Source: Phallusia mammillata
Lineage: Eukaryota
DNA length: 64,000 nucleotides
Direction: 5' to 3'
Assembly (NCBI GenBank): GCA_965637545.1
Contig: OZ281496.1
Location: 25,668,001-25,732,000, forward strand
Shown here: positions 1-64,000 of the stretch, piece after piece
Layout of the letters: each line of letters opens with the position of its first letter
Numbering within the stretch: the stretch's first letter is position 1
Translations under genes and position numbers: made by a program
The notes under the pieces: generated by a model
The model's database searches: none
The model's input: the letters and a program-made list of their open reading frames with translations, nothing else
Told to the model about the DNA's origin: nothing

Positions 1-904
1 ACACCTACTGTGCCATTGGTTGCCAACCATTACTGAAGTCTAAACGAATGCACAAAATTAAATATACATCTGTTTAAATACTATTTGAAGAAGATTGTTT
101 ATTTATTTAATGCGATGCAATAGTGGCCTTTGTAAGCACCTAGCCATGACTAAATTCCAAGCGTTGCAACCTTCAATGTTGCGTTCTTATCGCATTCATT
201 CTTAAACGCCCATTTAGAAAATTATATTTATCAGACAAAACAGTAAACAGCGCAATTTTTGACTGTTACAAAGCATATGCTTTTTCTCCTTGAAAAAAAT
301 GGGCCAAGAGTTCTATCTGAAACTGACAGGCTAAGAGGTGTTTGCGACAACCAACAGGACTTGCGATGTGCAGCTGCCGTTGGCGCACAAACAGTTTTAT
401 CGGAAAGCAAATATTGGTACAACCCACAAGCTGCATTCGCTCTTTACCTATTTGCCAAGAAACGGATTCACAGTGTAGATGCACAGAGAAACTTTTAAGT
501 GCTCGATGAGTGACGTAACTATTACGTCATGTTTGCGAGCGACTTCTAGTTTTCGTGGTCTTTGTGACTCAGAATTTTCTGGAATAAACCAAACATTAAA
601 CATTGCTAAATTTCAGGCAGAGCTGCGGTTTTACTTGACGCGAAATAAGCACGTTCTTAGGGTAACAAGGTAATGGATACTTTTCAAATCCAAATTTTCC
701 AATGTTTTCGGTATTTAAACAACACCAAGTCGTGTTGTAGGCTAAATATCACAACATCGCATGTCTGAAATGCCAATGGAGCAAATAAAGTTGTAGGTTG
801 AAGATTTCCACATATCTGTTCGTAAACGTATTCAATTCTATAGCGACAAGCAAATTATGTCGAATAAATGTTCGGTGTTGTAAGTTGCAAAAAAACATTT
901 ACTC

Positions 905-1620
905 TTTAAAATGTTACATCGTGAAGATATGTGTGAACCACCATGGTTGAAATACACCCGGCATATTCTAAGAACAGACTGATGTACGTGGTGCTAAGAA
1001 ACTATGACAAACCAAACAACATCCTGATATTTGACGTCATGTCAATTAAAATGCGCCGTACAAGCGTCGGCCTCAAACGGAAGTCCACGTGTAACCTATA
1101 CAAAGACTGCATTATAAAGCCGAGTTCAGAAAGTTTGTGTGTCACAGAATTGTTGCAGTTACGTACTATATCGCGAACGGTACCTTTTCAAAATAATACA
1201 AGTATAATGTTGAGTGCAGCCAAATTTTGTTACAACTCAGGAATTGATTGCATTGCGCCACAAAATGTATATTTTTCTCAATGTCAGTCACAAACAAACC
1301 AGAACAACTAGAACCACCTGTGACCTTTTACACAGCAAACGCTTCTAAAAATAACATAAAAAAATATTCATAATTAAACAAGCAAAACGGCGTATTGTAT
1401 GTTAAGTGGAAGCCCGAATAAACGTCCATCACAGATACTGACGCCATAAGAAGAGGAAGTAGCTTACCGCAAAAAAGTCGCAAGAGTGCCTTTACCACTG
1501 CTAGACGATACATAAAACGTGTACCAGATAGTTGATGTTAAATAAAGCGTAGAAGTTTAGAGAACTTTACATCAGCTACAACTCCATAGAGGGAAGAGCA
1601 GGACTAAGTAGGTGGCGTTT
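905..1620 (-). pseudogene. Inverted, multiply frameshifted relic of a divergent 7TM paralog (spacer type A, copy 1)
   Basis: Minus-strand fragments resemble the neighbouring receptors: LYGVVADVKFSK...SGTRFMYRLAVVKALLRL (cf. CYGIQHRKFSRSTSGFILYLLAFVAV, TM1-TM2), AVSYFLFLWRQ (cf. VYFFLWTKQ, TM3), ILIDMTSNI (TM6-like), LSTTYISLFLE (TM7-like). Several stops and frameshifts. Ends are approximate. Confidence 0.55.
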
Positions 1621-1956
1621 TCAGTGTTCCTAACAAAAAAAAAAAAAAGATGCGTGAGGGTTAATTAATCTCAAAATATGTTTGTTAAACCAGTTAAAGT
1701 TTAATACATTTCATGCAGGTAAAGTATATGATACCAACATATATGTCGTTGGCGAGAAGCGTGCACAAATGCGTTTAACTAAAGAATTAGAAGGGTAGCT
1801 TAATTATGGAATTTTGTTTGGGAATATATCAAGTTTTAAGGGTTAACTTAATGCTTTTCTTTACATATTTAAGCACTTCCGTTTAAAGACTTCTGTGTTC
1901 GTAACTTTACCCGTTTAACCTACTTTGTGTTTTCGTGTATGTCAAGCAGCTTACCA

Positions 1957-1995
1957 ATGAACTCTAAAGTACAAAAATATTTACAAGGAAAATGA
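1957..1995 (+). promoter_or_regulatory. uORF (MNSKVQKYLQGK*) whose TGA overlaps the receptor ATG (ATGA)
   Basis: ATG at 1957, TGA at 1993-1995, receptor ATG at 1992-1994. The same arrangement occurs at 4918, 7310, 11069 and 13980. Confidence 0.5.
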
Positions 1996-2945
1996 TCTTG
2001 GTGAACAACACGACGAATGGAAACCTGACTGGATTTTCGCCTATCGAACGTCATCAACAAGCGCCATGGCTTGCTGCCACCGTTCTATGTTGTGTATGCG
2101 TTTTCTTGTCCCTGTGGTTGTGCATAGCTATGCTTTGCTATGGGATCCAACACCGAAAGTTCTCAAGAAGCACCAGTGGTTTTATTCTGTACTTGCTTGC
2201 CTTTGTTGCGGTTACATCTGGTCTTTCGTTTCTTATCAGCGTTATGTTCTCCATCAACATAGGCTTTAATGCAAGTGAGAGCGATGTTTGTAATATTCTC
2301 ACCAAATTTTCAGTCGAACTCCTGGTCACATCCAACTCTCTGGTATATTTCTTCTTATGGACAAAACAAGCGACGTTATACCAGAGTCCAACACTTAAAC
2401 ACCTTCTACATAGATGGATCAAAGTTATGATTTATACCAGTGTTGTCCTCATGGTTTTTGGAGAACAAGTCGTTGGCATAGCTTTCAGCGCGCTTAATGA
2501 ATTTGCATCCACTGAATTCGGTTGTCGGTACGTTGACGTGTACCACAAATGGCCGGCGCTTGCTGCTTCGTCTGTAAACTCTATAGGCCAAGTATTAATG
2601 CTGTTCCTGCTTTTATATCCTTTTCATTGCGTCAACCAAAGAAACGGAATCAAAGCCAGCATGCCCATGGTAAAACGAACTACAGTCACCACCTTTATAT
2701 GTGTGTTTTTGTCGGACGCTGTTGCTGGCATTGTAAACTGGTTCTTGGTAACCCCAACCAACCAACTTCCTTTGTCTATATACGGCTGCAGCGCAACAGC
2801 AAACTTGATGGCCGTTTTATTCACATATGAGACATGGAGATGCATTATTGTTTCGCCGTTCGGTGGCGGTATAGCGTGGAAAGGCAAAACACCTGTGGTG
2901 TCAGTTTCAACCAGTACAAATGAGTTTCAGACGGTACACCTGTAA
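1992..2945 (+). CDS. Intronless 7TM (GPCR-like) receptor, copy R1, 317 aa, intact
   Basis: Seven hydrophobic segments, N-terminal N-glycosylation sequons (NNTT, NLT), Cys at the top of TM3 (SDVC) and in ECL2 (EFGC), FLWTKQ in place of DRY, LLYP in TM5, SD in TM6. Confidence 0.9.
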   Translation: MILVNNTTNGNLTGFSPIERHQQAPWLAATVLCCVCVFLSLWLCIAMLCYGIQHRKFSRSTSGFILYLLAFVAVTSGLSFLISVMFSINIGFNASESDVCNILTKFSVELLVTSNSLVYFFLWTKQATLYQSPTLKHLLHRWIKVMIYTSVVLMVFGEQVVGIAFSALNEFASTEFGCRYVDVYHKWPALAASSVNSIGQVLMLFLLLYPFHCVNQRNGIKASMPMVKRTTVTTFICVFLSDAVAGIVNWFLVTPTNQLPLSIYGCSATANLMAVLFTYETWRCIIVSPFGGGIAWKGKTPVVSVSTSTNEFQTVHL

Positions 2946-3364
2946 AGAACGATCGAGATCCCATGGTCAGAACCTAATTCATATACCTATGCTACTGTGT
3001 GGTTTTAGTGATAGCTTTATGGCCACGACGAACGTATTTGAAACAGGTTGCCAACCAGATTAATATAAATTGTTTGTGTATAATTAGATGTATTCATTAT
3101 TCGAGTGACTGTATGAGTGCGTTTGTCAGTATCGAGCAAAAACAGTCTAAAAGTAACAAGGTGATGGATACTGTTTATATCCAAATTTTCCTGTGTTTTC
3201 GATCTATAAACACCGCAAAGTAGTGTTGTCAATATCACAACATCGCACGTCTGAAGTGCCAACGGAGCAAAATAAGTTTGAGGATTTTAATATACCAAGC
3301 CAAAAACATATTCAACTCTATGGCGACAAGCAAATTAAGTCGAACCTTTTTTGAGTGTTGCATC

Positions 3365-4012
3365 GTAAAGATATGTGTGATCCATCATGCTAGAAATACA
3401 CCGACAGGTTCCAAGAACAGACTGATGTACGTGGTGTTAAGAGTATGACTAAACCAACCAACATCCTGATGTTTGACGTCATGTCAATTAAAATGTGTCT
3501 AAAGAGCGTCGGCCTAAAACGGAGGTCCACATGTAACCTGTACAATGACTGCATAATTAGACCGGGATCAGAAAGTTTTTGTGTCACGGAATCATTGCTA
3601 CGTATTATATCGCGAACGGGACCTTTTTAAAAATATTACAAGTATAATGTTCAGGGTCAGCGAAAGTTTGCGCCACAGAATTCGCATATTCATCAGTCGG
3701 CGTATTCACAAGGCAACCAGGAAAACTAGGAACTCCTGTGACCTTTTCCACAGCGCGCATCGCAAACGCTTTCGACAGTAATATAAAAAAATTCATAATT
3801 AAACGAGCAAAACGGCGTATTGTAGGTTAAGTGGGAGCCCGAATAAACGTCCATCACAGATACTGACGCCATAAGAAGAGGAAGTAGCTTACCGCATAAA
3901 ACCGCAAGAGTGATTTTACCATTGCTAGACGCTACATAAAACGTGAACTAGATAGTTGATGTTCAACACCATAAAGAGTAGAAGTTAGCAGAACTTTACA
4001 TCAGCTACAACT
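3365..4012 (-). pseudogene. Inverted 7TM relic (spacer type A, copy 2)
   Basis: Paralogous to 905-1620 and 12485-13170. Fragments GCLVNTPTDEYANSVAQTF (cf. FGC...SVNSIGQVL), IMQSLYR...ILIDMTSNI and NTTYISLFLEPVGVFL, broken by frameshifts. Confidence 0.55.
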
Positions 4013-4744
4013 CTTTTTTAGAATATTCTCAGAATCGTTTTATGTTTGTTAAATAGGGTAAAGTACAATACATTACATGCGGCTAAAATATCTGATACCA
4101 GCATATCTGTTATAAGCGAGAACGTGCACAAATACGTTTAACTAAAGAAGAACAGTTAGCGCTTCGTTCCGAATAGGATGGAGAGCAAAAAGCTTATTTT
4201 GACACCTTGGCATTACAATGTTGCGTGTTTTGCTCGAAACTTCCAACTTTTCCCATAGTTTCGACGGAAAAGAGTTAGTGGCGAGGAAGGAAGTTCAGTA
4301 GCCTAATGCTGATGGAGTTACGATTTTATTTCGCAATCAATATTACAAACCTCCAAGGCAAGCTCGTTGTATCTTTAGGTTCAATTCAGGAGTTTTTATC
4401 AGTAGGAGGACAGACGAACATTACTGCAATAAAAATTCACCTCAAAATGCTGATATAATGTGTGAGCAAACTTTAGCTTTAAGTGTTGCGGGATTTGTTT
4501 AAAGAGTGCTAGAGACATTTCAGGGCAGGATGTATTCAGATGGTTTGGTTTAATTCTCCGATTGTTCTCTATGAAATTTTAAGTTTATTTTTGGATTTAA
4601 TCGAAATCATAACTGCCAGAATACTTGTAACAGAATACATCATGCAGACGTTCCAACAATCGCTGTTGTCACAATCAGTGCTGGCTGTCAATCGAGTTAG
4701 AACCAGGTATATATAGGTACTTAGGTGAATGCAGGGTGTGTGAA

Positions 4745-4754
4745 GTGACGTCAC
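4745..4754. promoter_or_regulatory. Perfect CRE/ATF-type palindrome GTGACGTCAC upstream of R2
   Basis: 10-bp palindrome 205 bp upstream of the ATG, conserved at 7170, 10867, 13840 and 16761. Confidence 0.55.
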
Positions 4755-4958
4755 CGCCAACAAAACGGCCCTGGTGACTAGAAGGGTAGCTTATTTGTAG
4801 AATTTTGTTTGGAAATATATCCAGTTTAGGGGGCCACCTTAATCTTTTTCTTCTTCTTATTTATGCACACCCGTTTAACCTTTTTTTCTTTTTTCGTGCA
4901 TGTCAAGCAGCTTACCAATGAACTGTAAAGTACAAAGATATTTAGGGAAACAAGGAAA

Positions 4959-5909
4959 ATGATCTTGGTGAACAACACGACGAATGGAAACCGGACTGGA
5001 TTTTCGCCTATCGAACGTCATCAACAAGCACCATGGCTCGCTGCAACCGTTCTATGTTGTGTATGCGTTTTCTTGTCCCTGTGGTTGTGCATAGCTATGC
5101 TTTGCTATGGGATCCAACACCGAAAGTTCTCAAGAAGTACCAGTGGTTTTATTCTGTACCTGCTTGTCTTTGTCGCGGTTGCATCTGGCCTTGCGTTTCT
5201 CATCTCCGTATTGGTCTCCGTTAACATAGGCTTTGATGCAAGTGAGAGCGATGTTTGTAATATTCTAACGAAATTTTCAGTCGAACTCCTGGTCACATCC
5301 AACTCTGTGGTGTATCTCTTCTTATGGACAAAACAAGCAACGTTATACCAGAGTCCAACGCTTGAACACCTTCAACACAGATGGATCAAAGTTATGAGTT
5401 ATACCAGTGTTGTTCTTATGGTCCTTGGACAGCATTTCGCCGGCATAGCCTTCAACGTGCTTAATGTATTTGCATCCACTGAATTCGGTTGTCGGTACGT
5501 CGACGCATACTACAACTGGCCGGCGCTTGCTGCTTCGTCTGTTAACGCTATAGGCCAAGCTTTAATGCTGTTCCTGCTTTTATATCCTTTTCATTGCGCC
5601 AACCAAAGACAAGGAATCAAAGCCAGCATGTCCATCGTAAAACGAACTACAGTCACCACCTTTATATGTGTTTTAACGGATGCTGTTGCTGGCATTGCAA
5701 ACGGGTTCTTCATACACTCAAGCAACCATCTTCCATTGTCAATATACGGCTGCAGCCCTTAGGCAAACCTTATGGCTGTTTTATTCACATATGAGACTTG
5801 GAGATGCATTATCGTTTCGCCGTTCTGTGGCAGTAAAGCGTGGAAAGGCAAAACACCCGGGCTGTCAGTTTCAACCAGTACAACTGAGTTTCAGGCGATA
5901 CACATGTAA
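4959..5909 (+). pseudogene. 7TM receptor copy R2 with a single in-frame TAG in TM7
   Basis: TAG at 5760-5762 where R3 has TCG. The frame continues intact to the homologous TAA at 5907-5909 (316 codons). Confidence 0.85.
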
Positions 5910-6129
5910 AAAAAATTCGAGATCCAATGGTCAAAACTTAATTCATTTAGGACCTTAAAACATGGCTGTCATTTTCCTATGCTACTATGCGGTTTTAGTG
6001 TTAGCCTTATAGCCGCGATGAACATTTTTGAAACAGGTTGTCAACCAGATTAAACATAACTTGTTTGTGTATAATTAGATTCATTATTTGAGTGCCTGTA
6101 TGAGTGCCTTTGTCAGTATCGTGCAAAAT

Positions 6130-6560
6130 AAACTCTAATCTCGAGTAATGCTTTGAATTGTGGCGACATTGCTACGTAAAACTTGACACAGGAAATTACC
6201 TTGCAGGTTTCAAGGAATAGACTTGGATATGACGCATATAACGCGAGGCTTTGAAACCTAATTACTGAAAGGAACAAAATTGAAACGGTCGACAAACAAA
6301 GCACATTTTGCAGAAATAACAAAACTCTTGTATCTGATGTGGACCCCAATATCACTAATGGCATTAGCATTTGCCGAAGCGTTTGAATAACAAAGCATGT
6401 CGCAAGCCTGTTATAATCATAAAAGCGGAAGATTAGATACCTGAAAAAATAGCGCACACGTACGTAGAACAGCGTCAAGCGTGTGAATCAAGACAAACTG
6501 AACAAAAAATAGAACAGTTGGCAAAAAAATCTTAGCGTAATTGGCACAGTTAGCCTCGTT
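6130..6560 (-). other. Spacer type B: repeated block, possibly a second antisense 7TM relic (TM5-TM7)
   Basis: Recurs at ~8515-8910 and partly at 15170-15215, 15890-16000 and 18170-18300. Minus frame reads RQMLMPLVILGSTSD...LYASYPSLFLETCKVISCVKFYVAMSP. Part of it also matches a dispersed repeat at 42120-42205, so the coding reading is uncertain. Confidence 0.3.
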
Positions 6561-7169
6561 CTGAAAAGGGTGTAGACAACAAAAAGCTTGTTTTGACACC
6601 TTGGCTCTTCAAATTACAAGCACTAACATGGTGCGAAGTTTCGGCGGAAGAGTGGTATTCGCGAGGAAGGAAGTTCGATAATGATGTTGATGTTACGATA
6701 TACCACGCGCGAGCATAACTTTGTTTCGCAGTCAATCTTAAAAACCTTCAAGGCAAGTTGTAAGTTTAACCTTTAGGTTCAATTTTGTTTTTGTTATGTT
6801 TAGGAGGGCTGTCGCAGGTTGGTATTAAGCTACTGCAATGGAAATAACCTCAAAATGATAATGTTTGCGCAAACTTTCGCTTTATTTACGTTTTGCGAGA
6901 TTTACATTAGACGGGATATTGGGGCATTTTTGGCTAGAATGGTGTATTGATATGCTTTGGTATAATTCTCTAAATGTTCTCTTTAAAGGTTTAAGTTTGG
7001 TTTGAGATTTTTATCAAAAGCACATCTATCAGAGTACTTGCGAGTGATAGAATACATCATGCAGACGTTTTAGCATTCTCTGTTGTCATAATCAGTACTG
7101 GTTGTCAATCGAGCCAAAACCGCACACATATAAGCACTTAGAAAAAACGGTGAATGCAAGGTGTGCGAA

Positions 7170-7179
7170 GTGACGTCAC
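7170..7179. promoter_or_regulatory. CRE palindrome GTGACGTCAC upstream of R3
   Basis: Direct sequence; same position in the repeated promoter block. Confidence 0.55.
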
Positions 7180-7350
7180 AACCAAGAAAACGGCACTGGT
7201 GATAGAAGGGTAGCTTAATTATAGAATTTCTCGTTTGCAAAACTTGTTTGTGCGTAACTTTACCCGTTTAACCTACCTTGTGTTTTCGTGTATGTTAAGC
7301 AGCTTACCAATGAACTCTAAAGTACAAAAATATTTAAGGAAACAAGGAAA

Positions 7351-8301
7351 ATGATCTTGGTGAACAACACGACGAATGGAAACCAGACTAGATACTCGCC
7401 TATCAAACGTCATCAACAAGCAACATGGCTCGCTGCAACCGTCCTGTGCTGCGTATTCGTTTTCTTGTCCCTGTGGTTGTGCATAGCTATGCTTTGCTAT
7501 GGGATCCAACACCGAAAGTTTTCAAGTAGGACCAGTGGTTTTATTCTGTACCTGCTGGCCTTTGTAGTGGTTGTATCTGGTCTTGCGTTTCTTATCTCCG
7601 TTTTGGTCTCCGTTAACATAGGCTTTGATGCAAGTAAGAGCGATGTTTGTAATATTCTCACCAAATTTTCAGTCGAACTTCTTGTCACTTCCAACTCTCT
7701 GGTGTATCTCTTCTTATGGACAAAACAAGCGACGTTATACCAGAGTCCAGCACTTGAGCACCTTCAACACAGATGGATCAAAGTTATGAGTTATACCAGT
7801 GTTGTCCTTACGGTCCTTGGACAGTATATCGTTAGCATAGCTTTTAACGTGCTCAACACATTCGCGTCCACTGAATTCGGTTGTCGTTACGTTGACGTGT
7901 ACCACAAATGGCCAGCGCTTGGTGCTTCGTCAGTTACCTCTATAGGCCAAGTTTTGATGCTGTTCCTGCTTTTATATCCTTTTCATTGCGCCAACCAACG
8001 ACACGGAATGAAAGCCAGCATGTCCATCGTAAAACGAACAACGGTCACCACATTTATATGTGTTTTATCGGATGCTGTTGCTGGCATTGTAAACTGGTTC
8101 TTGGTAACCCCAACCAACCATCTTACATTGGCAATATACGGCTGCAGCGCATCGGCAAACCTTATGGCCGTTTTATTCACATACGAGACATGGAGAAGCA
8201 TTATCGTTTCGCCTTTCGGTGGCAGTAAAACGTGGAAAGGCAAAACACCCGGGGTGTCAGCTTCAATCAGTACAAATGAGTTTCGTACGGTACACCTGTA
8301 A
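7351..8301 (+). CDS. Intronless 7TM receptor copy R3, 316 aa, intact
   Basis: Full-length paralog of R1 with both extracellular Cys retained. Confidence 0.9.
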   Translation: MILVNNTTNGNQTRYSPIKRHQQATWLAATVLCCVFVFLSLWLCIAMLCYGIQHRKFSSRTSGFILYLLAFVVVVSGLAFLISVLVSVNIGFDASKSDVCNILTKFSVELLVTSNSLVYLFLWTKQATLYQSPALEHLQHRWIKVMSYTSVVLTVLGQYIVSIAFNVLNTFASTEFGCRYVDVYHKWPALGASSVTSIGQVLMLFLLLYPFHCANQRHGMKASMSIVKRTTVTTFICVLSDAVAGIVNWFLVTPTNHLTLAIYGCSASANLMAVLFTYETWRSIIVSPFGGSKTWKGKTPGVSASISTNEFRTVHL

Positions 8302-9438
8302 AGAAAATTCGAGATCCCATGATTAGAACATGACTGTCATTTTCCTATGCTACTCTGCGGATTTAGTGTTAGTGTTAAGGTCACGACGAACATATTTGAA
8401 ACAGGATGCCAACCAGATGAATGTTCGGTGTTGTTTAATATATTTGTGATGTGTTCATTGGAGTGACTGCTTGTATTCGTGCTTTTGTCAGTATAGTGCA
8501 AAAAACGTAATCCTAAGTACTGCTTTGAATTGTGGTGACATTGTTACGTGAAACTTGACACAGGAAACTACCTTGCAGTTTTTAAGAAATAGAAATGGAT
8601 ATAACGCATATAATGTGAGTTTCAAAACCTAATTGCGAGATGAAACAAAATTGAAATGTCTTGCAAAGAAAGCACATGTTGCGAAAATAACAAAACTCTT
8701 GTATCTGATGTGGACCCTAATACCACCAATGGCATCAGCATTTGCCGAACTTGTTTGAATAATAAAGCATGTAGCAAGCCTGTCCTAATCATAAAAGCGA
8801 AAGATTAGATACCTAGAAGAACAGCGCACACGTACGTGCAACAGCGTCAAGCGTGTGAGTACAGCCAAACTGAACAAAAATAGAGCAGTTGGCAAAACTA
8901 TCTTGGCGCAATTGGCCTAGACCTTTTGAAGCTTTACCGCAATTATAGATTGCACGCGTGCTTGCTCACCGCGAAAACCCTAAATTTATTTTATCATATC
9001 TTTCCTTGGCGAGAAGCGTGCACAAATGCGCATAACTTTGAAGTGGAACAGTTGGCGCTTCTTTCTGAAAAGGATGTAGACAGCAAAAAGCTTATTTTGA
9101 CACCTTAGCTCTTCTATTTTCAAACACTACCATGGTGCGTGTTTTGTTGCAGCCTTTCGCGCAGTTTCATCAGAAGAGTGTTAGTCGCGAGGAAGGAAGT
9201 TCGATAATGATGTTGAAGTTACAATATACCACGCACAATCATAATTTTGTTTCGCAGTCAATCTTAAAAACCGACAAGGCAAGTTGTAAGTTTAACCTTT
9301 AGGTTCAAGTTAGTTTTTATTATCTTTAGGAGGGTTGTCGCAGGTTGATATTGAGCGTGCAATGAAAATAAACCTCAAAATGTTAATGTGTGAGCAAACT
9401 GGCTTTGTTTACGTTTGGCGGGATATGCAAAGGTTGAG

Positions 9439-10618
9439 TCACTGGGCAACAAAAATTTTTTTTTCACTGGTGTCTGTAATGTTTTAACTGATTTTGACTA
9501 ATTCTAGTGCACTGATTTCAAAATTGCAATCGGTTTATCTGTATCACGTCTAGTTTTCCTGTTATGGTACACCCTTGTTTGAAAAACAATCAATATGTAT
9601 ACACTATAGTGAAACTGGTTTTGAGTATTTTATTTGGAATTAACGTTATTGCAAGAACAAAATTTCGAATTTAATTTCACATGTAACAGGTGGACACTCC
9701 TAACAAACAAAATTCAACACACAAAAAAACAAAAAAATGTTTCAAATTTGTAAGTTATCATGTATAGGCCTACACATGTACTTTGGTAACTTTTGGAACT
9801 GAGTGGCAGCAATATCGTCCCGTTTAATTGACCAACAGCAGTTAGCCAGGACCACATTATTCCCTCTTCCCTGACACGTTTCGTTTTACTGATATCCTGT
9901 TGGAACCTTTCAGCTTAATTCTCATCATTTATATCCCCTACGTTTTAAGGAAAGTGTAGCTTTACACTCATTTTTGTGCCAAATTTTTCAGACCACTTAA
10001 TAACTTAGTTATGTACCCTTCCTAACAATTTCAGTCCCTTTCTACTGTTTTTCCATTACTGCAATATTCAAATCAACATTAGGTAAGTGTAGCCCATTGC
10101 TTTTGTCCTAAACCCCTAAACCCACATCGAAGTGTGCAAGATAAGCACATTCGATACAGATATTTTTTTTCTTTTTAGTTATGTTGTATGGATATTCACC
10201 AGTAATGTAGCATAAAACATCTTGTTATTTCATGCAACACCTTATAGATGACCTAGCCACTATTAATTCTAGTTTTACCAGCTTGCTTTACTAATCTAAA
10301 AATCACTCCATAAAACACGTTTAAAGTTACCGTTAGCCTGCACCAATCATTCTTAGACAGAGCATAAGCATAGAACGCATATCCCAGCTATGAAACTGTA
10401 CGAAATTGATGTGTATAATGTAACAAAACTTTAACAAACACATAAAAGCTTGATTTCAAAGTCATTGAATCAATATAGTCATAAATTTTAATTTTATAAA
10501 TAACTCAAAAAGTTGACCTGATTAAAGAAAACCATAATGATTTTCGAAATCAGCACCCTAAAATTAGTCAATATCAGTTTTAACATTAAAGACACCAAAA
10601 ATTGTGTTGGCCATTGAT
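9439..10618. mobile_element. ~1.18-kb non-autonomous DNA transposon with ~90-bp imperfect TIRs, inserted upstream of R4
   Basis: Left end tcactgggcaacaaaaatt...tggtgtctgtaatgttttaactgattttgactaattctagtgcactgatttc matches the reverse complement of the right end (tcaatggccaacacaatttttggtgtctttaatgttaaaactgatattgactaattttagggtgctgatttc). Absent at the paralogous site near 13580. No clear TSD; superfamily unassigned. Confidence 0.75.
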
Positions 10619-10866
10619 GGGACATTTTAGGCTAGAAGGATTTACTCATATGCTTTGGTTTAATTATCCGATTGTTTTCTTTGAAATTTTAAGTTTAGTT
10701 TGGGATTTTTATCAAAAACATAACGACCAGAGTACTTGCTCGTAATAGAATACATCATGCAGACGTTTCAACAATCGCTGTTGTCATAATCAGTGCTGGT
10801 TGTGAATCGAGCTAGAACCAGGTGTACAAAGGTACTGAGAAAAAAGATGAACGCAAGGTGTGCGAA

Positions 10867-10876
10867 GTGACGTCAC
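10867..10876. promoter_or_regulatory. CRE palindrome upstream of R4
   Basis: Direct sequence GTGACGTCAC. Confidence 0.5.
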
Positions 10877-11100
10877 AGCCAAGAAAACGGCACTGGTGAT
10901 TAGAAGGGTAGCTTAATTATGGAATTTTGTTTGAGAATATACAAAGTTTTGGGTTACCTTAATTATTTCTTTACATATTGAGGCAAAATCCCGTTTGAAA
11001 ACTTCTTTGTACGTAGCTCTACCCGTTTAACCTAGTTTGTGTTTTCGTGCATGTCAAGCAGCTTACCAATGAACTCTAAAGTACAAAAGAAACAAGGAAA

Positions 11101-12050
11101 ATGATCTTGATGAACAACACAACGAATGGAAACCAGACTGGATTTTTGCCTGTCGAACGTTACCAACAAGCTCCATGGCTTGCTGCTACCGTTCTATGTT
11201 GTGTATGCGTTTTCTTTTCCCTGTGGTTGTGCATAGCTATGCTTTGCTATGGGATCCAACACCAAAAGTTCTCAAGAAGTACCAATGGTTTTATTCTGTA
11301 CCTGCTTGCCTTTGTCGCGGTTGCATCTGGCCTTGCGTTTCTATCGGCGTTATGGTCTCCATCAACATAGGCTTTACTGCAAGTGAGAGCGATGTTTGTA
11401 ATATTCTCACCAAATTTTCAGTCGAACTCCTGGTCACATCCAACTCTTTGGTGTATCTCTTCTTATGGACAAAACAAGCGACGTTATACCAGAGTCCAAC
11501 ACTTGAACACTTTCAATACAGATGGATCAAAGTTATGAGTTATACCAGTGTTGTCCCCATGGTCCTTGGACAGCATATCGTTGGCATTGCCTTCAACGTC
11601 CTTAATGAATTTGCATCCACTGAATTCGGTTGTCGGTACGTTGACGTATACCACAAATGGGCCTCGCTTGCTGCTTCGTCAGTGAACGCTCTGGGGCAAG
11701 CTTTAATGCTGTTCCTGCTTTTATATCCTTTTCATTGCGCCAACCAAAGACACGGAACCAAAGCCAGCACGTCCATCTTAAAACGAACTACGGTCACCAC
11801 CTTTATATGTGTTTTAACGGATGCTGTTGCTGGCATTGCAAACTGGTTCTTGGTAATCTCAAGCAATCAACTTCCATTGTCAATATACGGCTGCAGCGTA
11901 ACAGCAAACCTTATGGCTGTTTTATTCACATATGAGACTTGGAGATACATTACCGTTTCGCCGCTCGGTGACAGTATAGCGTGGAAATGCAAAACACCCG
12001 GGGTGTCAGTTTCAACCAGTACAACTGAGTTTCGGACGGTACACCTGTAA
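11101..12050 (+). pseudogene. 7TM receptor copy R4 with a 1-nt deletion in TM2
   Basis: GCG TTT CT- ATC at ~11342 versus GCG TTT CTC ATC in paralogs. The span is 950 nt instead of 951, and ORFs 11101..11370 and 11175..12050 each carry one half. Confidence 0.85.
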
Positions 12051-12484
12051 AGAATATTCGAGATCTCATGGAGAAAACCTAATTTATTTATTACCTTGAA
12101 ACATGGCTGTCATATTCCTATGCTACTGTGCGATTTCTTGTTAGCTTTATGGCGACGACGAACGTATTTGAAACCCGTTGCCGACCAGATCAATGTTGTT
12201 AATATAATTTGTTTGTGTATAGTTATGACTGTAGTAGTGCTTTTGTCAGTGTCGTGTAAACACGGTCTAGGGGTCACAAAGTAATGGATACTGTTTATTT
12301 AGGAATTTTCCACTGTTTTCGGTATTTAAACACCGCAAAGTCGTGTTGTAAATATCACAACATCGCACGTCTGAAGTGCCAACAAACCAAAAAGGTTGTA
12401 GATCGTGATTTCAATATATCTGGCACAAAGAATATCCCATTCTATGGCGACAAGCAAATTAAGTCGAACCATTTTTGAGTGTTA

Positions 12485-13170
12485 CATCGTGAAGATATGT
12501 GTGATCCATCATTCTAGAAATACACCGACAGGTTCCAAGAACAGACTGATGTACGTGGTGCTAAGAGACTATGACAAACCAATCAATATCCTGATATTTG
12601 ACGTCATGTCAATTAAAATGTGTCTAAAGAGCGTCGGCCTAAAACGGAGGTCCACATGTAACCTGTACAATAACTGCATTATTAGGCCGGGGTCAGAAAG
12701 TTTTTGTCTGACGGAATCATTGCTACGTATTATATCGCGAACGGGACCCTTTTTCAAATATTACAAGTATAATGTTCAGGGTCAGCCAAAGTTTGCGCCA
12801 CAGAATTCGCATATTCATCAGTCGGCGTATTCACAAGGCAACCAGGAAAACTAGGAACTCCTGTGACCTTTTCCACAGTGCGCATCGCAAACGCTTTCGA
12901 CAGTAATATAAAAAATTCATAATTAAACGAGGTAAACGGCGTATTGTATGTTAAGTGGGAGCCCGAATAAACGTCCATCACAGATACTGACGCCACAATG
13001 AGAGGAAGTAGCTTACCGCATAAAACCGCAAGATTGCCTTTGACACTGCTAGATGCAATATAAAACGTGAACTAGGTAGTTAATGTTCAACACCACATAG
13101 CGTAGAAGTTTGAAGAACTTTACATAGGATACAACTCAAAAGAGGGGAAGAGCAGGACTAAGTAGGTAGC
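12485..13170 (-). pseudogene. Inverted 7TM relic (spacer type A, copy 3)
   Basis: Paralogous to the copies at 905 and 3365. Fragments AVSYFLSLWRQ, GCLVNTPTDEYANSVAQTL, IMQLLYR..ILIDMTSNI, LSTTYISLFLEPVGVFL. Confidence 0.55.
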
Positions 13171-13839
13171 ATTTAAATTCCACATTTTTACGAAACTTGA
13201 ATTTCAATGCAAAAAGATGCGTGATGGTCAATTATTCTCAGAATCGCTTTATGTTTCATCAAATCGGGTAAAGTATATTACATTCCATGCTTTGTGGCAG
13301 CCTTACCCGTAGTTTCGGCGGAAGAGTGTCAGTCGCGAGGAAGGAAGTTCGATAATGATGTTGAAGTTACAATATACCCCGCGCAATCATAATTTCGTTT
13401 CGCAGTCAATCTTAAAAACCTTCAAGGCAAGTTGTAAGTTTAACCTTTAGGTTCAATTTTGTTTGATTATGTTTAGGAGGGCTGTCGCAGGTTGGTATTA
13501 AGCTACTGCAATGGAAACAAACCTCAAATGACAATGTGTGAGCAAACTTTAGCTTTATTTACGTTTTGCGGGATATGCAAAGAGTGCTATTGAGGCATTT
13601 TAGGCTAGAAGGATGTAATCATATGCTTTGGTTTAATTATCCGATTGTTTTCTTTGAAATTTTAAGTTTGTTTTGGGATTTTTATCAAAAACATAGCTAC
13701 CAGAGTACTTGCTCGTAATAGAATACATCATGCAGACGTTTCAACAATCGCTGTTGTCATAATCAGTGCTGGTTTTAAATCGAGCTAGAACCAGGTGTAT
13801 ATAGGTACTGAGAAAAAAGGTGAACGCAAGGTGTGCGAA

Positions 13840-13849
13840 GTGACGTCAC
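13840..13849. promoter_or_regulatory. CRE palindrome upstream of R5
   Basis: Direct sequence GTGACGTCAC. Confidence 0.55.
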
Positions 13850-14020
13850 AGTCAAGAAAACAGCACTGGTGATAGAAGGGTAGCTTAATTATAGAATTTC
13901 TCGTTTGCAAAACTTGTTTGTGCGTAACTTTATCCGTTTAACCTACTTTGTGTTTCCGTGTATGTCAAGCAGCTTACCAATGAACTCTAAAGTACAAAAA
14001 TATTTAGGGAAACAAGGAAA

Positions 14021-14941
14021 ATGATTTTGGTGAACAACACGACCAATGGAAACCTGACTGGATTTTCGCCAAACGAACGTTACCAACAAGCACCGTGGCT
14101 CGCTGCAATAGTTCTAGATTGTGTATGCGTTTTCTTGTCCCTCTGGTTGTGCATAGCTATGCTTTGCTATGGGATCCAACACCGAAAGTTCTCAAGAAGC
14201 ACCGGCGGTTTTATTCTGTACCTGTTGGCCTTTGTCGCGGTTGCATCTGGCCTTGCATTTCTTATCTGCGTTTTAGCCTCTGTTAACATTGGCTTTATCG
14301 CAAGTGAGAGCGATATTTGTAATATTCTCACCAAATTTTCAGTCGAACTCCTGATCACATCCAACTCTGTGGTGTATCTCTTCTTATGGACAAAACAAGC
14401 GACCCTATACCAGAGTCCAACGCTTGAACACCTTCAACACAGATGGATCAAAGTTATGAGTTATACCAGTGTTGTCCTCATGGTCCTTGGAGAGCAAGTC
14501 GCTGGTATGGCCTTCAACGTGCTCAACGAATTTACATCCAGTGATTCGGTTGTCGTCGACGCGTTCCACAAATGGCCGTCATTTGCAGCTTCGTCTGTTA
14601 ACGCTGTGGGGCAAGCTTTAATGCTGTTCCTGCTTTTATATCCTTTTCATTGCGCCAACCAAAGACACGGAACTAAAGCCAGCGTGTCTATCATAAAACG
14701 AACTGTGGTCACCACATTCATATGTGTTCTAACCGACGCTTTTGCTGGCATTGCAAACGGAATCCACGTACGTTCTAACAACAATATTACATTGTCAATA
14801 TACGGCTGCAGCGTAACGGCAAACCTTATGGCCGTTTTGTTTACATACGAGACATGGAGATGTATTATCGTTTCGCCGTTCGGTGGCAGTAAAGCGTGGA
14901 AATGCAAAACACCTGTGGTATCAGTTTCAGACAACTGTTAA
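14021..14941 (+). CDS. 7TM receptor copy R5, 306 aa; open but lacks the ECL2 Cys and has a shortened tail
   Basis: ECL2 reads FTSSDSVVVDAF instead of FASTEFGCRYVDAY (1-nt plus 5-nt deletions restore the frame). C-terminus is VVSVSDNC*. Confidence 0.8.
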   Translation: MILVNNTTNGNLTGFSPNERYQQAPWLAAIVLDCVCVFLSLWLCIAMLCYGIQHRKFSRSTGGFILYLLAFVAVASGLAFLICVLASVNIGFIASESDICNILTKFSVELLITSNSVVYLFLWTKQATLYQSPTLEHLQHRWIKVMSYTSVVLMVLGEQVAGMAFNVLNEFTSSDSVVVDAFHKWPSFAASSVNAVGQALMLFLLLYPFHCANQRHGTKASVSIIKRTVVTTFICVLTDAFAGIANGIHVRSNNNITLSIYGCSVTANLMAVLFTYETWRCIIVSPFGGSKAWKCKTPVVSVSDNC

Positions 14942-16760
14942 GAAAATTCGAGATCCCATGATCTAAACTTAATTCATTTAGGACCTTAGAACATGGCTGT
15001 CCTATTCCTATGCTACTATGTGGTTTTAGTATTAGCCTTATAGCCACGACGAACATATTTGAAACAGGTTGCAAACCAGATTAAACATAACTTGTTTGTG
15101 TATAATTAGATGTATTCATTATTCGTGTGACTGTATTATTGCTTCTAACAGTAACGTATAAAATAAAGTCTAATCGTGAGTACTGCTTTGAATTGTTGTG
15201 ACATTGCTACGTGAAACAAAATCGACAGATGAGATACCTAACCAACTTGTTGACTATGTCTGAGGCAACATGCACCAGATGATAACAAATTGTAGGGAAA
15301 AACTTTGCTGCATAACTAATAAGTGACAAACGAGTTGTAAAATAAAAAAATGCATGTACATAGGCCAAACTGTATATGGTTGAGAATGATACAGAGGCAA
15401 AGGAAACTGCACAGCATCTGTACTATGCTATACTATAGCAGGGATCGGTAACCACTGACACGTGTGCCATGGATGGTATGCTAGGTGGTTTTTCATGGCA
15501 CGCCAACCAATTTGAGTGTTTATATGAAAGAAACAATTTAACCTGTTACACTGCTTGTTTATAGATTTTGTCATGCCATTGTCTTAAAATTCAGCCTTAC
15601 ATGCACAAAAGACTCTGCTTCCTCTTTATTATTGATATCTGCTGGCACGAACCACTATTATTTAGAAAAACGTTGGCACACGAGGTCATTAACACATGGA
15701 AACAACAAGTAATGTGGCACGTGTCGCCTAAAAGGTTGCCGACCTCTGTATTAGAGTATTGAAGGTTTATGCAAACCATGTTAACTGGGTTATCAAATTT
15801 TGTCAAAAGTTAGTCATCTATTTGAGCTCTGTTAGCGGTTTCAATTGTCATAACTAAAAGCTACGTCAAACCTGACGTAAGGGCATGTATAACACACGTA
15901 AGTAGAACAGCGTTAAGCGTGTGAATCACAACAAATTGAATAGAAAATTGAGCAGTAAGCGCAAAAAACTTGGCGTAATTGGCCTAGGGCTACTGAAGCT
16001 TTTGCCGCAATTATAGATTGCACACGCGCTTGGTCACCACGATAACCGCGCATTCGTATGATCATACCTGTGATTGGCGAGAAGCGTGCACAAGTGCGTT
16101 TAACTTTGAAGTAGAACAGCTAGCGCTTCGTTCTGAAAAGGATGTAGACAACAAAAAGCTTGTTTTGACACCTTGGCGCTTCAAATTTTAAGCGCAACTA
16201 AGTCTGCGTGTTTTGTTGCAGCCTTTCCGGTAGTTTCGTCGGAAGAGTGTTAGTCGCGAGGAAGGAAGTTCGATAATGCTGATGAAGTTACGATATACCA
16301 CCTGTTAGCATAACTTTATTTCGCAGTCATGATTAGAAACCTCCAAGGCAAGCAAGTTTTATATTTAGATTCAGTTTATTTATTTTTTATTTTTAGTAGG
16401 GCTGCTGCAGGTTGATATTGAGCTACTGCAAAGGAAATAAACCTCAAAATGATAATTTGTGAACAAACATTAGCTAAATTTACATTTTGCGGGATTTTCA
16501 TGAAGGGTGCTATTCAGGCATTTTATGGTAAAAAGGATGTATTCAGATATTTTGGTTTATTTCTCCGATTCTTCTGTATGGAACTTTAAGTTTGTTAGGG
16601 AATTTTAATCAAAAACATAACTGCCAGAGTATTTGTGCATAATAGAATACATCATGCAGACGTTTCAATAGTCGCTGTTGTCGTAATCAGTGCTGATTTT
16701 CAATAGAGCCAGAACCGGGTATATAAGCACTTAAAAAAAGGTGAACGCAAGGTGTCTGAA

Positions 16761-16770
16761 GTGACGTCAC
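16761..16770. promoter_or_regulatory. CRE palindrome upstream of R6
   Basis: Direct sequence GTGACGTCAC. Confidence 0.55.
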
Positions 16771-17084
16771 AGCCAACAAAACGGCACAGGTGGTGATTAA
16801 AAGGGTAGCTTATAATTATGGAATTTTGTTTGGAAGTTTTGGGTTACCTTAATGCTTTCAAGAGTCAAGATTTTATTTGTATTGTCACTTTATCATCACA
16901 GTTCCATCGTTGATTAGTTAAGTAAACAGCAAGGACACCGAAAGCTTTTCTTTACATATTTTGCACATCTCATTTGGAAGCTTCTGTGTACGCAACTTTT
17001 TTAACCTTTTTGTGTTTTTGTGCAAGTCAAGCAGCTTACCAATGAACTGTAAAGTACAAAAATATTTAGTGACACAAAAGGAAA

Positions 17085-18047
17085 ATGATCTTGGTGAACA
17101 ACACGACGAATGGAAACCAGACCGGATTTTCGCCTGTCGAACGTCACCAACAAGCGCCGTGGCTCGCTGCAACCGTTCTAGGCTGCGTATGTGTTTTAAT
17201 GTCCCTCTGGTTATGTATAGCTATGCTTTGCTATGGGATCCAATACCGCAAGTTCTCAAGAAGAACCAGTGGTTTTATTCTGTACCTGTTGGCCTTTGTC
17301 GCGGTTGCATCTGGCCTTGCGTTTCTCATCTCCGTTTTGGTCTCCGTCAACATTGGCTTTATCGCAAGTGAGAGCGATGTTTGTAATATTCTCACCAAAT
17401 TTTCAGTCGAACTCCTGGTCACATCCAACTCTCTAGTGTATCTTTTCTTATGGACAAAACAAGCGACGTTATATCAGAGTCCAACGCTTGAACACCTTCA
17501 ACACAGATGGATCAAAGTTATGAGTTATACCAGTGTTGTCCTCATGGTCCTTGGGCAGCATGTCGCTGGCATGGCCTTCAACGTGCTCAACGTATTTGCA
17601 TCCACCGACTTCGGTTGTCGTTACGTCGACGCGTACCATAAATGGCCGTCGCTTGCTGCTTCGTCAGTTAACGCTATAGGCCAAGCTTTAATGCTGTTCC
17701 TGCTTTTATATCCTTTTCATTGCGCCAACCAAAGACAAGGAACCAAAGCCAGCATGTCCATTGTAAAGCGAACAACGGTTACCACATTTATATGTGTTTT
17801 AACGGATGCTGTTGCTGGCATTGCAAACGGGATCTTTGTACTCTCAAGCAACCATCTTCCATTGTCTATATACGGTTGCAGCGTAACAGCAAACCTTATG
17901 GCTGTTCTGCTCACATATGAGACATGGAGATGCATTATCGTTTCGCCGTTCGGTGGCAGTAAAGCGTGGAAAAGCAGAACACCTGTGTTGTCAGTTTCAG
18001 ACGGTACACCTGTGAAAAAAATTCGAGACCCCATGATAAAAACCTAA
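17085..18047 (+). CDS. 7TM receptor copy R6, 320 aa, with a frameshifted cytoplasmic tail
   Basis: TM1-TM7 intact. A 20-nt deletion between two gtttca repeats gives the tail VLSVSDGTPVKKIRDPMIKT*. Confidence 0.85.
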   Translation: MILVNNTTNGNQTGFSPVERHQQAPWLAATVLGCVCVLMSLWLCIAMLCYGIQYRKFSRRTSGFILYLLAFVAVASGLAFLISVLVSVNIGFIASESDVCNILTKFSVELLVTSNSLVYLFLWTKQATLYQSPTLEHLQHRWIKVMSYTSVVLMVLGQHVAGMAFNVLNVFASTDFGCRYVDAYHKWPSLAASSVNAIGQALMLFLLLYPFHCANQRQGTKASMSIVKRTTVTTFICVLTDAVAGIANGIFVLSSNHLPLSIYGCSVTANLMAVLLTYETWRCIIVSPFGGSKAWKSRTPVLSVSDGTPVKKIRDPMIKT

Positions 18048-18592
18048 TTCATTTACGAACTTGAAACATGGCTGTCATATTCCTATGCTACTATGTGGTT
18101 TCAGTGTTAGCCTTATGGCCACGACGAACGTATTTGAAACAGGTTGCCAATCAGATTAATGGTCAAAGTTTTGAATGGTGGTGATATTGCTTCGTGAAAC
18201 TCTAATATAACGCATTACTGGAATAATAAAAATCTTTAATCTGATGTGGACACTGATAATGACATTAGCATTTGCCGAAGCGTTTGCGTAAGCATGTCGC
18301 TTTTGACGTCTATTTGGCATTTTATATTCGTCATTAAAGTTTTTTTTAAAAAACACATGTGTGTACAATACACCTCATGCATATCATAGCTCTTTGTTGT
18401 GGAGATACGCCAGTAAGCCTAAAAATAAAATCGACAGATCAGATACCTAGCCAACTTGTTTACCTTCCCTGAGGCAACAGGCACCAGATGATAACAACAT
18501 GTAGGGTAGAAATAGCTGCATAACTGCAACAAGTGGCAAAGCTGCAACAAGCTGTAAGTTTTGTATTAACAAGTTTGGTTTTCTTTATTGAG

Positions 18593-21500
18593 ATGCTGCT
18601 TTCGGTATACACCGTAGTTCTAGGTCTGGCAACTTACAGCAACGGTAAGAAGAATGTTTTTGACAATGAAAGTTTTCTGCGTTGGGTTTATCATCTTTCT
18701 GTTTGTTAATCTATTGTATTTCTTAACGGCATACGGCTGGCATACAGTAACGTGCAACAGCATTAAATCATTTTTCTCTCGCAATACGTAACGTATTTTA
18801 GTTGCAAATCTTTAATAGATAGACAAAATAAACTTCAAAACTATTTTGCGGTCAAGTGGTAAGTCGGTTTCGTGTTGAATAGATATCAACTAAATTTGAC
18901 TGTTGTGGCATGAATTTTTTGTGCACTTTGGGGAGCTTTAACAAAATTGTCCTATAGCATTCAGATGTATGACATGCCATGGGTCCAACTTTGAAGAATG
19001 CGATGTCAATGGAAGAATGACTGAGTGCATGAACAACCAGGTATATCGTTTGGTATTTCCTTTTTACAAGGACCCAACCACGCGTGATGTTAAGAATGTA
19101 GTTCTGTAAGTTTGAGTTAGCTAGTAACAAAAACAACTTGTTCAGTTATTTTAAAGTGTGAGACGTTAATATATGTCCCAAGTGATTGGAGCAGAAGAAA
19201 CGGCAAATATTACGGCATTATTCTTTACAGAATATGTGCGAAACGGTTGTAAGACGTTACGAAAACAAACTTCGAGTCATCAAGGGATGCAAAAACAAGA
19301 TGGCGTGCGAAATAAATCAAGGCCAGGTAGGCTAATTCACTCTACAATACCACAGCTAACACTTGCTAATGCATTTTGCTGCTAGAACGTATTCAACTCT
19401 GGCAAATCAACCCAATGCAACTCGGATCAAAGAAACTCAGTGTGCACTTGCTGCTGTAGTGGTGAGCTTTGCAATGTCGGCCATCCTACCTGTGTAACCT
19501 ACTACCAACCACCACCAGGTAAACTTCACTTGAGCACTGTGTTGGTACTTTTTAGATTTGTTGTCTTTCAGAAGGTCGTTATACTACAACAGTGTTTGTA
19601 ATTCAAATTTAACAAAAACCGAGTCTGCCTAACGTTACAATAACGTGCTTGCATGAGATACATCTGAAAGTAAAACAAAAAAAAGATGTTGCCAAACGTC
19701 TTTCGATCTGGAAAACTTGTAAAATGTAAAACCCTGAAAACCTTTATTACAAAACTTGTATTTTGATAGCAAATGACTGTCCCTCCGTGCCAGCCACACT
19801 ACCTCATGGTGAGATCGTTTGTTTAAATGGGAACAAGCCTGGATCGTTGTGCGAATATCGCTGCACGTCTCAGGACTATGATGTATGGCCTCTACATCGT
19901 GAGCACAACATTTGTACAAACAATGGAACCTGGGCCCATGAACTTCCATGTTGTGCAAGTAAGTGTCTTCTACTGCGTTTTAGACTAAAAGATAAAAATT
20001 CAATTGCCGTCTTTAGTTGTTTACACCTTGAGCACCATCCTTTCTGCATAACACGGGTGGTTAGCTTCTATAGTGCCCTCAACCATCAAGGTTTACTTCA
20101 GTCGGGTGTTTACTACGAGTGTGCCAACCAATTTTCTTGTGAGCTACCTCCACATAACGTTTCATAATACAGTGTAACTGTCATAATCTCCAAAAGTGTT
20201 CTCCAATATTTTGTGTAAATATCTGGTCCATACGTAATCAATAATCATAAAGACTGGTAAGTTTGAAACTTTTCGATACTTTTATAGCTTTGTAAAGATC
20301 ATAAGGTACATTTACTTTTTGCAGGACCATGTCCCCCCTTCTACCTTTACGACGATTTATGGTTGATTCATTATTCCGGACAGGATGCCGAATTGCTGCT
20401 TAAGCACACGATCGATCTGGTTAAAGCGTAAGTAGTATGTATGCAAGCTCCGAGGGACAAAGACGCAACAAATATTTCTTAGGCTTATGTTCCACAAAAC
20501 ACATAGCATGTTTTAAAATAAATTGGGTCAAATGATTCTAGAAGTTAAGTATTGTTTTTCACAGCGGGCGGTATGCTGATGACGCGATGATGGCAGCTGT
20601 AATGTACTTCAGTGGAAAACCAATCGAGTCAAGCATTATCAATTTCAACGATTACAATGGCAGTGAAACTCGGCTTTTTGAGTTAATCGAAGAAAGACTA
20701 AAGATAACCAACGAAGGTATTGTGACAAACTTTACATATCTTGCCTGTATCAGCACATAAACTGCAAGTCATTTTAAATACAAACTGTCTATAGTATATT
20801 GGATGATCACGAGTCTGCAGAGACTCATGAAGGATGGATACAAAAGTGGCGTATATTAACAGATTAAATACTTTGATCAGTCTGAAGTCACTGTAAATGG
20901 GTTGAAAAGTTATTTATTGATCTCTGAAATCTAAAATATTTTGAAACGTTTTTAGATTGGGACTGGAACTGTTTTTGTCTGGAAAATTTATCTTTTTTAA
21001 ATGTGGTAGTATTCACTTCTTAACATTTCACAATCTTGCAGGACCGGTTAACACTGGAGCAGCGATCAAATACGCTCTGGATAATATGTTGACTCCGGGG
21101 GCAGGGCTAAGAGACAGTCGTGTACCGAAAGGAATTAGTCTTCTTACGAACACCAACTCAGATGACGAGGTTAAAGAAATATCAGATGAAGTGAGACGGC
21201 GTGGATTTTGGGTAAGTAACAAATTGCTAAAATACAGGATTTGTTACAGTTGTATTTTGCTAACGATCAAATGGAACTTTTTGACAAGTCGTCAAACATA
21301 GTTGTCATGGTTCAATGCAAAAACACTAACAACCATGGTGAATGTATGCATAGAGTAAGCATTCCTTACTTAAAAAGAATTTTTCAAGTTCAAGTTGTAC
21401 CTATAACGCATATCAAATCTGAAACGTATGTGCTAATATATTGGATATCAGCTACATCACGCAATAACCCCTCCCAGTTTTTGTGAAACAATATGACTTC

Positions 21501-21780
21501 ATTGATACAACAAACTTAATAGATTATGCATACAAGTACTAACTCTTCTGTTAATTCCGGACAACGTCGCATCTTCTATGTTTTGCAGTTAGAAATTTAC
21601 GGATGGGAACTACATGGTTTTAAATTCGACCGAAAACAACTTCTCGAAATAGCTGGGGCTGAAGAGAATCTCTACATTTACGACAAACACCCGGGAGATT
21701 TTACCCACCACGATTTAAACACCCTTACCAGCACCTTTTGTTCAAACCCTTGTGACCACGTTTTGCATGATCATCCTTAA
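18593..21780 (+). CDS. Secreted LU(three-finger)-like + CCP + VWA protein, gene A (389 aa)
   Basis: Exons 18593-18644, 18958-19040, 19231-19326, 19386-19518, 19770-19958, 20325-20427, 20565-20716, 21042-21211, 21589-21780. All introns GT-AG (phases 1,0,0,1,1,2,1,0); 1170 nt open frame. Signal peptide MLLSVYTVVLGLATYSNA; ends FCSNPCDHVLHDHP. Confidence 0.85.
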
Positions 21781-22512
21781 TAACCGCTTTTATGAATTTA
21801 AAATGTGTGATACAGTAACCCTTTTATTAACCACAAATCACCTCATTTAACGTAAAAATATGTCATAAAAATATATTTCGTGTTTGTTGTCTGGTCTTTG
21901 TCAAGTTTAGAACATTATGGGTTATGAATGTGCCAATACTATTTGTTTGAATATTCAAAAAAAGATATAAATATCATCAAGTCGATGGCTTAGAACGAAA
22001 CAACGCAAGATATATAATGCGGTCCTGATATGCACGCAATTTAATAACCGGATGTAGAGGTTTTCCAAGTATGGGAAAAATGAAGGAAAGAAGCAATTTT
22101 TTGACGTGCCATTGCAAAGACGCCTCAAAGCGCTCGACCTTAAAAATTTCGTAAAAAATAATGCCAGTTTGTTAACCCGGCCCGAGGCAAAACAGACCGG
22201 ACTAAATACTGATATGCAGGCAGCAATTTTTAAACACAACCGCAGACAAATTGCCACCAATTTTAAGTGAAATTAGCGAAATGCTGTGTTCTGCAATATG
22301 AAGCTTTATTTGATTTAATCTTATATAGAATACAAAAAAATTAAAAATGATACGATCTTTTAGCGTGGAATTTTTTTTTAAATTTGTAGAAGGACAAGAG
22401 GTCAAGTGGTTGGATCAGTGTAAAGTAAAAACCCTCTGGGCAGTTTTTAAATATAAAACTCGACTCTAACCTTCCATGTCGATTGATCCGATCGTGTTAC
22501 AAGAAGTGGACT

Positions 22513-24809
22513 ATGCTGTTTCATTGGTTGCAGCTTCTGGTGCTGGTTAGTTACCTGTCGAGCAGTAAAGGTAAGTTACATAAAACTATAGGATATAAGA
22601 CATTTCAAGAATATTCATTTGCGATAAAATACAAACAGTTTTGCCTGTTAAACATTTAGCTTTGGAATGTATGACGTGCGAATGGTCAAAAAGTATTGAT
22701 GAATGTGATGCATCGGGATACCTGTCAGTATGCCGGTCAAATCAGGTAAAATTGCACGTATAAGCCACGGCTACAACATACATATTCCACGTAATGATGA
22801 CAAAAGTGTTTTTTTTTCTGACGAAGAAATCATGTGCAACGACAGTCAGAAGATACAAAGACAGTGTCCTTGTTAGAAAAAACTGCAAAAATCGAGAATC
22901 TTGCAGGAGTAACCAGTTGCAGGTAGCGTAAGGATTGCTCGTACACAATTATTTATACATGATGGTGGCAACGTTTTTTTATTATTATTAGAACTCCAGA
23001 CACTCGGGAAGGTCAACTCAATGCAACTCCGACCAGCCAAACTCAGTTTGTACTTGTTGCTGTAACGGTGACAAATGTAACGTTGGGGGTCTTACATGCA
23101 CAAGAAACTTTCGGGGAATAGAATATGCAGGTTATGTAAATTAATTTACTTTAGGACAGTGATACTGCAGAAACCAGACGCACAGTGTTTTTGCTAACTA
23201 TAATTTTGATGTCCGGTTGTTTCGAGTACCCGTTTCACGCCTTCGTTATTAACGTATCAAGGCATTGGATTTAACCTACTCTATCTACCTTGCAGGCCCA
23301 TGCCCACCTTACCAACTTGTTGATGTTGCAATGGTTATTCATTATTCCGGCGAAAACGCACAAAGACAACTTAAGGCTGCACTGGATTCTGTGTTACACT
23401 TGTAAGTACGTAGCTGTGTGTAGTACGTTTCGGAGAAATTTGTCACAAGAGAACGATAAAATTAAAAGCTCTAAATCGGGCTTGATTAACTGAACTCAAA
23501 CTTTATCAAAGTGGTATCGTGGCGGAAGATGCAGTCAAGTATTCGCTGTTGTACTACAGTGAGGATCCGATCGAATCCAGTCTTATTAAATTCAACGAGT
23601 ACGGAGAAAATAAGACTCGTTTGCTCCAACTAGTGTCTGAACGGGTCAAGATTTCAAACACAGGTCAGTTAAATTCAAAAATTGCAGGCTTTGTCAAAAA
23701 ATATTGTTTATAGAGGGAGGGTCGCAGTGAATGACTGTTAAGGTGACTGTTCACAACTTTCTGCGTAGCAATATATAGCTAGGATGAACCTAAATCCATA
23801 TCTGGGAGCAGCCCTGAAGCGTCCGATTGGCTGATTCGGTATACGTAGACCTGACGTACTGTGACTTACTCTATAGGGGGCATTTAACGATGTTTTGATA
23901 AGCAACCTGTTCAAGTCGCAAGATAAATGGACAATCTGCAATTTTGCACAAACATATAACTTGCTTGGTTGGAAAAAGTACAACTAACCATATTGTTAAC
24001 ACTGTACAACAGGGGACGTAAACACTGGAAAGGCAATAGTTTATGCATTGGAAAACATGCTGACCCCCGAATTCGGTATGAGGGACAACAGAGTGGGAAA
24101 AAGCCTAAGTATATATCTAAACACAAATCCTGATGACGAAGTTAAAGGCCCAGCAGATGAAGCAAGAAAGAAAGGGTTTCAGGTGTGATATAAGTTCGTA
24201 CAATCATGGTCTTAACATCACGACTTAGCTAATTGGGTTCATGGAAGCCCGTTGTAAGCTTAAAATCCCATTTATGTACATAACAGCGCACCTAAGTCAG
24301 GCACGTTTTTATTCTTTTTTTTGCGCTGAAAATGAAAGAGTAAAACACAACGAGTTCAAGAACTTCATTACGGAAATTCGGTCTGCATTGGTCCAGAAAA
24401 TGTAGCAAGAACACAATGATTTTGGATGCAAGTTTTGACAACAAAGCCTAACCAAATTTGTTTCTATTTTCCTTGGCAAAAGCGCCGCCCATTTTACTCT
24501 TTTGTTTCAATGGAATATGGCAACGCGTAAAACAGTATGTTTCCGCCGTATTGCATTTGTCGAAAGAGAGTTTTCCGATTATATTTTGTCGATTCATATT
24601 ATAATGTTTGTCTTTAGGTGTACGTTTTTGGTTTTGAGAACGAAGGATTTAAGTTCGATCGCCGGAAGTTGCTCGACATAGCAGGGGAAGAGAGCCACAT
24701 ATTTACCTACGAAAAGGATTTCTCTAAAATCGATAATGATAAAAGACAACACCTGAAAGACCAGATTTGCTCGAACCCTTGTGATCACGTTTTACACGAC
24801 CATAAATAA
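22513..24809 (+). CDS. LU-like + VWA protein, gene B (332 aa), CCP exon deleted in frame
   Basis: Exons 22513-22570, 22660-22745, 22827-22922, 22992-23130, 23296-23401, 23512-23663, 24013-24182, 24618-24809; 999 nt open. Only a CCP remnant (gatgtccggttgtttcga, 23208-23225) without its acceptor remains. Confidence 0.8.
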
Positions 24810-25077
24810 AAACTTGGCGTTTTACAGCATTTTACACAAGAACAAATCAGTGGACTTTTTTCGCAAAAAATAAATATTTCTAATTTTATTACAAGCAGCT
24901 ACGGTCTTTTGTGGTGCCAAATTACATAAAATAAGTCTTTACGTAGCAGACAAGCCCCGATCAGATTAAGGCCCCCCGCAAAAATGTTGTTAGCCTGTGG
25001 GCGTTTAAACATGAAGAATTAAACAGCACACTTAAACTAGGCCTCTTCGCCTTTAAGACTGGATACAAACGAATGCT

Positions 25078-27806
25078 ATGCAGTTTAGTTGGATAAGTGT
25101 TGCTGCCCTGGTTATCTGCATATCAAATATCAGTGGTAAGTTGAAGATAATTTATTTGTAAAAGTAAATGAAATTTAAAAATAGTTAACTTGCATTTGCT
25201 GCTGTTAGCTTTGCAGTGTATGACGTGCGGGTGGTCGCAAAGTATTGATGAATGCGATGCATCAGGACATCTAAAAGAATGTATGTCAAACCAGGTACAT
25301 TTTCCCGTCAACCACGTTTTTGCAATGCATATTCTATGTGTGATCACTTTTTGTGGTATCTTATTGAAAAGGATTCATGCGAAACAACAGTAAGAAGAAA
25401 CGGAGATAATGTTCTCGTTAGTAAAGCCTGTAAAGACCGAATAGCCTGCAGAAGCAACCAACTACAGGTAACTTAGAAGCTATCAAACATTAACCACTTT
25501 GTGAATTTAACCCTTTATGTGCATTTTTGCTTTAGAACGCCAGATACGCAGGAATGTCAACTCAATGCAACTCAGATCAGCCCAATTCAGTCTGTACTTG
25601 CTGCTGTAATAAGGATATGTGTAATGTAGGAACTCTTTCTTGTGTTGGAAAAAACCAAGTAGCCGAATACGCAGGTTAAACATTCATTGCCTAATTAATG
25701 TATGTTATGCAATAGTGGTCAGTTCCGCTTATGTATATTTTTTACTTAGCACAAGATTGTCCGGTTGTTTCGACCAGTTTGCCTCACGGCAAAATAGATT
25801 GCAACAAAGATAACAGATCCGGGTCTGTATGTGAATATCAATGCACAGGGAAGGATTACTCGTTGTGGCCAAAGGAACGTGAAAACAACATTTGTTTAGG
25901 CAATGGATCGTGGGCTCACAAAAAACCTTGTTGTGCACGTTAGTTTCCAGACATTGTAACAGTGCTTTATACGTAAAAAATCAATAATATTTGTTTGTTT
26001 AATACATTTAAACGTCTGTTGCTCGGTTTATTACAGGCCCGTGTCCACCTTACTACCTTGTTGATATTGCGATGCTTATTCATTTTACTGGAGAAAATGC
26101 AGAACATCTCCTTAAGACCACACTGGAAGACACAGCAACCTTGTTAGTACAACGGTCAAAATCTGGACCATACACTCGTTTAGGGAACTAAGGAATAATA
26201 GGCGATACACTTCGCAGACAGTTTGGTAACATTTGTTTTTTTCCAGCGCCGTGATAGCCGAAGACGGAGTCAAAATCTCAACTTTGTATCACAACGAGAA
26301 CCCTGTCGAATCGAGTCTCATAAAGTTCAATGAATACGGCGAAAATGCAACACTTCTACTAGAACTTATGCTCGAACGGATCAAGATATCCAATAAAGGT
26401 GGGTAGAAGACAGTTTCACCTAAAACAAGCGATTTGAGAACGCTTCGGAAACCGGCTTGATTTGGTATGATTAATAAATGAATATGCCATGATCGCTGGT
26501 CTGCATGATCGCTTTAGGGCTGATTTCAGTATGAATGTATAGCTTACACTAGTGGCTACTGTGTTTATTGAGTTGTCAAATAAATATCGGAATAGGTTTT
26601 AAATTCTTTACATTCAACGGTGGTGTCGAAGGTGGAAATAAGATCCAATCAAAATTCTTAAAGTCTATTGCTGTGACGCCAAATCGGTTGGTTTGAAACA
26701 ACAACCTTCGACGAACAACAATATTGTTATCAAAATAATCTTAACAACAATTCAGCCTCATTCAATATGAGTGACTTACTTAATCAAATAACTGATGACA
26801 CCTCCAAAATTGTAAGCATTTTTGTGTGTCCTTTCTTCCGGCACTTGAAACTCTCTTTGGTTTCTTTTCCTGTCGAACCCCACCCTCCTTCCCTAACACG
26901 GGTGGTTGGTTTATAGGCCCCCCTCGACTGGTCCCACCAACGTTACACAGCTCCCCCCGGCTTGGTGATTGTTCTAGTGCTATTGTGTCGCTGTTCACCA
27001 AGCGAAATAAACTCATCTCATCCCAACAACAGGACCGGTCAACACTGGGAAGGCAATGCGGTATGCCTTAGACAACATGCTCATCCCCGAAGCGGGAATG
27101 AGGGACAGCAGAGTCGAAGGAGGTTTGGACATTTACATAAACACAAATCCCGATGACGACGTCAAAGGCCCAGCAGATGAGGCAAGAAGGAGGGGCATCC
27201 AGGTGTGATATCTATATACAGTTACATTTATGTGTAAACTGTCTCCAAACTTGTACAGAAAACAACTGATTGGTTCAAGTAGACCCCTGTTGCTTTCTGT
27301 GTAACAGATTCTCTTATTTATGTCAATATGTGCAAAGCAATAGGAACGTTGTAACATTAGTTAAAAGGTTTGATGATAATACGTGCCGTTAGTTCAATTT
27401 TACCAGAGGTTTTCAACTGGTGGCAAATTTACAGTTTGAAAAATGATTGGTTTGGCGCGATTAGCGAGTTATGGAAATTATCATCTTTCAAAAGCTGCAA
27501 AACGGTAATGTATAGAAAAAAAGTTCTGACAGAAACAGCAAGACGTTTTGATCTACCTTTTTTGTTTGCATTGCTAACGGATCTGAAAAAAAACTTATCT
27601 AACCATTTTTTTAGGTGTACGTGTTCGGTTTTGAGATAGGCGATTTTAAATTCGACCGTAAGAAGTTGCTCGATATAGCTGGGAAAGAGGAACATATCTT
27701 CGTTTTCGACACGGATCTTATAAACCTCAGTGAACAAGACATAGAAGAGCTGAGCGGACATTTTTGTCAAAACCCTTGTGATCACGTGTTGCATGATCAT
27801 GAATAA
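25078..27806 (+). CDS. LU-like + CCP + VWA protein, gene C (395 aa)
   Basis: Exons 25078-25135, 25209-25294, 25372-25467, 25536-25674, 25750-25938, 26037-26142, 26247-26398, 27033-27202, 27615-27806; 1188 nt open. Confidence 0.85.
26750..27024. mobile_element. 275-bp insertion with 7-bp TSD (AACAACA) at the exon-8 acceptor of gene C
   Basis: AACAACA at 26743-26749 and 27025-27031. Paralogs D and F have the empty site ttaacaacag|GACCGG. The internal motif taacacgggtggtt also occurs near 20048 in gene A intron 5. Confidence 0.65.
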
Positions 27807-28488
27807 ACCACACAACATTGAACTTTCAACTTACCTACAATAATTTCCTATCACTGAGATTATTTCGAAAGTTTATCACGGATAATTGTCGTTTACTGGC
27901 ATTCTGTTGAATATTCATACAGACATCATGTATAAAAAGGCATCCAACATAAAATTTATTGTAATATACAAATGCTATTTTGTTGTGACCGTGCGTAATT
28001 ATTCCAACATGTCCCCAAAGTACGTCACATTGGCTGGTGATTGAGTTTTGTTAAAGTATCACATTATTCTGTGTTGGTGCTTGAATGAGTGTACAGTTTT
28101 AGTAAAAACTTAAACGAGTTCCAAGATGCCTTAAAGCGTCACGACCATTGAGTTAGTAACACATTAGTGCATTATTGGCAAAATCCAGTTTATGGCAGTT
28201 TGTTTGCTTTCTGTCATTAAGCTCCAGTGTAGCTGTTGAGGTACTTCGTGCATAGCTAGTCGCAAACGAGACCTAAATTTTAATAGATGACCTCAGACGT
28301 AAATTGTAAACAACAACAATATACTACACAGCGATTGGGCTTATAAAGACGAGGTGCAGCAGCCACGTAATTTCTTATTTGCTCTGAAGAAAAAAAAAAT
28401 TAACAGGTGTCGAGAGCAGGACGTTGAAGTACTTGCGGGCAAGTTAAACTTATTTACATTACGATCTTCGCAAAGTCGCATAGGGTTA

Positions 28489-28510
28489 TGACGTCACGTG
28501 CTGTATAAAA
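28489..28510 (+). promoter_or_regulatory. CRE (TGACGTCA) / E-box (CACGTG) / TATA cluster upstream of gene D
   Basis: tgacgtcacgtgctgtataaaa about 80-100 bp before the ATG at 28588. Gene E has taacgtcacatgttgtataaaag at 33148-33170. Confidence 0.5.
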
Positions 28511-28587
28511 CACTCCGTTGCACCATATGCGTGGCAGAAAATGCTTGTCATCATTAAGGTAATATTAGCTCTTCCTGGCCAGCGGCT

Positions 28588-31500
28588 ATGCAGATTGTTT
28601 GGCAATTTCTCGTGTTGTTGATAACCTACCTGTCCTTTGTTCAAGGTAAGCAGTCTAAATTTTCACATTTAAATTCAGTAAGATCCAAAATGTTTAACAT
28701 TTAAGTATTTTGTCAGCTTTAAAGTGTATGACATGCGAGTGGTCGCGAAGTTTAGATGAGTGCGATGCGTCGGGTACTCTGTCAGAATGCATGCCAAATC
28801 AGGTAAGATTGCACGTTTGGTTGTTCTATTCATTTACAAATGCTGATTATGTCCATGGAGAATGATAAAATCATGTTTTATACAAAAGGAATCATCGTTC
28901 GTGTTTATGAAATTTTCCCGTCTGTTATGTTTATGAGATATATATTTTATGTGTGACTTTTGTTATATTTTATGACAAAGAGATCATGTGAAACAACAGT
29001 AAGAAGAAACGGAGATGATGTTTTTGTCAGTAAAAACTGCAAAGACCGAATAGCCTGCAGAAGCAACCAACTACAGGTAACTATAGGAAGCTATCAATTT
29101 AAAAAACATTAAAAACACCTTAACCCTATGTGAAATTTTACCCTTTTCGTAAACGTTTGCTTTAGAACTCCAGATACGCAGGAAGATCAACTCAATGCAA
29201 CTCAGATCAGCCCAATTCAGTCTGTACTTGCTGCTGTAATAAGGATATGTGTAATGTAGGAACTCTTTCTTGTGTTGGAAAATACCAAGTAGCCGAATAT
29301 GCAGGTTTAACGTACTTTGCTTAATTAATGTATGTTATGCAATAGTGGTCAGTTTCGCTCATGTATCTTTTTAACTTAGAACAAGATTGTCCGGTGGTTT
29401 CGACCAGTTTGCCTCACGGCAAAATAGATTGCAACAAAGATAACAGATCCGGGTCCGTATGTCAATATCAATGCACAGGGAAGGATTACTCGCTGTGGCC
29501 AAAGCAACGTGAAAACAACATTTGTTTAGGTAATGGATCGTGGGCTCACAAAAAGCCTTGTTGTGCACGTAAGTTTTCAGACGTTTTACGGAAAAATACA
29601 GCTTGTTTTTTAATACTTTTCAACCCTATGTTGCCCGTTTTATCGCAGGCCCATGTCCACCTTACTATCTTGTTGATATTGCGATGGTTATTCATTTTAC
29701 TGGAGAAAATGCAGAGCACCTCCTAAAGACTACACTGGAAGACGCAACAACCTTGTTAGTTCTAAACCGTCAAAATCCGCACCCAATACTTTTTGTTTAG
29801 GGAACTAAGGAATAAAAGGTGATATACTTTGCAGAAAGTTTGGTATTATTTGATTTTTTTTCAGCGCTGTCACAGCTAAAGACGCAGTCAAAACCTCAGC
29901 TATGTACTACAACGAGAACCCTGTCGAATCCAGTCTTGTCAAATTCAATGAATACGGCGAAAATGCAACACTTTTACTGGAACTTATGCTTCAACGGATC
30001 AATATATCTAATAAAGGTGGGATGAGGACAATTTTAATTTGGTTTAACGTCCTCAATAGGCCTGGCGTACTATGATTTATAGATAAAAATGACGTGATAG
30101 CTAGTCTGCAAGGAGGATTCAGTGCTGATTTCGGTATCAATGTATAGCTTACACTTGTGGCAACTCTGCTTATTGAGTTGTTAACTAGCTGTCGGAATAA
30201 GCTTCAAATTCTTTACAATTTGCCGGTTGTGTGGAGGGTGGAAATAGAGTCCAATAAAAGTCTTTAAGTCCCTTGGTATCTTGCCAAATCCGTGAAGACG
30301 GTTAGTAATAACAACCCTCGACGAACAACAATACTATTATGAATACAATTTTAACAACAGGACCGGTCAACACTGGAAGGGCAATGTGGTATGGCTTGGA
30401 CAACATGCTCACCCCCGAAGCAGGTATGAGAGACAGCAGGGTCGGAAAAAGCTTGGCCCTTTACATTAACACAAATCCCGATGACGACGTCAAAGGCCCA
30501 GCGGATGAGGCAAGAAGGCGGGGTTTTCAGGTGTGGTATTGTGTGACATAACGTTTGTGTGCGAACTGTCTCAATACTTGTACAGAAAAGATTTTTAACT
30601 GGAATTTACTGTTTCAATATGAAAAGTGGTTGGTTAAGCGCAATTACACTCTAAAAAAACTTCATTCATTTTTGTGAATCTTTTGAAAGATACAAGTCTT
30701 TTTCAATCTTTCACGGCGTCGTTGTGTGAAGTTTTTATTCACAGTACCAAAATTGCGAGAAAAAAGTTTTTTATTGGGTGCGATAATCCCTTTTTTCCTA
30801 CTATGAATTTGCGCGCCAATCGTAGAGAAATGAGAAGGCGCTCCGATTGGCCAGTTCGTTGGTGAGGTCATAATTGAATTATGGCTAACAATGCATTCCA
30901 TCCTCACGAACTCCCCTCGCTCAAAAGTTGCCCAGCATGCCTTAGTATCTGGCAGCCATTATATCGCGAAAAGTGCGCGAATATGCTGCTAAACGGTTTT
31001 CGGAATTGAAATAGGCTATTGCTGCCAGGCATAAAGTTTAACCGAGTATTGCTCCTCCAGCAGTTTTATTGTAAAAAAACGTCGATTATTTGTAGTCGGT
31101 AACATGAGAATGGTTACATCTAAGTGGATGCGATATAAAGATAATGAAAGAAAAGGAAATTTGCTCACTGGATATCAAGGGATTGTTATTCAAACGAAAA
31201 GAGCCCAATTGACATGGCAATTGAAGAAGAGATGAAAAGTAAGATACTTTTTATTTTGTTTAGGTTTTGGCACTGGTGTTCTGTGTTTATTGATAATAAA
31301 TGTCTAACATTATTTCTACCTGTTTTAAACGTTGATTTAGCAATGATGGAAAAGGGTTATGAAAACATCTACAAAATAAGCACTGCGATAAACTTTAGCA
31401 TAAAATGTTGATTTGTACATTGTTATAACAATATGTGTTGTGGGTTTGTGACAGACTATTGTTTGAAATAAGGGAGCATTTAGCACTAACCAACTGCTAA

Positions 31501-32454
31501 TATTTTGCTTTTACAGAGAATCTATCAGCATTATACCTGTTCAAATGCCATCCCTAAACATGAAACGACAAGATGATACTTTTCTGCGATTTGTTTTGGT
31601 ATCGTTGGGTCAAAGGTTTAACCTGACGAGTTCTTTCTTAATTTGGAATCGCCAGTGACATTTGGCCAGAAGGGTCAGACTTGTTGTGTGCATTTGAAAA
31701 AATGTTTGCTTCCTTTTGAAGTGCACCTGTTTCAAGTTTTATCTCAATGTGCTGTGATCACTGCCTCTCTGATGTGTCAGTGTACACGTGGTGTGATTTA
31801 TGCATTTCGTTTCACAATAAAAAGACACCACTGAAGATTTCAGTATTTAAAAGATTTTTCATGTGAGGTTTCAACTATTCTAATCATTCAAAAATCTCAA
31901 TTAAACAAATCATTCAAAAAAAGATTAAAAACTGCCGAATTCAATCTTTCCATTCATTTGAAAAAATGAATCAAGTGAATTACTCAAATCGGTTCAATCT
32001 TTGAAAGGTTGGCAGGAAATTTCATTCAAACTTCATTCATTTTTTTTTAGAGTGTAGCGAGTTATGTAAAATATCATCTTTATAATGCTGCGAAACGGTA
32101 AACTATAGCATAAAATTACAACCATAGAGTCGATAAATGATAAGCTACAAGCTTATAGCAAAAAAAGTTATGACAGTAACAGCAAGACGTTTTGATTTCC
32201 CTTTAATTTGCATTGCTAACGTATCTGAAATAATCCTTTTCCACCGTTTTGTTTTTCTTAAGGTGTACGTGTTCGGTTTTGAGATGGGTGACTTTAAATT
32301 CGACCGTGAGAAGTTGCTCGATATAGCTGGGGAAGAGAGTCATATCTTCGTTTACGACACAGATTTTTTTAACATCAGTGAAGGAGACATAGAAGAGCTA
32401 AACAGACATTTTTGTCAAAACCCTTGTGATCATGTGTTGCATGATCATGAATAA
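28588..32454 (+). CDS. LU-like + CCP + VWA protein, gene D (395 aa), chimera of E-type 5' and C-type 3' parts
   Basis: Exons 28588-28645, 28717-28802, 28981-29076, 29166-29304, 29380-29568, 29649-29754, 29865-30016, 30361-30530, 32263-32454; 1188 nt open. Confidence 0.85.
30647..32054. mobile_element. 1408-bp non-autonomous DNA transposon (CACT-ended, CMC/EnSpm-like) in gene D intron 8
   Basis: TIR CACTCTAAAAAAA...TTTTTTTAGAGTG, TA duplicated at 30645-46 and 32055-56, subterminal TTCATTCA repeats. Empty site in gene C (gcgattagcgagttatg, ~27467). No transposase ORF seen. Superfamily is an inference. Confidence 0.8.
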
Positions 32455-33251
32455 AACTGCACATCTTTGAACTTTGAACTTAACTAAAACAAGTTTCCAA
32501 TCACTGGGATTATTTCAAAAGTTTGTTACAGATAATTGTTTCTTTTTTAAGTTAGACATGGAGAAGCAACACCCATTTCACATATTTTTTGTAAATTAGA
32601 GACTAAAAAATGAAATGTTGTTGAGATTCTGTGTATATTTCTAAACATTACGCCACAATGACTGCTGATCAGTTTTTGTCAAAATATCGCATTTTTGTGT
32701 TGGTGCTTAAATGGGTGTATACACAGTATTGTATACAGTATTAGTAAAAAAGAAATAAATTTCAAGATGCCATAACGTCTTCGCGTCACAACATTTGTGG
32801 CACACTTGTGCATGTTTTGCAAAATGCCTCTCTGGACATTTTGGTTGGTTTGCTTTCCGACTTTGTAAGTTTACTTAAGTGTTGAACTTCTTTATGTACG
32901 GCCAGTGGCAAACAGTACGAACACTTCAATAGATGGTGTCAGACGTAGGCTATATTATAAACAACAGCGCAATCTTCAATACACTACGTAGCAATGGGAC
33001 TTAAAAAGATGAAACTCGCAAGCAAAATTTAAACAGGCGTCGAGAACAGGGGGTCTAAGTACTTGCGGACAGGTTCAGATTTTGACCGTTTCGTACTAAC
33101 GTCAAGTTCTTCTTAAGAGATAAAAGAAAGAAAGTCGTAATAGGTTATAACGTCACATGTTGTATAAAAGCGTGTGTCGCGCCACATCTGCGGCAGACAA
33201 CGCTCGTTATCATTAAGGTAATTCTACCTCTTTGAACATAATTTGATGGCT

Positions 33252-35353
33252 ATGCAGATTGTTTGGCGATTTCTCGTGTTGTTGGTAAGCTACCTGTCCT
33301 TTGTTCAAGGTAAGCAGTCCAAATTTCATGTTTAAATACAGTAATACACAAAATGTTTTACGTTTTCGTCTTTTGTCAGCTTTAAAGTGTATGACATGCG
33401 AGTGGTCGCGAAGTTTAGATGAGTGCGATGCGTCGGGTACACTGTCAGAATGCATGCCAAATCAGGTAAGATAGCGCGTTTGGTTATAGATATTCAAGCA
33501 GAGTGATAAAAAATGTTGTTTTATTGAAAAGGAATCGTGTGCAACAACAGTAAGACGGTACGGCAATTATGTCCTTGTTAAGAAAAAGTGTAAAAGCAAA
33601 GGAGCTTGCAAAAGCAACCAATTACAGGTAAACAAAAGTTTGGTGGAAGTTTTACTCTCCCATCGTGTAAGTCATTTTTGTGTTTGGTTTAGAACACTAG
33701 ATATTCCGGTGAATCAACTCAATGCAACTCCGATAAGCTTAGTTCAGTTTGTACGTGTTGCTGCAAAAATGACAAGTGCAATGTCGGAGGTCTGACATGC
33801 AGCAGAAATTATCCGACATTCCAAAATACAGGTAAGAAAACTAATGGTATTTTTCAGTAAATAATAGCAAACTTCTGTAGCAATTTAAACACTTCAAATA
33901 ATTTGGTTTGCGTTTTTCATGAGAACAAGATTGTCCGGCTGTTTCGACAAGTCTGCCTCACGGCATAATAGAGTGCAACAAAGATAACAGATCAGGGTCT
34001 GTATGTGAATATCAATGTACAGAGAAAGATTACTCACTTTGGCCGAAGGCAACTCAAAGCAACATTTGTTTAGGCAACGGATCGTGGAGTAATGAAAAAC
34101 CGTGTTGCGCACGTAAGCTTTAATTACAAATTTTTATACTTTATCTGATAACTATTGGTACCCATTTTATTGGCATTGCAGGTCCATGTCCACCTTATTA
34201 CCTGGTCGACACTGCTATGGTTGTTCATTTTACTGGAAAAAACGCTGAAAATTTGCTTTACACAACACTTACGGACGGAGCAATTTTGTAAGCTTATAAC
34301 TTTCATTTTGAATTTGTCAAAACTCATTTTTTCATTTTATCCGCAGTGGCGTAGTAGCAGATGACGCAGTTAAAATCTCAACATTGTACTACAATGAGAA
34401 CCCTGTCGAGTCGAGTCTCATAAAATTCAATGAATACGGCGAAAATGCGACCCTTTTGCTGGAACTCATGCTTCGACGGATCAAGATATCCAATAAAGGT
34501 AACTAAATAAATAAGAGCGACTTTAGTAGAAAATCGTTTGCTAGTTGATAAGCAGATAAGCGACTGCTAATCAAAAGCATTTGATCTGCAGGACCGGTTA
34601 ACACTGGAAAGGCAATGCGCTATGCATTAGACCACATGCTGACCCCTGAAGCAGGTATGAGAGACAGCAGAGTGCCAAGAAGTTTGGACGTTTATTTAAA
34701 CACGAATCCTGACGATGATGTCAAAGGTCCAGCAGATGAAGCAAGAAGAAGGGGATTTTTGGTACAAGTTTGATTAAAAAGCTTAACTTTCTGTTTGTCC
34801 ACAGAGAACAATAGATTAAGTCAAAATAAGGTGCATCATTCATGGTTCTAAATTTTTTTTTTTTAGCAAAAAGATATATTTTACCTAACGATGACGATAA
34901 AAACTGACAAAAGGTTCTAATGTTTTATACTCAGATATAGGCTTGTATCTTCTTGTTGGTAGTTGAACTATGTTATGTATACTTGTTGCTTACCAAAAGC
35001 TTTTTCTGCTTGATGCAATAGTAAAACTTGTTCTGTTCAATGCTCGAAGTTTGGCAACAATTATAACTCTTTTAACGTCCTATTCAAGGACCTATTGCAT
35101 TTGTCTGCACAAAAATTCCTGGGGATTATTTTGTTGATTGAATTATAAAATTTGTCTTTAGGTCTACGTTTTCGGCTTTGAGTACGACGGATTTAAGTTC
35201 GACCGCCAGATGTTGCTCGACATAGCAGGGGAGGAGGGCCACATATTTGTCTACGGAAACGATTTCTCCGAAATCACTGAAGCTCAAATGCAAGACCTGA
35301 ATGACCATTTCTGCTCGAACCCTTGTGATCACGTTTTGCATGAACATGAATAA
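33252..35353 (+). CDS. LU-like + CCP + VWA protein, gene E (395 aa)
   Basis: Exons 33252-33309, 33380-33465, 33532-33627, 33693-33831, 33924-34112, 34182-34287, 34347-34498, 34592-34761, 35162-35353; 1188 nt open. Confidence 0.85.
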
Positions 35354-35509
35354 AATCAGTTTATTGAATTGTTAGTTAATTGTCAAAAACATTCTTTAAA
35401 ATATAATTTATTATTACAATAAGTAATGTTGCTAAGAAACGATCCATTAATAACGCTGTAAAACCTTTTTCTTTTGAATTGCATATGTTTGCCGTGATAA
35501 CATTTTAGG

Positions 35510-35589
35510 TTGATTTGAAAGCCCACCGGTCCGCAATATTTGTTTTAGAAGTTTACCGGTCCGCAAACTTATAAGGTTGAGAACCACTG
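35510..35589. mobile_element. Truncated hAT-type MITE end
   Basis: Ends in aaggttgagaaccactg, the same TIR family as 52154-52368, with two accggtccgcaa repeats. The other end was not found. Confidence 0.4.
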
Positions 35590-36120
35590 TTCTAAAGTAT
35601 CGTGTATATCATACAGCATATTGAGTTTTCTAAGGGATTGATAAATTACTCAGTTTCATTTATATTTCTTTACAGTTTTGCTGCAATACATACAGTCAAC
35701 TATTATGTTGAAAATATACGCAATGCAAACGTAACGCAAGTGGAATATATTAATGTTTCTTTTAGATTTACATGTATCATTCGTTTTAAGTAGGATTTAT
35801 AGATGAAAACGAATGAAACTGCCATAAACGCAATGATTTTGCCACAAAAGCTAGGCATTTACGCACTTTGCAAAAAGTTAGAAAAACAAATATTTTGCAG
35901 AAAAACGCCAGAATGCCGTAACAGTGAACTGAAAATCGCCGATGTATCTCAAGTAATAAATTTAGGATGTGTAGCAATTTATGAGTTAGCTTGCACCACA
36001 GCATTGCAATTTGCATGAGAAAAATTCTGCAATTAAAACAGCCAATGCTACTTGTGTCGGATTATCCCATGTAAGTATTTAAGCATGTACAACGTTGCGA
36101 TTTGTCTCGCAAATTATCAT

Positions 36121-36291
36121 TTAGGTTTGGAAGTAGTTTGTATTTGGTTTGATCGAATTCAGATCAAAGTCAATTTTCTCCAAATAGATACCTTGCCTCC
36201 AACCAAAATAACCGAATGATTTGAGCTGGTAAACAGAACGTGATAAATACGAAGCCAACAACCAATTACGAAAACCACATAATTGGCTATT
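36121..36291 (-). other. Cryptic antisense coding-like exon of unknown identity, upstream of gene F
   Basis: NSQLCGFRNWLLASYLSRSVYQLKSFGYFGWRQGIYLEKIDFDLNSIKPNTNYFQT*. The paralog at 42369-42539 keeps frame and stop; by my count 17 of 31 differences are at third codon positions. Confidence 0.4.
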
Positions 36292-36420
36292 TGTTTTTCG
36301 CACTGTATGTTCAGAAGTTTCGACTTTCTTTTCTCGGCAATTAAAAGGCAAGGCAAGCGACCTAATGCCGCATAGTTGACATCTAATTGTAACGTCCAGG
36401 CCATTATATGTGCTGATAAC

Positions 36421-38820
36421 ATGGTAACAAATACTGCACAGCTATTGAAAATCTTGGTCGTTTGCTGGCTAGCATACAATGCCAATGGTAAGATTACAAG
36501 TTATTTTATCAGCTAGACAACATTGCATACTGAACGTTTTTTGACTTGCAGCTTTGAAATGCATTAAATGCACCGGAATAGGTTTCGATAACTGCGATGC
36601 ACGTGGATATGTTGAAGAATGCAAACTGAACCAGGTACGCGTATTTCCAACATTAGACAGAATTCTGAACAAACGTAAAACTTGCTCACATAACTAAACA
36701 AAAACGAAATGATTTTAAACAAACTATGATTTTAACACTAAATTTAACATTTTTTAGAAATCTTGTGAAACTGTTATAAGACATTTGGACCAAAACCTAA
36801 TGGTGTGGAAAGGCTGTAAAGATCAAGTGGCTTGTAAGAGCAACCAATTGCAGGTAAATGCTTATTAATAAAATCAAAGAGAAACAATAAAATTTGATTT
36901 TCAATTAGAATTTTGCCGGGCCCGGGGTGTTGAAACAATGCAACTCAGATCAAACCAACTCTGTTTGTACTTGCTGCTGCGAAACGGAATTGTGTAATGT
37001 TGGGTTTCCAAGTTGTGTCACCTTTTTTCAGCCGGAAAACGCCAAAGGTTTGTAAGTTTCGACCTACTTAAACTTATTTGATCAAAAACAATCCTAAATA
37101 CATAATCCTGCCCTTAATCATAGGTCAAGGTTCCAGACAACTTTCGCGTTTTTCACGATCACGAATACAAAACACTCTCTGATTAATTAGCATGTTACAG
37201 AATTTTTCATAAAAAACTGTTACCCAAATAATTTTTGTAAGAAGAATTTTTCTGCGATGCGAAGGCTTAACAAATTGTTGCGAATCATACGCTTTTTCAG
37301 CACGAGATTGTCCGGTTGTTTCGACCAGTCTGCCTCACGGCACAATAGAGTGCAACAAAGATAACAGATCCGGGTCTGTATGTGAATATCAATGCACAGG
37401 GAAGGATTACTCATTGTGGCCAAAGCAACATGAAAACAACATTTGTTTAAGCAATGGATCGTGGTCTCGCAAAAAACCTTGTTGTGCACGTGAGTATCGA
37501 GAAATTTTGAAAGTCAATAACATTTGTTTTTAATATATTTACACGTATGATTTATCGCAGGCCCATGTCCACCTTACTATCTTGTTGATATTGCAATGGT
37601 TATTCATTTCACTGGAGAAAATGCAGAACACCTCCTAAAGACTTCACTGGAAGAGGCAGCAACCTTGTAAGTACAAAACGGTCTCTACTTAGTTAAGTCA
37701 AAATCTGGAACACACAATTTGTCTTATTAGACGGTCTGGTAATATTTGATTTTTTCCAGTGGTGTCATAGCCGATGATGCAGTCAAAATATCAGCTTTGT
37801 ACTACAACGAGAACCCTGTCGAATCCAGTCTTGTAAAGTTTAATGAATACGGCGAAAATGCAACACTTTTGCTGGAACTAATGCTCGAACGAGTCAAAGT
37901 ATCGAACAAAGGTAAGTTCAAGAGAGCTTTGCTTGTGTCGAGGGTGAATTCGGTTCGAATCAGGAGTCTGCGATGCAGACAAATCCTCAAACACGGTTTA
38001 AACTGACAACCCATGACGAACAAAAATATTATTATTAAAAAAATTTAACAACAGGACCGGTCAACACTGGGAAGGCAATGTGGTATGCCTTGGACAACAT
38101 GCTAACCCACGAAGCAGGAATAAGGGACAGCAGAGTTACAAGAAGTATGGACGTTTACATCAACACAAATCCCGATGACGACGTCAAAGGCCCAGCAGAT
38201 GAGGCAAGAAGGCGTGGTCTTCAGGTGTGATATTTGTGAAACATAAAAATTCTGTGCAAACTGCCCACATGCTTGTTATAGAAAACAACTGACTCGTTTA
38301 AGCTAACTCTTGAGCAACTGTTTCCCTTATTTATGTTAATATGTACATGACAATGGGGAAATAGTCAACATTTATTGTAATGGTAATGGCAATACGTGTA
38401 CTATGTTCAATTATATCAAAGTTTTTCGACTTGCGGCAAGATTATTGCCAAGTTTAATAAAGCGTTTGGTTCAGCGGGATTGGTGTGTCAACAAAACATG
38501 GGAATAAGTATCATCTTTGAATCTTACGAAACGGCAAAAGAGAAAAATAAGACCACCCTGCCCAATTTTGCTATGCCGATAAATTTGCTAAAAATTAAAA
38601 AGCAGGACCTATTCCACTCTTTGTTTTTTTTTAGGTGTACGTGTTCGGTTTTGAGATGGGCGATTTTAAATTCGACCGCCAGAAGTTGCTCGATATAGCT
38701 GGAAAAGAGGAACATATCTTCGTTTTCAACACGGATATTTTAAACCTAAGTGAAGAAGACTTAGAGAAGCTGGACAAACATTTTTGTCATAACCCTTGTG
38801 ATCACGTGTTGCATGATTGA
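36421..38820 (+). CDS. LU-like + CCP + VWA protein, gene F, chimera of H-type LU and C/D-type CCP-VWA
   Basis: Exons 36421-36487, 36552-36634, 36758-36853, 36909-37047, 37301-37489, 37561-37666, 37760-37911, 38055-38224, 38635-38820; frame open. Confidence 0.85.
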
Positions 38821-39170
38821 GTAAATACTGATGTTAAAAACACTGAAGTCGTCGTACTATTTTTAATTCAAAAAAATACTGTAAACTTGAACATAAAAAG
38901 GAAGTAAAAATGATAACACAGACAGAATCAAAACCAGATTTGCACTGAAAGCAGATGAGCTAATGAATGACATTCATTGCCTGCAGGCTAAATTAAGTTG
39001 GCTAGAAAAAAATCAGGGATAGTAAGTAGTTATGAGGTTTAGTCCACACCTTCACGTGGCTTAATGAACTGCAGCTGGGGTAAGCGTGACAGCGTTGCAA
39101 GCAATCACAAAACGTAATAGTTTCGTTGACAGATGTTCGTTATCAAAATAGTGACTGACTGGATACGAGA

Positions 39171-41835
39171 ATGTTGAAAATGTGTTTGGCAACTTTTCTT
39201 TTCTTTATTTGTTGTTTGTCAACAGTAAATGGTGAGTCGATTCGTATACATAAAAAAAGATGTAACCTAATTTATATTTGTATTCAGCCTTGAAGTGTAT
39301 GAAATGCGACGGATTAAGCAGCTTTGATGATTGCGATGCATTTGGACAAGTAGAGAATTGCATGCCAAACCAGGTACATATTTTGCATGTATTTTAACCA
39401 ACAAGACCCATGAGCCTGGGTTTATTGTGCTAACATATAAAAAAGCAGCATTGTTATAAAATCTGTGTTGTCACTAGAACTCATGCGAGACTGTCGTAAG
39501 GGGCAAATACGAAAATATGCTTGTGTGGAAAGGCTGTAAAGACACCATGGCTTGTAAAGGCAATCAAATACAGGTAACGCAAAACCAAAATTAACAGCAA
39601 CCAAAGTTAAACTTCATCTATTGCACGTTAGAATACAAGATATTCGGGAAGGTCAACTCAGTGCAAACCTAACAAAGCCAGCTCAGTTTGTACATGTTGC
39701 TGTGATACAGATATGTGCAACACAGGATTTCCTAACTGCATATCGAAATATCGACCAAAAAGTGACCCAGGTATTTTGATTCCAAATGTTTATCATATAC
39801 TCATACAGAAAAAGTGTAATACGATTTTTCATTCCAGCAGTGAAGGATTGCTCAGTGGCAGAGTCAAATTTTCCACACGGGAATGTTAAGTGTAACAAAG
39901 AAAACTTAGCGGGGTCGGTTTGTGAGTTTGAATGCACTGAAAAGGATTACTTCGTCTGGCCTAAACAAGGAAATACAAATGTGTGTCTTACTAATGGAAC
40001 ATGGAGCCAGGACAAACCTTGTTGCGCAAGTAAGTTGACTAAGAATTGTTTAATATCTGTCCCTCCAATAGACAACATAATCACCAATGGTATTATAAAA
40101 ATCAAATTCACCCAAAATACATCGTCAGTTTCATATTTATGAATTATTAAGTTTTTTTTCGATACAAACACGAAAATCTAACATCTGATTGTATAGGACG
40201 GGAAACATTTGTACAGCAACATGCAAAAAAATGCAACATGCATCTATTTCAACTTTACAATTATAACTTACATATACAAATCATAAACTTCCATACCCAA
40301 TCATAAACTTCTCTACCCAAATTAGTCGTTCACCCTTTGGTTTTAAAGATATACACATTTTGCTTTTACAGCATCGTCAATACCTTATTTAAATGGAACT
40401 CTAAACTTACATCCATTGCTATAAGGCCCATCCACCAAGCAACGAAATGTGTATATCCAACTTCAAGTTTGAATTACGAGTATTGCTTCTCTACCTACAA
40501 TTTAATTACCCAAAATAAGATTTTTCCAACCTTTTTTGTCAAATAAATTTATGTTTTCAAAGGACCATGTCCACCCTATTTTTTATCGGACAACGCAATG
40601 CTGATACATTTCATAGGAAAAGGCGCAGAAAGATTTGTACGAAGCGCCCCTCGGGGCATTATATAGTTAAGTATTGGATCAGAGTCAAAAACCTAAGTAT
40701 GCGTTTCTTTACATATCGCAATTACTGTGTTATAGCGGGGTGATAGCTGAAGACTCGGTGAAGATAACAACTATGTCCTTTGGCAAGAAACCTATAGAAT
40801 CAAGCATAATAAAATTTAACGAATACGATGCAAATTCAACACTTTTGCGTCAGATGCTGGTGGAACGAATTACGACTTCAGAAGGTAAAAACTACTATGT
40901 ACTCACTACATATTAATTCCCCGGTTAGTTCCGTTTTAATTTTATCATCAGTGTCAATTGTTTCTTTTCGCTAGTTTAAATTTAAATTCTTATAGGCGTT
41001 TCAATGAACAAAAGTTTACATTGGAATTGGTTTATGTAAAATGTGTTCAGTATCAGTCATGTAAAATGTGTTCAGTGTGAGTCATGTGATATATGTTCAC
41101 GATATGCCATGTGATTAGTCACTTAAATGCAATAATGATCGTTTTGACTTGTCACAGGGCCAGTGAACACAGGCCTAGCGATTGAATATGCACTCGATAA
41201 CTTGTTGACGCCAGAAGCTGGAATGCGAACTAACAGCGAAGTAGAAAAGACTGTGGAAATTGTTACCAACGCTCAACCCAGTGACAACGCAATACCAGCA
41301 GCGAAAAAAGCAAGGCAACGTGGTATTCTGGTAAGACGTCAACACATCTTCAATATATAAGCCGTTGCTGCCAGGCATAACATAGATTTATAGAGCTCTT
41401 CTGGCAATTTTTATACTATCTTTAAATAGCTCAAAAACTCAAGCCAACATCGGTTTGTATCGAAAATAAAACGTGGATGATATCAGTTGTATTAAACGTA
41501 CGCTTGGCAACCAAATAAAAGCAGTAATAGTCCTTAACTATACGAGGCCTAGAACAAAATTTTATTCAGCTTCGCTTTATTTAACTGCGTTTAAATGTTC
41601 ATTTCTCCTTTTGATACTGTTTCATGTACTTTTCGTGTCCTTTCAGGTATATGTATTCGCATTTGAAGTTGACGGATTTAAGTTTGACCGCGAGCAACTA
41701 CTACAAATCACAGGAGACGAAAAACACGTGTTTATATTCCAGGGTTATCACGACCAGTTGGCTCCAGAACAACTTCAAGACATAAACGACCACTTTTGCA
41801 AGGCCCCATGTGACCACGTGTTACATGATGAATAA
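39171..41835 (+). CDS. LU-like + CCP + VWA protein, gene G (~395 aa)
   Basis: Exons 39171-39231, 39288-39373, 39478-39573, 39632-39770, 39838-40029 (NAGNAG acceptor), 40563-40665, 40736-40884, 41158-41330, 41647-41835; frame open. Confidence 0.85.
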
Positions 41836-42368
41836 AATCGACATACGTTATATATAATACGATGAGTTCTCGCAATACAAAGAGTTTTGCACTCACAAAA
41901 CAAAAGTTTATGTTCTGTTTACCATTTTCCAAGTAACACTTTAAAAATTATATGGTTTGATAGTCAAGTACTAAATTAAGGTAGCACTGCCATACCTTAA
42001 AATATGTCTAGTTGTTTCCCAGAAAAGTCCCTCTGAAGCGAAATCAACAGCATATAATTGCGTAAAATAAATGCGTGATAGCTAAACATTTTTTAGTTAT
42101 ATTGAACTATTTATAAGTTTAATGGTGAAAATAACGGCCCAAATAGACGTAAAAAGTGACATGCTTTATTGTTCAAACGTTTCGGCAAATGCTCATGCCA
42201 TCATCGATGATATGAAGGCCATCAGTGATATGAACGCTTTGCATCGCAGCATTGTAAATTACGTGACAAAAAATCCACAATAATTGCAGCCAATGCTATT
42301 TGCATTGGACTATCTCAGGAAAGAGTTAAAACACGCGCAACATTGCATTTAATTTTGCAAATTGCCAC

Positions 42369-42539
42369 CTAAGTATGGAAGTAGCTTGTATGAGGTTTTA
42401 ACAAACTCCAATCAAAATCAATTTTCTCAAAATAAATACCTTGTCTCCAACCAAAATAATCATAAGATTTTACCTTGAAAACAGATCGTGATAAATACGA
42501 AGCCAACACACAATTACGTAAACCACATGATTGACTGTT
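42369..42539 (-). other. Second copy of the cryptic antisense coding-like exon, upstream of gene H
   Basis: NSQSCGLRNCVLASYLSRSVFKVKSYDYFGWRQGIYFEKIDFDWSLLKPHTSYFHT*; colinear with 36121-36291 with no indels. Confidence 0.4.
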
Positions 42540-42692
42540 TAGTTTTTCGCACTGCATAATCAGAGGTTTCAAACGAAACTTCTAATTTAAGACTTTTTGT
42601 TGTTACATGTAAAAAAGCAAGGCAAACGATATATTTTCATAGTTGCATTCTACTTTGCAAGGTTTTGGCAGGCTATTATACGCAAAAGCAAC

Positions 42693-45600
42693 ATGATAAA
42701 AGATAACACACAGATGTTTAAAATCTTTGTCCTTTGCTGGTTAGCATACAGTGCTAATGGTAAGATTAAAAGTTTTTTATTAGCTAGGATAAGATGGAAA
42801 TACTGATTTTTGTTTGTTTGCTTGCAGCTTTGAAATGCATTAAATGTACTGGAATCGGTTTTGATGATTGCGATGCTCGTGGATATGTGGAAGAATGCAA
42901 ACTGAATCAGGTAAGCGTTTTCCCAATATTATGTACAGAATTTTAAACAAAAGAAAAGTTTGGTAAAAGGCCAAAGCAAAGAAGATTTGGGCCACACATA
43001 CAAAGTGTATTGTGACTATTAATCTTTTAAGAAATCTTGTGAAACCGTTGTGAGGCGTTTGAACAAGAACCTAATGGTGTGGAAAGGCTGTAAAGATGAA
43101 GTGGCTTGCAAGAGCAATAAATTACAGGTAAATGAAAACATGACTATTGCCAAAGTGTTAACCAAACAACCAACTTGATTTTCTATTAGAATTTCGCCGG
43201 GCCCTGGGTGATTAAACAATGTAACTGAGATCAAACCAACTCTGTTTGTACTTGCTGCTGCGAAAAGGAATTTTGTAATGTCGGGTTTCCTGGTTGTATC
43301 ACTTATTATCAACCGGGAAACGCTGAAGGTTTAAAGATTTGACACACTTAAACTAATTTAATCAAAAAACAACCATAAGCTTTATCATAGTTCAAGACTG
43401 CACACAAGTGCCGGATAATTTTCCCCACGGAAAAGTTGAGTGTCACAAGGAAAATAAACGAGGATCGGTTTGTGAATACCAATGCACGGGCAAAGATTAA
43501 ATGGTGTGGCCGAAAGAAAGCAATACCAATGTTTGCCTCAGTAATGGATCTTGGGCGCATGCTAAACCATGCTGTGCAAGTAAGTAAATTTACCCTTGTA
43601 CTGTATGACAAAATGGGGGTATACTCGAGAATATTCTACCTAGATCTATATTTTAAAAACAACCTTAACTGTCACATTGAAGCTGCAAACAAAAAGCTGC
43701 TTTGTTGATGTGTAGGAACTTAATCAGGTTAAGAACCACCGACCTTTAGCATGTAAAGCAATAACATACAGCATGAACCGAAAAAAAGGTCCGAGCTATG
43801 TCAGTGACCCTACAGCAAAAGGTAAACATTGAGGTTCACTAAAAAAGGTTCAGTAATTTTGAAAAAATCTTTTACATTGTGGTAATATTTAAGTCATTGT
43901 ATTGTCAAGTTATGATTTATTAAAAAGTTTTGAGTTTATTTAAAACATTTTATTCAAAAAATTGTTTTTTATTGTTAGAGCCGTGTCCACCCTACTTTCT
44001 AGATGATAACGCCATGATTTTTCATTACACCGGTGAAAACGGAGATCAATACGTCAAGAATATCCCTGGGGATATTGTTTAGTTGAGTATAGGTTGATAT
44101 GTTGTGTTCAATAGTTGGCTATGTTTAGATCGTTTCTTTAATATAAACCTTTCAAGTTAGTTAAGAGTGATTATACCAAACAAAATCAGAGCCTCCCATA
44201 AACAGCATGATTATTCACGATACTTATATACACAATAAACAATAAATAACTGAAAATCGGAAATAATTTGCATGTAACAGGATCAGTCAACAAATTTACA
44301 TGGAATATACATACATTTCGCCTAGCTGGCATCTTCGGTGTCTTACGCAAATAAATTTTTTAGTTCATTAACCATTTTAAAAAACAATTCCAGTGGTGTT
44401 ATAGCCGAAGATTCAATCAAATTGTCAGTGATGTCGTTTGGCAGTGAACCAATAGAGTCAAGTGTTGTGAAGTATAACGAGTACGGTGCGAATTCAACTC
44501 GGTTGATTGAATTATTGCAGAAAAGACTGGTCAAAGCAGAAGGTTGGTTTAAATAAAAACAAACAATAACTTATGTTACGAAAGAAACGCACCTAATAGC
44601 TAACTTTACAAGTAACTGCTGCAAAAACTAGTAAAGCTGCGCTGTTAGAATCATTTAAAAAGCTGCTAAAAAATTCCATACAAAACCAGACTGACTGCTA
44701 CAAAACATCGTTGACATGCATTTATACATGGGTATGCCGTGATCGCTTGTCTGGATGGACGCTTCAGAGCTGATCCCAGTATAAGTGTATTCACATTAGC
44801 TGATCGTTAATATACAATTTCATAGGCCCAGTAAACACCGGTCTTGCGATGCAATATGCCCTTGACAATTTGTTGACTCCTGAAGCCGGGATGAGAACCA
44901 ACAGTAAAGTTGGGAAGACCTTGGAAATATTTAGCAACGTCCAACCAAGTGACAACGCAATACCAGTAGCTGAAAAGGCAAGAGAACGTGGAATCAAGGT
45001 TTGTGGATAAAACGGGATGTAATTTTGATGCAATCAAGTGACTGGCGTATCTGTATTAAGTGGTAACACCCGAAAGGGATTTGACTTTTAAATTCGAAGT
45101 TTAGGATCAACTCTGGGAAAACTAACAACATATCTTCTTTTTAAAAGAATAAAGCCAATAAATAAAAAGCTGCAGACAGTGCACACTTCAAGCAAGTTTT
45201 CTCTGTGGTGTATGCCAAGTTGTGGCATCGGACAGAATAGGTTAGGCATGGCTTTCAACCCTGTTAGTCGCAACACACTGTAGTGTCGTTGGATGGCTAT
45301 ACAATACCCAATACGGTAGATCTCTCGTCGCTGGCTGCACGGATGAGACCTATAAGGTTGAAACAGTGTGCATTGTCGGCAGGTCTTTATTTTTAGTGTG
45401 AACTATTGTCGCTTTCTGACATATAAAAACGGAGACAATCTTGGAATGCTGTTACGATAAATCTCTCAATGACGACTTAAGAGATCAACAGCAAGCAACG
45501 TACAAAAAAAACGTTATCATGGACTCAGTTTGTTATTTTACAAGTGTTGCCTACGTATTTCTTTTTTTAGGTATACGTGTTCGGGTTTGAAATGAACGGA

Positions 45601-45750
45601 TTCAAGTTTGATCGAAAGCAGTTGGTTAGAATAATTGGTAACAGCGAACACTTGTTCATACACCAGGGTTTCAACTACGATTTCACAGACGAAGAAATAA
45701 CGAAGATTCTGGATCATTTCTGCCGACCGTTGTGCGACCAAGTCTTGTGA
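42693..45750 (+). pseudogene. LU-like + CCP + VWA gene H, nonsense pseudogene
   Basis: Exons 42693-42759, 42828-42910, 43032-43127, 43190-43328, 43391-43579, 43979-44081, 44394-44542, 44826-44998, 45571-45750. TGA at 43226-28 (TCA in F) and TAA at 43498-500 (Tyr in paralogs). Tail CDQVL* lacks the His motif. Confidence 0.85.
45335..45382 (+). ncRNA. Degenerate type I hammerhead ribozyme in gene H intron 8, probably retroelement-derived
   Basis: ctgca-CGGATGA-gacct/ata/aggtt-GAAA-cagt/gtgc/attgt-C-ggcag: stem II of 5 bp, stem III of 5 bp, GUC cleavage triplet, stem I of 4 bp. Deviations are U4>G, G10.1-U11.1 and an N1.1 mismatch. Confidence 0.6.
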
Positions 45751-46690
45751 GATACGTAAATGTAAAAAAGGATATCCTTTCAGTGTGTTGTAAAAATGGT
45801 GTCCGAAATAAAAAATAAAAGGTGGTTAGTCTTTGTCACAATTTTTCTTTGGATGCAGTTGCATTGCAGAACCAAACTCCGTGCAACAAAACAGACAAAA
45901 CACTCAAAAAAGTAATTTCGTACTGCTGAAACCCATAAATTGTAAATGTGAATGTATTTGTTGAAGTATTTTGTACCAAAATTACATAAAGGTCTTCCTA
46001 CGTAATAATAAAAAAACGTATATTGACGATAACTACGTATCATGCGATCAGACATAAAAAAGAGTCCCGTACCTAAGTGTTTGTGATACTTGCATTGATT
46101 AATTTGATAAACTGTTACGTATACCAATCCCCCATAGCAAATTGAATCCAAAACAGTAACGCAAATGAATGTGATTTTTTCAGCAGCAGGCACAATTTTA
46201 TTTATTGCATATTGCACAGTTCTAATTAAGTTTTCAATGCCCCTTTTTTGCGAAACAACAATTGAAAACAAAAACTTGACTGCTAGACACAACAATTTTA
46301 TTTAAAACAGTGCTTCCGGTGGCAACTAAGATTTTTAGGCGAAAGACAAACTTGTACTGACTGACTTAGCTCCGGGATAGATTGAAGGTACACTTGATTC
46401 CGGAATGAAACCGTTTTACATTGGTTCGACCAACTACAAAACCGACTTACACCATCCAGAGGTTCAAAAAAACTTGTCATATAGATTCTAAAATTGACAT
46501 TAAACACCAGATAGAGAAACGGATGTACATGAAAACACATTAAAAACCAACTCCAAGCCCGAGGTCCTGGCTTTACACGTTTAGATCATTGTTGTAAAAA
46601 TGTTTTTCCCTCGGGCGATCAATGGCCTCAAACTGATGAGCTATTGCCAAACTATATTAGCAGTTTTTGCAGGCTGCTATAACACCGACG

Positions 46691-49476
46691 ATGACAAAAG
46701 CGGCTACACTATTGTTTTTTGTTGCTATAAACGTAGCTGCTGCCAATGGTAAGATATAATGAAAAAGATAAAGAAAAACAATGTCAAAATTGTAGGGTTA
46801 AAGGGACAGGATATTTTAGGTCGATTGCACCGCCCGAAACAAAGATTTTAAATATTAGTTTCACTTCTTTTTAGGCAGTAAGTACTGTGATTTTATTACC
46901 AATGTCCAATAAACGATTAGACATAAATTATGTTGAGTCAGTTAAAACATTCAGTAACGGTGGGTACAACGAAAAGTATTTTGCATTATGGTAATAGCAT
47001 ACGCAACTAGCATCGATCGTAAAAATATACAAAAACGACAAGTGACAAAAGCATCACCTAAATTTCCTACAGGTCTAAGATGTATGACATGCTATGGCTC
47101 AGGAAGCATTGACGAATGTGACGCAAGTGGAAAAGTCGAGCAATGTTTGCCAAATGAGGTTAGTAACGAGATTAATTGATATGTTGCTACAATTTACATT
47201 AATGCAATACTTATGTTAAGAAATCATGTGAAACAACTTTGAGACGTTCAGGCGATCACCTAATCGTCATGAAAGGGTGCAAAACTTCAAGAGCTTGCAA
47301 GGACAACCAAAAGCAGGTTTAGTTAAAATGACATAAAGGCGTGGTTGTTGCTGACTGAATTAAAAAGTGCCTAAAATGAATATTTTTTTTTTGTAAACTA
47401 TTTAAGATTTTAGAAGGATAAACGTTTGTTTGTTATTGTCGCAAAAGAACACAAGATACTCCGGGAGATCAACTCAGTGCAATTCAGATCAAGACAACTC
47501 CGTTTGTACTTGTTGTTGTAACGAAGACATGTGCAATATTGGAGTTCCTAACTGCAACCCCAATTACCCAAAAGTTAAACATGATGGTTAGTTGATGCCT
47601 TTCATACAGAAACATAAGCATTAAACATTTTGCCTGGTACAGCTAAAGACTGCAGTAAAGTATCACCGATATTTCCACACGGCAACGTAAACTGTCACGA
47701 CAAAGTTTGTGAATATCAATGCACGGAAAAAGATTACTCCGTCTGGCCGAGAAAAAGCGAGATTAACATTTGCCTCAGCAATGGATCGTGGGCGCATGAA
47801 AAGCCTTGCTGCGATCGTAAGTATACTGTAAAATACAATGTAACTTACATGTAATTATACACAACACAGATAAACTGAAGACAAACATCCAATTGCCTGC
47901 TCGTGGGTAACAAGCTGTTTTTCAGCAAAACTTTTTCAATTATGAACTGTATGTTTGATGCTATATACCCAAACAACATATTCAATCCTACAGCGAGCTC
48001 TACGGTTTATTAATTCTTTTTGTAAGTCTCTGTACAATATAACCTACGTAAAATTAATACATATCAAGGTGATATGACAAAACACCAGAAAATTTTCCTA
48101 GGCCGGGTGAAAAAATCCGTTCGTTAAGCCTTTATACCTATTGCGTAACCAAGCATGTTTTTGGACGCAACAATGTTTTTTTTTCAGTTTTTTTTTTTTT
48201 TAAAGTCAACAATGTTTTTTTTATCAGGCCATTGTCCACCATATATGATTGCTGATAACGCTATGCTTATTCACCATACTGGAGAAAGCGGAAAACGATT
48301 AATTGAACAACTACCCGACGGTCTTACATAGTTGAGTACAAATGTTAACAAGCTGAACAAAAAATCTGATGTACCAAGTAACTTATATCAAATTTTATGT
48401 TAAACTTTTTACAGTGCACCAATCGGAGAAGATGCTCTAAAGTTATCTGTGGTGTCCTTTGGTGATGACGTGGTTGAATCGAGTGTCATTAAGTTTAATC
48501 AATATGGATCAAACAAAACACATTTAAAGAAATTAATACATGAAAAACAAGTACTTTCTGATGAAGGTTAGTTGCCACACTTTGTTCATGTGTCTTTGCC
48601 TAATCAATTCTTTTTTTGTGGTTGTTAGGTGCTGTTGCATCTTCTTGTACTAACTGTTCAATGTGGACTGCTTTGCAAACTGACATACCAAAACTGCATA
48701 CAGTTGAAAACAAGAACTACATTATAACTGTAAATAACGCACATCTTACAATCTTTAGGCCCAGGAGATACAGGACTCGCCATGCAATACGCCCTGGATA
48801 ATATGTTGATCCCCGAGGCTGGCATGAGAACCAATCCCATAGTAATGAAAACTTTGGAACTTCACACCAACACGCAACCGAACGACAACGCAATAGAAGT
48901 TGCTGAGAGAGCAAGGGAACGTGGTTTCTTGGTAATAAAAAACGTTTTACAAAAATTTTAAATGAAGCTTGATAACCAAATCAGTTTGTTGAAAGCCCAA
49001 TTAGTCTTGTTTAAACGAATTAAATTGGCACCAAGTAATGCACTCTGTCCAACGCTTTTTAGTGCAGGCAAAAATGTCATATTGCATACGAAAATCTGTA
49101 AAAATCGAACCTACCGAATTCAAAACGTTTAGACTTGTAAACGTTTTAACTAAAAACAGCTGCAAAAGTTTTCAAAAGACTGCATGGTAATCCAAGCTGT
49201 CTAATTCAGTACCTAAAGGACATATCAATGAAATATGTCTATGTGTGATTATTTTATGTCCACCATATTTTATCATCGTTGTTTCAGGTCTACATTTTCG
49301 GATTCGCAGTGGACGGGTACAAGTTTGATCGCGAGCAGTTAATAAAGATAACTGGGGACAAGGAGCACGTATTTATCTTTCGTGGTTACAACGCCGATTT
49401 AACTCCTGAGAATATAAAGGACATGAATGATCATTTTTGTCCGAAACCATGTGACCACTTTTTTCACGATGACTAA
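46691..49476 (+). CDS. LU-like + CCP + VWA protein, gene I (389 aa)
   Basis: Exons 46691-46748, 47073-47158, 47221-47316, 47448-47586, 47643-47816, 48228-48330, 48415-48566, 48759-48931, 49288-49476; 1170 nt open. Confidence 0.85.
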
Positions 49477-50284
49477 ATTCAACAAGACTGTCCTTTCAAA
49501 AAAAAACAATAAAATATTAATTAACAAGCTTCTTTAAAACCAAGGTAATACACAGAATGAAAGTGAAAGTCATTGTCACTTTAATTGGATAAAACTGAAA
49601 GGTTTAAAAAATACATTTGCCAGAAGATCTTTGTAAATTTGATGTCATGCCTGGAAGCAACAGATTATATAATGAAAGGTTTCTGTTTATACGTACAAGA
49701 ATAAAAACCACCAGAAGTTCAATGTGTTGAAACTGAAGCTACAAAATTGTATACAACACACCGAAATACCTGCAATATAACCTGTTAGGTTATTGTTTGT
49801 TTACGTTGGCCGACCTAAAAACGGTTGCAGAAGTAAGATTATAAAATGGAAAAATCTGGTTTAATGCAGGATGAATCGACTGCTGATATATTGTAATTAC
49901 AATCAACATTACATTGTACAAAATCACGCAGCAATTTATAATGTCTGTTCGATATCTTGTGTTAGTTTGATTAATGTACTTCCTAAAAAGACTTAAGCAC
50001 TTTCTTCTATCGAAGAAGGAGAAAACTATCTGTCAGTTTAAAGTGTTGTTATTGCTCTCACAGAAAGGTATACATGTCATAAACATAACAAAGAAGAAAG
50101 TAAGTGACAGGATCAAATATAAGCTACGCAGGTAACCGTTTCCCCAAAATAAAACCTTACAACTTATGCTTGTCTTTCCCTTAGGCGATAAATACCGGAT
50201 AATTTGCAACTTTTGACGCCTAAACGATCAGACAGGCATTTTCACTATAAATGAGTCTGTTACCATCACATCAGTACAATTACA

Positions 50285-52808
50285 ATGAAAGCAGTGGTAT
50301 TTTGCCTTGTGGTAGCGACATACGTTCTTTGCACCGAATGTAAGACGTTGTTATATGTTATGGAAGTGTTAGAGATGAAACAGAATATGGATGCTTTACA
50401 GGTCTCAGATGCATTACATGCTATGGATCAGGAAGTGTTGATGATTGCGACGTAAATGGAAAACTCAGGCAATGTATGCCTAACGAGGTGTGCAATAAAA
50501 CTGTTTAGTGTAAAACGTTTGTCTACTACCACAAAACGATTTGAGACATTTGTTTAGCTATCATGTGAAACAACTGTGAGACGTTCAGGCGGTCATGTAA
50601 CTGTCATGAAAGGATGCAAGAACTCACGAGCATGCAGGGACAACCAAATGCAGGTAGAACGATACTGTATACTTCTGTGATGAAAAGTAATGGCAACTAA
50701 AAGTTTTGCAGGTCAATGTGTGAATAACATGGATTTCGTTTTTTCACCCAGCTGTCTAAAGAGTCCATGTAAATCGACTAAATATATGAAAATATTTATT
50801 CTTGCAGAATACAAAATTCTCCGGAAGGTCAACTCAGTGCAATTCAAATCAATTAAACTCAGTTTGTACTTGTTGTTGTGACAAAGAAATGTGCAACATT
50901 GGAATTTCAAACTGCAATCTTAACTACCCACAAATCGGTTTTGATGGTGTGTTAGTTTGTTTTTTCCTCGTATAGAACAAATGGATAATATTTGTGTTTG
51001 CTACAGCAAAGGACTGTCCTGTGGCTTCAACATACTTTCCACATGGCAACGTAAAGTGCAACAACGAGAACAACGCTTGTGAATATCAATGCACAGAAAA
51101 TGACTTCTTTGTGTGGCCAGTAGGAAGCGAAATTAATGTTTGTCTCAGCAATGGATCATGGGCTCACGAAAAACCATGCTGCGCACGTAAGTACATGGTA
51201 CACAAAAAACACAAACTTTAGACTAAATGTTTCAAATACAAGAGAACCGTTTTGTTACAACAGACATACAGAATTCTTACTACCAACAAAGCCGCTGGTA
51301 GTTTTTTAATTTTGCTAGCTGTTTGTGAAACGAGCATAAGCCGTAAAAGCGTCACTTAGATACTTGGCAGTTGGGCAATAGCTACAACTAACATAAATTG
51401 TAACCTTTAGGTAAGTGCATTTTTTGCAGGTCCTTGTCCTCCATACAGAATTGCAGACAGCACAATGATTGTTCATCACACTGGGGAAAGTGGAAAACGC
51501 TTAATGGAACAGCTGCCTAGCGCTATAACATAGTTAAGTACACATGTTGAAGCTCTGTGTCTCAAAGATACCGTTTTTTATATTTTGTTCTTAGTGCGCC
51601 TATAGCAGAAGACCTTGTCAAGTTGTCCGTGATATCCTTTGGTGATGAAGTGGTTGAATCGAGTCTCGTGAAGTTTAATGAATATGGGGCGAACGAGACA
51701 CTATTGATAAAACTGTTGCAGGAAAGACAAGTAATTACCGATGAAGGTGAGTTGCTTTACATTTCGTGTTTGTTAAACCAGGATTTAAATTTACATGAGC
51801 GTTACATAATTATGCTTTCGGGAAATTTAATAGTAAGCAAAGTTAACCTAATATATGATTGCTTTACAGCATGCTGTTGCAACCAAAAACTTGTGTCGTG
51901 ATTGGTTTTCAGTTTAATCTATTAAGCATAGTGTATCTAATTACGATCTTTAGGTCCAGGTGATACAGGACTCGCCATGCAATACGCCCTGGATAATATG
52001 TTGATCCCCGAGGCTGGCATGAGAACCAATCCCATAGTAATGAAAACTTTGGAACTTCACACTAACACGCAACCGAACGACAACGCGATAGAAGTTGCAA
52101 AGACAGCAAGAGAAAGTGGCTTCTTGGTGAGAATCCTTTATAGTAGCGTATAGCAGTAGTTCTCAAACGGTGCGTCGCGGCGCCCTGCTGCGTCGTTTCA
52201 ATTTTCCAAGGGCGTCGCAGAATAGTTCCTTTTCGTGGCTTTTTGTTGTTGTATCAGTAAACACAACTTTAATAATACGTTTCCTCATTAACTTTTATTT
52301 GCTGGTGCGTTACAAGTCCAGAAAACTTTTCCAGAGGCGTCGCAATAAAAACAGTTTGAGAACCACTGGCGTATAGTATTACCTAAAAAATTCTAGGCAC
52401 TCTAAAAAATGTTAAATTCGCATTTTTTACCATTTTTGCACAACAACCGTTCCATGAAAATATAATATTTGACTTGCAACAAGATGTTTGTGAATAAACT
52501 GTCCGTATATGACTTCGGTAAACCAGCAGTTCCTACACTTGTTGGGTCCAAATGTTAGTGATTAGATCTAAAACATAGCCTGTCGTGTTTTATACATTAA
52601 TTTAATCTCTTTATTTTAGGTCTATGTTTTCGGATTTGAAATTGGCGGTTTTAAATTTGACCGCGACCAGCTCGAAAAGATTACCGGAGACAAGGAGCAC
52701 GTATTCTTATTTCAGGGTGATTACGGAGATTTAACGCCGCAAAACAAAAAAGACTTGAATGATCATTTTTGTCCCCATCCGTGTGATCACAGTTTGCATA
52801 ATGAGTAA
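50285..52808 (+). CDS. LU-like + CCP + VWA protein, gene J (390 aa)
   Basis: Exons 50285-50339, 50402-50487, 50558-50653, 50808-50946, 51007-51186, 51430-51532, 51595-51746, 51954-52126, 52620-52808; 1173 nt open. TATA-like ctataaat near 50245. Confidence 0.85.
52154..52368. mobile_element. 215-bp hAT-type MITE in gene J intron 8
   Basis: TIRs cagtagttctcaaac / gtttgagaaccactg; perfect 8-bp TSD GCGTATAG at 52146-53 and 52369-76. Confidence 0.9.
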
Positions 52809-53372
52809 ATAAATTAGTAATGCACCCAGAACGAAAAACATAAAAATGCAATCGGTTACAAATATAAGATGTGTATACACTTAATACGATTTTCAACTTT
52901 TTGTAGAGTGCTGTTATATGAAATCAGTATACAACTTTCTATTAATTTTAATGTACGGTGTAAATACTCCATCTTGATAGGCGTATGTTAATTCTTTAAC
53001 CAAATGTTCACAATCTTGGACATTGATCAATTATTGTTTTCTGGCGCCTGGAATTTATCGCAAGACCACCAAATTAAAATAAAGTAAAATAAATGTTTTA
53101 TGAAAGCACATTACAGCTACTGTGTCAACAGCAAAAGGCAGATCACCGAGATATGACATATTTTGCGGTTTGCTAGCTTCCTCGTAACTCAAATTGGAGT
53201 ATTTTTATCCTGAAAAATGTGCATGAACTGCCAAAACCTTCACCTACAAAATTATGCTGAAAACGAAGAAAGCGACTCTCCCTAAGGCGATGGCGAACAG
53301 GTGTTTAAAAATGACCAAGCAATCTGTTTAGTTTGCAATAACTTCTGCAAGGCACGAGTGATAACGGCAAAA

Positions 53373-55978
53373 ATGAAAGCAGTACTCCTTTGTATTCTGA
53401 CAGCCGCGTACATTATTAGAAGTGATGGTAAGAATTTTTTGATTAAATATCGTTATAGAGTGCTATTGTATAAAACTTACAAACTGTTTAGGTCTCAGAT
53501 GCGTAACATGTTACAGTTCAAAAAGCATCGATGATTGCGACGCAAGCGGAAAACTCAAGCAATGTATGTCCAACGAGGTGCGTTGTAAAAGGGTAAAGTA
53601 AGCCGTTGTACTGCTGTAACCGGGCTTTAAGCACTAAAAGTTTTGTGTTGTTTGACGCCATACCAACTCCCGCAATCAATCTTTATGTAAAATAATGTTG
53701 AAGTCACTAACTCATACATGCTCCACGAAGCCAAACGGTATATGCTTCGCTGTGAGAGTATATGTTTGTAAACAAATATTATTGGAATTTTTATTGTTCA
53801 GAACTCATGTGAAACAACCGTGAGGCGTTCACGCAATCACATAACGGTCATGAAAGGATGTAAAGCATCACCATCATGCAGAGACAACCAAATGCAAGTA
53901 AGGTGTAGGAAAGTAAAATGAACATTCGAGTTTTTTGTCTGATTGGAACAAGATAAGTTTTTCCATCTTTGTTTTACAGTATTATGTAAATTGTGCCGTT
54001 ATAGTAATATTTATGGCTGCATGAAATTATTTTGTGGTGCAGAACACTAGATATTCGGGAGGGTCCACACAGTGCAACTCAGATCAAGACAATTCAGTTT
54101 GTACTTGCTGCTGTAACAAAGACATGTGCAATATTGGAATTCCTAACTGCAATTCCAATTACCCACAAGCCCAAAATGATGGTAGGTTTTCTTCGCTTTT
54201 CTCTATTAATACCTAAACGGCCCAAAACGAATCTTTTTATAATTATAATGACCTACAGCAATAGACTGCCCCGCAATGTCAACCAAGTTTCCGCATGGCA
54301 ACGTAAAGCGTCATAACGACAAAGTTTATGAATTTCAATGCACGGAAAAAGACTACTTCGTATGGCCAGAGGGAAACGACATAAACATATGTCTTGGAAA
54401 TGGATCGTGGGCTCACGAAAAACCCTGTTGCGCACGTAAGTTTATTTCAAAACGCAATTGTAACTTACCGCCGAATAATAACATGAAAGAAAACCCTACA
54501 TTAAACAACAAATAACTCGGCAATAAAAAGTATCCTAAAAAGGCGACAATCACTTGCAAAAAAGGTGCTATGTTCCCTTCGTATGTCGTTTGAAGGCTCA
54601 TGTTTTTTTAAGCAAAGCTTGGCGAGACAGAACTAAAACGGTGCACAAACATATATGTTTTACAGGCAACTGTCCTCCATACAGAATTGCGGATCAGACA
54701 ATGCTCGTTCATCATACTGGAGAAAGTGGGAAACGTTTAATGCAACAGCTTCCCACTTCAATTGTATAGTTGAGTACAAACGGACAAACTGCGTTCAAAC
54801 CTACGTGGTTATGAACAAAATTATTAAAAATGTTGTCTTTACAGCGCTCCGATTGGAGAAGACGCTCTGAAATTATCAGTGATGTCTTACGGTGACGACA
54901 TTGTTGAATCAAGCGTTGTGAAGTTTAACGAATATGGAGAGAACGCAACACGATTATCTGAATTACTACGGGAAAGACAAGTCATTTCTGAAGAGGGTGA
55001 GTTGCACTTGTTTTCTTTTTTAACTTTTTACTGAAAGTCAAGCAGATAAAAGCAATTCGATAATTGTTTGAATTTTGTCCAACATACCTTGAGTCGTAGT
55101 AGAAGCTCAGTGATGTGAATTTCGCTGAGGAAAATTACACAATTTCACAAGTGTGAAATAGGTATGCCATGCTTATCAGAAGAAGGTGAAAAGGATCCAA
55201 TAGGTGCACACATGAGAAGTGGACCTTTTCCTTTGGTTAATAACTGCTACAATGTAATTGTTCTTATGTGCTAATAACTTGGTTTTAGTCAATGTTCATG
55301 TACAGAAATAGTTAATGACGCTTTCCGTTTGTTTCCTTACATCACAAACCAAATCAAAACTTTTCTTCTCGTCTAGGTCCGGGAGACACAGGGCGTGCGA
55401 TGCAATATGCACTGGACAATCTGATAACACTAGAATCTGGCATGAGACCCAATAAGATAGTACTAAAATCATTGGGACTTCACACCAACACGCAGCCCAA
55501 CAGCAATGCCATAGAAGCAGGAAAAAGAGCAAGAGAACGTGGAATTCTGGTATGAAGCAATACAAATAGTTGTTTTTGTAACTTTTAATAAAACGCATGT
55601 ACGTATGTTTACTAAAAAGAAACTTACATGTACTAACTTTGGAAGTCACATAACAGCCTCAACATTTGAGAGCAACTGTTTCCAAACAGTTTCGTAAATA
55701 AGTCAAGTTACAAGCAACTGATTTTGAAAAGCTCGTTTCAATTACATTGTTGGTCGTATTTTTATATTGAGTGTATGTTTTTGTTTCAGGTCTATGTATT
55801 TGGGTTCGAAATTGGCGGGTTCAAATTTGACCGAGAACGACTGGCTGAGATTACTGGAACCAAAGACCACTTGTTTATATTCCAGGGTTATTACGGTGAT
55901 TTAACGCCAGAGAATATCGAAGACCACAACTCACATTTTTGTCCACATCCGTGTGACCACAGTTTACATGATGAATAA
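53373..55978 (+). CDS. LU-like + CCP + VWA protein, gene K (389 aa)
   Basis: Exons 53373-53427, 53492-53577, 53802-53897, 54043-54181, 54259-54435, 54666-54768, 54845-54996, 55377-55549, 55790-55978; 1170 nt open. The CCP has lost two Cys. Confidence 0.85.
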
Positions 55979-56375
55979 ATGTCAATGAACTATAACACCA
56001 CGTCATGCAGTTTTATCGTTTCAAATATTTTGAATATTTTTTAAAATACGTGTCTCTCAGAATACCCCATTTGCAGTTCTTAAAGTTAACAGAATTCCCC
56101 TTGACTATAATGCAACATAAAAACTGGGTATAAACTTGTTTGGGTACCAAGGTTGAATGTTGTACAAAGGTTATATCCTACCTGAGTACCAAAATAATAT
56201 TTTGCATCATTTTCAAAAAAACTATTTTGTTTGAACTAAATTTGTCTCTGTAAATAAAGTAATGATAACTGATTGTGCATGTCCATATAGTTGTTTACAG
56301 TTTATTCACCAATTTGTTAGACTTAATGACCAATAGCCCAACAACTCACACTAACAACATTTTAGTTGTAATAAC

Positions 56376-56637
56376 CAGAGTTGCAAGCGGGCCCAAAATC
56401 TGAGCCCGAACCCGAAAGTACATGAGAAAGACTAAAGAGAAACACAACAAGCACAATGAACAATAGTAGACAATGGGGTAAACAATACGTTTTAGAGTAG
56501 GGCGGGCATTAGGTCAAAGCCAGAGACTTGTTACTTAGCTGAGTGATTTTATTTAAAAAAATGGCGGACACGGAACGTAAAGTCAGGCCCATTGTGAGCC
56601 CGTTTTCTCACAAAGCCCGGCCCGACTTGCAACTCTG
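56376..56637. mobile_element. 262-bp hAT-type MITE between genes K and L
   Basis: TIRs cagagttgcaag / cttgcaactctg; perfect 8-bp TSD GTAATAAC at 56368-75 and 56638-45. Confidence 0.9.
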
Positions 56638-57109
56638 GTAATAACACGATAGAGTTTAAAGTCAACAAAGAGTGTGACAACAAACAAAGCTAGTCCAGGG
56701 TACTTTAGAATAGCAAAAAAAAATTAATTCCCGCATGTAAAAACAAGTTTACAAAATACGCAGAAGTTTTATCCTCAATCAAACAGAGGTTCTTGGCCAC
56801 AAACAAACTGCTCAAAGATAATCTATTAGCATATGAAACTGGGCAAAGGGTGACAGAAACAAATGGAAGAAAAACTTGCAGCACAAATCAGGTTCACTTT
56901 TCATACGTAAAACTGATTTTCGGGCCTTGTTGCAGTAACGTAAACACAAATCAGATATCATCTTAATGCAACTAAACCGTAACAGTCGCAGTCCACCCCT
57001 AGGCAACAGCTAAGGTCATCTGTCATCGTTTCGGTAAACCTACGGTCAAATACAAACTGGGCGTTGCTGGTGGTATTTTTCGATTGTCAAACTCACTTTA
57101 CAGCAAGAA

Positions 57110-60100
57110 ATGAAGATTGTAGCATTTTGTTTTGTAGTGGGTTCGTTCATCGCATGCACGAAAGGTAAGAAGTTATGAGGTACTCAAAAGAATAATGACA
57201 ATCCAAATGCATTGTGTTTAGGTTTAAAATGTATGACCTGCTACACTACTGGTAGTTTTGAAGACTGCGATGTAAATGGAAAACTGAAGCAATGTATGCC
57301 AAACCAGGTTAGTGACACTGAAAACAGTTAAAACACGAAACGAATAAAAGGACGTCTGAACATAGTTCGTTATTCCATTCGTTTAGGACTCATGTGAAAC
57401 AGTCGTGAGACGCTCAGGAAGTCATATGACTGTCATGAAGGGCTGCAAGAATTCACGAGCATGTGAAAACAACCAAATGCAGGTACAAAATATATGACAC
57501 AAACTTATCTATTCCAAAGTACGTAAGTACCCGAATAAGGTATTATTTTTGGCTTAGAACAGAAAATACTCGGGAAGATCAACTCAGTGCAACGCGGATC
57601 AAATTAATTCAGTTTGTACCTGTTGCTGTAACGACGACCTTTGCAACGGTGGAGCGCCCACTTGCGTGGAACATTACAAACCCACACAACCTCGTAAGAC
57701 ACATGGCAATAACGTGAGAAATATTGAACAACATATACCTAGAGGTTTTTGTTTAGTTCTAGACTGTCCTCAAGTTCGAGAGAATTTTCCCCATGGAAAA
57801 ATTGAATGTTACAACGAGAACAAAGCTGGAGCATTGTGCGAATATCAATGTACTGCAAAGGATTATGCTGTTTGGCCGCCAAAGCGAACTACAAATGTTT
57901 GCCTCGCTAATGGAACGTGGGCACACGAAGAGCCGTGCTGCGCACGTAAGTTGTGTATGCTGAAGCTTTTATCAATAAATGTGTATTCATTTGGAAAAAT
58001 AGCCGCAATAAAACTATTGCCCTACATAACCTTACTTAAAAAAATCGATGCACACGAACTAAGTAAACCATCTTCAAAACAAAATGTACTTGCCTTTTTT
58101 CCTACCATACATTTAAAAGCTTGATTCATAATCTACAAAGCATTAAGTTGTGTTGTTCATTTTCTTTTTAGGTCCATGTCCACCCTATTATCTTTTCGAT
58201 AACATTCTGATGTTTCATTTCGGGGGTGAGGACGGTACACAACAACTTGAAAACACATTGAACATGTTTAGCAGGTGAAAGTTGATGTGCAAAACACAAT
58301 ACTGTAGGATTCATAGTACAAAAACACAGAAATTTAATAACCTTTTTGAGTGTGCAATACAACAAAGTCTTAGTTGAATACAAAAATGAAAATGTGGACA
58401 GACTAACTTTAAAACATGTTTTTGTAAAGCGCACTAAAAAGTGTTTTCAAAGGATTTTTTAGCAAAACGTCGTTTCAAATTATACTCTTGCTTGACTACC
58501 GTTTTGTTCACCTGAAATACCTCTTTGGTTCATTGTTACCAAGTAAGGAATTTTGACAGTTAAAAGTATGATGTTTCATGTTTGCAGCTCACCAATAGCA
58601 GAGGACGCCCTCAAAGAAGCTGCACTCTACTTCAGTGGTGAACCGATTGAATCAAGTGTAGTTAAGTTTAACGAATATGGAGCAGATTTAACACGCATGG
58701 TTCAGTTGATAAAAGAAAGAATTAAAGCGGTGAATGAAGGTACGTCCAAGGTTCTAGTGATAACACAAATAGCACCCAAGAAAAACTTTGATACTCATTG
58801 TAATACCATACTCTGTTGAAAAGCCGCAAAGGGTAACATATAGATTTATTACTGGGATAACCGCTGCGTTGATGCAGGCCAGCGATCACGACACACTAAC
58901 ATAATACGTCAGCTCTACTGAAGGCGATATACAGGGTGAATCAATATTCCGAACATTCCCAAATGGCAATTAGACATATAGGCTATAAACATCCAGTCTG
59001 TGTCGGCATTCGGAAAAGCACATGGTTTGACGTTAGAATGCACGAAAAGTATACCATAAAACAATTTGCAGAATCGGTTTTAACCAACGGACACAGACAA
59101 ATGACTGACACGACTGAACGCTAGTTATAATACGTTTAATTTTGTTACAGGAGGCCCGGATGTGGGCGCTGCCATTCAATACGCTATGGACAATCTGTTT
59201 ATCCCTGAAGCTGGTGCAAGAGACGATCGTGTACCAAAGAGTATCACAATTTTGACCAATCGAAATCCAGACGACGACGCAACTGAAGTAGCAGAAGAAG
59301 CAAGAAGACGTGGCATATTGGTAACAACCGCTCTGCCGTTTTTTGGTCACACAGTCCGATGTTGATTAAGATACCAAATGTTCACATTAGACTATAAATA
59401 GCATCTAACCCAGGGGTTCCCAACCTGTGGTACGCGTACCACTAGTGGTACGCGATAGCTTTTCAGGTGGTACGCGAGTAGCTTCCGCTTTTTTCACGTA
59501 AACCTGAATTTACAACTTTATATTTTGTTTATCTGGTTTTGTTTTTCAAAAAAATCTCCAAGGTTCTTCTTATTGTTACGTAACTATTCCTGTTGTTTCG
59601 TATCATTACGATCTTCAAAATACAGGTTATGTCAATTGTCAACAAGAAGCACAGTTGCTTTGAAACGCCGTAGAATGCTGTGAGACAGTGGGCATTAATT
59701 ATATGTCAAATGATTGCCCTTGATAGATATCATCTACTATTTTATAGCTTAGGCTACAAATAGCGTTGAATAATGCTAGTGTTGTAAGCTAAAATAGATC
59801 AGGATAAAATGTTCAATAACGGTTACGTATGAAGAGGTAGTTTATGCTTCGTAGTAATGCATAGGAATGTGAGCAGGTATTTTCCGTCACGATGATCATC
59901 AAGTCAAAAATTTGAAACCGACTATAGGTGCGCACGGAAATGAATTTTGATGCGCTGCCAGTTTACACCGCGCATCGACCAATTGGTGGACAGTAAACAA
60001 AAATATCATTAAATTTCGTTGTGGTGCTTTAGTGTTATTTTAGTAGGCCAATATTCTTCTTCTGAATACAATATGATTCGATCAAATTAGTTGTTCTGCA

Positions 60101-60593
60101 AGAAGTGGTACGCGTGGCAGTACAGAGCGTCCAAGTGGTACGAGATCGTAAAAAGGTTGGGAACCCCTGATCTAACCACTACACCGAAGCATTTTGTGCA
60201 GTGAATGTAAGATTTCAAAACCCTCTGCAAAAGGTGGATTTCAAACCGAAAACAAGAGCCTATTTTAGGCAGGTGTTTTACTGCAACAACGGATGTTTTG
60301 TAAACTAATTGGGACAATAAAAATGCAACACAACAATATCTAACGATATACCTTGTCCTTGGAGAAAGCTAAAAGTCCTTCATGTTTGTTACCTTTTTCA
60401 GATTTACTTTCTTGGAACTGAAGTAGACAACTACAAATTCGACCGTGAGAAGATACTAGACATAACTGGAGAAAAAGAGCACATTTATATATTCGGGCAG
60501 TCGTTCAACACTCTCACTGCTGACCTTCTAACAGATATGACCAATCACTTCTGCCAAAACCCATGTGACCACGTCCTGCACGATCACAATTAA
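57110..60593 (+). CDS. LU-like + CCP + VWA protein, gene L (392 aa)
   Basis: Exons 57110-57164, 57222-57307, 57387-57482, 57558-57693, 57757-57945, 58172-58274, 58588-58739, 59151-59320, 60402-60593; 1179 nt open. Confidence 0.85.
59411..60169. mobile_element. 759-bp non-autonomous hAT element in gene L intron 8
   Basis: 16-bp perfect TIRs caggggttcccaacct / aggttgggaacccctg; 8-bp TSD ATCTAACC at 59403-10 and 60170-77; subterminal gtggtacgcg repeats. Absent from paralog M. Confidence 0.9.
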
Positions 60594-61397
60594 CACGAAT
60601 GTTTTTTGAAAATATGTGTATAAATTAGGTTGTACACAAGCATTTCGTATCTAAAATGACTATTGGTGTGAAAGTAAACATTACTCTTTATCGCAACTAT
60701 TTGTTCATACATGTAGAAACCTTGCTTGTAATTCTCTTTAAAGTAAAGCATCATATTATGATAGCTTTTTTTAAACAACCCAAGCCTGTGTAATAAATCA
60801 ATAGTCACTCCCTTTTCTATTACAGTTCTGCGTGAATTGTTTTTATATTCGGTGACTTTAGTTACGGTATTGGGTTTCACTGGCTGTGAAGAATGTCGAG
60901 AAGACGAGACAGGATTTGAACAAATATCACTAGATATATGCCCACATAGCACTTTTCCTTGTCAAACTTTGATCTGTGGGATAGGAAACTCAAAGTTACC
61001 AAACCAAAAATTGGAAAAACATCAGTTCGATAATCATACCCAGAAAATAACACCTATAACCAGTCACTTTCCTGTGTAAATAAAGTAAACAAAACTGAAT
61101 GTGCATGCCCACATATTCTACTATTTAGCAGAGGAAAATAGCTAAAGGCGTGAAAGAAACATCCTGCAGACCCAGGTATGTGCACATACATCAGATTGTC
61201 GGTACTTGTGGCAGTAACGTAAACATATAAAAGTTGCCAAACCAGATATCAAATTAATGCAACTAAGCCGTAACAGTCGCAGCCCACCCCTAGGCAACAG
61301 CTAAGGCCACCTGGCATTGTTTCGGTAAACCTGCGGTCAAATACAAAACTGAGTGTTAGTGGTAGTTTCCGTCTATTGGCACTGACTTTGCAACGAA

Positions 61398-64000
61398 ATG
61401 AAGATTGTATCATTTTGTATCATTGTAGCTTCGTTCATCGTCTGCATAAAAGGTAAAGCACCTGTTTACTATTCGGTAAGATATGCCAAATAAGATGTGT
61501 GATGTTTAGGTTTGAAATGTATGAACTGCTACAGTTCTGGTAGCTTTGAAGACTGCGATGTAAATGGAAAACTAAATCAATGTATGCCAAACCAGGTTAG
61601 TGAAACAGCAGACGATTTTTAAATCAAACATTAAACAAATGTTTAAATTAATATAGATTAATATTCCATTCGTTTAGGGCTCATGTGAAACAGTCGTGAG
61701 ACGCTCAGGAAGTCAAATGACTGTCATGAAAGGCTGCAAGAACTCACGAGCATGCAGGGACAACCAAATGCAGGTAAGGTATTATGTGTCACACACTTAT
61801 CTATTCCAAAAAACTTTCCATAGTAGTCATTAATGATATTATTTTCTATTCAGAACACAAGATACTCAGGTAGATCAACTCAGTGCAATGCGGATCAAAT
61901 TAATTCAGTTTGTACGTGTTGTTGCAACAAAGACATGTGCAACGCTGGAGCGCCCACTTGTGTGGAATATTACAGACCTGCACAACCTCGTAAGCCACAT
62001 GCCAGTCACGTAAGTAATATGGAACAACATATACCTTAATGTTTTTGTTTAGTTCAAGACTGTCCTCAAGTCCCTCAAAATTTTCCCCATGGCAACATTG
62101 AATGCCATAATGAGAACAGAGGTGGAGCAGTGTGCGAATATCAATGTACTGCAAAAGACTACGGTGTTTGGCCTCCAAAGCGAACTACAAACGTTTGCCT
62201 TGCGAATGGAACGTGGGCACACGAAGAGCCCTGCTGCACACGTAAGTTGTGTATGCTGAAGCTTTTAGAAGTAAATGTGCTTTTAATCGGAATGAATAGC
62301 TGCAATAAAACTATTGCGTTACACAACGTTACTTCAAAAAAGCAGATGCACTTCAGTAAAATATCCTCAAAGCAAATTCTACTTGACAACTTGTCTCTCA
62401 CAAACATTTGGAAAAAGGTTTCTTAATCTAAAAAGTGTTTAGTTGTGTTGTGCATTTTCTTGTCAGGACCGTGTCCTCCCTATTTTCTTTTCGATGCCAT
62501 TATGATGTTTCATTTCGGGGGTCCTAACGGCGAACAACAACTAGAAAACACGCTGCAGGTGTTTGGCGGGTAAGAGTTAACTTGCAAGACATGCAGATTA
62601 CAAGTGTTGTTACTTTTAGAGTTTGCGTTGCTACAAATTTTCAGTTGAAAAAACAGAAACCGATTTTTGCAAAATGAAAACGGTAGTACTGATTATTAGA
62701 GAATAAGTTTCTTCACATCACACTAACATCGGAAAAGTTGTTTCAAAAGACTTGAAATTAAAAACTTTAAAGTAAAAATTTAACAATTGTTGCCTGACTA
62801 GCGTTTTATTCTCTTATGTTGAAAGTATGGTGTTTAATGTTAGCAACAAACCAATACCTGATAGTTTATAGTTTGCAGTGTACCATTAGCAGAGGACGCC
62901 TTTAAAGAAGCTGCATTCTACTTCAGTGGCGAACCGATTGAATCGAGTGTAATGAAGTTTAACGAGTACGGAGCAAATGCAACACGCATGGTTCAATTAC
63001 TGAAAGAAAGAATTAGGGTGGTGAATGAAGGTACGACTAGCGTTCTGGTTATAAGGTGACAAATAGCACCAAAAAAATCGAATGCTTATTGTAACTGTTG
63101 GTGGCATATTGTCAGTTGATAACATCCTTTATTTAAAAGGCAGCGAAGGTTCACATATAGATTTATTACTGGCATTAGTACCAATGCGCTCATGCAAACC
63201 AGCTGTAAAGATACACCATTTTAATCACAGTAGGCCTGGTCTTTTGAAAGCGTCATACAGCTTAAAACCGGTCTGTTCAGCACCCTAAAACAACTAGACA
63301 TAGGAAACATCAAGCATGCATGGTAAAATTATCATAGTTTGACGTTAGAATGCAGGACAAATACACCATAAAACACTTTACAGGATCGGTTTTAACTAAT
63401 GGACACAGACAAATGACTGTTGAGCTCAAACGTAAGTTACAAATAAATAATTTCATTAAATTGTTTGTTGCAGGTGGCATGAATGTGGGAGCAGCCATTC
63501 AGTACGCTATGGACAATCTGTTTATTCCTGAGGCAGGTGCAAGAGACGATCGTGTACCGAAGAGTATCTCGATTATTACCAATCGGAATCCAGACGACAA
63601 CGCAAAGGAAATAGCAGAAGAAGCAAGAAGACGTGGCATTTTGGTGAAATGTTAACCGTTTAGTAAATATGGTTGTTATTGTCACCCAATGTTCACATTA
63701 GACTATAAACAAAGCTAGAAAACAAAACTTTCCACAAAGGTGGGTTAAAACATAATACAAGAGCCTATTCGAGGCTGGTGTTTACTACAAAGCAAGATGT
63801 TTTGTAGACTAAATGTGGGTACAATAAAAATGCCACATAGCAGCATGTAACCACCTTGCCCTTGACACAAGCTCGGATTTAACTGATAAAAACACAAAAA
63901 ATTTGGTAAAATTGCTTACCTGAGCGTTTGAGAAACGTGCAAGTAAGATAGAGAAATCTAAAATTCCGTTATGTTTGTTAAATTGTTTCAGATTTACTTT
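61398..64000 (+). CDS. LU-like + CCP + VWA protein, gene M (3' end beyond the window)
   Basis: Exons 61398-61452, 61510-61595, 61678-61773, 61854-61989, 62053-62241, 62467-62569, 62879-63030, 63474-63643; exon 9 starts at 63992. Closest to gene L. Confidence 0.85.

Follow-up and report, generated by a model that had tools for sequence, protein, structure and literature searches.

Do the VWA domains encoded by a tandem gene array in the ascidian Phallusia mammillata still hold a metal ion in a MIDAS, and if they do not, what occupies its place? An initial annotation of the 64,000-nt stretch of DNA analysed here (the window) had claimed that the first and second metal-binding Asp of the MIDAS are His and Asn, respectively, in all 13 paralogs, and had taken this as the sign of a new site. 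We built spliced models of the 13 genes, A to M, all of which lie in tandem on the + strand. Models were assembled from per-exon searches and a phase-constrained choice of splice sites; the exons of gene C were read by hand, and its junctions were set by consistency among paralogues. The standard gene has nine exons, intron phases are conserved across the array, and the encoded proteins are secreted, with the domain order signal peptide, Ly6/uPAR three-finger (LU) domain, sushi domain and VWA domain.

Gene A (18593..21780, 9 exons, 389 aa) has this full order. Gene B (22513..24809, 8 exons, 332 aa) is without the sushi exon, its frame intact. Genes C (25078..27806), D (28588..32454, with a final intron of about 1.7 kb) and F (36421..38820) each encode 395 aa, gene E (33252..35353) encodes 393 aa and gene G (39171..41835) 394 aa. 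Further along, genes I (46691..49476) and K (53373..55978) encode 389 aa, and genes J (50285..52808) and L (57110..60593) encode 390 aa. Gene H (42693..45759) is a pseudogene: its LU and sushi exons contain in-frame stops, and its last exon has an early stop. The first eight exons of gene M span 61398..63643, and no last exon was found up to the window end at 64000. Position 20325 is the acceptor of the first VWA exon of gene A, and 63643 is the donor of the third VWA exon of gene M. The short-form layout (signal peptide, LU, one sushi, VWA and a C-terminal C-x3-C-[D/N]-H tail) is complete in 10 of the 13 copies, the exceptions being gene B, gene M (cut by the window end) and pseudogene H, in which the His of the tail is Gln.

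Transcripts confirm the expression and correct splicing of genes A, E and F. The gene A model and the mRNA-derived P. mammillata protein P0039 are of equal length and identical at 384 of 389 residues. Spliced RNA contigs from two studies confirm all eight introns of gene E and five of gene F. These joints cover the exons that carry His and Asn, and they also confirm the homologous junctions in the gene C model. Proteins of the 12 other genes in the window were not present as full-length entries in the database that we searched. In the structure and homologue searches, the array was represented by P0039, an allele of gene A.

The domain is a genuine VWA domain, as the initial annotation had it; the Pfam score, the AlphaFold model and Foldseek agree. 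P0039 scores 45 bits against Pfam VWA (PF00092; cut-off 23.8), and its relatives P0013 and P0021 score 63 and 120 bits. Single exons are too short for such searches: against Pfam they fell below threshold, with VWA at E = 0.14, and their PDB matches, which were beta-trefoil designs, were rejected as spurious. The sushi domain scores 21.7 bits (cut-off 20.7), and the LU domain gives a weak Toxin_TOLIP match in the relative P0040. The AlphaFold model of P0039 shows alternating strands and helices between residues 193 and 376, in keeping with a Rossmann-like alpha/beta fold of six strands and flanking helices, and most of the domain core reaches a pLDDT of about 90 or higher. Strand beta1 ends with His200, and Asn306 directly follows beta4; the 10-residue blocks that contain these residues have mean pLDDT values of 89 and 96, respectively. 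By homology, the two residues would be adjacent, at the ends of neighbouring strands. Foldseek aligned the model to solved VWA domains at TM 0.71-0.85. The best matches were domains N2 (TM 0.84 on the target) and N5 of collagen VI alpha3 (PDB 6snk, 4igi), followed by the alphaM and alphaX integrin I domains, von Willebrand factor A3 and PTMP1; sequence and profile searches likewise placed collagen VI alpha3 first.

The substitution of His for the first MIDAS Asp and Asn for the second is borne out by the spliced models in all 13 copies. D-x-S-x-S is absent, and H-x-[S/T/I/G]-G-[E/Q/K/P] stands at the end of beta1 in its place; just after beta4, the Asp of T-D-G is always Asn. Read in the order D, S, S, T, D, the five MIDAS positions are H-S-Q-V-N in gene A (His200 codon 20369-20371; Asn306 codon 21149-21151) and H-S-E-V-N in gene B (His codon 23340-23342; Asn codon 24120-24122). 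They are H-T-E-V-N in gene C (His205 codon 26081-26083; Asn312 codon 27140-27142), gene D (29693-29695; 30468-30470), gene F (37605-37607; 38162-38164) and gene H (44023-44025; 44936-44938), H-T-K-V-N in gene E (34226-34228; 34699-34701), and H-I-K-V-N in gene G (40607-40609; 41268-41270), whose local motifs are HFIG and TNAQ. Genes I (48272-48274; 48869-48871), J (51474-51476; 52064-52066) and K (54710-54712; 55487-55489) have H-T-E-G-N. Gene I, with motifs HHTG and TNTQ, uses CAC for His, the sole synonymous variant. Gene L, with motifs HFGG and TNRN, has H-G-E-P-N (58216-58218; AAT at 59258-59260), and gene M has H-G-P-M-N (62511-62513; AAT at 63581-63583). Of the local motifs that had been listed, HYSG, HFTG, HFIG, HHTG and HFGG are present at the first site, and TNTN, LNTN, INTN, TNAQ, SNVQ, TNTQ and TNRN at the second.

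The other coordinating positions have also changed. The second MIDAS Ser is E, Q, K or P across the array, and the MIDAS Thr, five residues before the Ala of G-x-A, is V in genes A to H, G in I to K, P in L and M in gene M. The Ser/Thr positions do vary, as had been noted, but the reported Thr-to-Val change at the MIDAS Thr of genes L and M concerned a Thr two residues further on; it was misplaced, since the canonical MIDAS Thr is not Thr in any of the 13 copies. The residues at +1, +2 and +4 from His differ among copies, and in genes I, J and K, as in the relatives P0013 and P0037, a second His is adjacent (HH). Two comparisons support the register. Family members with an intact DSSSS, Thr and Asp align at these same positions, and the family profile, set against solved structures, matches His to D151, Val to T221 and Asn/Asp to D254 in the integrin alpha2 I domain. 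As read from the sequence, the canonical MIDAS is lost from the VWA domains of the array.

When did these changes arise? Searches identified homologues in Ciona intestinalis, C. savignyi and Phallusia, the word-indexed ones returning 8 and 5 proteins. The same family includes long LU-(sushi)n-VWA proteins, namely the Ciona 'E-selectin-like' proteins P0021 and P0034, C. savignyi P0036 and the Styela 'P-selectin-like' protein P0038. Long and short forms have in common the LU domain, the sushi-to-VWA junction C-C-x-R-x-C-P-P, the VWA domain and the C-terminal C-x3-C tail. The long forms differ in having four to about twelve sushi repeats and a beta1-alpha1 loop that is three residues longer; this loop is shorter by three residues in every short form relative to the MIDAS-intact relatives. 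The MIDAS is intact in most of the long forms (in P0036 the Thr is Asn). At the first MIDAS Asp position, 19 of the 20 short forms carry His, whereas none of the four long forms does (all have Asp), and His is the sharpest discriminator between short and long forms in the family. The second Asp, in contrast, is kept in every relative outside the array, including all eight short forms (C. intestinalis, C. savignyi and other Phallusia loci). Seven of these combine His with Asp, usually joined by Ser/Thr at +2, and the eighth, P0040, combines Asn with Asp.

In the tree, the array copies form one clade (support 100/99), and their sister, P0013, carries Asp; Asn is thus a single inherited Asp-to-Asn change on the array stem. 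His is the older of the two, a hallmark of the short subfamily that predates the Ciona/Phallusia split. The array itself is best explained by a tandem expansion, specific to Phallusia, within an ascidian family of secreted LU-sushi-VWA proteins. The idea that the same two residues had been fixed independently in 13 divergent copies does not survive: convergent fixation is ruled out by the single clade, in which Asn was inherited once. Variation among orthologues, which the initial annotation had named as evidence against a new site, is what we find for Asn, with Asp in all eight short forms from outside the array, and P0040 has Asn for His as well.

Selection has acted on these proteins throughout. 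For the LU, sushi and VWA domains, dN/dS comes to about 0.2, with dS above 1.4; the array clade totals about 4 substitutions per site, and pairwise identity among copies is 40-85%, with His and Asn kept nonetheless. These values support the view that His and Asn are held by purifying selection. Their invariance is not a special signal. Of 201 VWA columns, 36 (18%) are invariant among the 12 copies that are free of in-frame stops (gene H was left out, and gene M was counted only where present), and finding at least two invariant positions among the five of the MIDAS has a binomial P of about 0.22, which is no enrichment over the domain background. On the face that formerly bore the MIDAS, the beta4-alpha4 and beta5-alpha5 loops vary less than the domain does on average (entropy 0.81 versus 1.17), and helix alpha3 is also above the domain-mean conservation within the array. 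N-glycosylation of the invariant Asn is excluded, as Asn306 is not in an N-x-S/T sequon.

We consider it probable that the array encodes metal-independent VWA domains in which His and Asn are structural fillers. The long multi-sushi relatives would preserve the ancestral layout, in which all parts of the MIDAS (DSSSS, Thr, Asp) are present. Early in the history of the short one-sushi subfamily, this site would have been taken apart: His replaced the first Asp, both the second Ser and the Thr disappeared, and the beta1-alpha1 loop shrank by three residues. The second Asp would have been retained. On the array stem the second Asp would then have become Asn once, to be inherited by all 13 copies. 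The remodelled site could probably no longer hold Mg2+ or Mn2+ in the manner of a MIDAS. Instead, His at the end of beta1 and Asn after beta4 may act as a polar, hydrogen-bonded pair, filling and bracing the pocket left empty beneath the shortened loop, and ordinary purifying selection would keep the pair in place.

Such a VWA domain would not need a metal to bind its partner, and in this it would resemble the N-domains of collagen VI and von Willebrand factor A3. The conserved MIDAS is missing from most collagen VI VWA domains, and the ligand of von Willebrand factor A3 is bound away from the MIDAS (PMC3919171). Like the array domains, those of collagen VI alpha3 are extracellular, and in several of them the second Asp is replaced by Ala, Gly or Ser; however, the aligned domains still start the motif with Asp (DGS...) and have no His at the first position, and they are strung in long beads-on-a-string arrays within a collagen chain, without LU or sushi partners. 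Von Willebrand factor A3 keeps a partial DxSxS motif. Both A3 and A1 rank high as structural matches and bind ligand by routes other than the MIDAS, but they sit in a different domain context and are without the His/Asn pair. Integrin alpha I domains and the VWA domain of the anthrax toxin receptor have the same fold and bind Mg2+/Mn2+ and ligand through the MIDAS, whereas the array keeps at most one of the five coordinating residues. Complement factor B and C2 (the latter among the Foldseek matches) are likewise secreted and have a sushi (CCP) domain directly before the VWA domain. They have an intact MIDAS and a C-terminal serine protease; the array proteins, in contrast, carry a three-finger domain at the N-terminus and lack both protease and MIDAS. 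A literature search for the LU-sushi-VWA family and for His-substituted or degenerate MIDAS sites found nothing specific.

Some observations fit the filler explanation less comfortably. His has been conserved since before the Ciona/Phallusia split and is the cleanest signature of the subfamily, which exceeds what a random filler would need. The loops of low variability on the former MIDAS face are also what would be expected of a functional surface. The face might still be at work, with His, Asn/Asp and the conserved loops contacting a shared protein or glycan partner free of metal. The conservation of the two loops and of helix alpha3, and the presence of His in nearly all short forms of three species, count for this possibility. 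However, the conserved loop residues are largely generic VWA consensus, common to the long forms and to unrelated VWA domains (NTG-x-A-x-x-YA, D/N-x-x-S-D-D and the helix-capping Asp before L-x-x-I-A-G), and the neighbours of His at +1, +2 and +4 vary among copies. We regard a conserved contact surface as unlikely.

A new chemical site, of the kind first proposed for this locus, seems more doubtful still. Candidates are a transition-metal site built on His (for Zn, Cu, Ni or V), a sensor of pH, and a dyad of His with Asn or Asp. Phallusia is a vanadium-accumulating ascidian, His is old, and in relatives outside the array the combination of His with the retained Asp and Ser/Thr might in principle coordinate Zn, Ni or Cu; the second His of genes I, J, K, P0013 and P0037 also points this way. 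In the array, however, the acidic partner is Asn, a poor metal ligand, and the other three positions hold non-ligands (V/G/P/M, E/Q/K/P and sometimes I/G), which leaves at most two plausible ligands. In addition, the metal-wrapping loop is shortened, P0040 carries Asn instead of His, and the invariance is not above background. We think it improbable that His, together with Asp in Ciona or Asn in the array and an adjacent aromatic residue or second His, makes a new non-MIDAS site for Zn, Cu or V or a pH-switched contact. If it did, this would be a binding chemistry not described for VWA domains, in an ascidian-specific secreted family. Neither residue is yet evidence of a new metal site, because His is an old hallmark and Asn is one inherited change.

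Plain decay in a dying gene family, with the shared residues reflecting only recent common ancestry, is very improbable: the in-frame stops of gene H and the missing sushi exon of gene B speak for it, but 11 of the 12 copies wholly in the window have open frames and conserved intron phases, His and Asn persist at such low identity between copies, and pseudogene decay is excluded by the dN/dS of 0.2 at dS above 1.4 and also contradicted by the transcription and correct splicing of genes A, E and F.

VWA domains without a working MIDAS are common, so its loss alone is ordinary, and the finding by itself opens no long-standing question. What is mildly new is that an apparently ascidian-restricted, unstudied family of secreted proteins is split into long forms with an intact MIDAS and short forms in which it is dead, and that these two groups are most cleanly told apart by one Asp-to-His change, which has persisted from before the divergence of Ciona and Phallusia. 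The His signature provides a simple sequence marker for annotating these genes. The presence of intact and dismantled sites within the same family and genome makes a natural paired system, which could serve to ask how the VWA fold stabilises its ligand face after the metal is lost.

Of the five metal-coordinating residues (D, S, S, T, D) of the MIDAS, the metal site of VWA domains, no more than one survives in genes A to M, the array of 13 tandem LU-sushi-VWA genes. As the initial annotation had described, His stands at the start of DxSxS and Asn at the Asp of T-D-G in all 13 copies (His200 and Asn306 in gene A), and every local motif that it listed was found in the copies. The residue that it followed as the MIDAS Thr, and that becomes Val in L and M, lies two positions downstream of the true one; at the true position all 13 copies have V, G, P or M. 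In place of the second MIDAS Ser they have E, Q, K or P, and the beta1-alpha1 loop is three residues shorter in every short form (the array and its one-sushi relatives) than in the MIDAS-intact, multi-sushi long forms. The register is secure because the long-form motifs align (a perfect D-S-S-S-S, in most also G-T-x-T-G and T-D-G) and because the family profile, compared with the PDB, places His on D151, Val on T221 and Asp/Asn on D254 of the integrin alpha2 I domain and aligns His to the Asp of D-G-S motifs in collagen VI alpha3 domains.

The window is 38% G+C and contains no runs of N. The 13 units lie on the + strand, beginning near 18.6 kb and continuing to the end of the window, with their tblastn-detectable exons in identical order. 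Gene C, read by hand, served as the template whose exon peptides and intron phases guided the placement of acceptors and donors elsewhere in the array. Except in genes B and M, each unit has nine exons: one for the signal peptide, three for LU (a Cys-rich Ly6/uPAR-type three-finger domain), one for sushi (Pfam Sushi match of 21.7 bits, cut-off 20.7) and four for the VWA, closing with a conserved C-x3-C-D-H-x-x-H-D tail. Gene B (22513-24809, +) has no sushi exon; since both flanking introns are phase 1, LU is joined to VWA in frame, and the gene looks like a natural exon-loss variant rather than a broken gene. Gene H (42693-45759, +) is a pseudogene whose third LU exon and sushi exon are both interrupted by in-frame stops; the stop in its last exon comes a few codons early, and His and Asn are still present. 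The last exon of gene M was not found before the window end. The last intron of gene D (30531-32262), at about 1.7 kb compared to about 230-650 bp in most paralogues and about 1.1 kb in the nearest, gene L, may contain an insertion. Directly adjoining these secreted-protein genes are six tandem intronless ORFs (1992-18047, +) for orphan multi-pass membrane proteins of 267-320 aa, with mutual identities of 64-92%, about 5-8 hydrophobic segments each and no Pfam match.

The models of genes A, E and F agree with independent sequences. That of gene A (18593-21780) equals in length, and matches at 384 of 389 residues, P0039, an mRNA-derived P. mammillata protein in UniRef and nr, a match that establishes the source species. 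The five differences, including Tyr201 to Leu adjoining His and Cys149 to Gly in sushi, could be allelic variation or sequencing error. Spliced contigs from four runs in two studies (RNA being the presumed type of the runs) reproduce all eight gene E introns and five gene F introns at the predicted GT..AG positions, including junctions of the exons that bear the MIDAS-position His and Asn. Gene E intron 4 has two acceptors 6 nt apart (33831 to 33924/33930) that differ between runs, so that the LU-sushi linker of one isoform is two residues longer than that of the other.

The invariance of His and Asn is unremarkable by itself. With gene H set aside for its in-frame stops, the other 12 copies agree in 36 of 201 VWA columns (18%), and the binomial probability of at least two invariant positions among the five of the MIDAS is about 0.22. 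The 13 copies form one clade (support 100/99) whose sister, P0013, a short form from another Phallusia locus, carries Asp; Asn thus goes back to a single Asp-to-Asn substitution on the array stem, inherited by every copy. The codons fit this single change: Asn is AAT in L and M but AAC in the other 11 copies, and His is CAC in I but CAT in the other 12. Both residues are under constraint nevertheless; substitutions over the array clade total about 4 per site, and at dS values above 1.4 the three domains have median pairwise dN/dS of about 0.13-0.21.

A last-exon profile searched against 1.8 billion representatives returned nothing but exon-sized fragments and a handful of full-length proteins, all ascidian where the source was looked up; two word-indexed searches added a few more. 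Eight short forms outside the array (Ciona intestinalis, C. savignyi and Phallusia) have Asp at the second MIDAS position without exception and His at the first in seven, the other, P0040, having Asn. The initial annotation held that orthologs varying at these positions would count against a new site; such variation is seen for Asn and largely not for His. D-S-S-S-S and the second Asp are present in all four long forms (from Ciona, C. savignyi and Styela clava). Of the columns that reach 85% conservation or more in short forms, the His column is the only one to split short from long cleanly (19/20 His, 4/4 Asp).

AlphaFold, given P0039 and a 57-row alignment built from family members and exons of the window, returned a confident VWA (most of residues 191-360 at pLDDT about 90-98) with poorly defined linkers and C-terminal tail. 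His200 ends strand beta1, and Asn306 is the first residue past beta4. In the VWA fold these strands are adjacent and their C-terminal ends build the MIDAS pocket, so His and Asn should lie side by side there. Foldseek ranked collagen VI alpha3 N2 and N5 highest (TM on the target as high as 0.85); next came integrin alphaM/alphaX I domains, von Willebrand factor A3, mussel PTMP1 and anthrax toxin receptor 2. A conserved MIDAS is missing from most VWA domains of collagen VI, and von Willebrand factor A3 binds away from its MIDAS (PMC3919171).

We think it fairly probable that the array encodes a metal-independent VWA derived from a MIDAS-bearing ancestor, with His/Asn as a polar brace. An ancestral LU-(sushi)n-VWA protein with a MIDAS would have given rise to short forms in which the metal site was dismantled. 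The first Asp would have become His early and stayed so; the second would have lasted until the Phallusia array and then become Asn once, the pair now bracing an empty pocket. A less likely alternative is that the former MIDAS face still makes direct contacts without a metal. Its loops show no hypervariability within the array: entropy is 0.81 in the beta4-alpha4 and beta5-alpha5 loops, 0.71 in helix alpha3 and an average 1.23 in the beta1-alpha1 loop (domain mean 1.17), helix alpha1 and the beta6-alpha6 region being most variable. Much of the conserved surface signal is at generic VWA consensus positions common to the long forms. The new His-based metal or pH-sensitive site proposed initially, from the presence of His and Asn in every copy, is improbable, given that Asn occupies the second position in the array, that the remaining three ligands are gone and that the loop is shortened. 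Plain decay is very improbable, contradicted by both selection and transcription.

The tail C-x3-C-D-H-x-x-H-D(-H), rich in His and Asp, is strongly conserved in the last exon of every gene (e.g., 27750-27803), although the model gives it low pLDDT. Among long forms, P0036 of C. savignyi has it too and Styela P0038 has a shortened version, while those of C. intestinalis retain C-x3-C alone. Lying at the other end of the domain from the MIDAS face, the tail could itself bind a metal or serve as a tether. The Ciona relatives carry the automatic names 'matrilin-2' (P0012), 'MUP-4-like' (P0022/P0031) and 'E-/P-selectin-like' (long forms). KH.L132.4 matrilin-2 (tail-tip epidermis), KH.L112.30 MUP-4-like and KH.C11.274 Ci-sushi are regulated in Ciona larval tail regression (PMC8495957). 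The overlap consists of shared automatic names only, and these names offer a lead to a role of the family in metamorphosis.

Follow-up and report, generated by a model that had tools for sequence, protein, structure and literature searches.

A tandem array of 13 colinear paralogs, all on the + strand, was found in the 64,000 nucleotides of Phallusia mammillata DNA analysed here (the window), and spliced RNA shows that the array is transcribed. From sequence comparison and structure models we consider these genes to encode, probably, secreted matrix-docking adaptors expanded within the lineage, a judgement that covers their identity and general mode of action; the family seems closer to a matrix-binding adaptor than to complement or a fast-evolving immune system. 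The original prediction had spoken of at least 13 paralogs, a count that is confirmed for the window, and the array really continues beyond it to ~19-20 units in total, up to window coordinate ~89965. Across the P. mammillata genome at least 85 three-finger exons of the family type are present.

The C-T-C-C-C motif occurs exactly 13 times in the window, on the + strand every time, and exons 2 to 9 were found in colinear order in all 13 units when the exon peptides of copy 3 served as queries. Open reading frames are intact in 11 of the 13 copies and span 389-395 aa, except in copy 2 (332 aa). The features are as follows, where SP is the signal peptide and LU the three-finger domain:

C-T-C-C-C motif positions, + strand: 19443, 23049, 25593, 29223, 33750, 36966, 39689, 43247, 47505, 50865, 54100, 57615, 61911
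18593 to 21780, + strand: copy 1, 9 exons (18593-18644, 18958-19040, 19231-19326, 19386-19518, 19770-19958, 20325-20427, 20565-20716, 21042-21211, 21589-21780), intact 389-aa ORF, SP-LU-CCP-VWA, all introns GT-AG
22513 to 24809, + strand: copy 2, 8 exons, intact 332-aa ORF, CCP exon absent
22570/22660, 22922/22992, 23130/23296, 23401/23512, 23663/24013, 24182/24618, + strand: copy 2 joints in spliced RNA contigs
25078 to 27806, + strand: copy 3, the reference model, 9 exons (25078-25135, 25209-25294, 25372-25467, 25536-25674, 25750-25938, 26037-26142, 26247-26398, 27033-27202, 27615-27806), intact 395-aa ORF
28588 to 32454, + strand: copy 4, 9 exons, intact 395-aa ORF, long intron 8 (1.7 kb)
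33252 to 35353, + strand: copy 5, 9 exons, intact 395-aa ORF
36421 to 38820, + strand: copy 6, 9 exons, intact 395-aa ORF, mosaic
39180 to 41835, + strand: copy 7, 9 exons, intact 391-aa ORF
42714 to 45750, + strand: copy 8, in-frame TGA at 43226-43228 (exon 4) and TAA at 43498-43500 (exon 5)
46691 to 49476, + strand: copy 9, 9 exons, intact 389-aa ORF
50285 to 52808, + strand: copy 10, 9 exons, intact 390-aa ORF
53373 to 55978, + strand: copy 11, 9 exons, intact 389-aa ORF, one extra CCP cysteine pair lost
57110 to 60593, + strand: copy 12, 9 exons, intact 392-aa ORF
61398 to 64000, + strand: copy 13, exons 1-8 intact, exon 9 (63992-64177 in window coordinates) crossing the window end

The shared 9-exon plan described earlier holds for most copies and fails in copy 2, which has 8 exons and in which exon 4 is spliced straight to exon 6 with the reading frame preserved. 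Copy 8, from its two in-frame stops, is a probable pseudogene; these signs were missing from the first description of the array.

The modelled introns are GT-AG throughout and their phases are conserved (after exons 1 to 8 respectively: 1, 0, 0, 1, 1, 2, 1, 0), so that the LU block (exons 2-4) and the CCP exon (exon 5) are phase 1-1 modules, as had been proposed. In copies 2 and 3 the splicing is borne out by RNA contigs from three studies: 14 of the 15 introns are seen, among them all eight of copy 3, and transcripts using the predicted splice sites do exist; the exon 2-3 joint of copy 2 is the only one of the 15 missing among the listed RNA joints. The contigs shifted one donor, placing the end of exon 6 of copy 3 at 26142 and not at 26154. 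The N-terminal exon is hydrophobic in every unit and closes with a phase-1 donor, mostly GTAAG. Because a second hydrophobic segment is absent from all units, and the C-terminal tail is hydrophilic in all, the products have neither a TM segment nor a GPI signal. Nor is there a C-terminal protease, since exon 9 closes with a stop and the RNA contigs read on unspliced into the 3' UTR; the description of secreted mosaics without protease, TM segment or GPI tail is thus upheld. A Phallusia family member is represented by a cDNA-derived database entry (P0002). Joined window proteins served only in local work (reading-frame checks, the alignment, dN/dS and the tree); database searches and fold models started from single window exons, or from database homologues to whose alignments window exons had been added as rows.

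Exons 2-4 encode a Ly6/uPAR-type three-finger domain, an assignment made by the original prediction and verified here by sequence profile and by a confident fold model. A profile of homologues and window exons matched LYPD1 in the PDB (6zss, E 1.2e-5, positions 3-92, spanning the whole domain), followed by LYPD6B and LYPD6. The AF2 model, built on the domain of a Ciona homologue with window exons in the alignment, has a pLDDT of 89.4, and its top 50 Foldseek matches are all three-finger proteins, for example Lynx1 (TMt 0.79). The exon 4 profile also matches four domains that Pfam calls CD59/Toxin_TOLIP in a sea-cucumber protein (P0004). The Pfam LU models (UPAR_LY6, CD59, Toxin_TOLIP) gave no match to the three LU exons taken singly, which are too short to inform, and none in full-length ascidian homologues at E <= 0.1, P0004 alone being called. 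The cysteine framework, opening with L-x-C-x-x-C and ending with C-C-x(4)-C-N, is invariant in the 12 intact sets of exons 2-4 and in the ascidian homologues. Both ends of this framework, along with the fold, are common to LYPD1 (Lynx2), Lynx1 and LYPD6/6B, and the extra cysteine of LYPD1 ahead of its CC pair also recurs in the window domain. Those proteins are, however, single-domain and GPI-anchored or small secreted, whereas the window LU domain is fused to CCP and VWA domains, carries 14 cysteines (two extra pairs, the LU superfamily core having 8-10) and has no GPI signal.

Pfam Sushi (PF00084) scores 21.4 bits on copy 3 exon 5, above the gathering score of 20.7, and up to 28.6 bits on homologues, which establishes the CCP domain; its framework of four cysteines and a tryptophan is conserved, with one extra cysteine pair. 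The VWA domain is verified by Pfam and by a fold model. PF00092 reaches 24.5 bits on copy 3 exon 8 by itself (cut-off 23.8) and 45-74 bits on homologues, and the AF2 model (pLDDT 89.3) matches collagen VI N5/N2 at E ~1e-12 to 1e-13. By both sequence and fold its nearest relatives are collagen VI alpha3 N2/N5, vWF A3, mussel PTMP1 and the collagen-binding integrin I domains. The best profile and fold matches (vWF A3, the N-terminal VWA domains of collagen VI alpha3 and PTMP1 of mussel byssus, TM ~0.8) belong to large multidomain matrix proteins, in which the LU and CCP modules of the window proteins are absent. Cysteine pairs flank the domain at both ends, and the C-terminus is His-rich and conserved. 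The MIDAS is lost in 13/13 copies: the window motif reads H-x-(S/T/G/I)-x-(E/Q/K/P) ... T/V ... N against the canonical D-x-S-x-S ... T ... D, with the first position His, the third E/Q/K/P, the last Asp changed to Asn and the Thr retained in 11/13.

Relatives were found in ascidians alone, bearing only automatic database names, and the original prediction's view that the architecture is not a characterised family stands. The exhaustive profile search was the informative one; a word-index protein search, whose index is too coarse, gave 2 matches with a homologue as query and 4 with the family alignment. In C. intestinalis the uncharacterised LU-CCP-VWA proteins are LOC100175287, LOC100175501 / 'matrilin-2' XP_009862474 and 'MUP-4-like' XP_002125201, and in C. 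savignyi H2YH32, H2ZPS8 and H2YTD1. These are full-length colinear with the window proteins at 36-41% identity, agree with them in domain order, extra cysteines and the His-rich C-terminal end, and follow the same exon plan as far as it was traced (all except exons 2-3 of LOC100175501). They too have His at the first MIDAS position, but keep the last Asp that is Asn in the window. In Ciona the three members that were located are scattered single genes, in contrast to the Phallusia arrays of up to ~20 units and at least 85 copies. More distant are Styela clava 'P-selectin-like' XP_039252832 and Clavelina lepadiformis 'E-selectin-like', which form the outgroup in the tree. They share the LU head (C-x-C-C-C ... 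C-N), the CCP modules and the C-terminal VWA with the same flanking cysteines, but carry 5-8 CCPs rather than a single one, and their MIDAS is intact (D-x-S-x-S, T, D). The automatic names were rejected. Matrilin has EGF modules and a coiled coil, selectin a C-type lectin domain, EGF and TM, and MUP-4 EGF repeats and a TM; none of these is present, Pfam showing only VWA and Sushi in the one-CCP homologues and the window proteins having no TM.

Each gene encodes a ~390-aa secreted protein comprising a signal peptide, a three-finger domain, one sushi/CCP and a MIDAS-less VWA of collagen VI / vWF-A3 type. By analogy with vWF A3, which binds collagen without using its metal site, the VWA may dock metal-free on fibrillar matrix, either collagen or the tunic/epidermal matrix. 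The docked protein would then display its three-finger head and sushi spacer to a second partner, so acting as an extracellular adaptor and not as a convertase-like complement component. It should be considered that docking is argued from VWA fold and sequence similarity and that domains of this kind have many different ligands; sizeable tandem families of secreted proteins are a typical feature of immune and recognition genes too. Embryonic or larval epidermis, with matrix remodelling around metamorphosis, is a tentative setting. Expression of Ciona LOC100175287, a full-length homologue of the window proteins at 36-37% identity, falls from the onset to the middle of tail regression and goes up when caspases are inhibited (PMC8495957); the link to that study is firm, by LOC number, for this gene only, and its 'matrilin-2' and 'MUP-4-like' entries match by name only. 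Searching the literature with gene identifiers and domain terms turned up this one open paper, in which a Ciona member is listed in a table, plus a proteome paper that mentions sushi/VWFA generally. Ci-sushi (KH.C11.274, 'P-selectin-like') may be a family member.

The family numbers at least 85 copies in Phallusia, compared with the handful of singletons found for Ciona, and is among the largest lineage-specific secreted gene families of ascidians, the closest invertebrate relatives of vertebrates. If the proteins do tether three-finger ligands to matrix, this would be a new mode of presenting such ligands, and the genes would become candidates for the poorly understood biology of sea-squirt epidermis, tunic and metamorphosis. 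Experiments can start from verified gene models, from an isoform that naturally lacks the CCP, and from the orphan membrane genes linked to the family.

Our results also correct an attractive but weak analogy with complement. CD59 (LU), factor H/DAF (CCP) and factor B (VWA) all contribute such modules to the complement system, and it could be supposed that the window proteins are innate-immune recognition molecules or complement-regulating decoys whose modules bind C3-type or pore-forming components or microbes, with expansion diversifying the specificities. We regard this as unlikely. The proteins are secreted, the family is large, tandem and lineage-specific, the Styela and Clavelina relatives combine 5-8 CCPs with an intact MIDAS, and the module types and the CCP-then-VWA order of factor B/C2 proposed earlier do stand. 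Factor B/C2, however, combine three CCPs with a working MIDAS and a serine protease, where the window proteins have one CCP or none and no protease, and the MIDAS by which factor B holds C3b is lost in every copy. No factor B/C2 VWA occurs among the 58 PDB sequence-profile matches or the top 50 fold matches; the LU domain is nearer to LYPD1/Lynx and LYPD6 than to CD59; and the sole expression datum for a homologue is developmental. Nor is an arms race seen at gene level: pairwise dN/dS among paralogs is 0.1-0.3 in all three domains, youngest pairs included, and synonymous sites are saturated in most pairs, most paralogs being old. Selection on the array is purifying, and the description of the family as rapidly diversifying is not supported; gene-wide positive selection was rejected in the gene-level pairwise test. 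Nothing in this analysis points to the immune, allorecognition or gamete roles suggested by the original prediction.

Immediately beside the array, at 1992-18047 and on the same strand, lie six single-exon ORFs whose products each contain 4-7 hydrophobic segments, and some three-finger toxins bind G-protein-coupled receptors, so the LU-CCP-VWA proteins could be imagined as ligands or modulators of these neighbouring orphan multi-pass (7TM-like) proteins. One such gene is expressed (a Phallusia cDNA is 99.7% identical to ORF 17085-18047), and the nearest two genomic paralogs of the membrane ORFs (58-59% identity) are interleaved, on the same strand, in another LU-CCP-VWA cluster 1.4 Mb away. 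We nevertheless find the idea quite improbable. The two loci are not independent because they may derive from one duplicated block, elsewhere the copies of the two families mostly show no obvious pairing, and there is no 7TM homologue within 10 kb of three Ciona family genes. No known receptor family matches the membrane proteins: Pfam and PDB gave nothing, and Atlas gave only weak leads to fungal DUF7703, whose score of 0.86 is too low to be useful. More doubtful still is the idea that the two gene sets co-duplicate as an ascidian-specific ligand-receptor system, a code for extracellular signalling or recognition with three-finger heads directed at 7TM-like receptors.

That the genes are gamete recognition or allorecognition determinants, their many copies and alleles encoding individuality, is very hard to credit: the self-sterility of ascidians does rely on polymorphic pairs of closely linked genes, one for a secreted and one for a membrane protein (the Themis loci of Ciona), and the CCP exon of one copy is likely a presence/absence allele between individuals, but copy 3 alleles differ little (4 nonsynonymous and 5 synonymous differences), the paralogs are under purifying selection, the only known regulation of a homologue is larval, and Phallusia mammillata is a solitary ascidian, not a colonial one.

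Returning to the adaptor family itself, the array is best explained by local birth-and-death duplication of an ascidian-only gene type. In the tree the 13 copies group as a single clade (100/100), to the exclusion of the Ciona and Phallusia relatives included. Median paralog identity is 56% for LU, 58% for CCP and 49% for VWA, a roughly equal variation from which no constant anchor with a variable head is clear. The copies exchange exon blocks, and in copy 6 the LU exons resemble those of copy 8 and the CCP-VWA exons those of copies 3-5.

We are confident that the window genes belong to an ascidian family that is lineage-expanded and encodes secreted LU-CCP-VWA proteins, named for a three-finger (Ly6/uPAR-type, LU), a sushi (CCP) and a VWA domain, the last of a metal-free, matrix type. 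The sequence, at C3:25668001-25732000 of the assembly, is AT-rich (GC ~38%) and free of gaps, and self-comparison separated two distinct tandem systems:

1-18500, tandem system 1, repeat of 2.4-3 kb
18600 to window end, tandem system 2, units of 2.5-4.5 kb

The motif C-T-C-C-C occurs 13 times in the window, only on the plus strand and always within a longer conserved block. Copy 3, our reference, was modelled by eye as nine exons (e1-e9) with GT-AG introns and an ORF of 399 aa, shortened to 395 aa from RNA data, and its exon peptides match e2-e9 colinearly in all units, the sole exception being e5 in unit 2. The model was carried over to the remaining units on the basis of homology, conserved phase and the nearest splice site, with first exons picked by hydrophobicity and a phase-1 donor. 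This gave ten nine-exon genes with an intact ORF (389-395 aa). Copy 2, which has no sushi exon, keeps an intact ORF of 332 aa, since leaving out a 1-1 exon such as e5 preserves the frame; two in-frame stops interrupt copy 8, and the window ends within the ninth exon of copy 13. The original prediction of at least 13 paralogs is borne out, with 13 in the window and an array that extends further downstream. Its description of the LU block and the CCP exon as 1-1 modules agrees with the phases found, and its claim that a TM segment or GPI tail is absent holds in every protein, in that there are no hydrophobic segments past the signal peptide; the C-termini of all window proteins are hydrophilic and His-rich.

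Fourteen public sequencing runs, from four studies, matched our query stretch. Twelve of them contain 10-39% of the sampled words, which is the expectation for spliced RNA, exons making up ~41% of the stretch. Contigs of four runs (three studies) were aligned to 22450-27900, covering copies 2 and 3; these are assemblies and serve as evidence for presence and junctions, not for expression levels. They use the predicted splice sites, with GT..AG joints for each of the eight copy 3 introns and for six of the seven in copy 2, where the joints listed include a direct e4-e6 and lack e2-e3, and they corrected the e6 donor of copy 3, placing the exon end at 26142. In both copies the contigs continue unspliced past the stop codon into the 3' UTR, and therefore no downstream exon adding a protease or TM domain is present in them. 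Around 180 bases in intron 7 of copy 3 (26818-27000) lie under RNA contigs whose loose ends run into unrelated sequence, probably from a repeat or mobile element that is transcribed elsewhere. The reference also lacks a CCP exon in the e4-e6 intron of copy 2 (23131-23295), and the direct e4-e6 joint was seen in two RNA runs. In another run a contig joins a CCP exon, whose identity to the e5 exons of the array is ~84% at most, to e6-e9 of copy 2, which it matches with no mismatches. The CCP exon of copy 2 is probably a presence/absence allele.

Searching the 240 Mb assembly returned at least 85 matches to exon 4 and at least 107 to exon 5, most of them on C3 in several clusters, and the next 30 kb beyond the window hold six further units and one partial, up to window coordinate ~89965. 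In an ML tree all 13 copies form a single clade (100/100), apart from Ciona proteins and from another Phallusia member of the family, for which the best match in the genome (81-97% per exon) is 3.4 Mb distant; physical neighbours are also the closest relatives in the tree. For Ciona intestinalis we looked up three members, each a single gene on a different chromosome, with unrelated neighbours and the same exon plan as the window genes, and the arrays therefore arose in the Phallusia lineage, through tandem duplication. On C7 (11239975-11293815) about ten LU exon 4 matches stand at an even ~6 kb spacing, each lying in an open frame of 44 aa and all with nearly the same score; they may represent a young tandem array, separate and of different architecture.

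Exon 5 scores above the Pfam threshold as CCP; the LU domain was not called by Pfam. An exon 4 profile built from 12 copies and searched exhaustively against 1.84 billion proteins matched 14, including four short ones (89-125 aa) outside the source count. Nine of the ten with sources looked up are ascidian, and the tenth, from a sea-cucumber, has its four matching stretches within Pfam CD59/Toxin_TOLIP domains. A profile of the whole LU domain, with homologues and window exons aligned in register, matched LYPD1, LYPD6B and LYPD6 in the PDB (best E 1.2e-5), cysteines in register. The AlphaFold model of the Ciona LU domain from the same alignment was confident (pLDDT 89), and all 50 of its best Foldseek matches were three-finger proteins. 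Profile and fold model uphold the LU assignment of the original prediction, with Lynx/LYPD proteins, rather than the CD59 it cites, as the closest relatives.

The VWA call rests on e8, which is above the Pfam threshold, and full-length homologues score 45-74 bits. The original prediction linked this domain to factor B and C2 by module type and by the CCP-VWA order, and factor B works by metal-dependent C3b capture. In alignment, the multi-CCP relatives (the Styela clava 'P-selectin-like' and Clavelina lepadiformis 'E-selectin-like' proteins) keep the D-x-S-x-S, T and D of the metal-ion-dependent adhesion site (MIDAS), whereas the one-CCP subfamily has His at the first position, invariant across Phallusia and Ciona, with a three-residue deletion directly after it; the final Asp is Asn in all window copies. 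The VWA profile matched 58 PDB sequences at E <= 0.001, including collagen VI alpha3, mussel PTMP1, integrin I domains and vWF A3, with neither factor B nor C2 among them, and the fold model (pLDDT 89) has the same neighbours. The VWA is therefore unlike that of factor B. With the MIDAS altered and neighbours of the collagen VI/vWF A3 type, metal-dependent C3b capture is predicted not to be open to these proteins; their closest analogue is vWF A3, with its metal-independent matrix-binding face. An immune or complement role, suggested originally by the domain set, is possible at lower odds. The invariant His is encoded at the start of exon 6 in all copies, and a C-terminal motif, C-D-H-x-x-H-D/E-(H), is kept at the end of exon 9 from Phallusia to Ciona; a different metal site, or one that responds to pH, is conceivable.

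As the original prediction supposed, the architecture is not a characterised family. Database names of homologues are automatic throughout (matrilin-2, MUP-4-like, P/E-selectin-like, uncharacterised), and open-literature searches keyed on accessions, LOC numbers and gene models gave nothing relevant beyond a table listing in PMC8495957. There Ciona KH.C4.73 is listed as LOC100175287, a member of the family, whose expression goes down to 0.27 from onset to mid tail regression and is up-regulated with caspase inhibition (PMC8495957); the 'MUP-4-like' and 'matrilin-2' entries in PMC8495957 are members by name match only. We favour a role as extracellular adaptors, which would dock via the VWA domain and display the three-finger head; epidermis and matrix of the embryo or larva are a possible setting.

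A second reading concerns the neighbours of the array, namely multi-pass membrane ORFs and their two nearest paralogs (58-59%) from the genome search:

1992-18047, plus strand, six single-exon ORFs (267-320 aa; 4-7 hydrophobic segments each), a tandem array of their own directly upstream of the LU-CCP-VWA array
C3:27135959-27136840, minus strand, nearest paralog
C3:27142278-27143147, minus strand, nearest paralog

The six had no matches in Pfam or the PDB and form an orphan family. One of them (17085-18047) shares 99.7% identity with a Phallusia mammillata protein derived from cDNA. Both paralogs are interleaved with LU-CCP-VWA genes on the same strand in a cluster at C3:27.13-27.15 Mb, 1.4 Mb away, and co-location at two loci may reflect one duplicated block. 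This linkage hints at a possible ligand-receptor pairing, a candidate lead; multi-pass genes were not seen within 10 kb of the three Ciona intestinalis family genes examined. A linked-receptor role is possible, at lower odds than the adaptor role.

The family had also been called rapidly diversifying, which did not stand. dN/dS (Nei-Gojobori) is 0.1-0.3 in the LU, CCP and VWA parts, including the youngest pairs (copies 3/4, dS 0.15-0.35; copies 12/13, dS 0.3-0.55), with synonymous sites saturated in most other pairs, and divergence between paralogs is about equal across all three domains. The mode of evolution is birth-and-death with purifying selection, as against gene-wide rapid diversification. 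A gamete or allorecognition role, raised together with that claim, is likewise possible at lower odds. Copy 6 (36421-38820) is a mosaic, with signal peptide and LU exons near copy 8 (42714-43330; LU dN 0.08) and CCP-VWA exons near copies 3-5 (CCP dS 0.055 to copy 3), so that exon blocks have been exchanged between units, which indicates unequal crossing-over or gene conversion. In exon 5 of copy 11 (54259-54435), Arg and Tyr stand in place of two cysteines that most other copies have, a joint replacement consistent with one extra disulfide having been lost as a pair. A short inverted match between 18255-18341 and 42115-42205 (77% over 91 bases), in the spacers preceding copies 1 and 8, is probably a small dispersed repeat.
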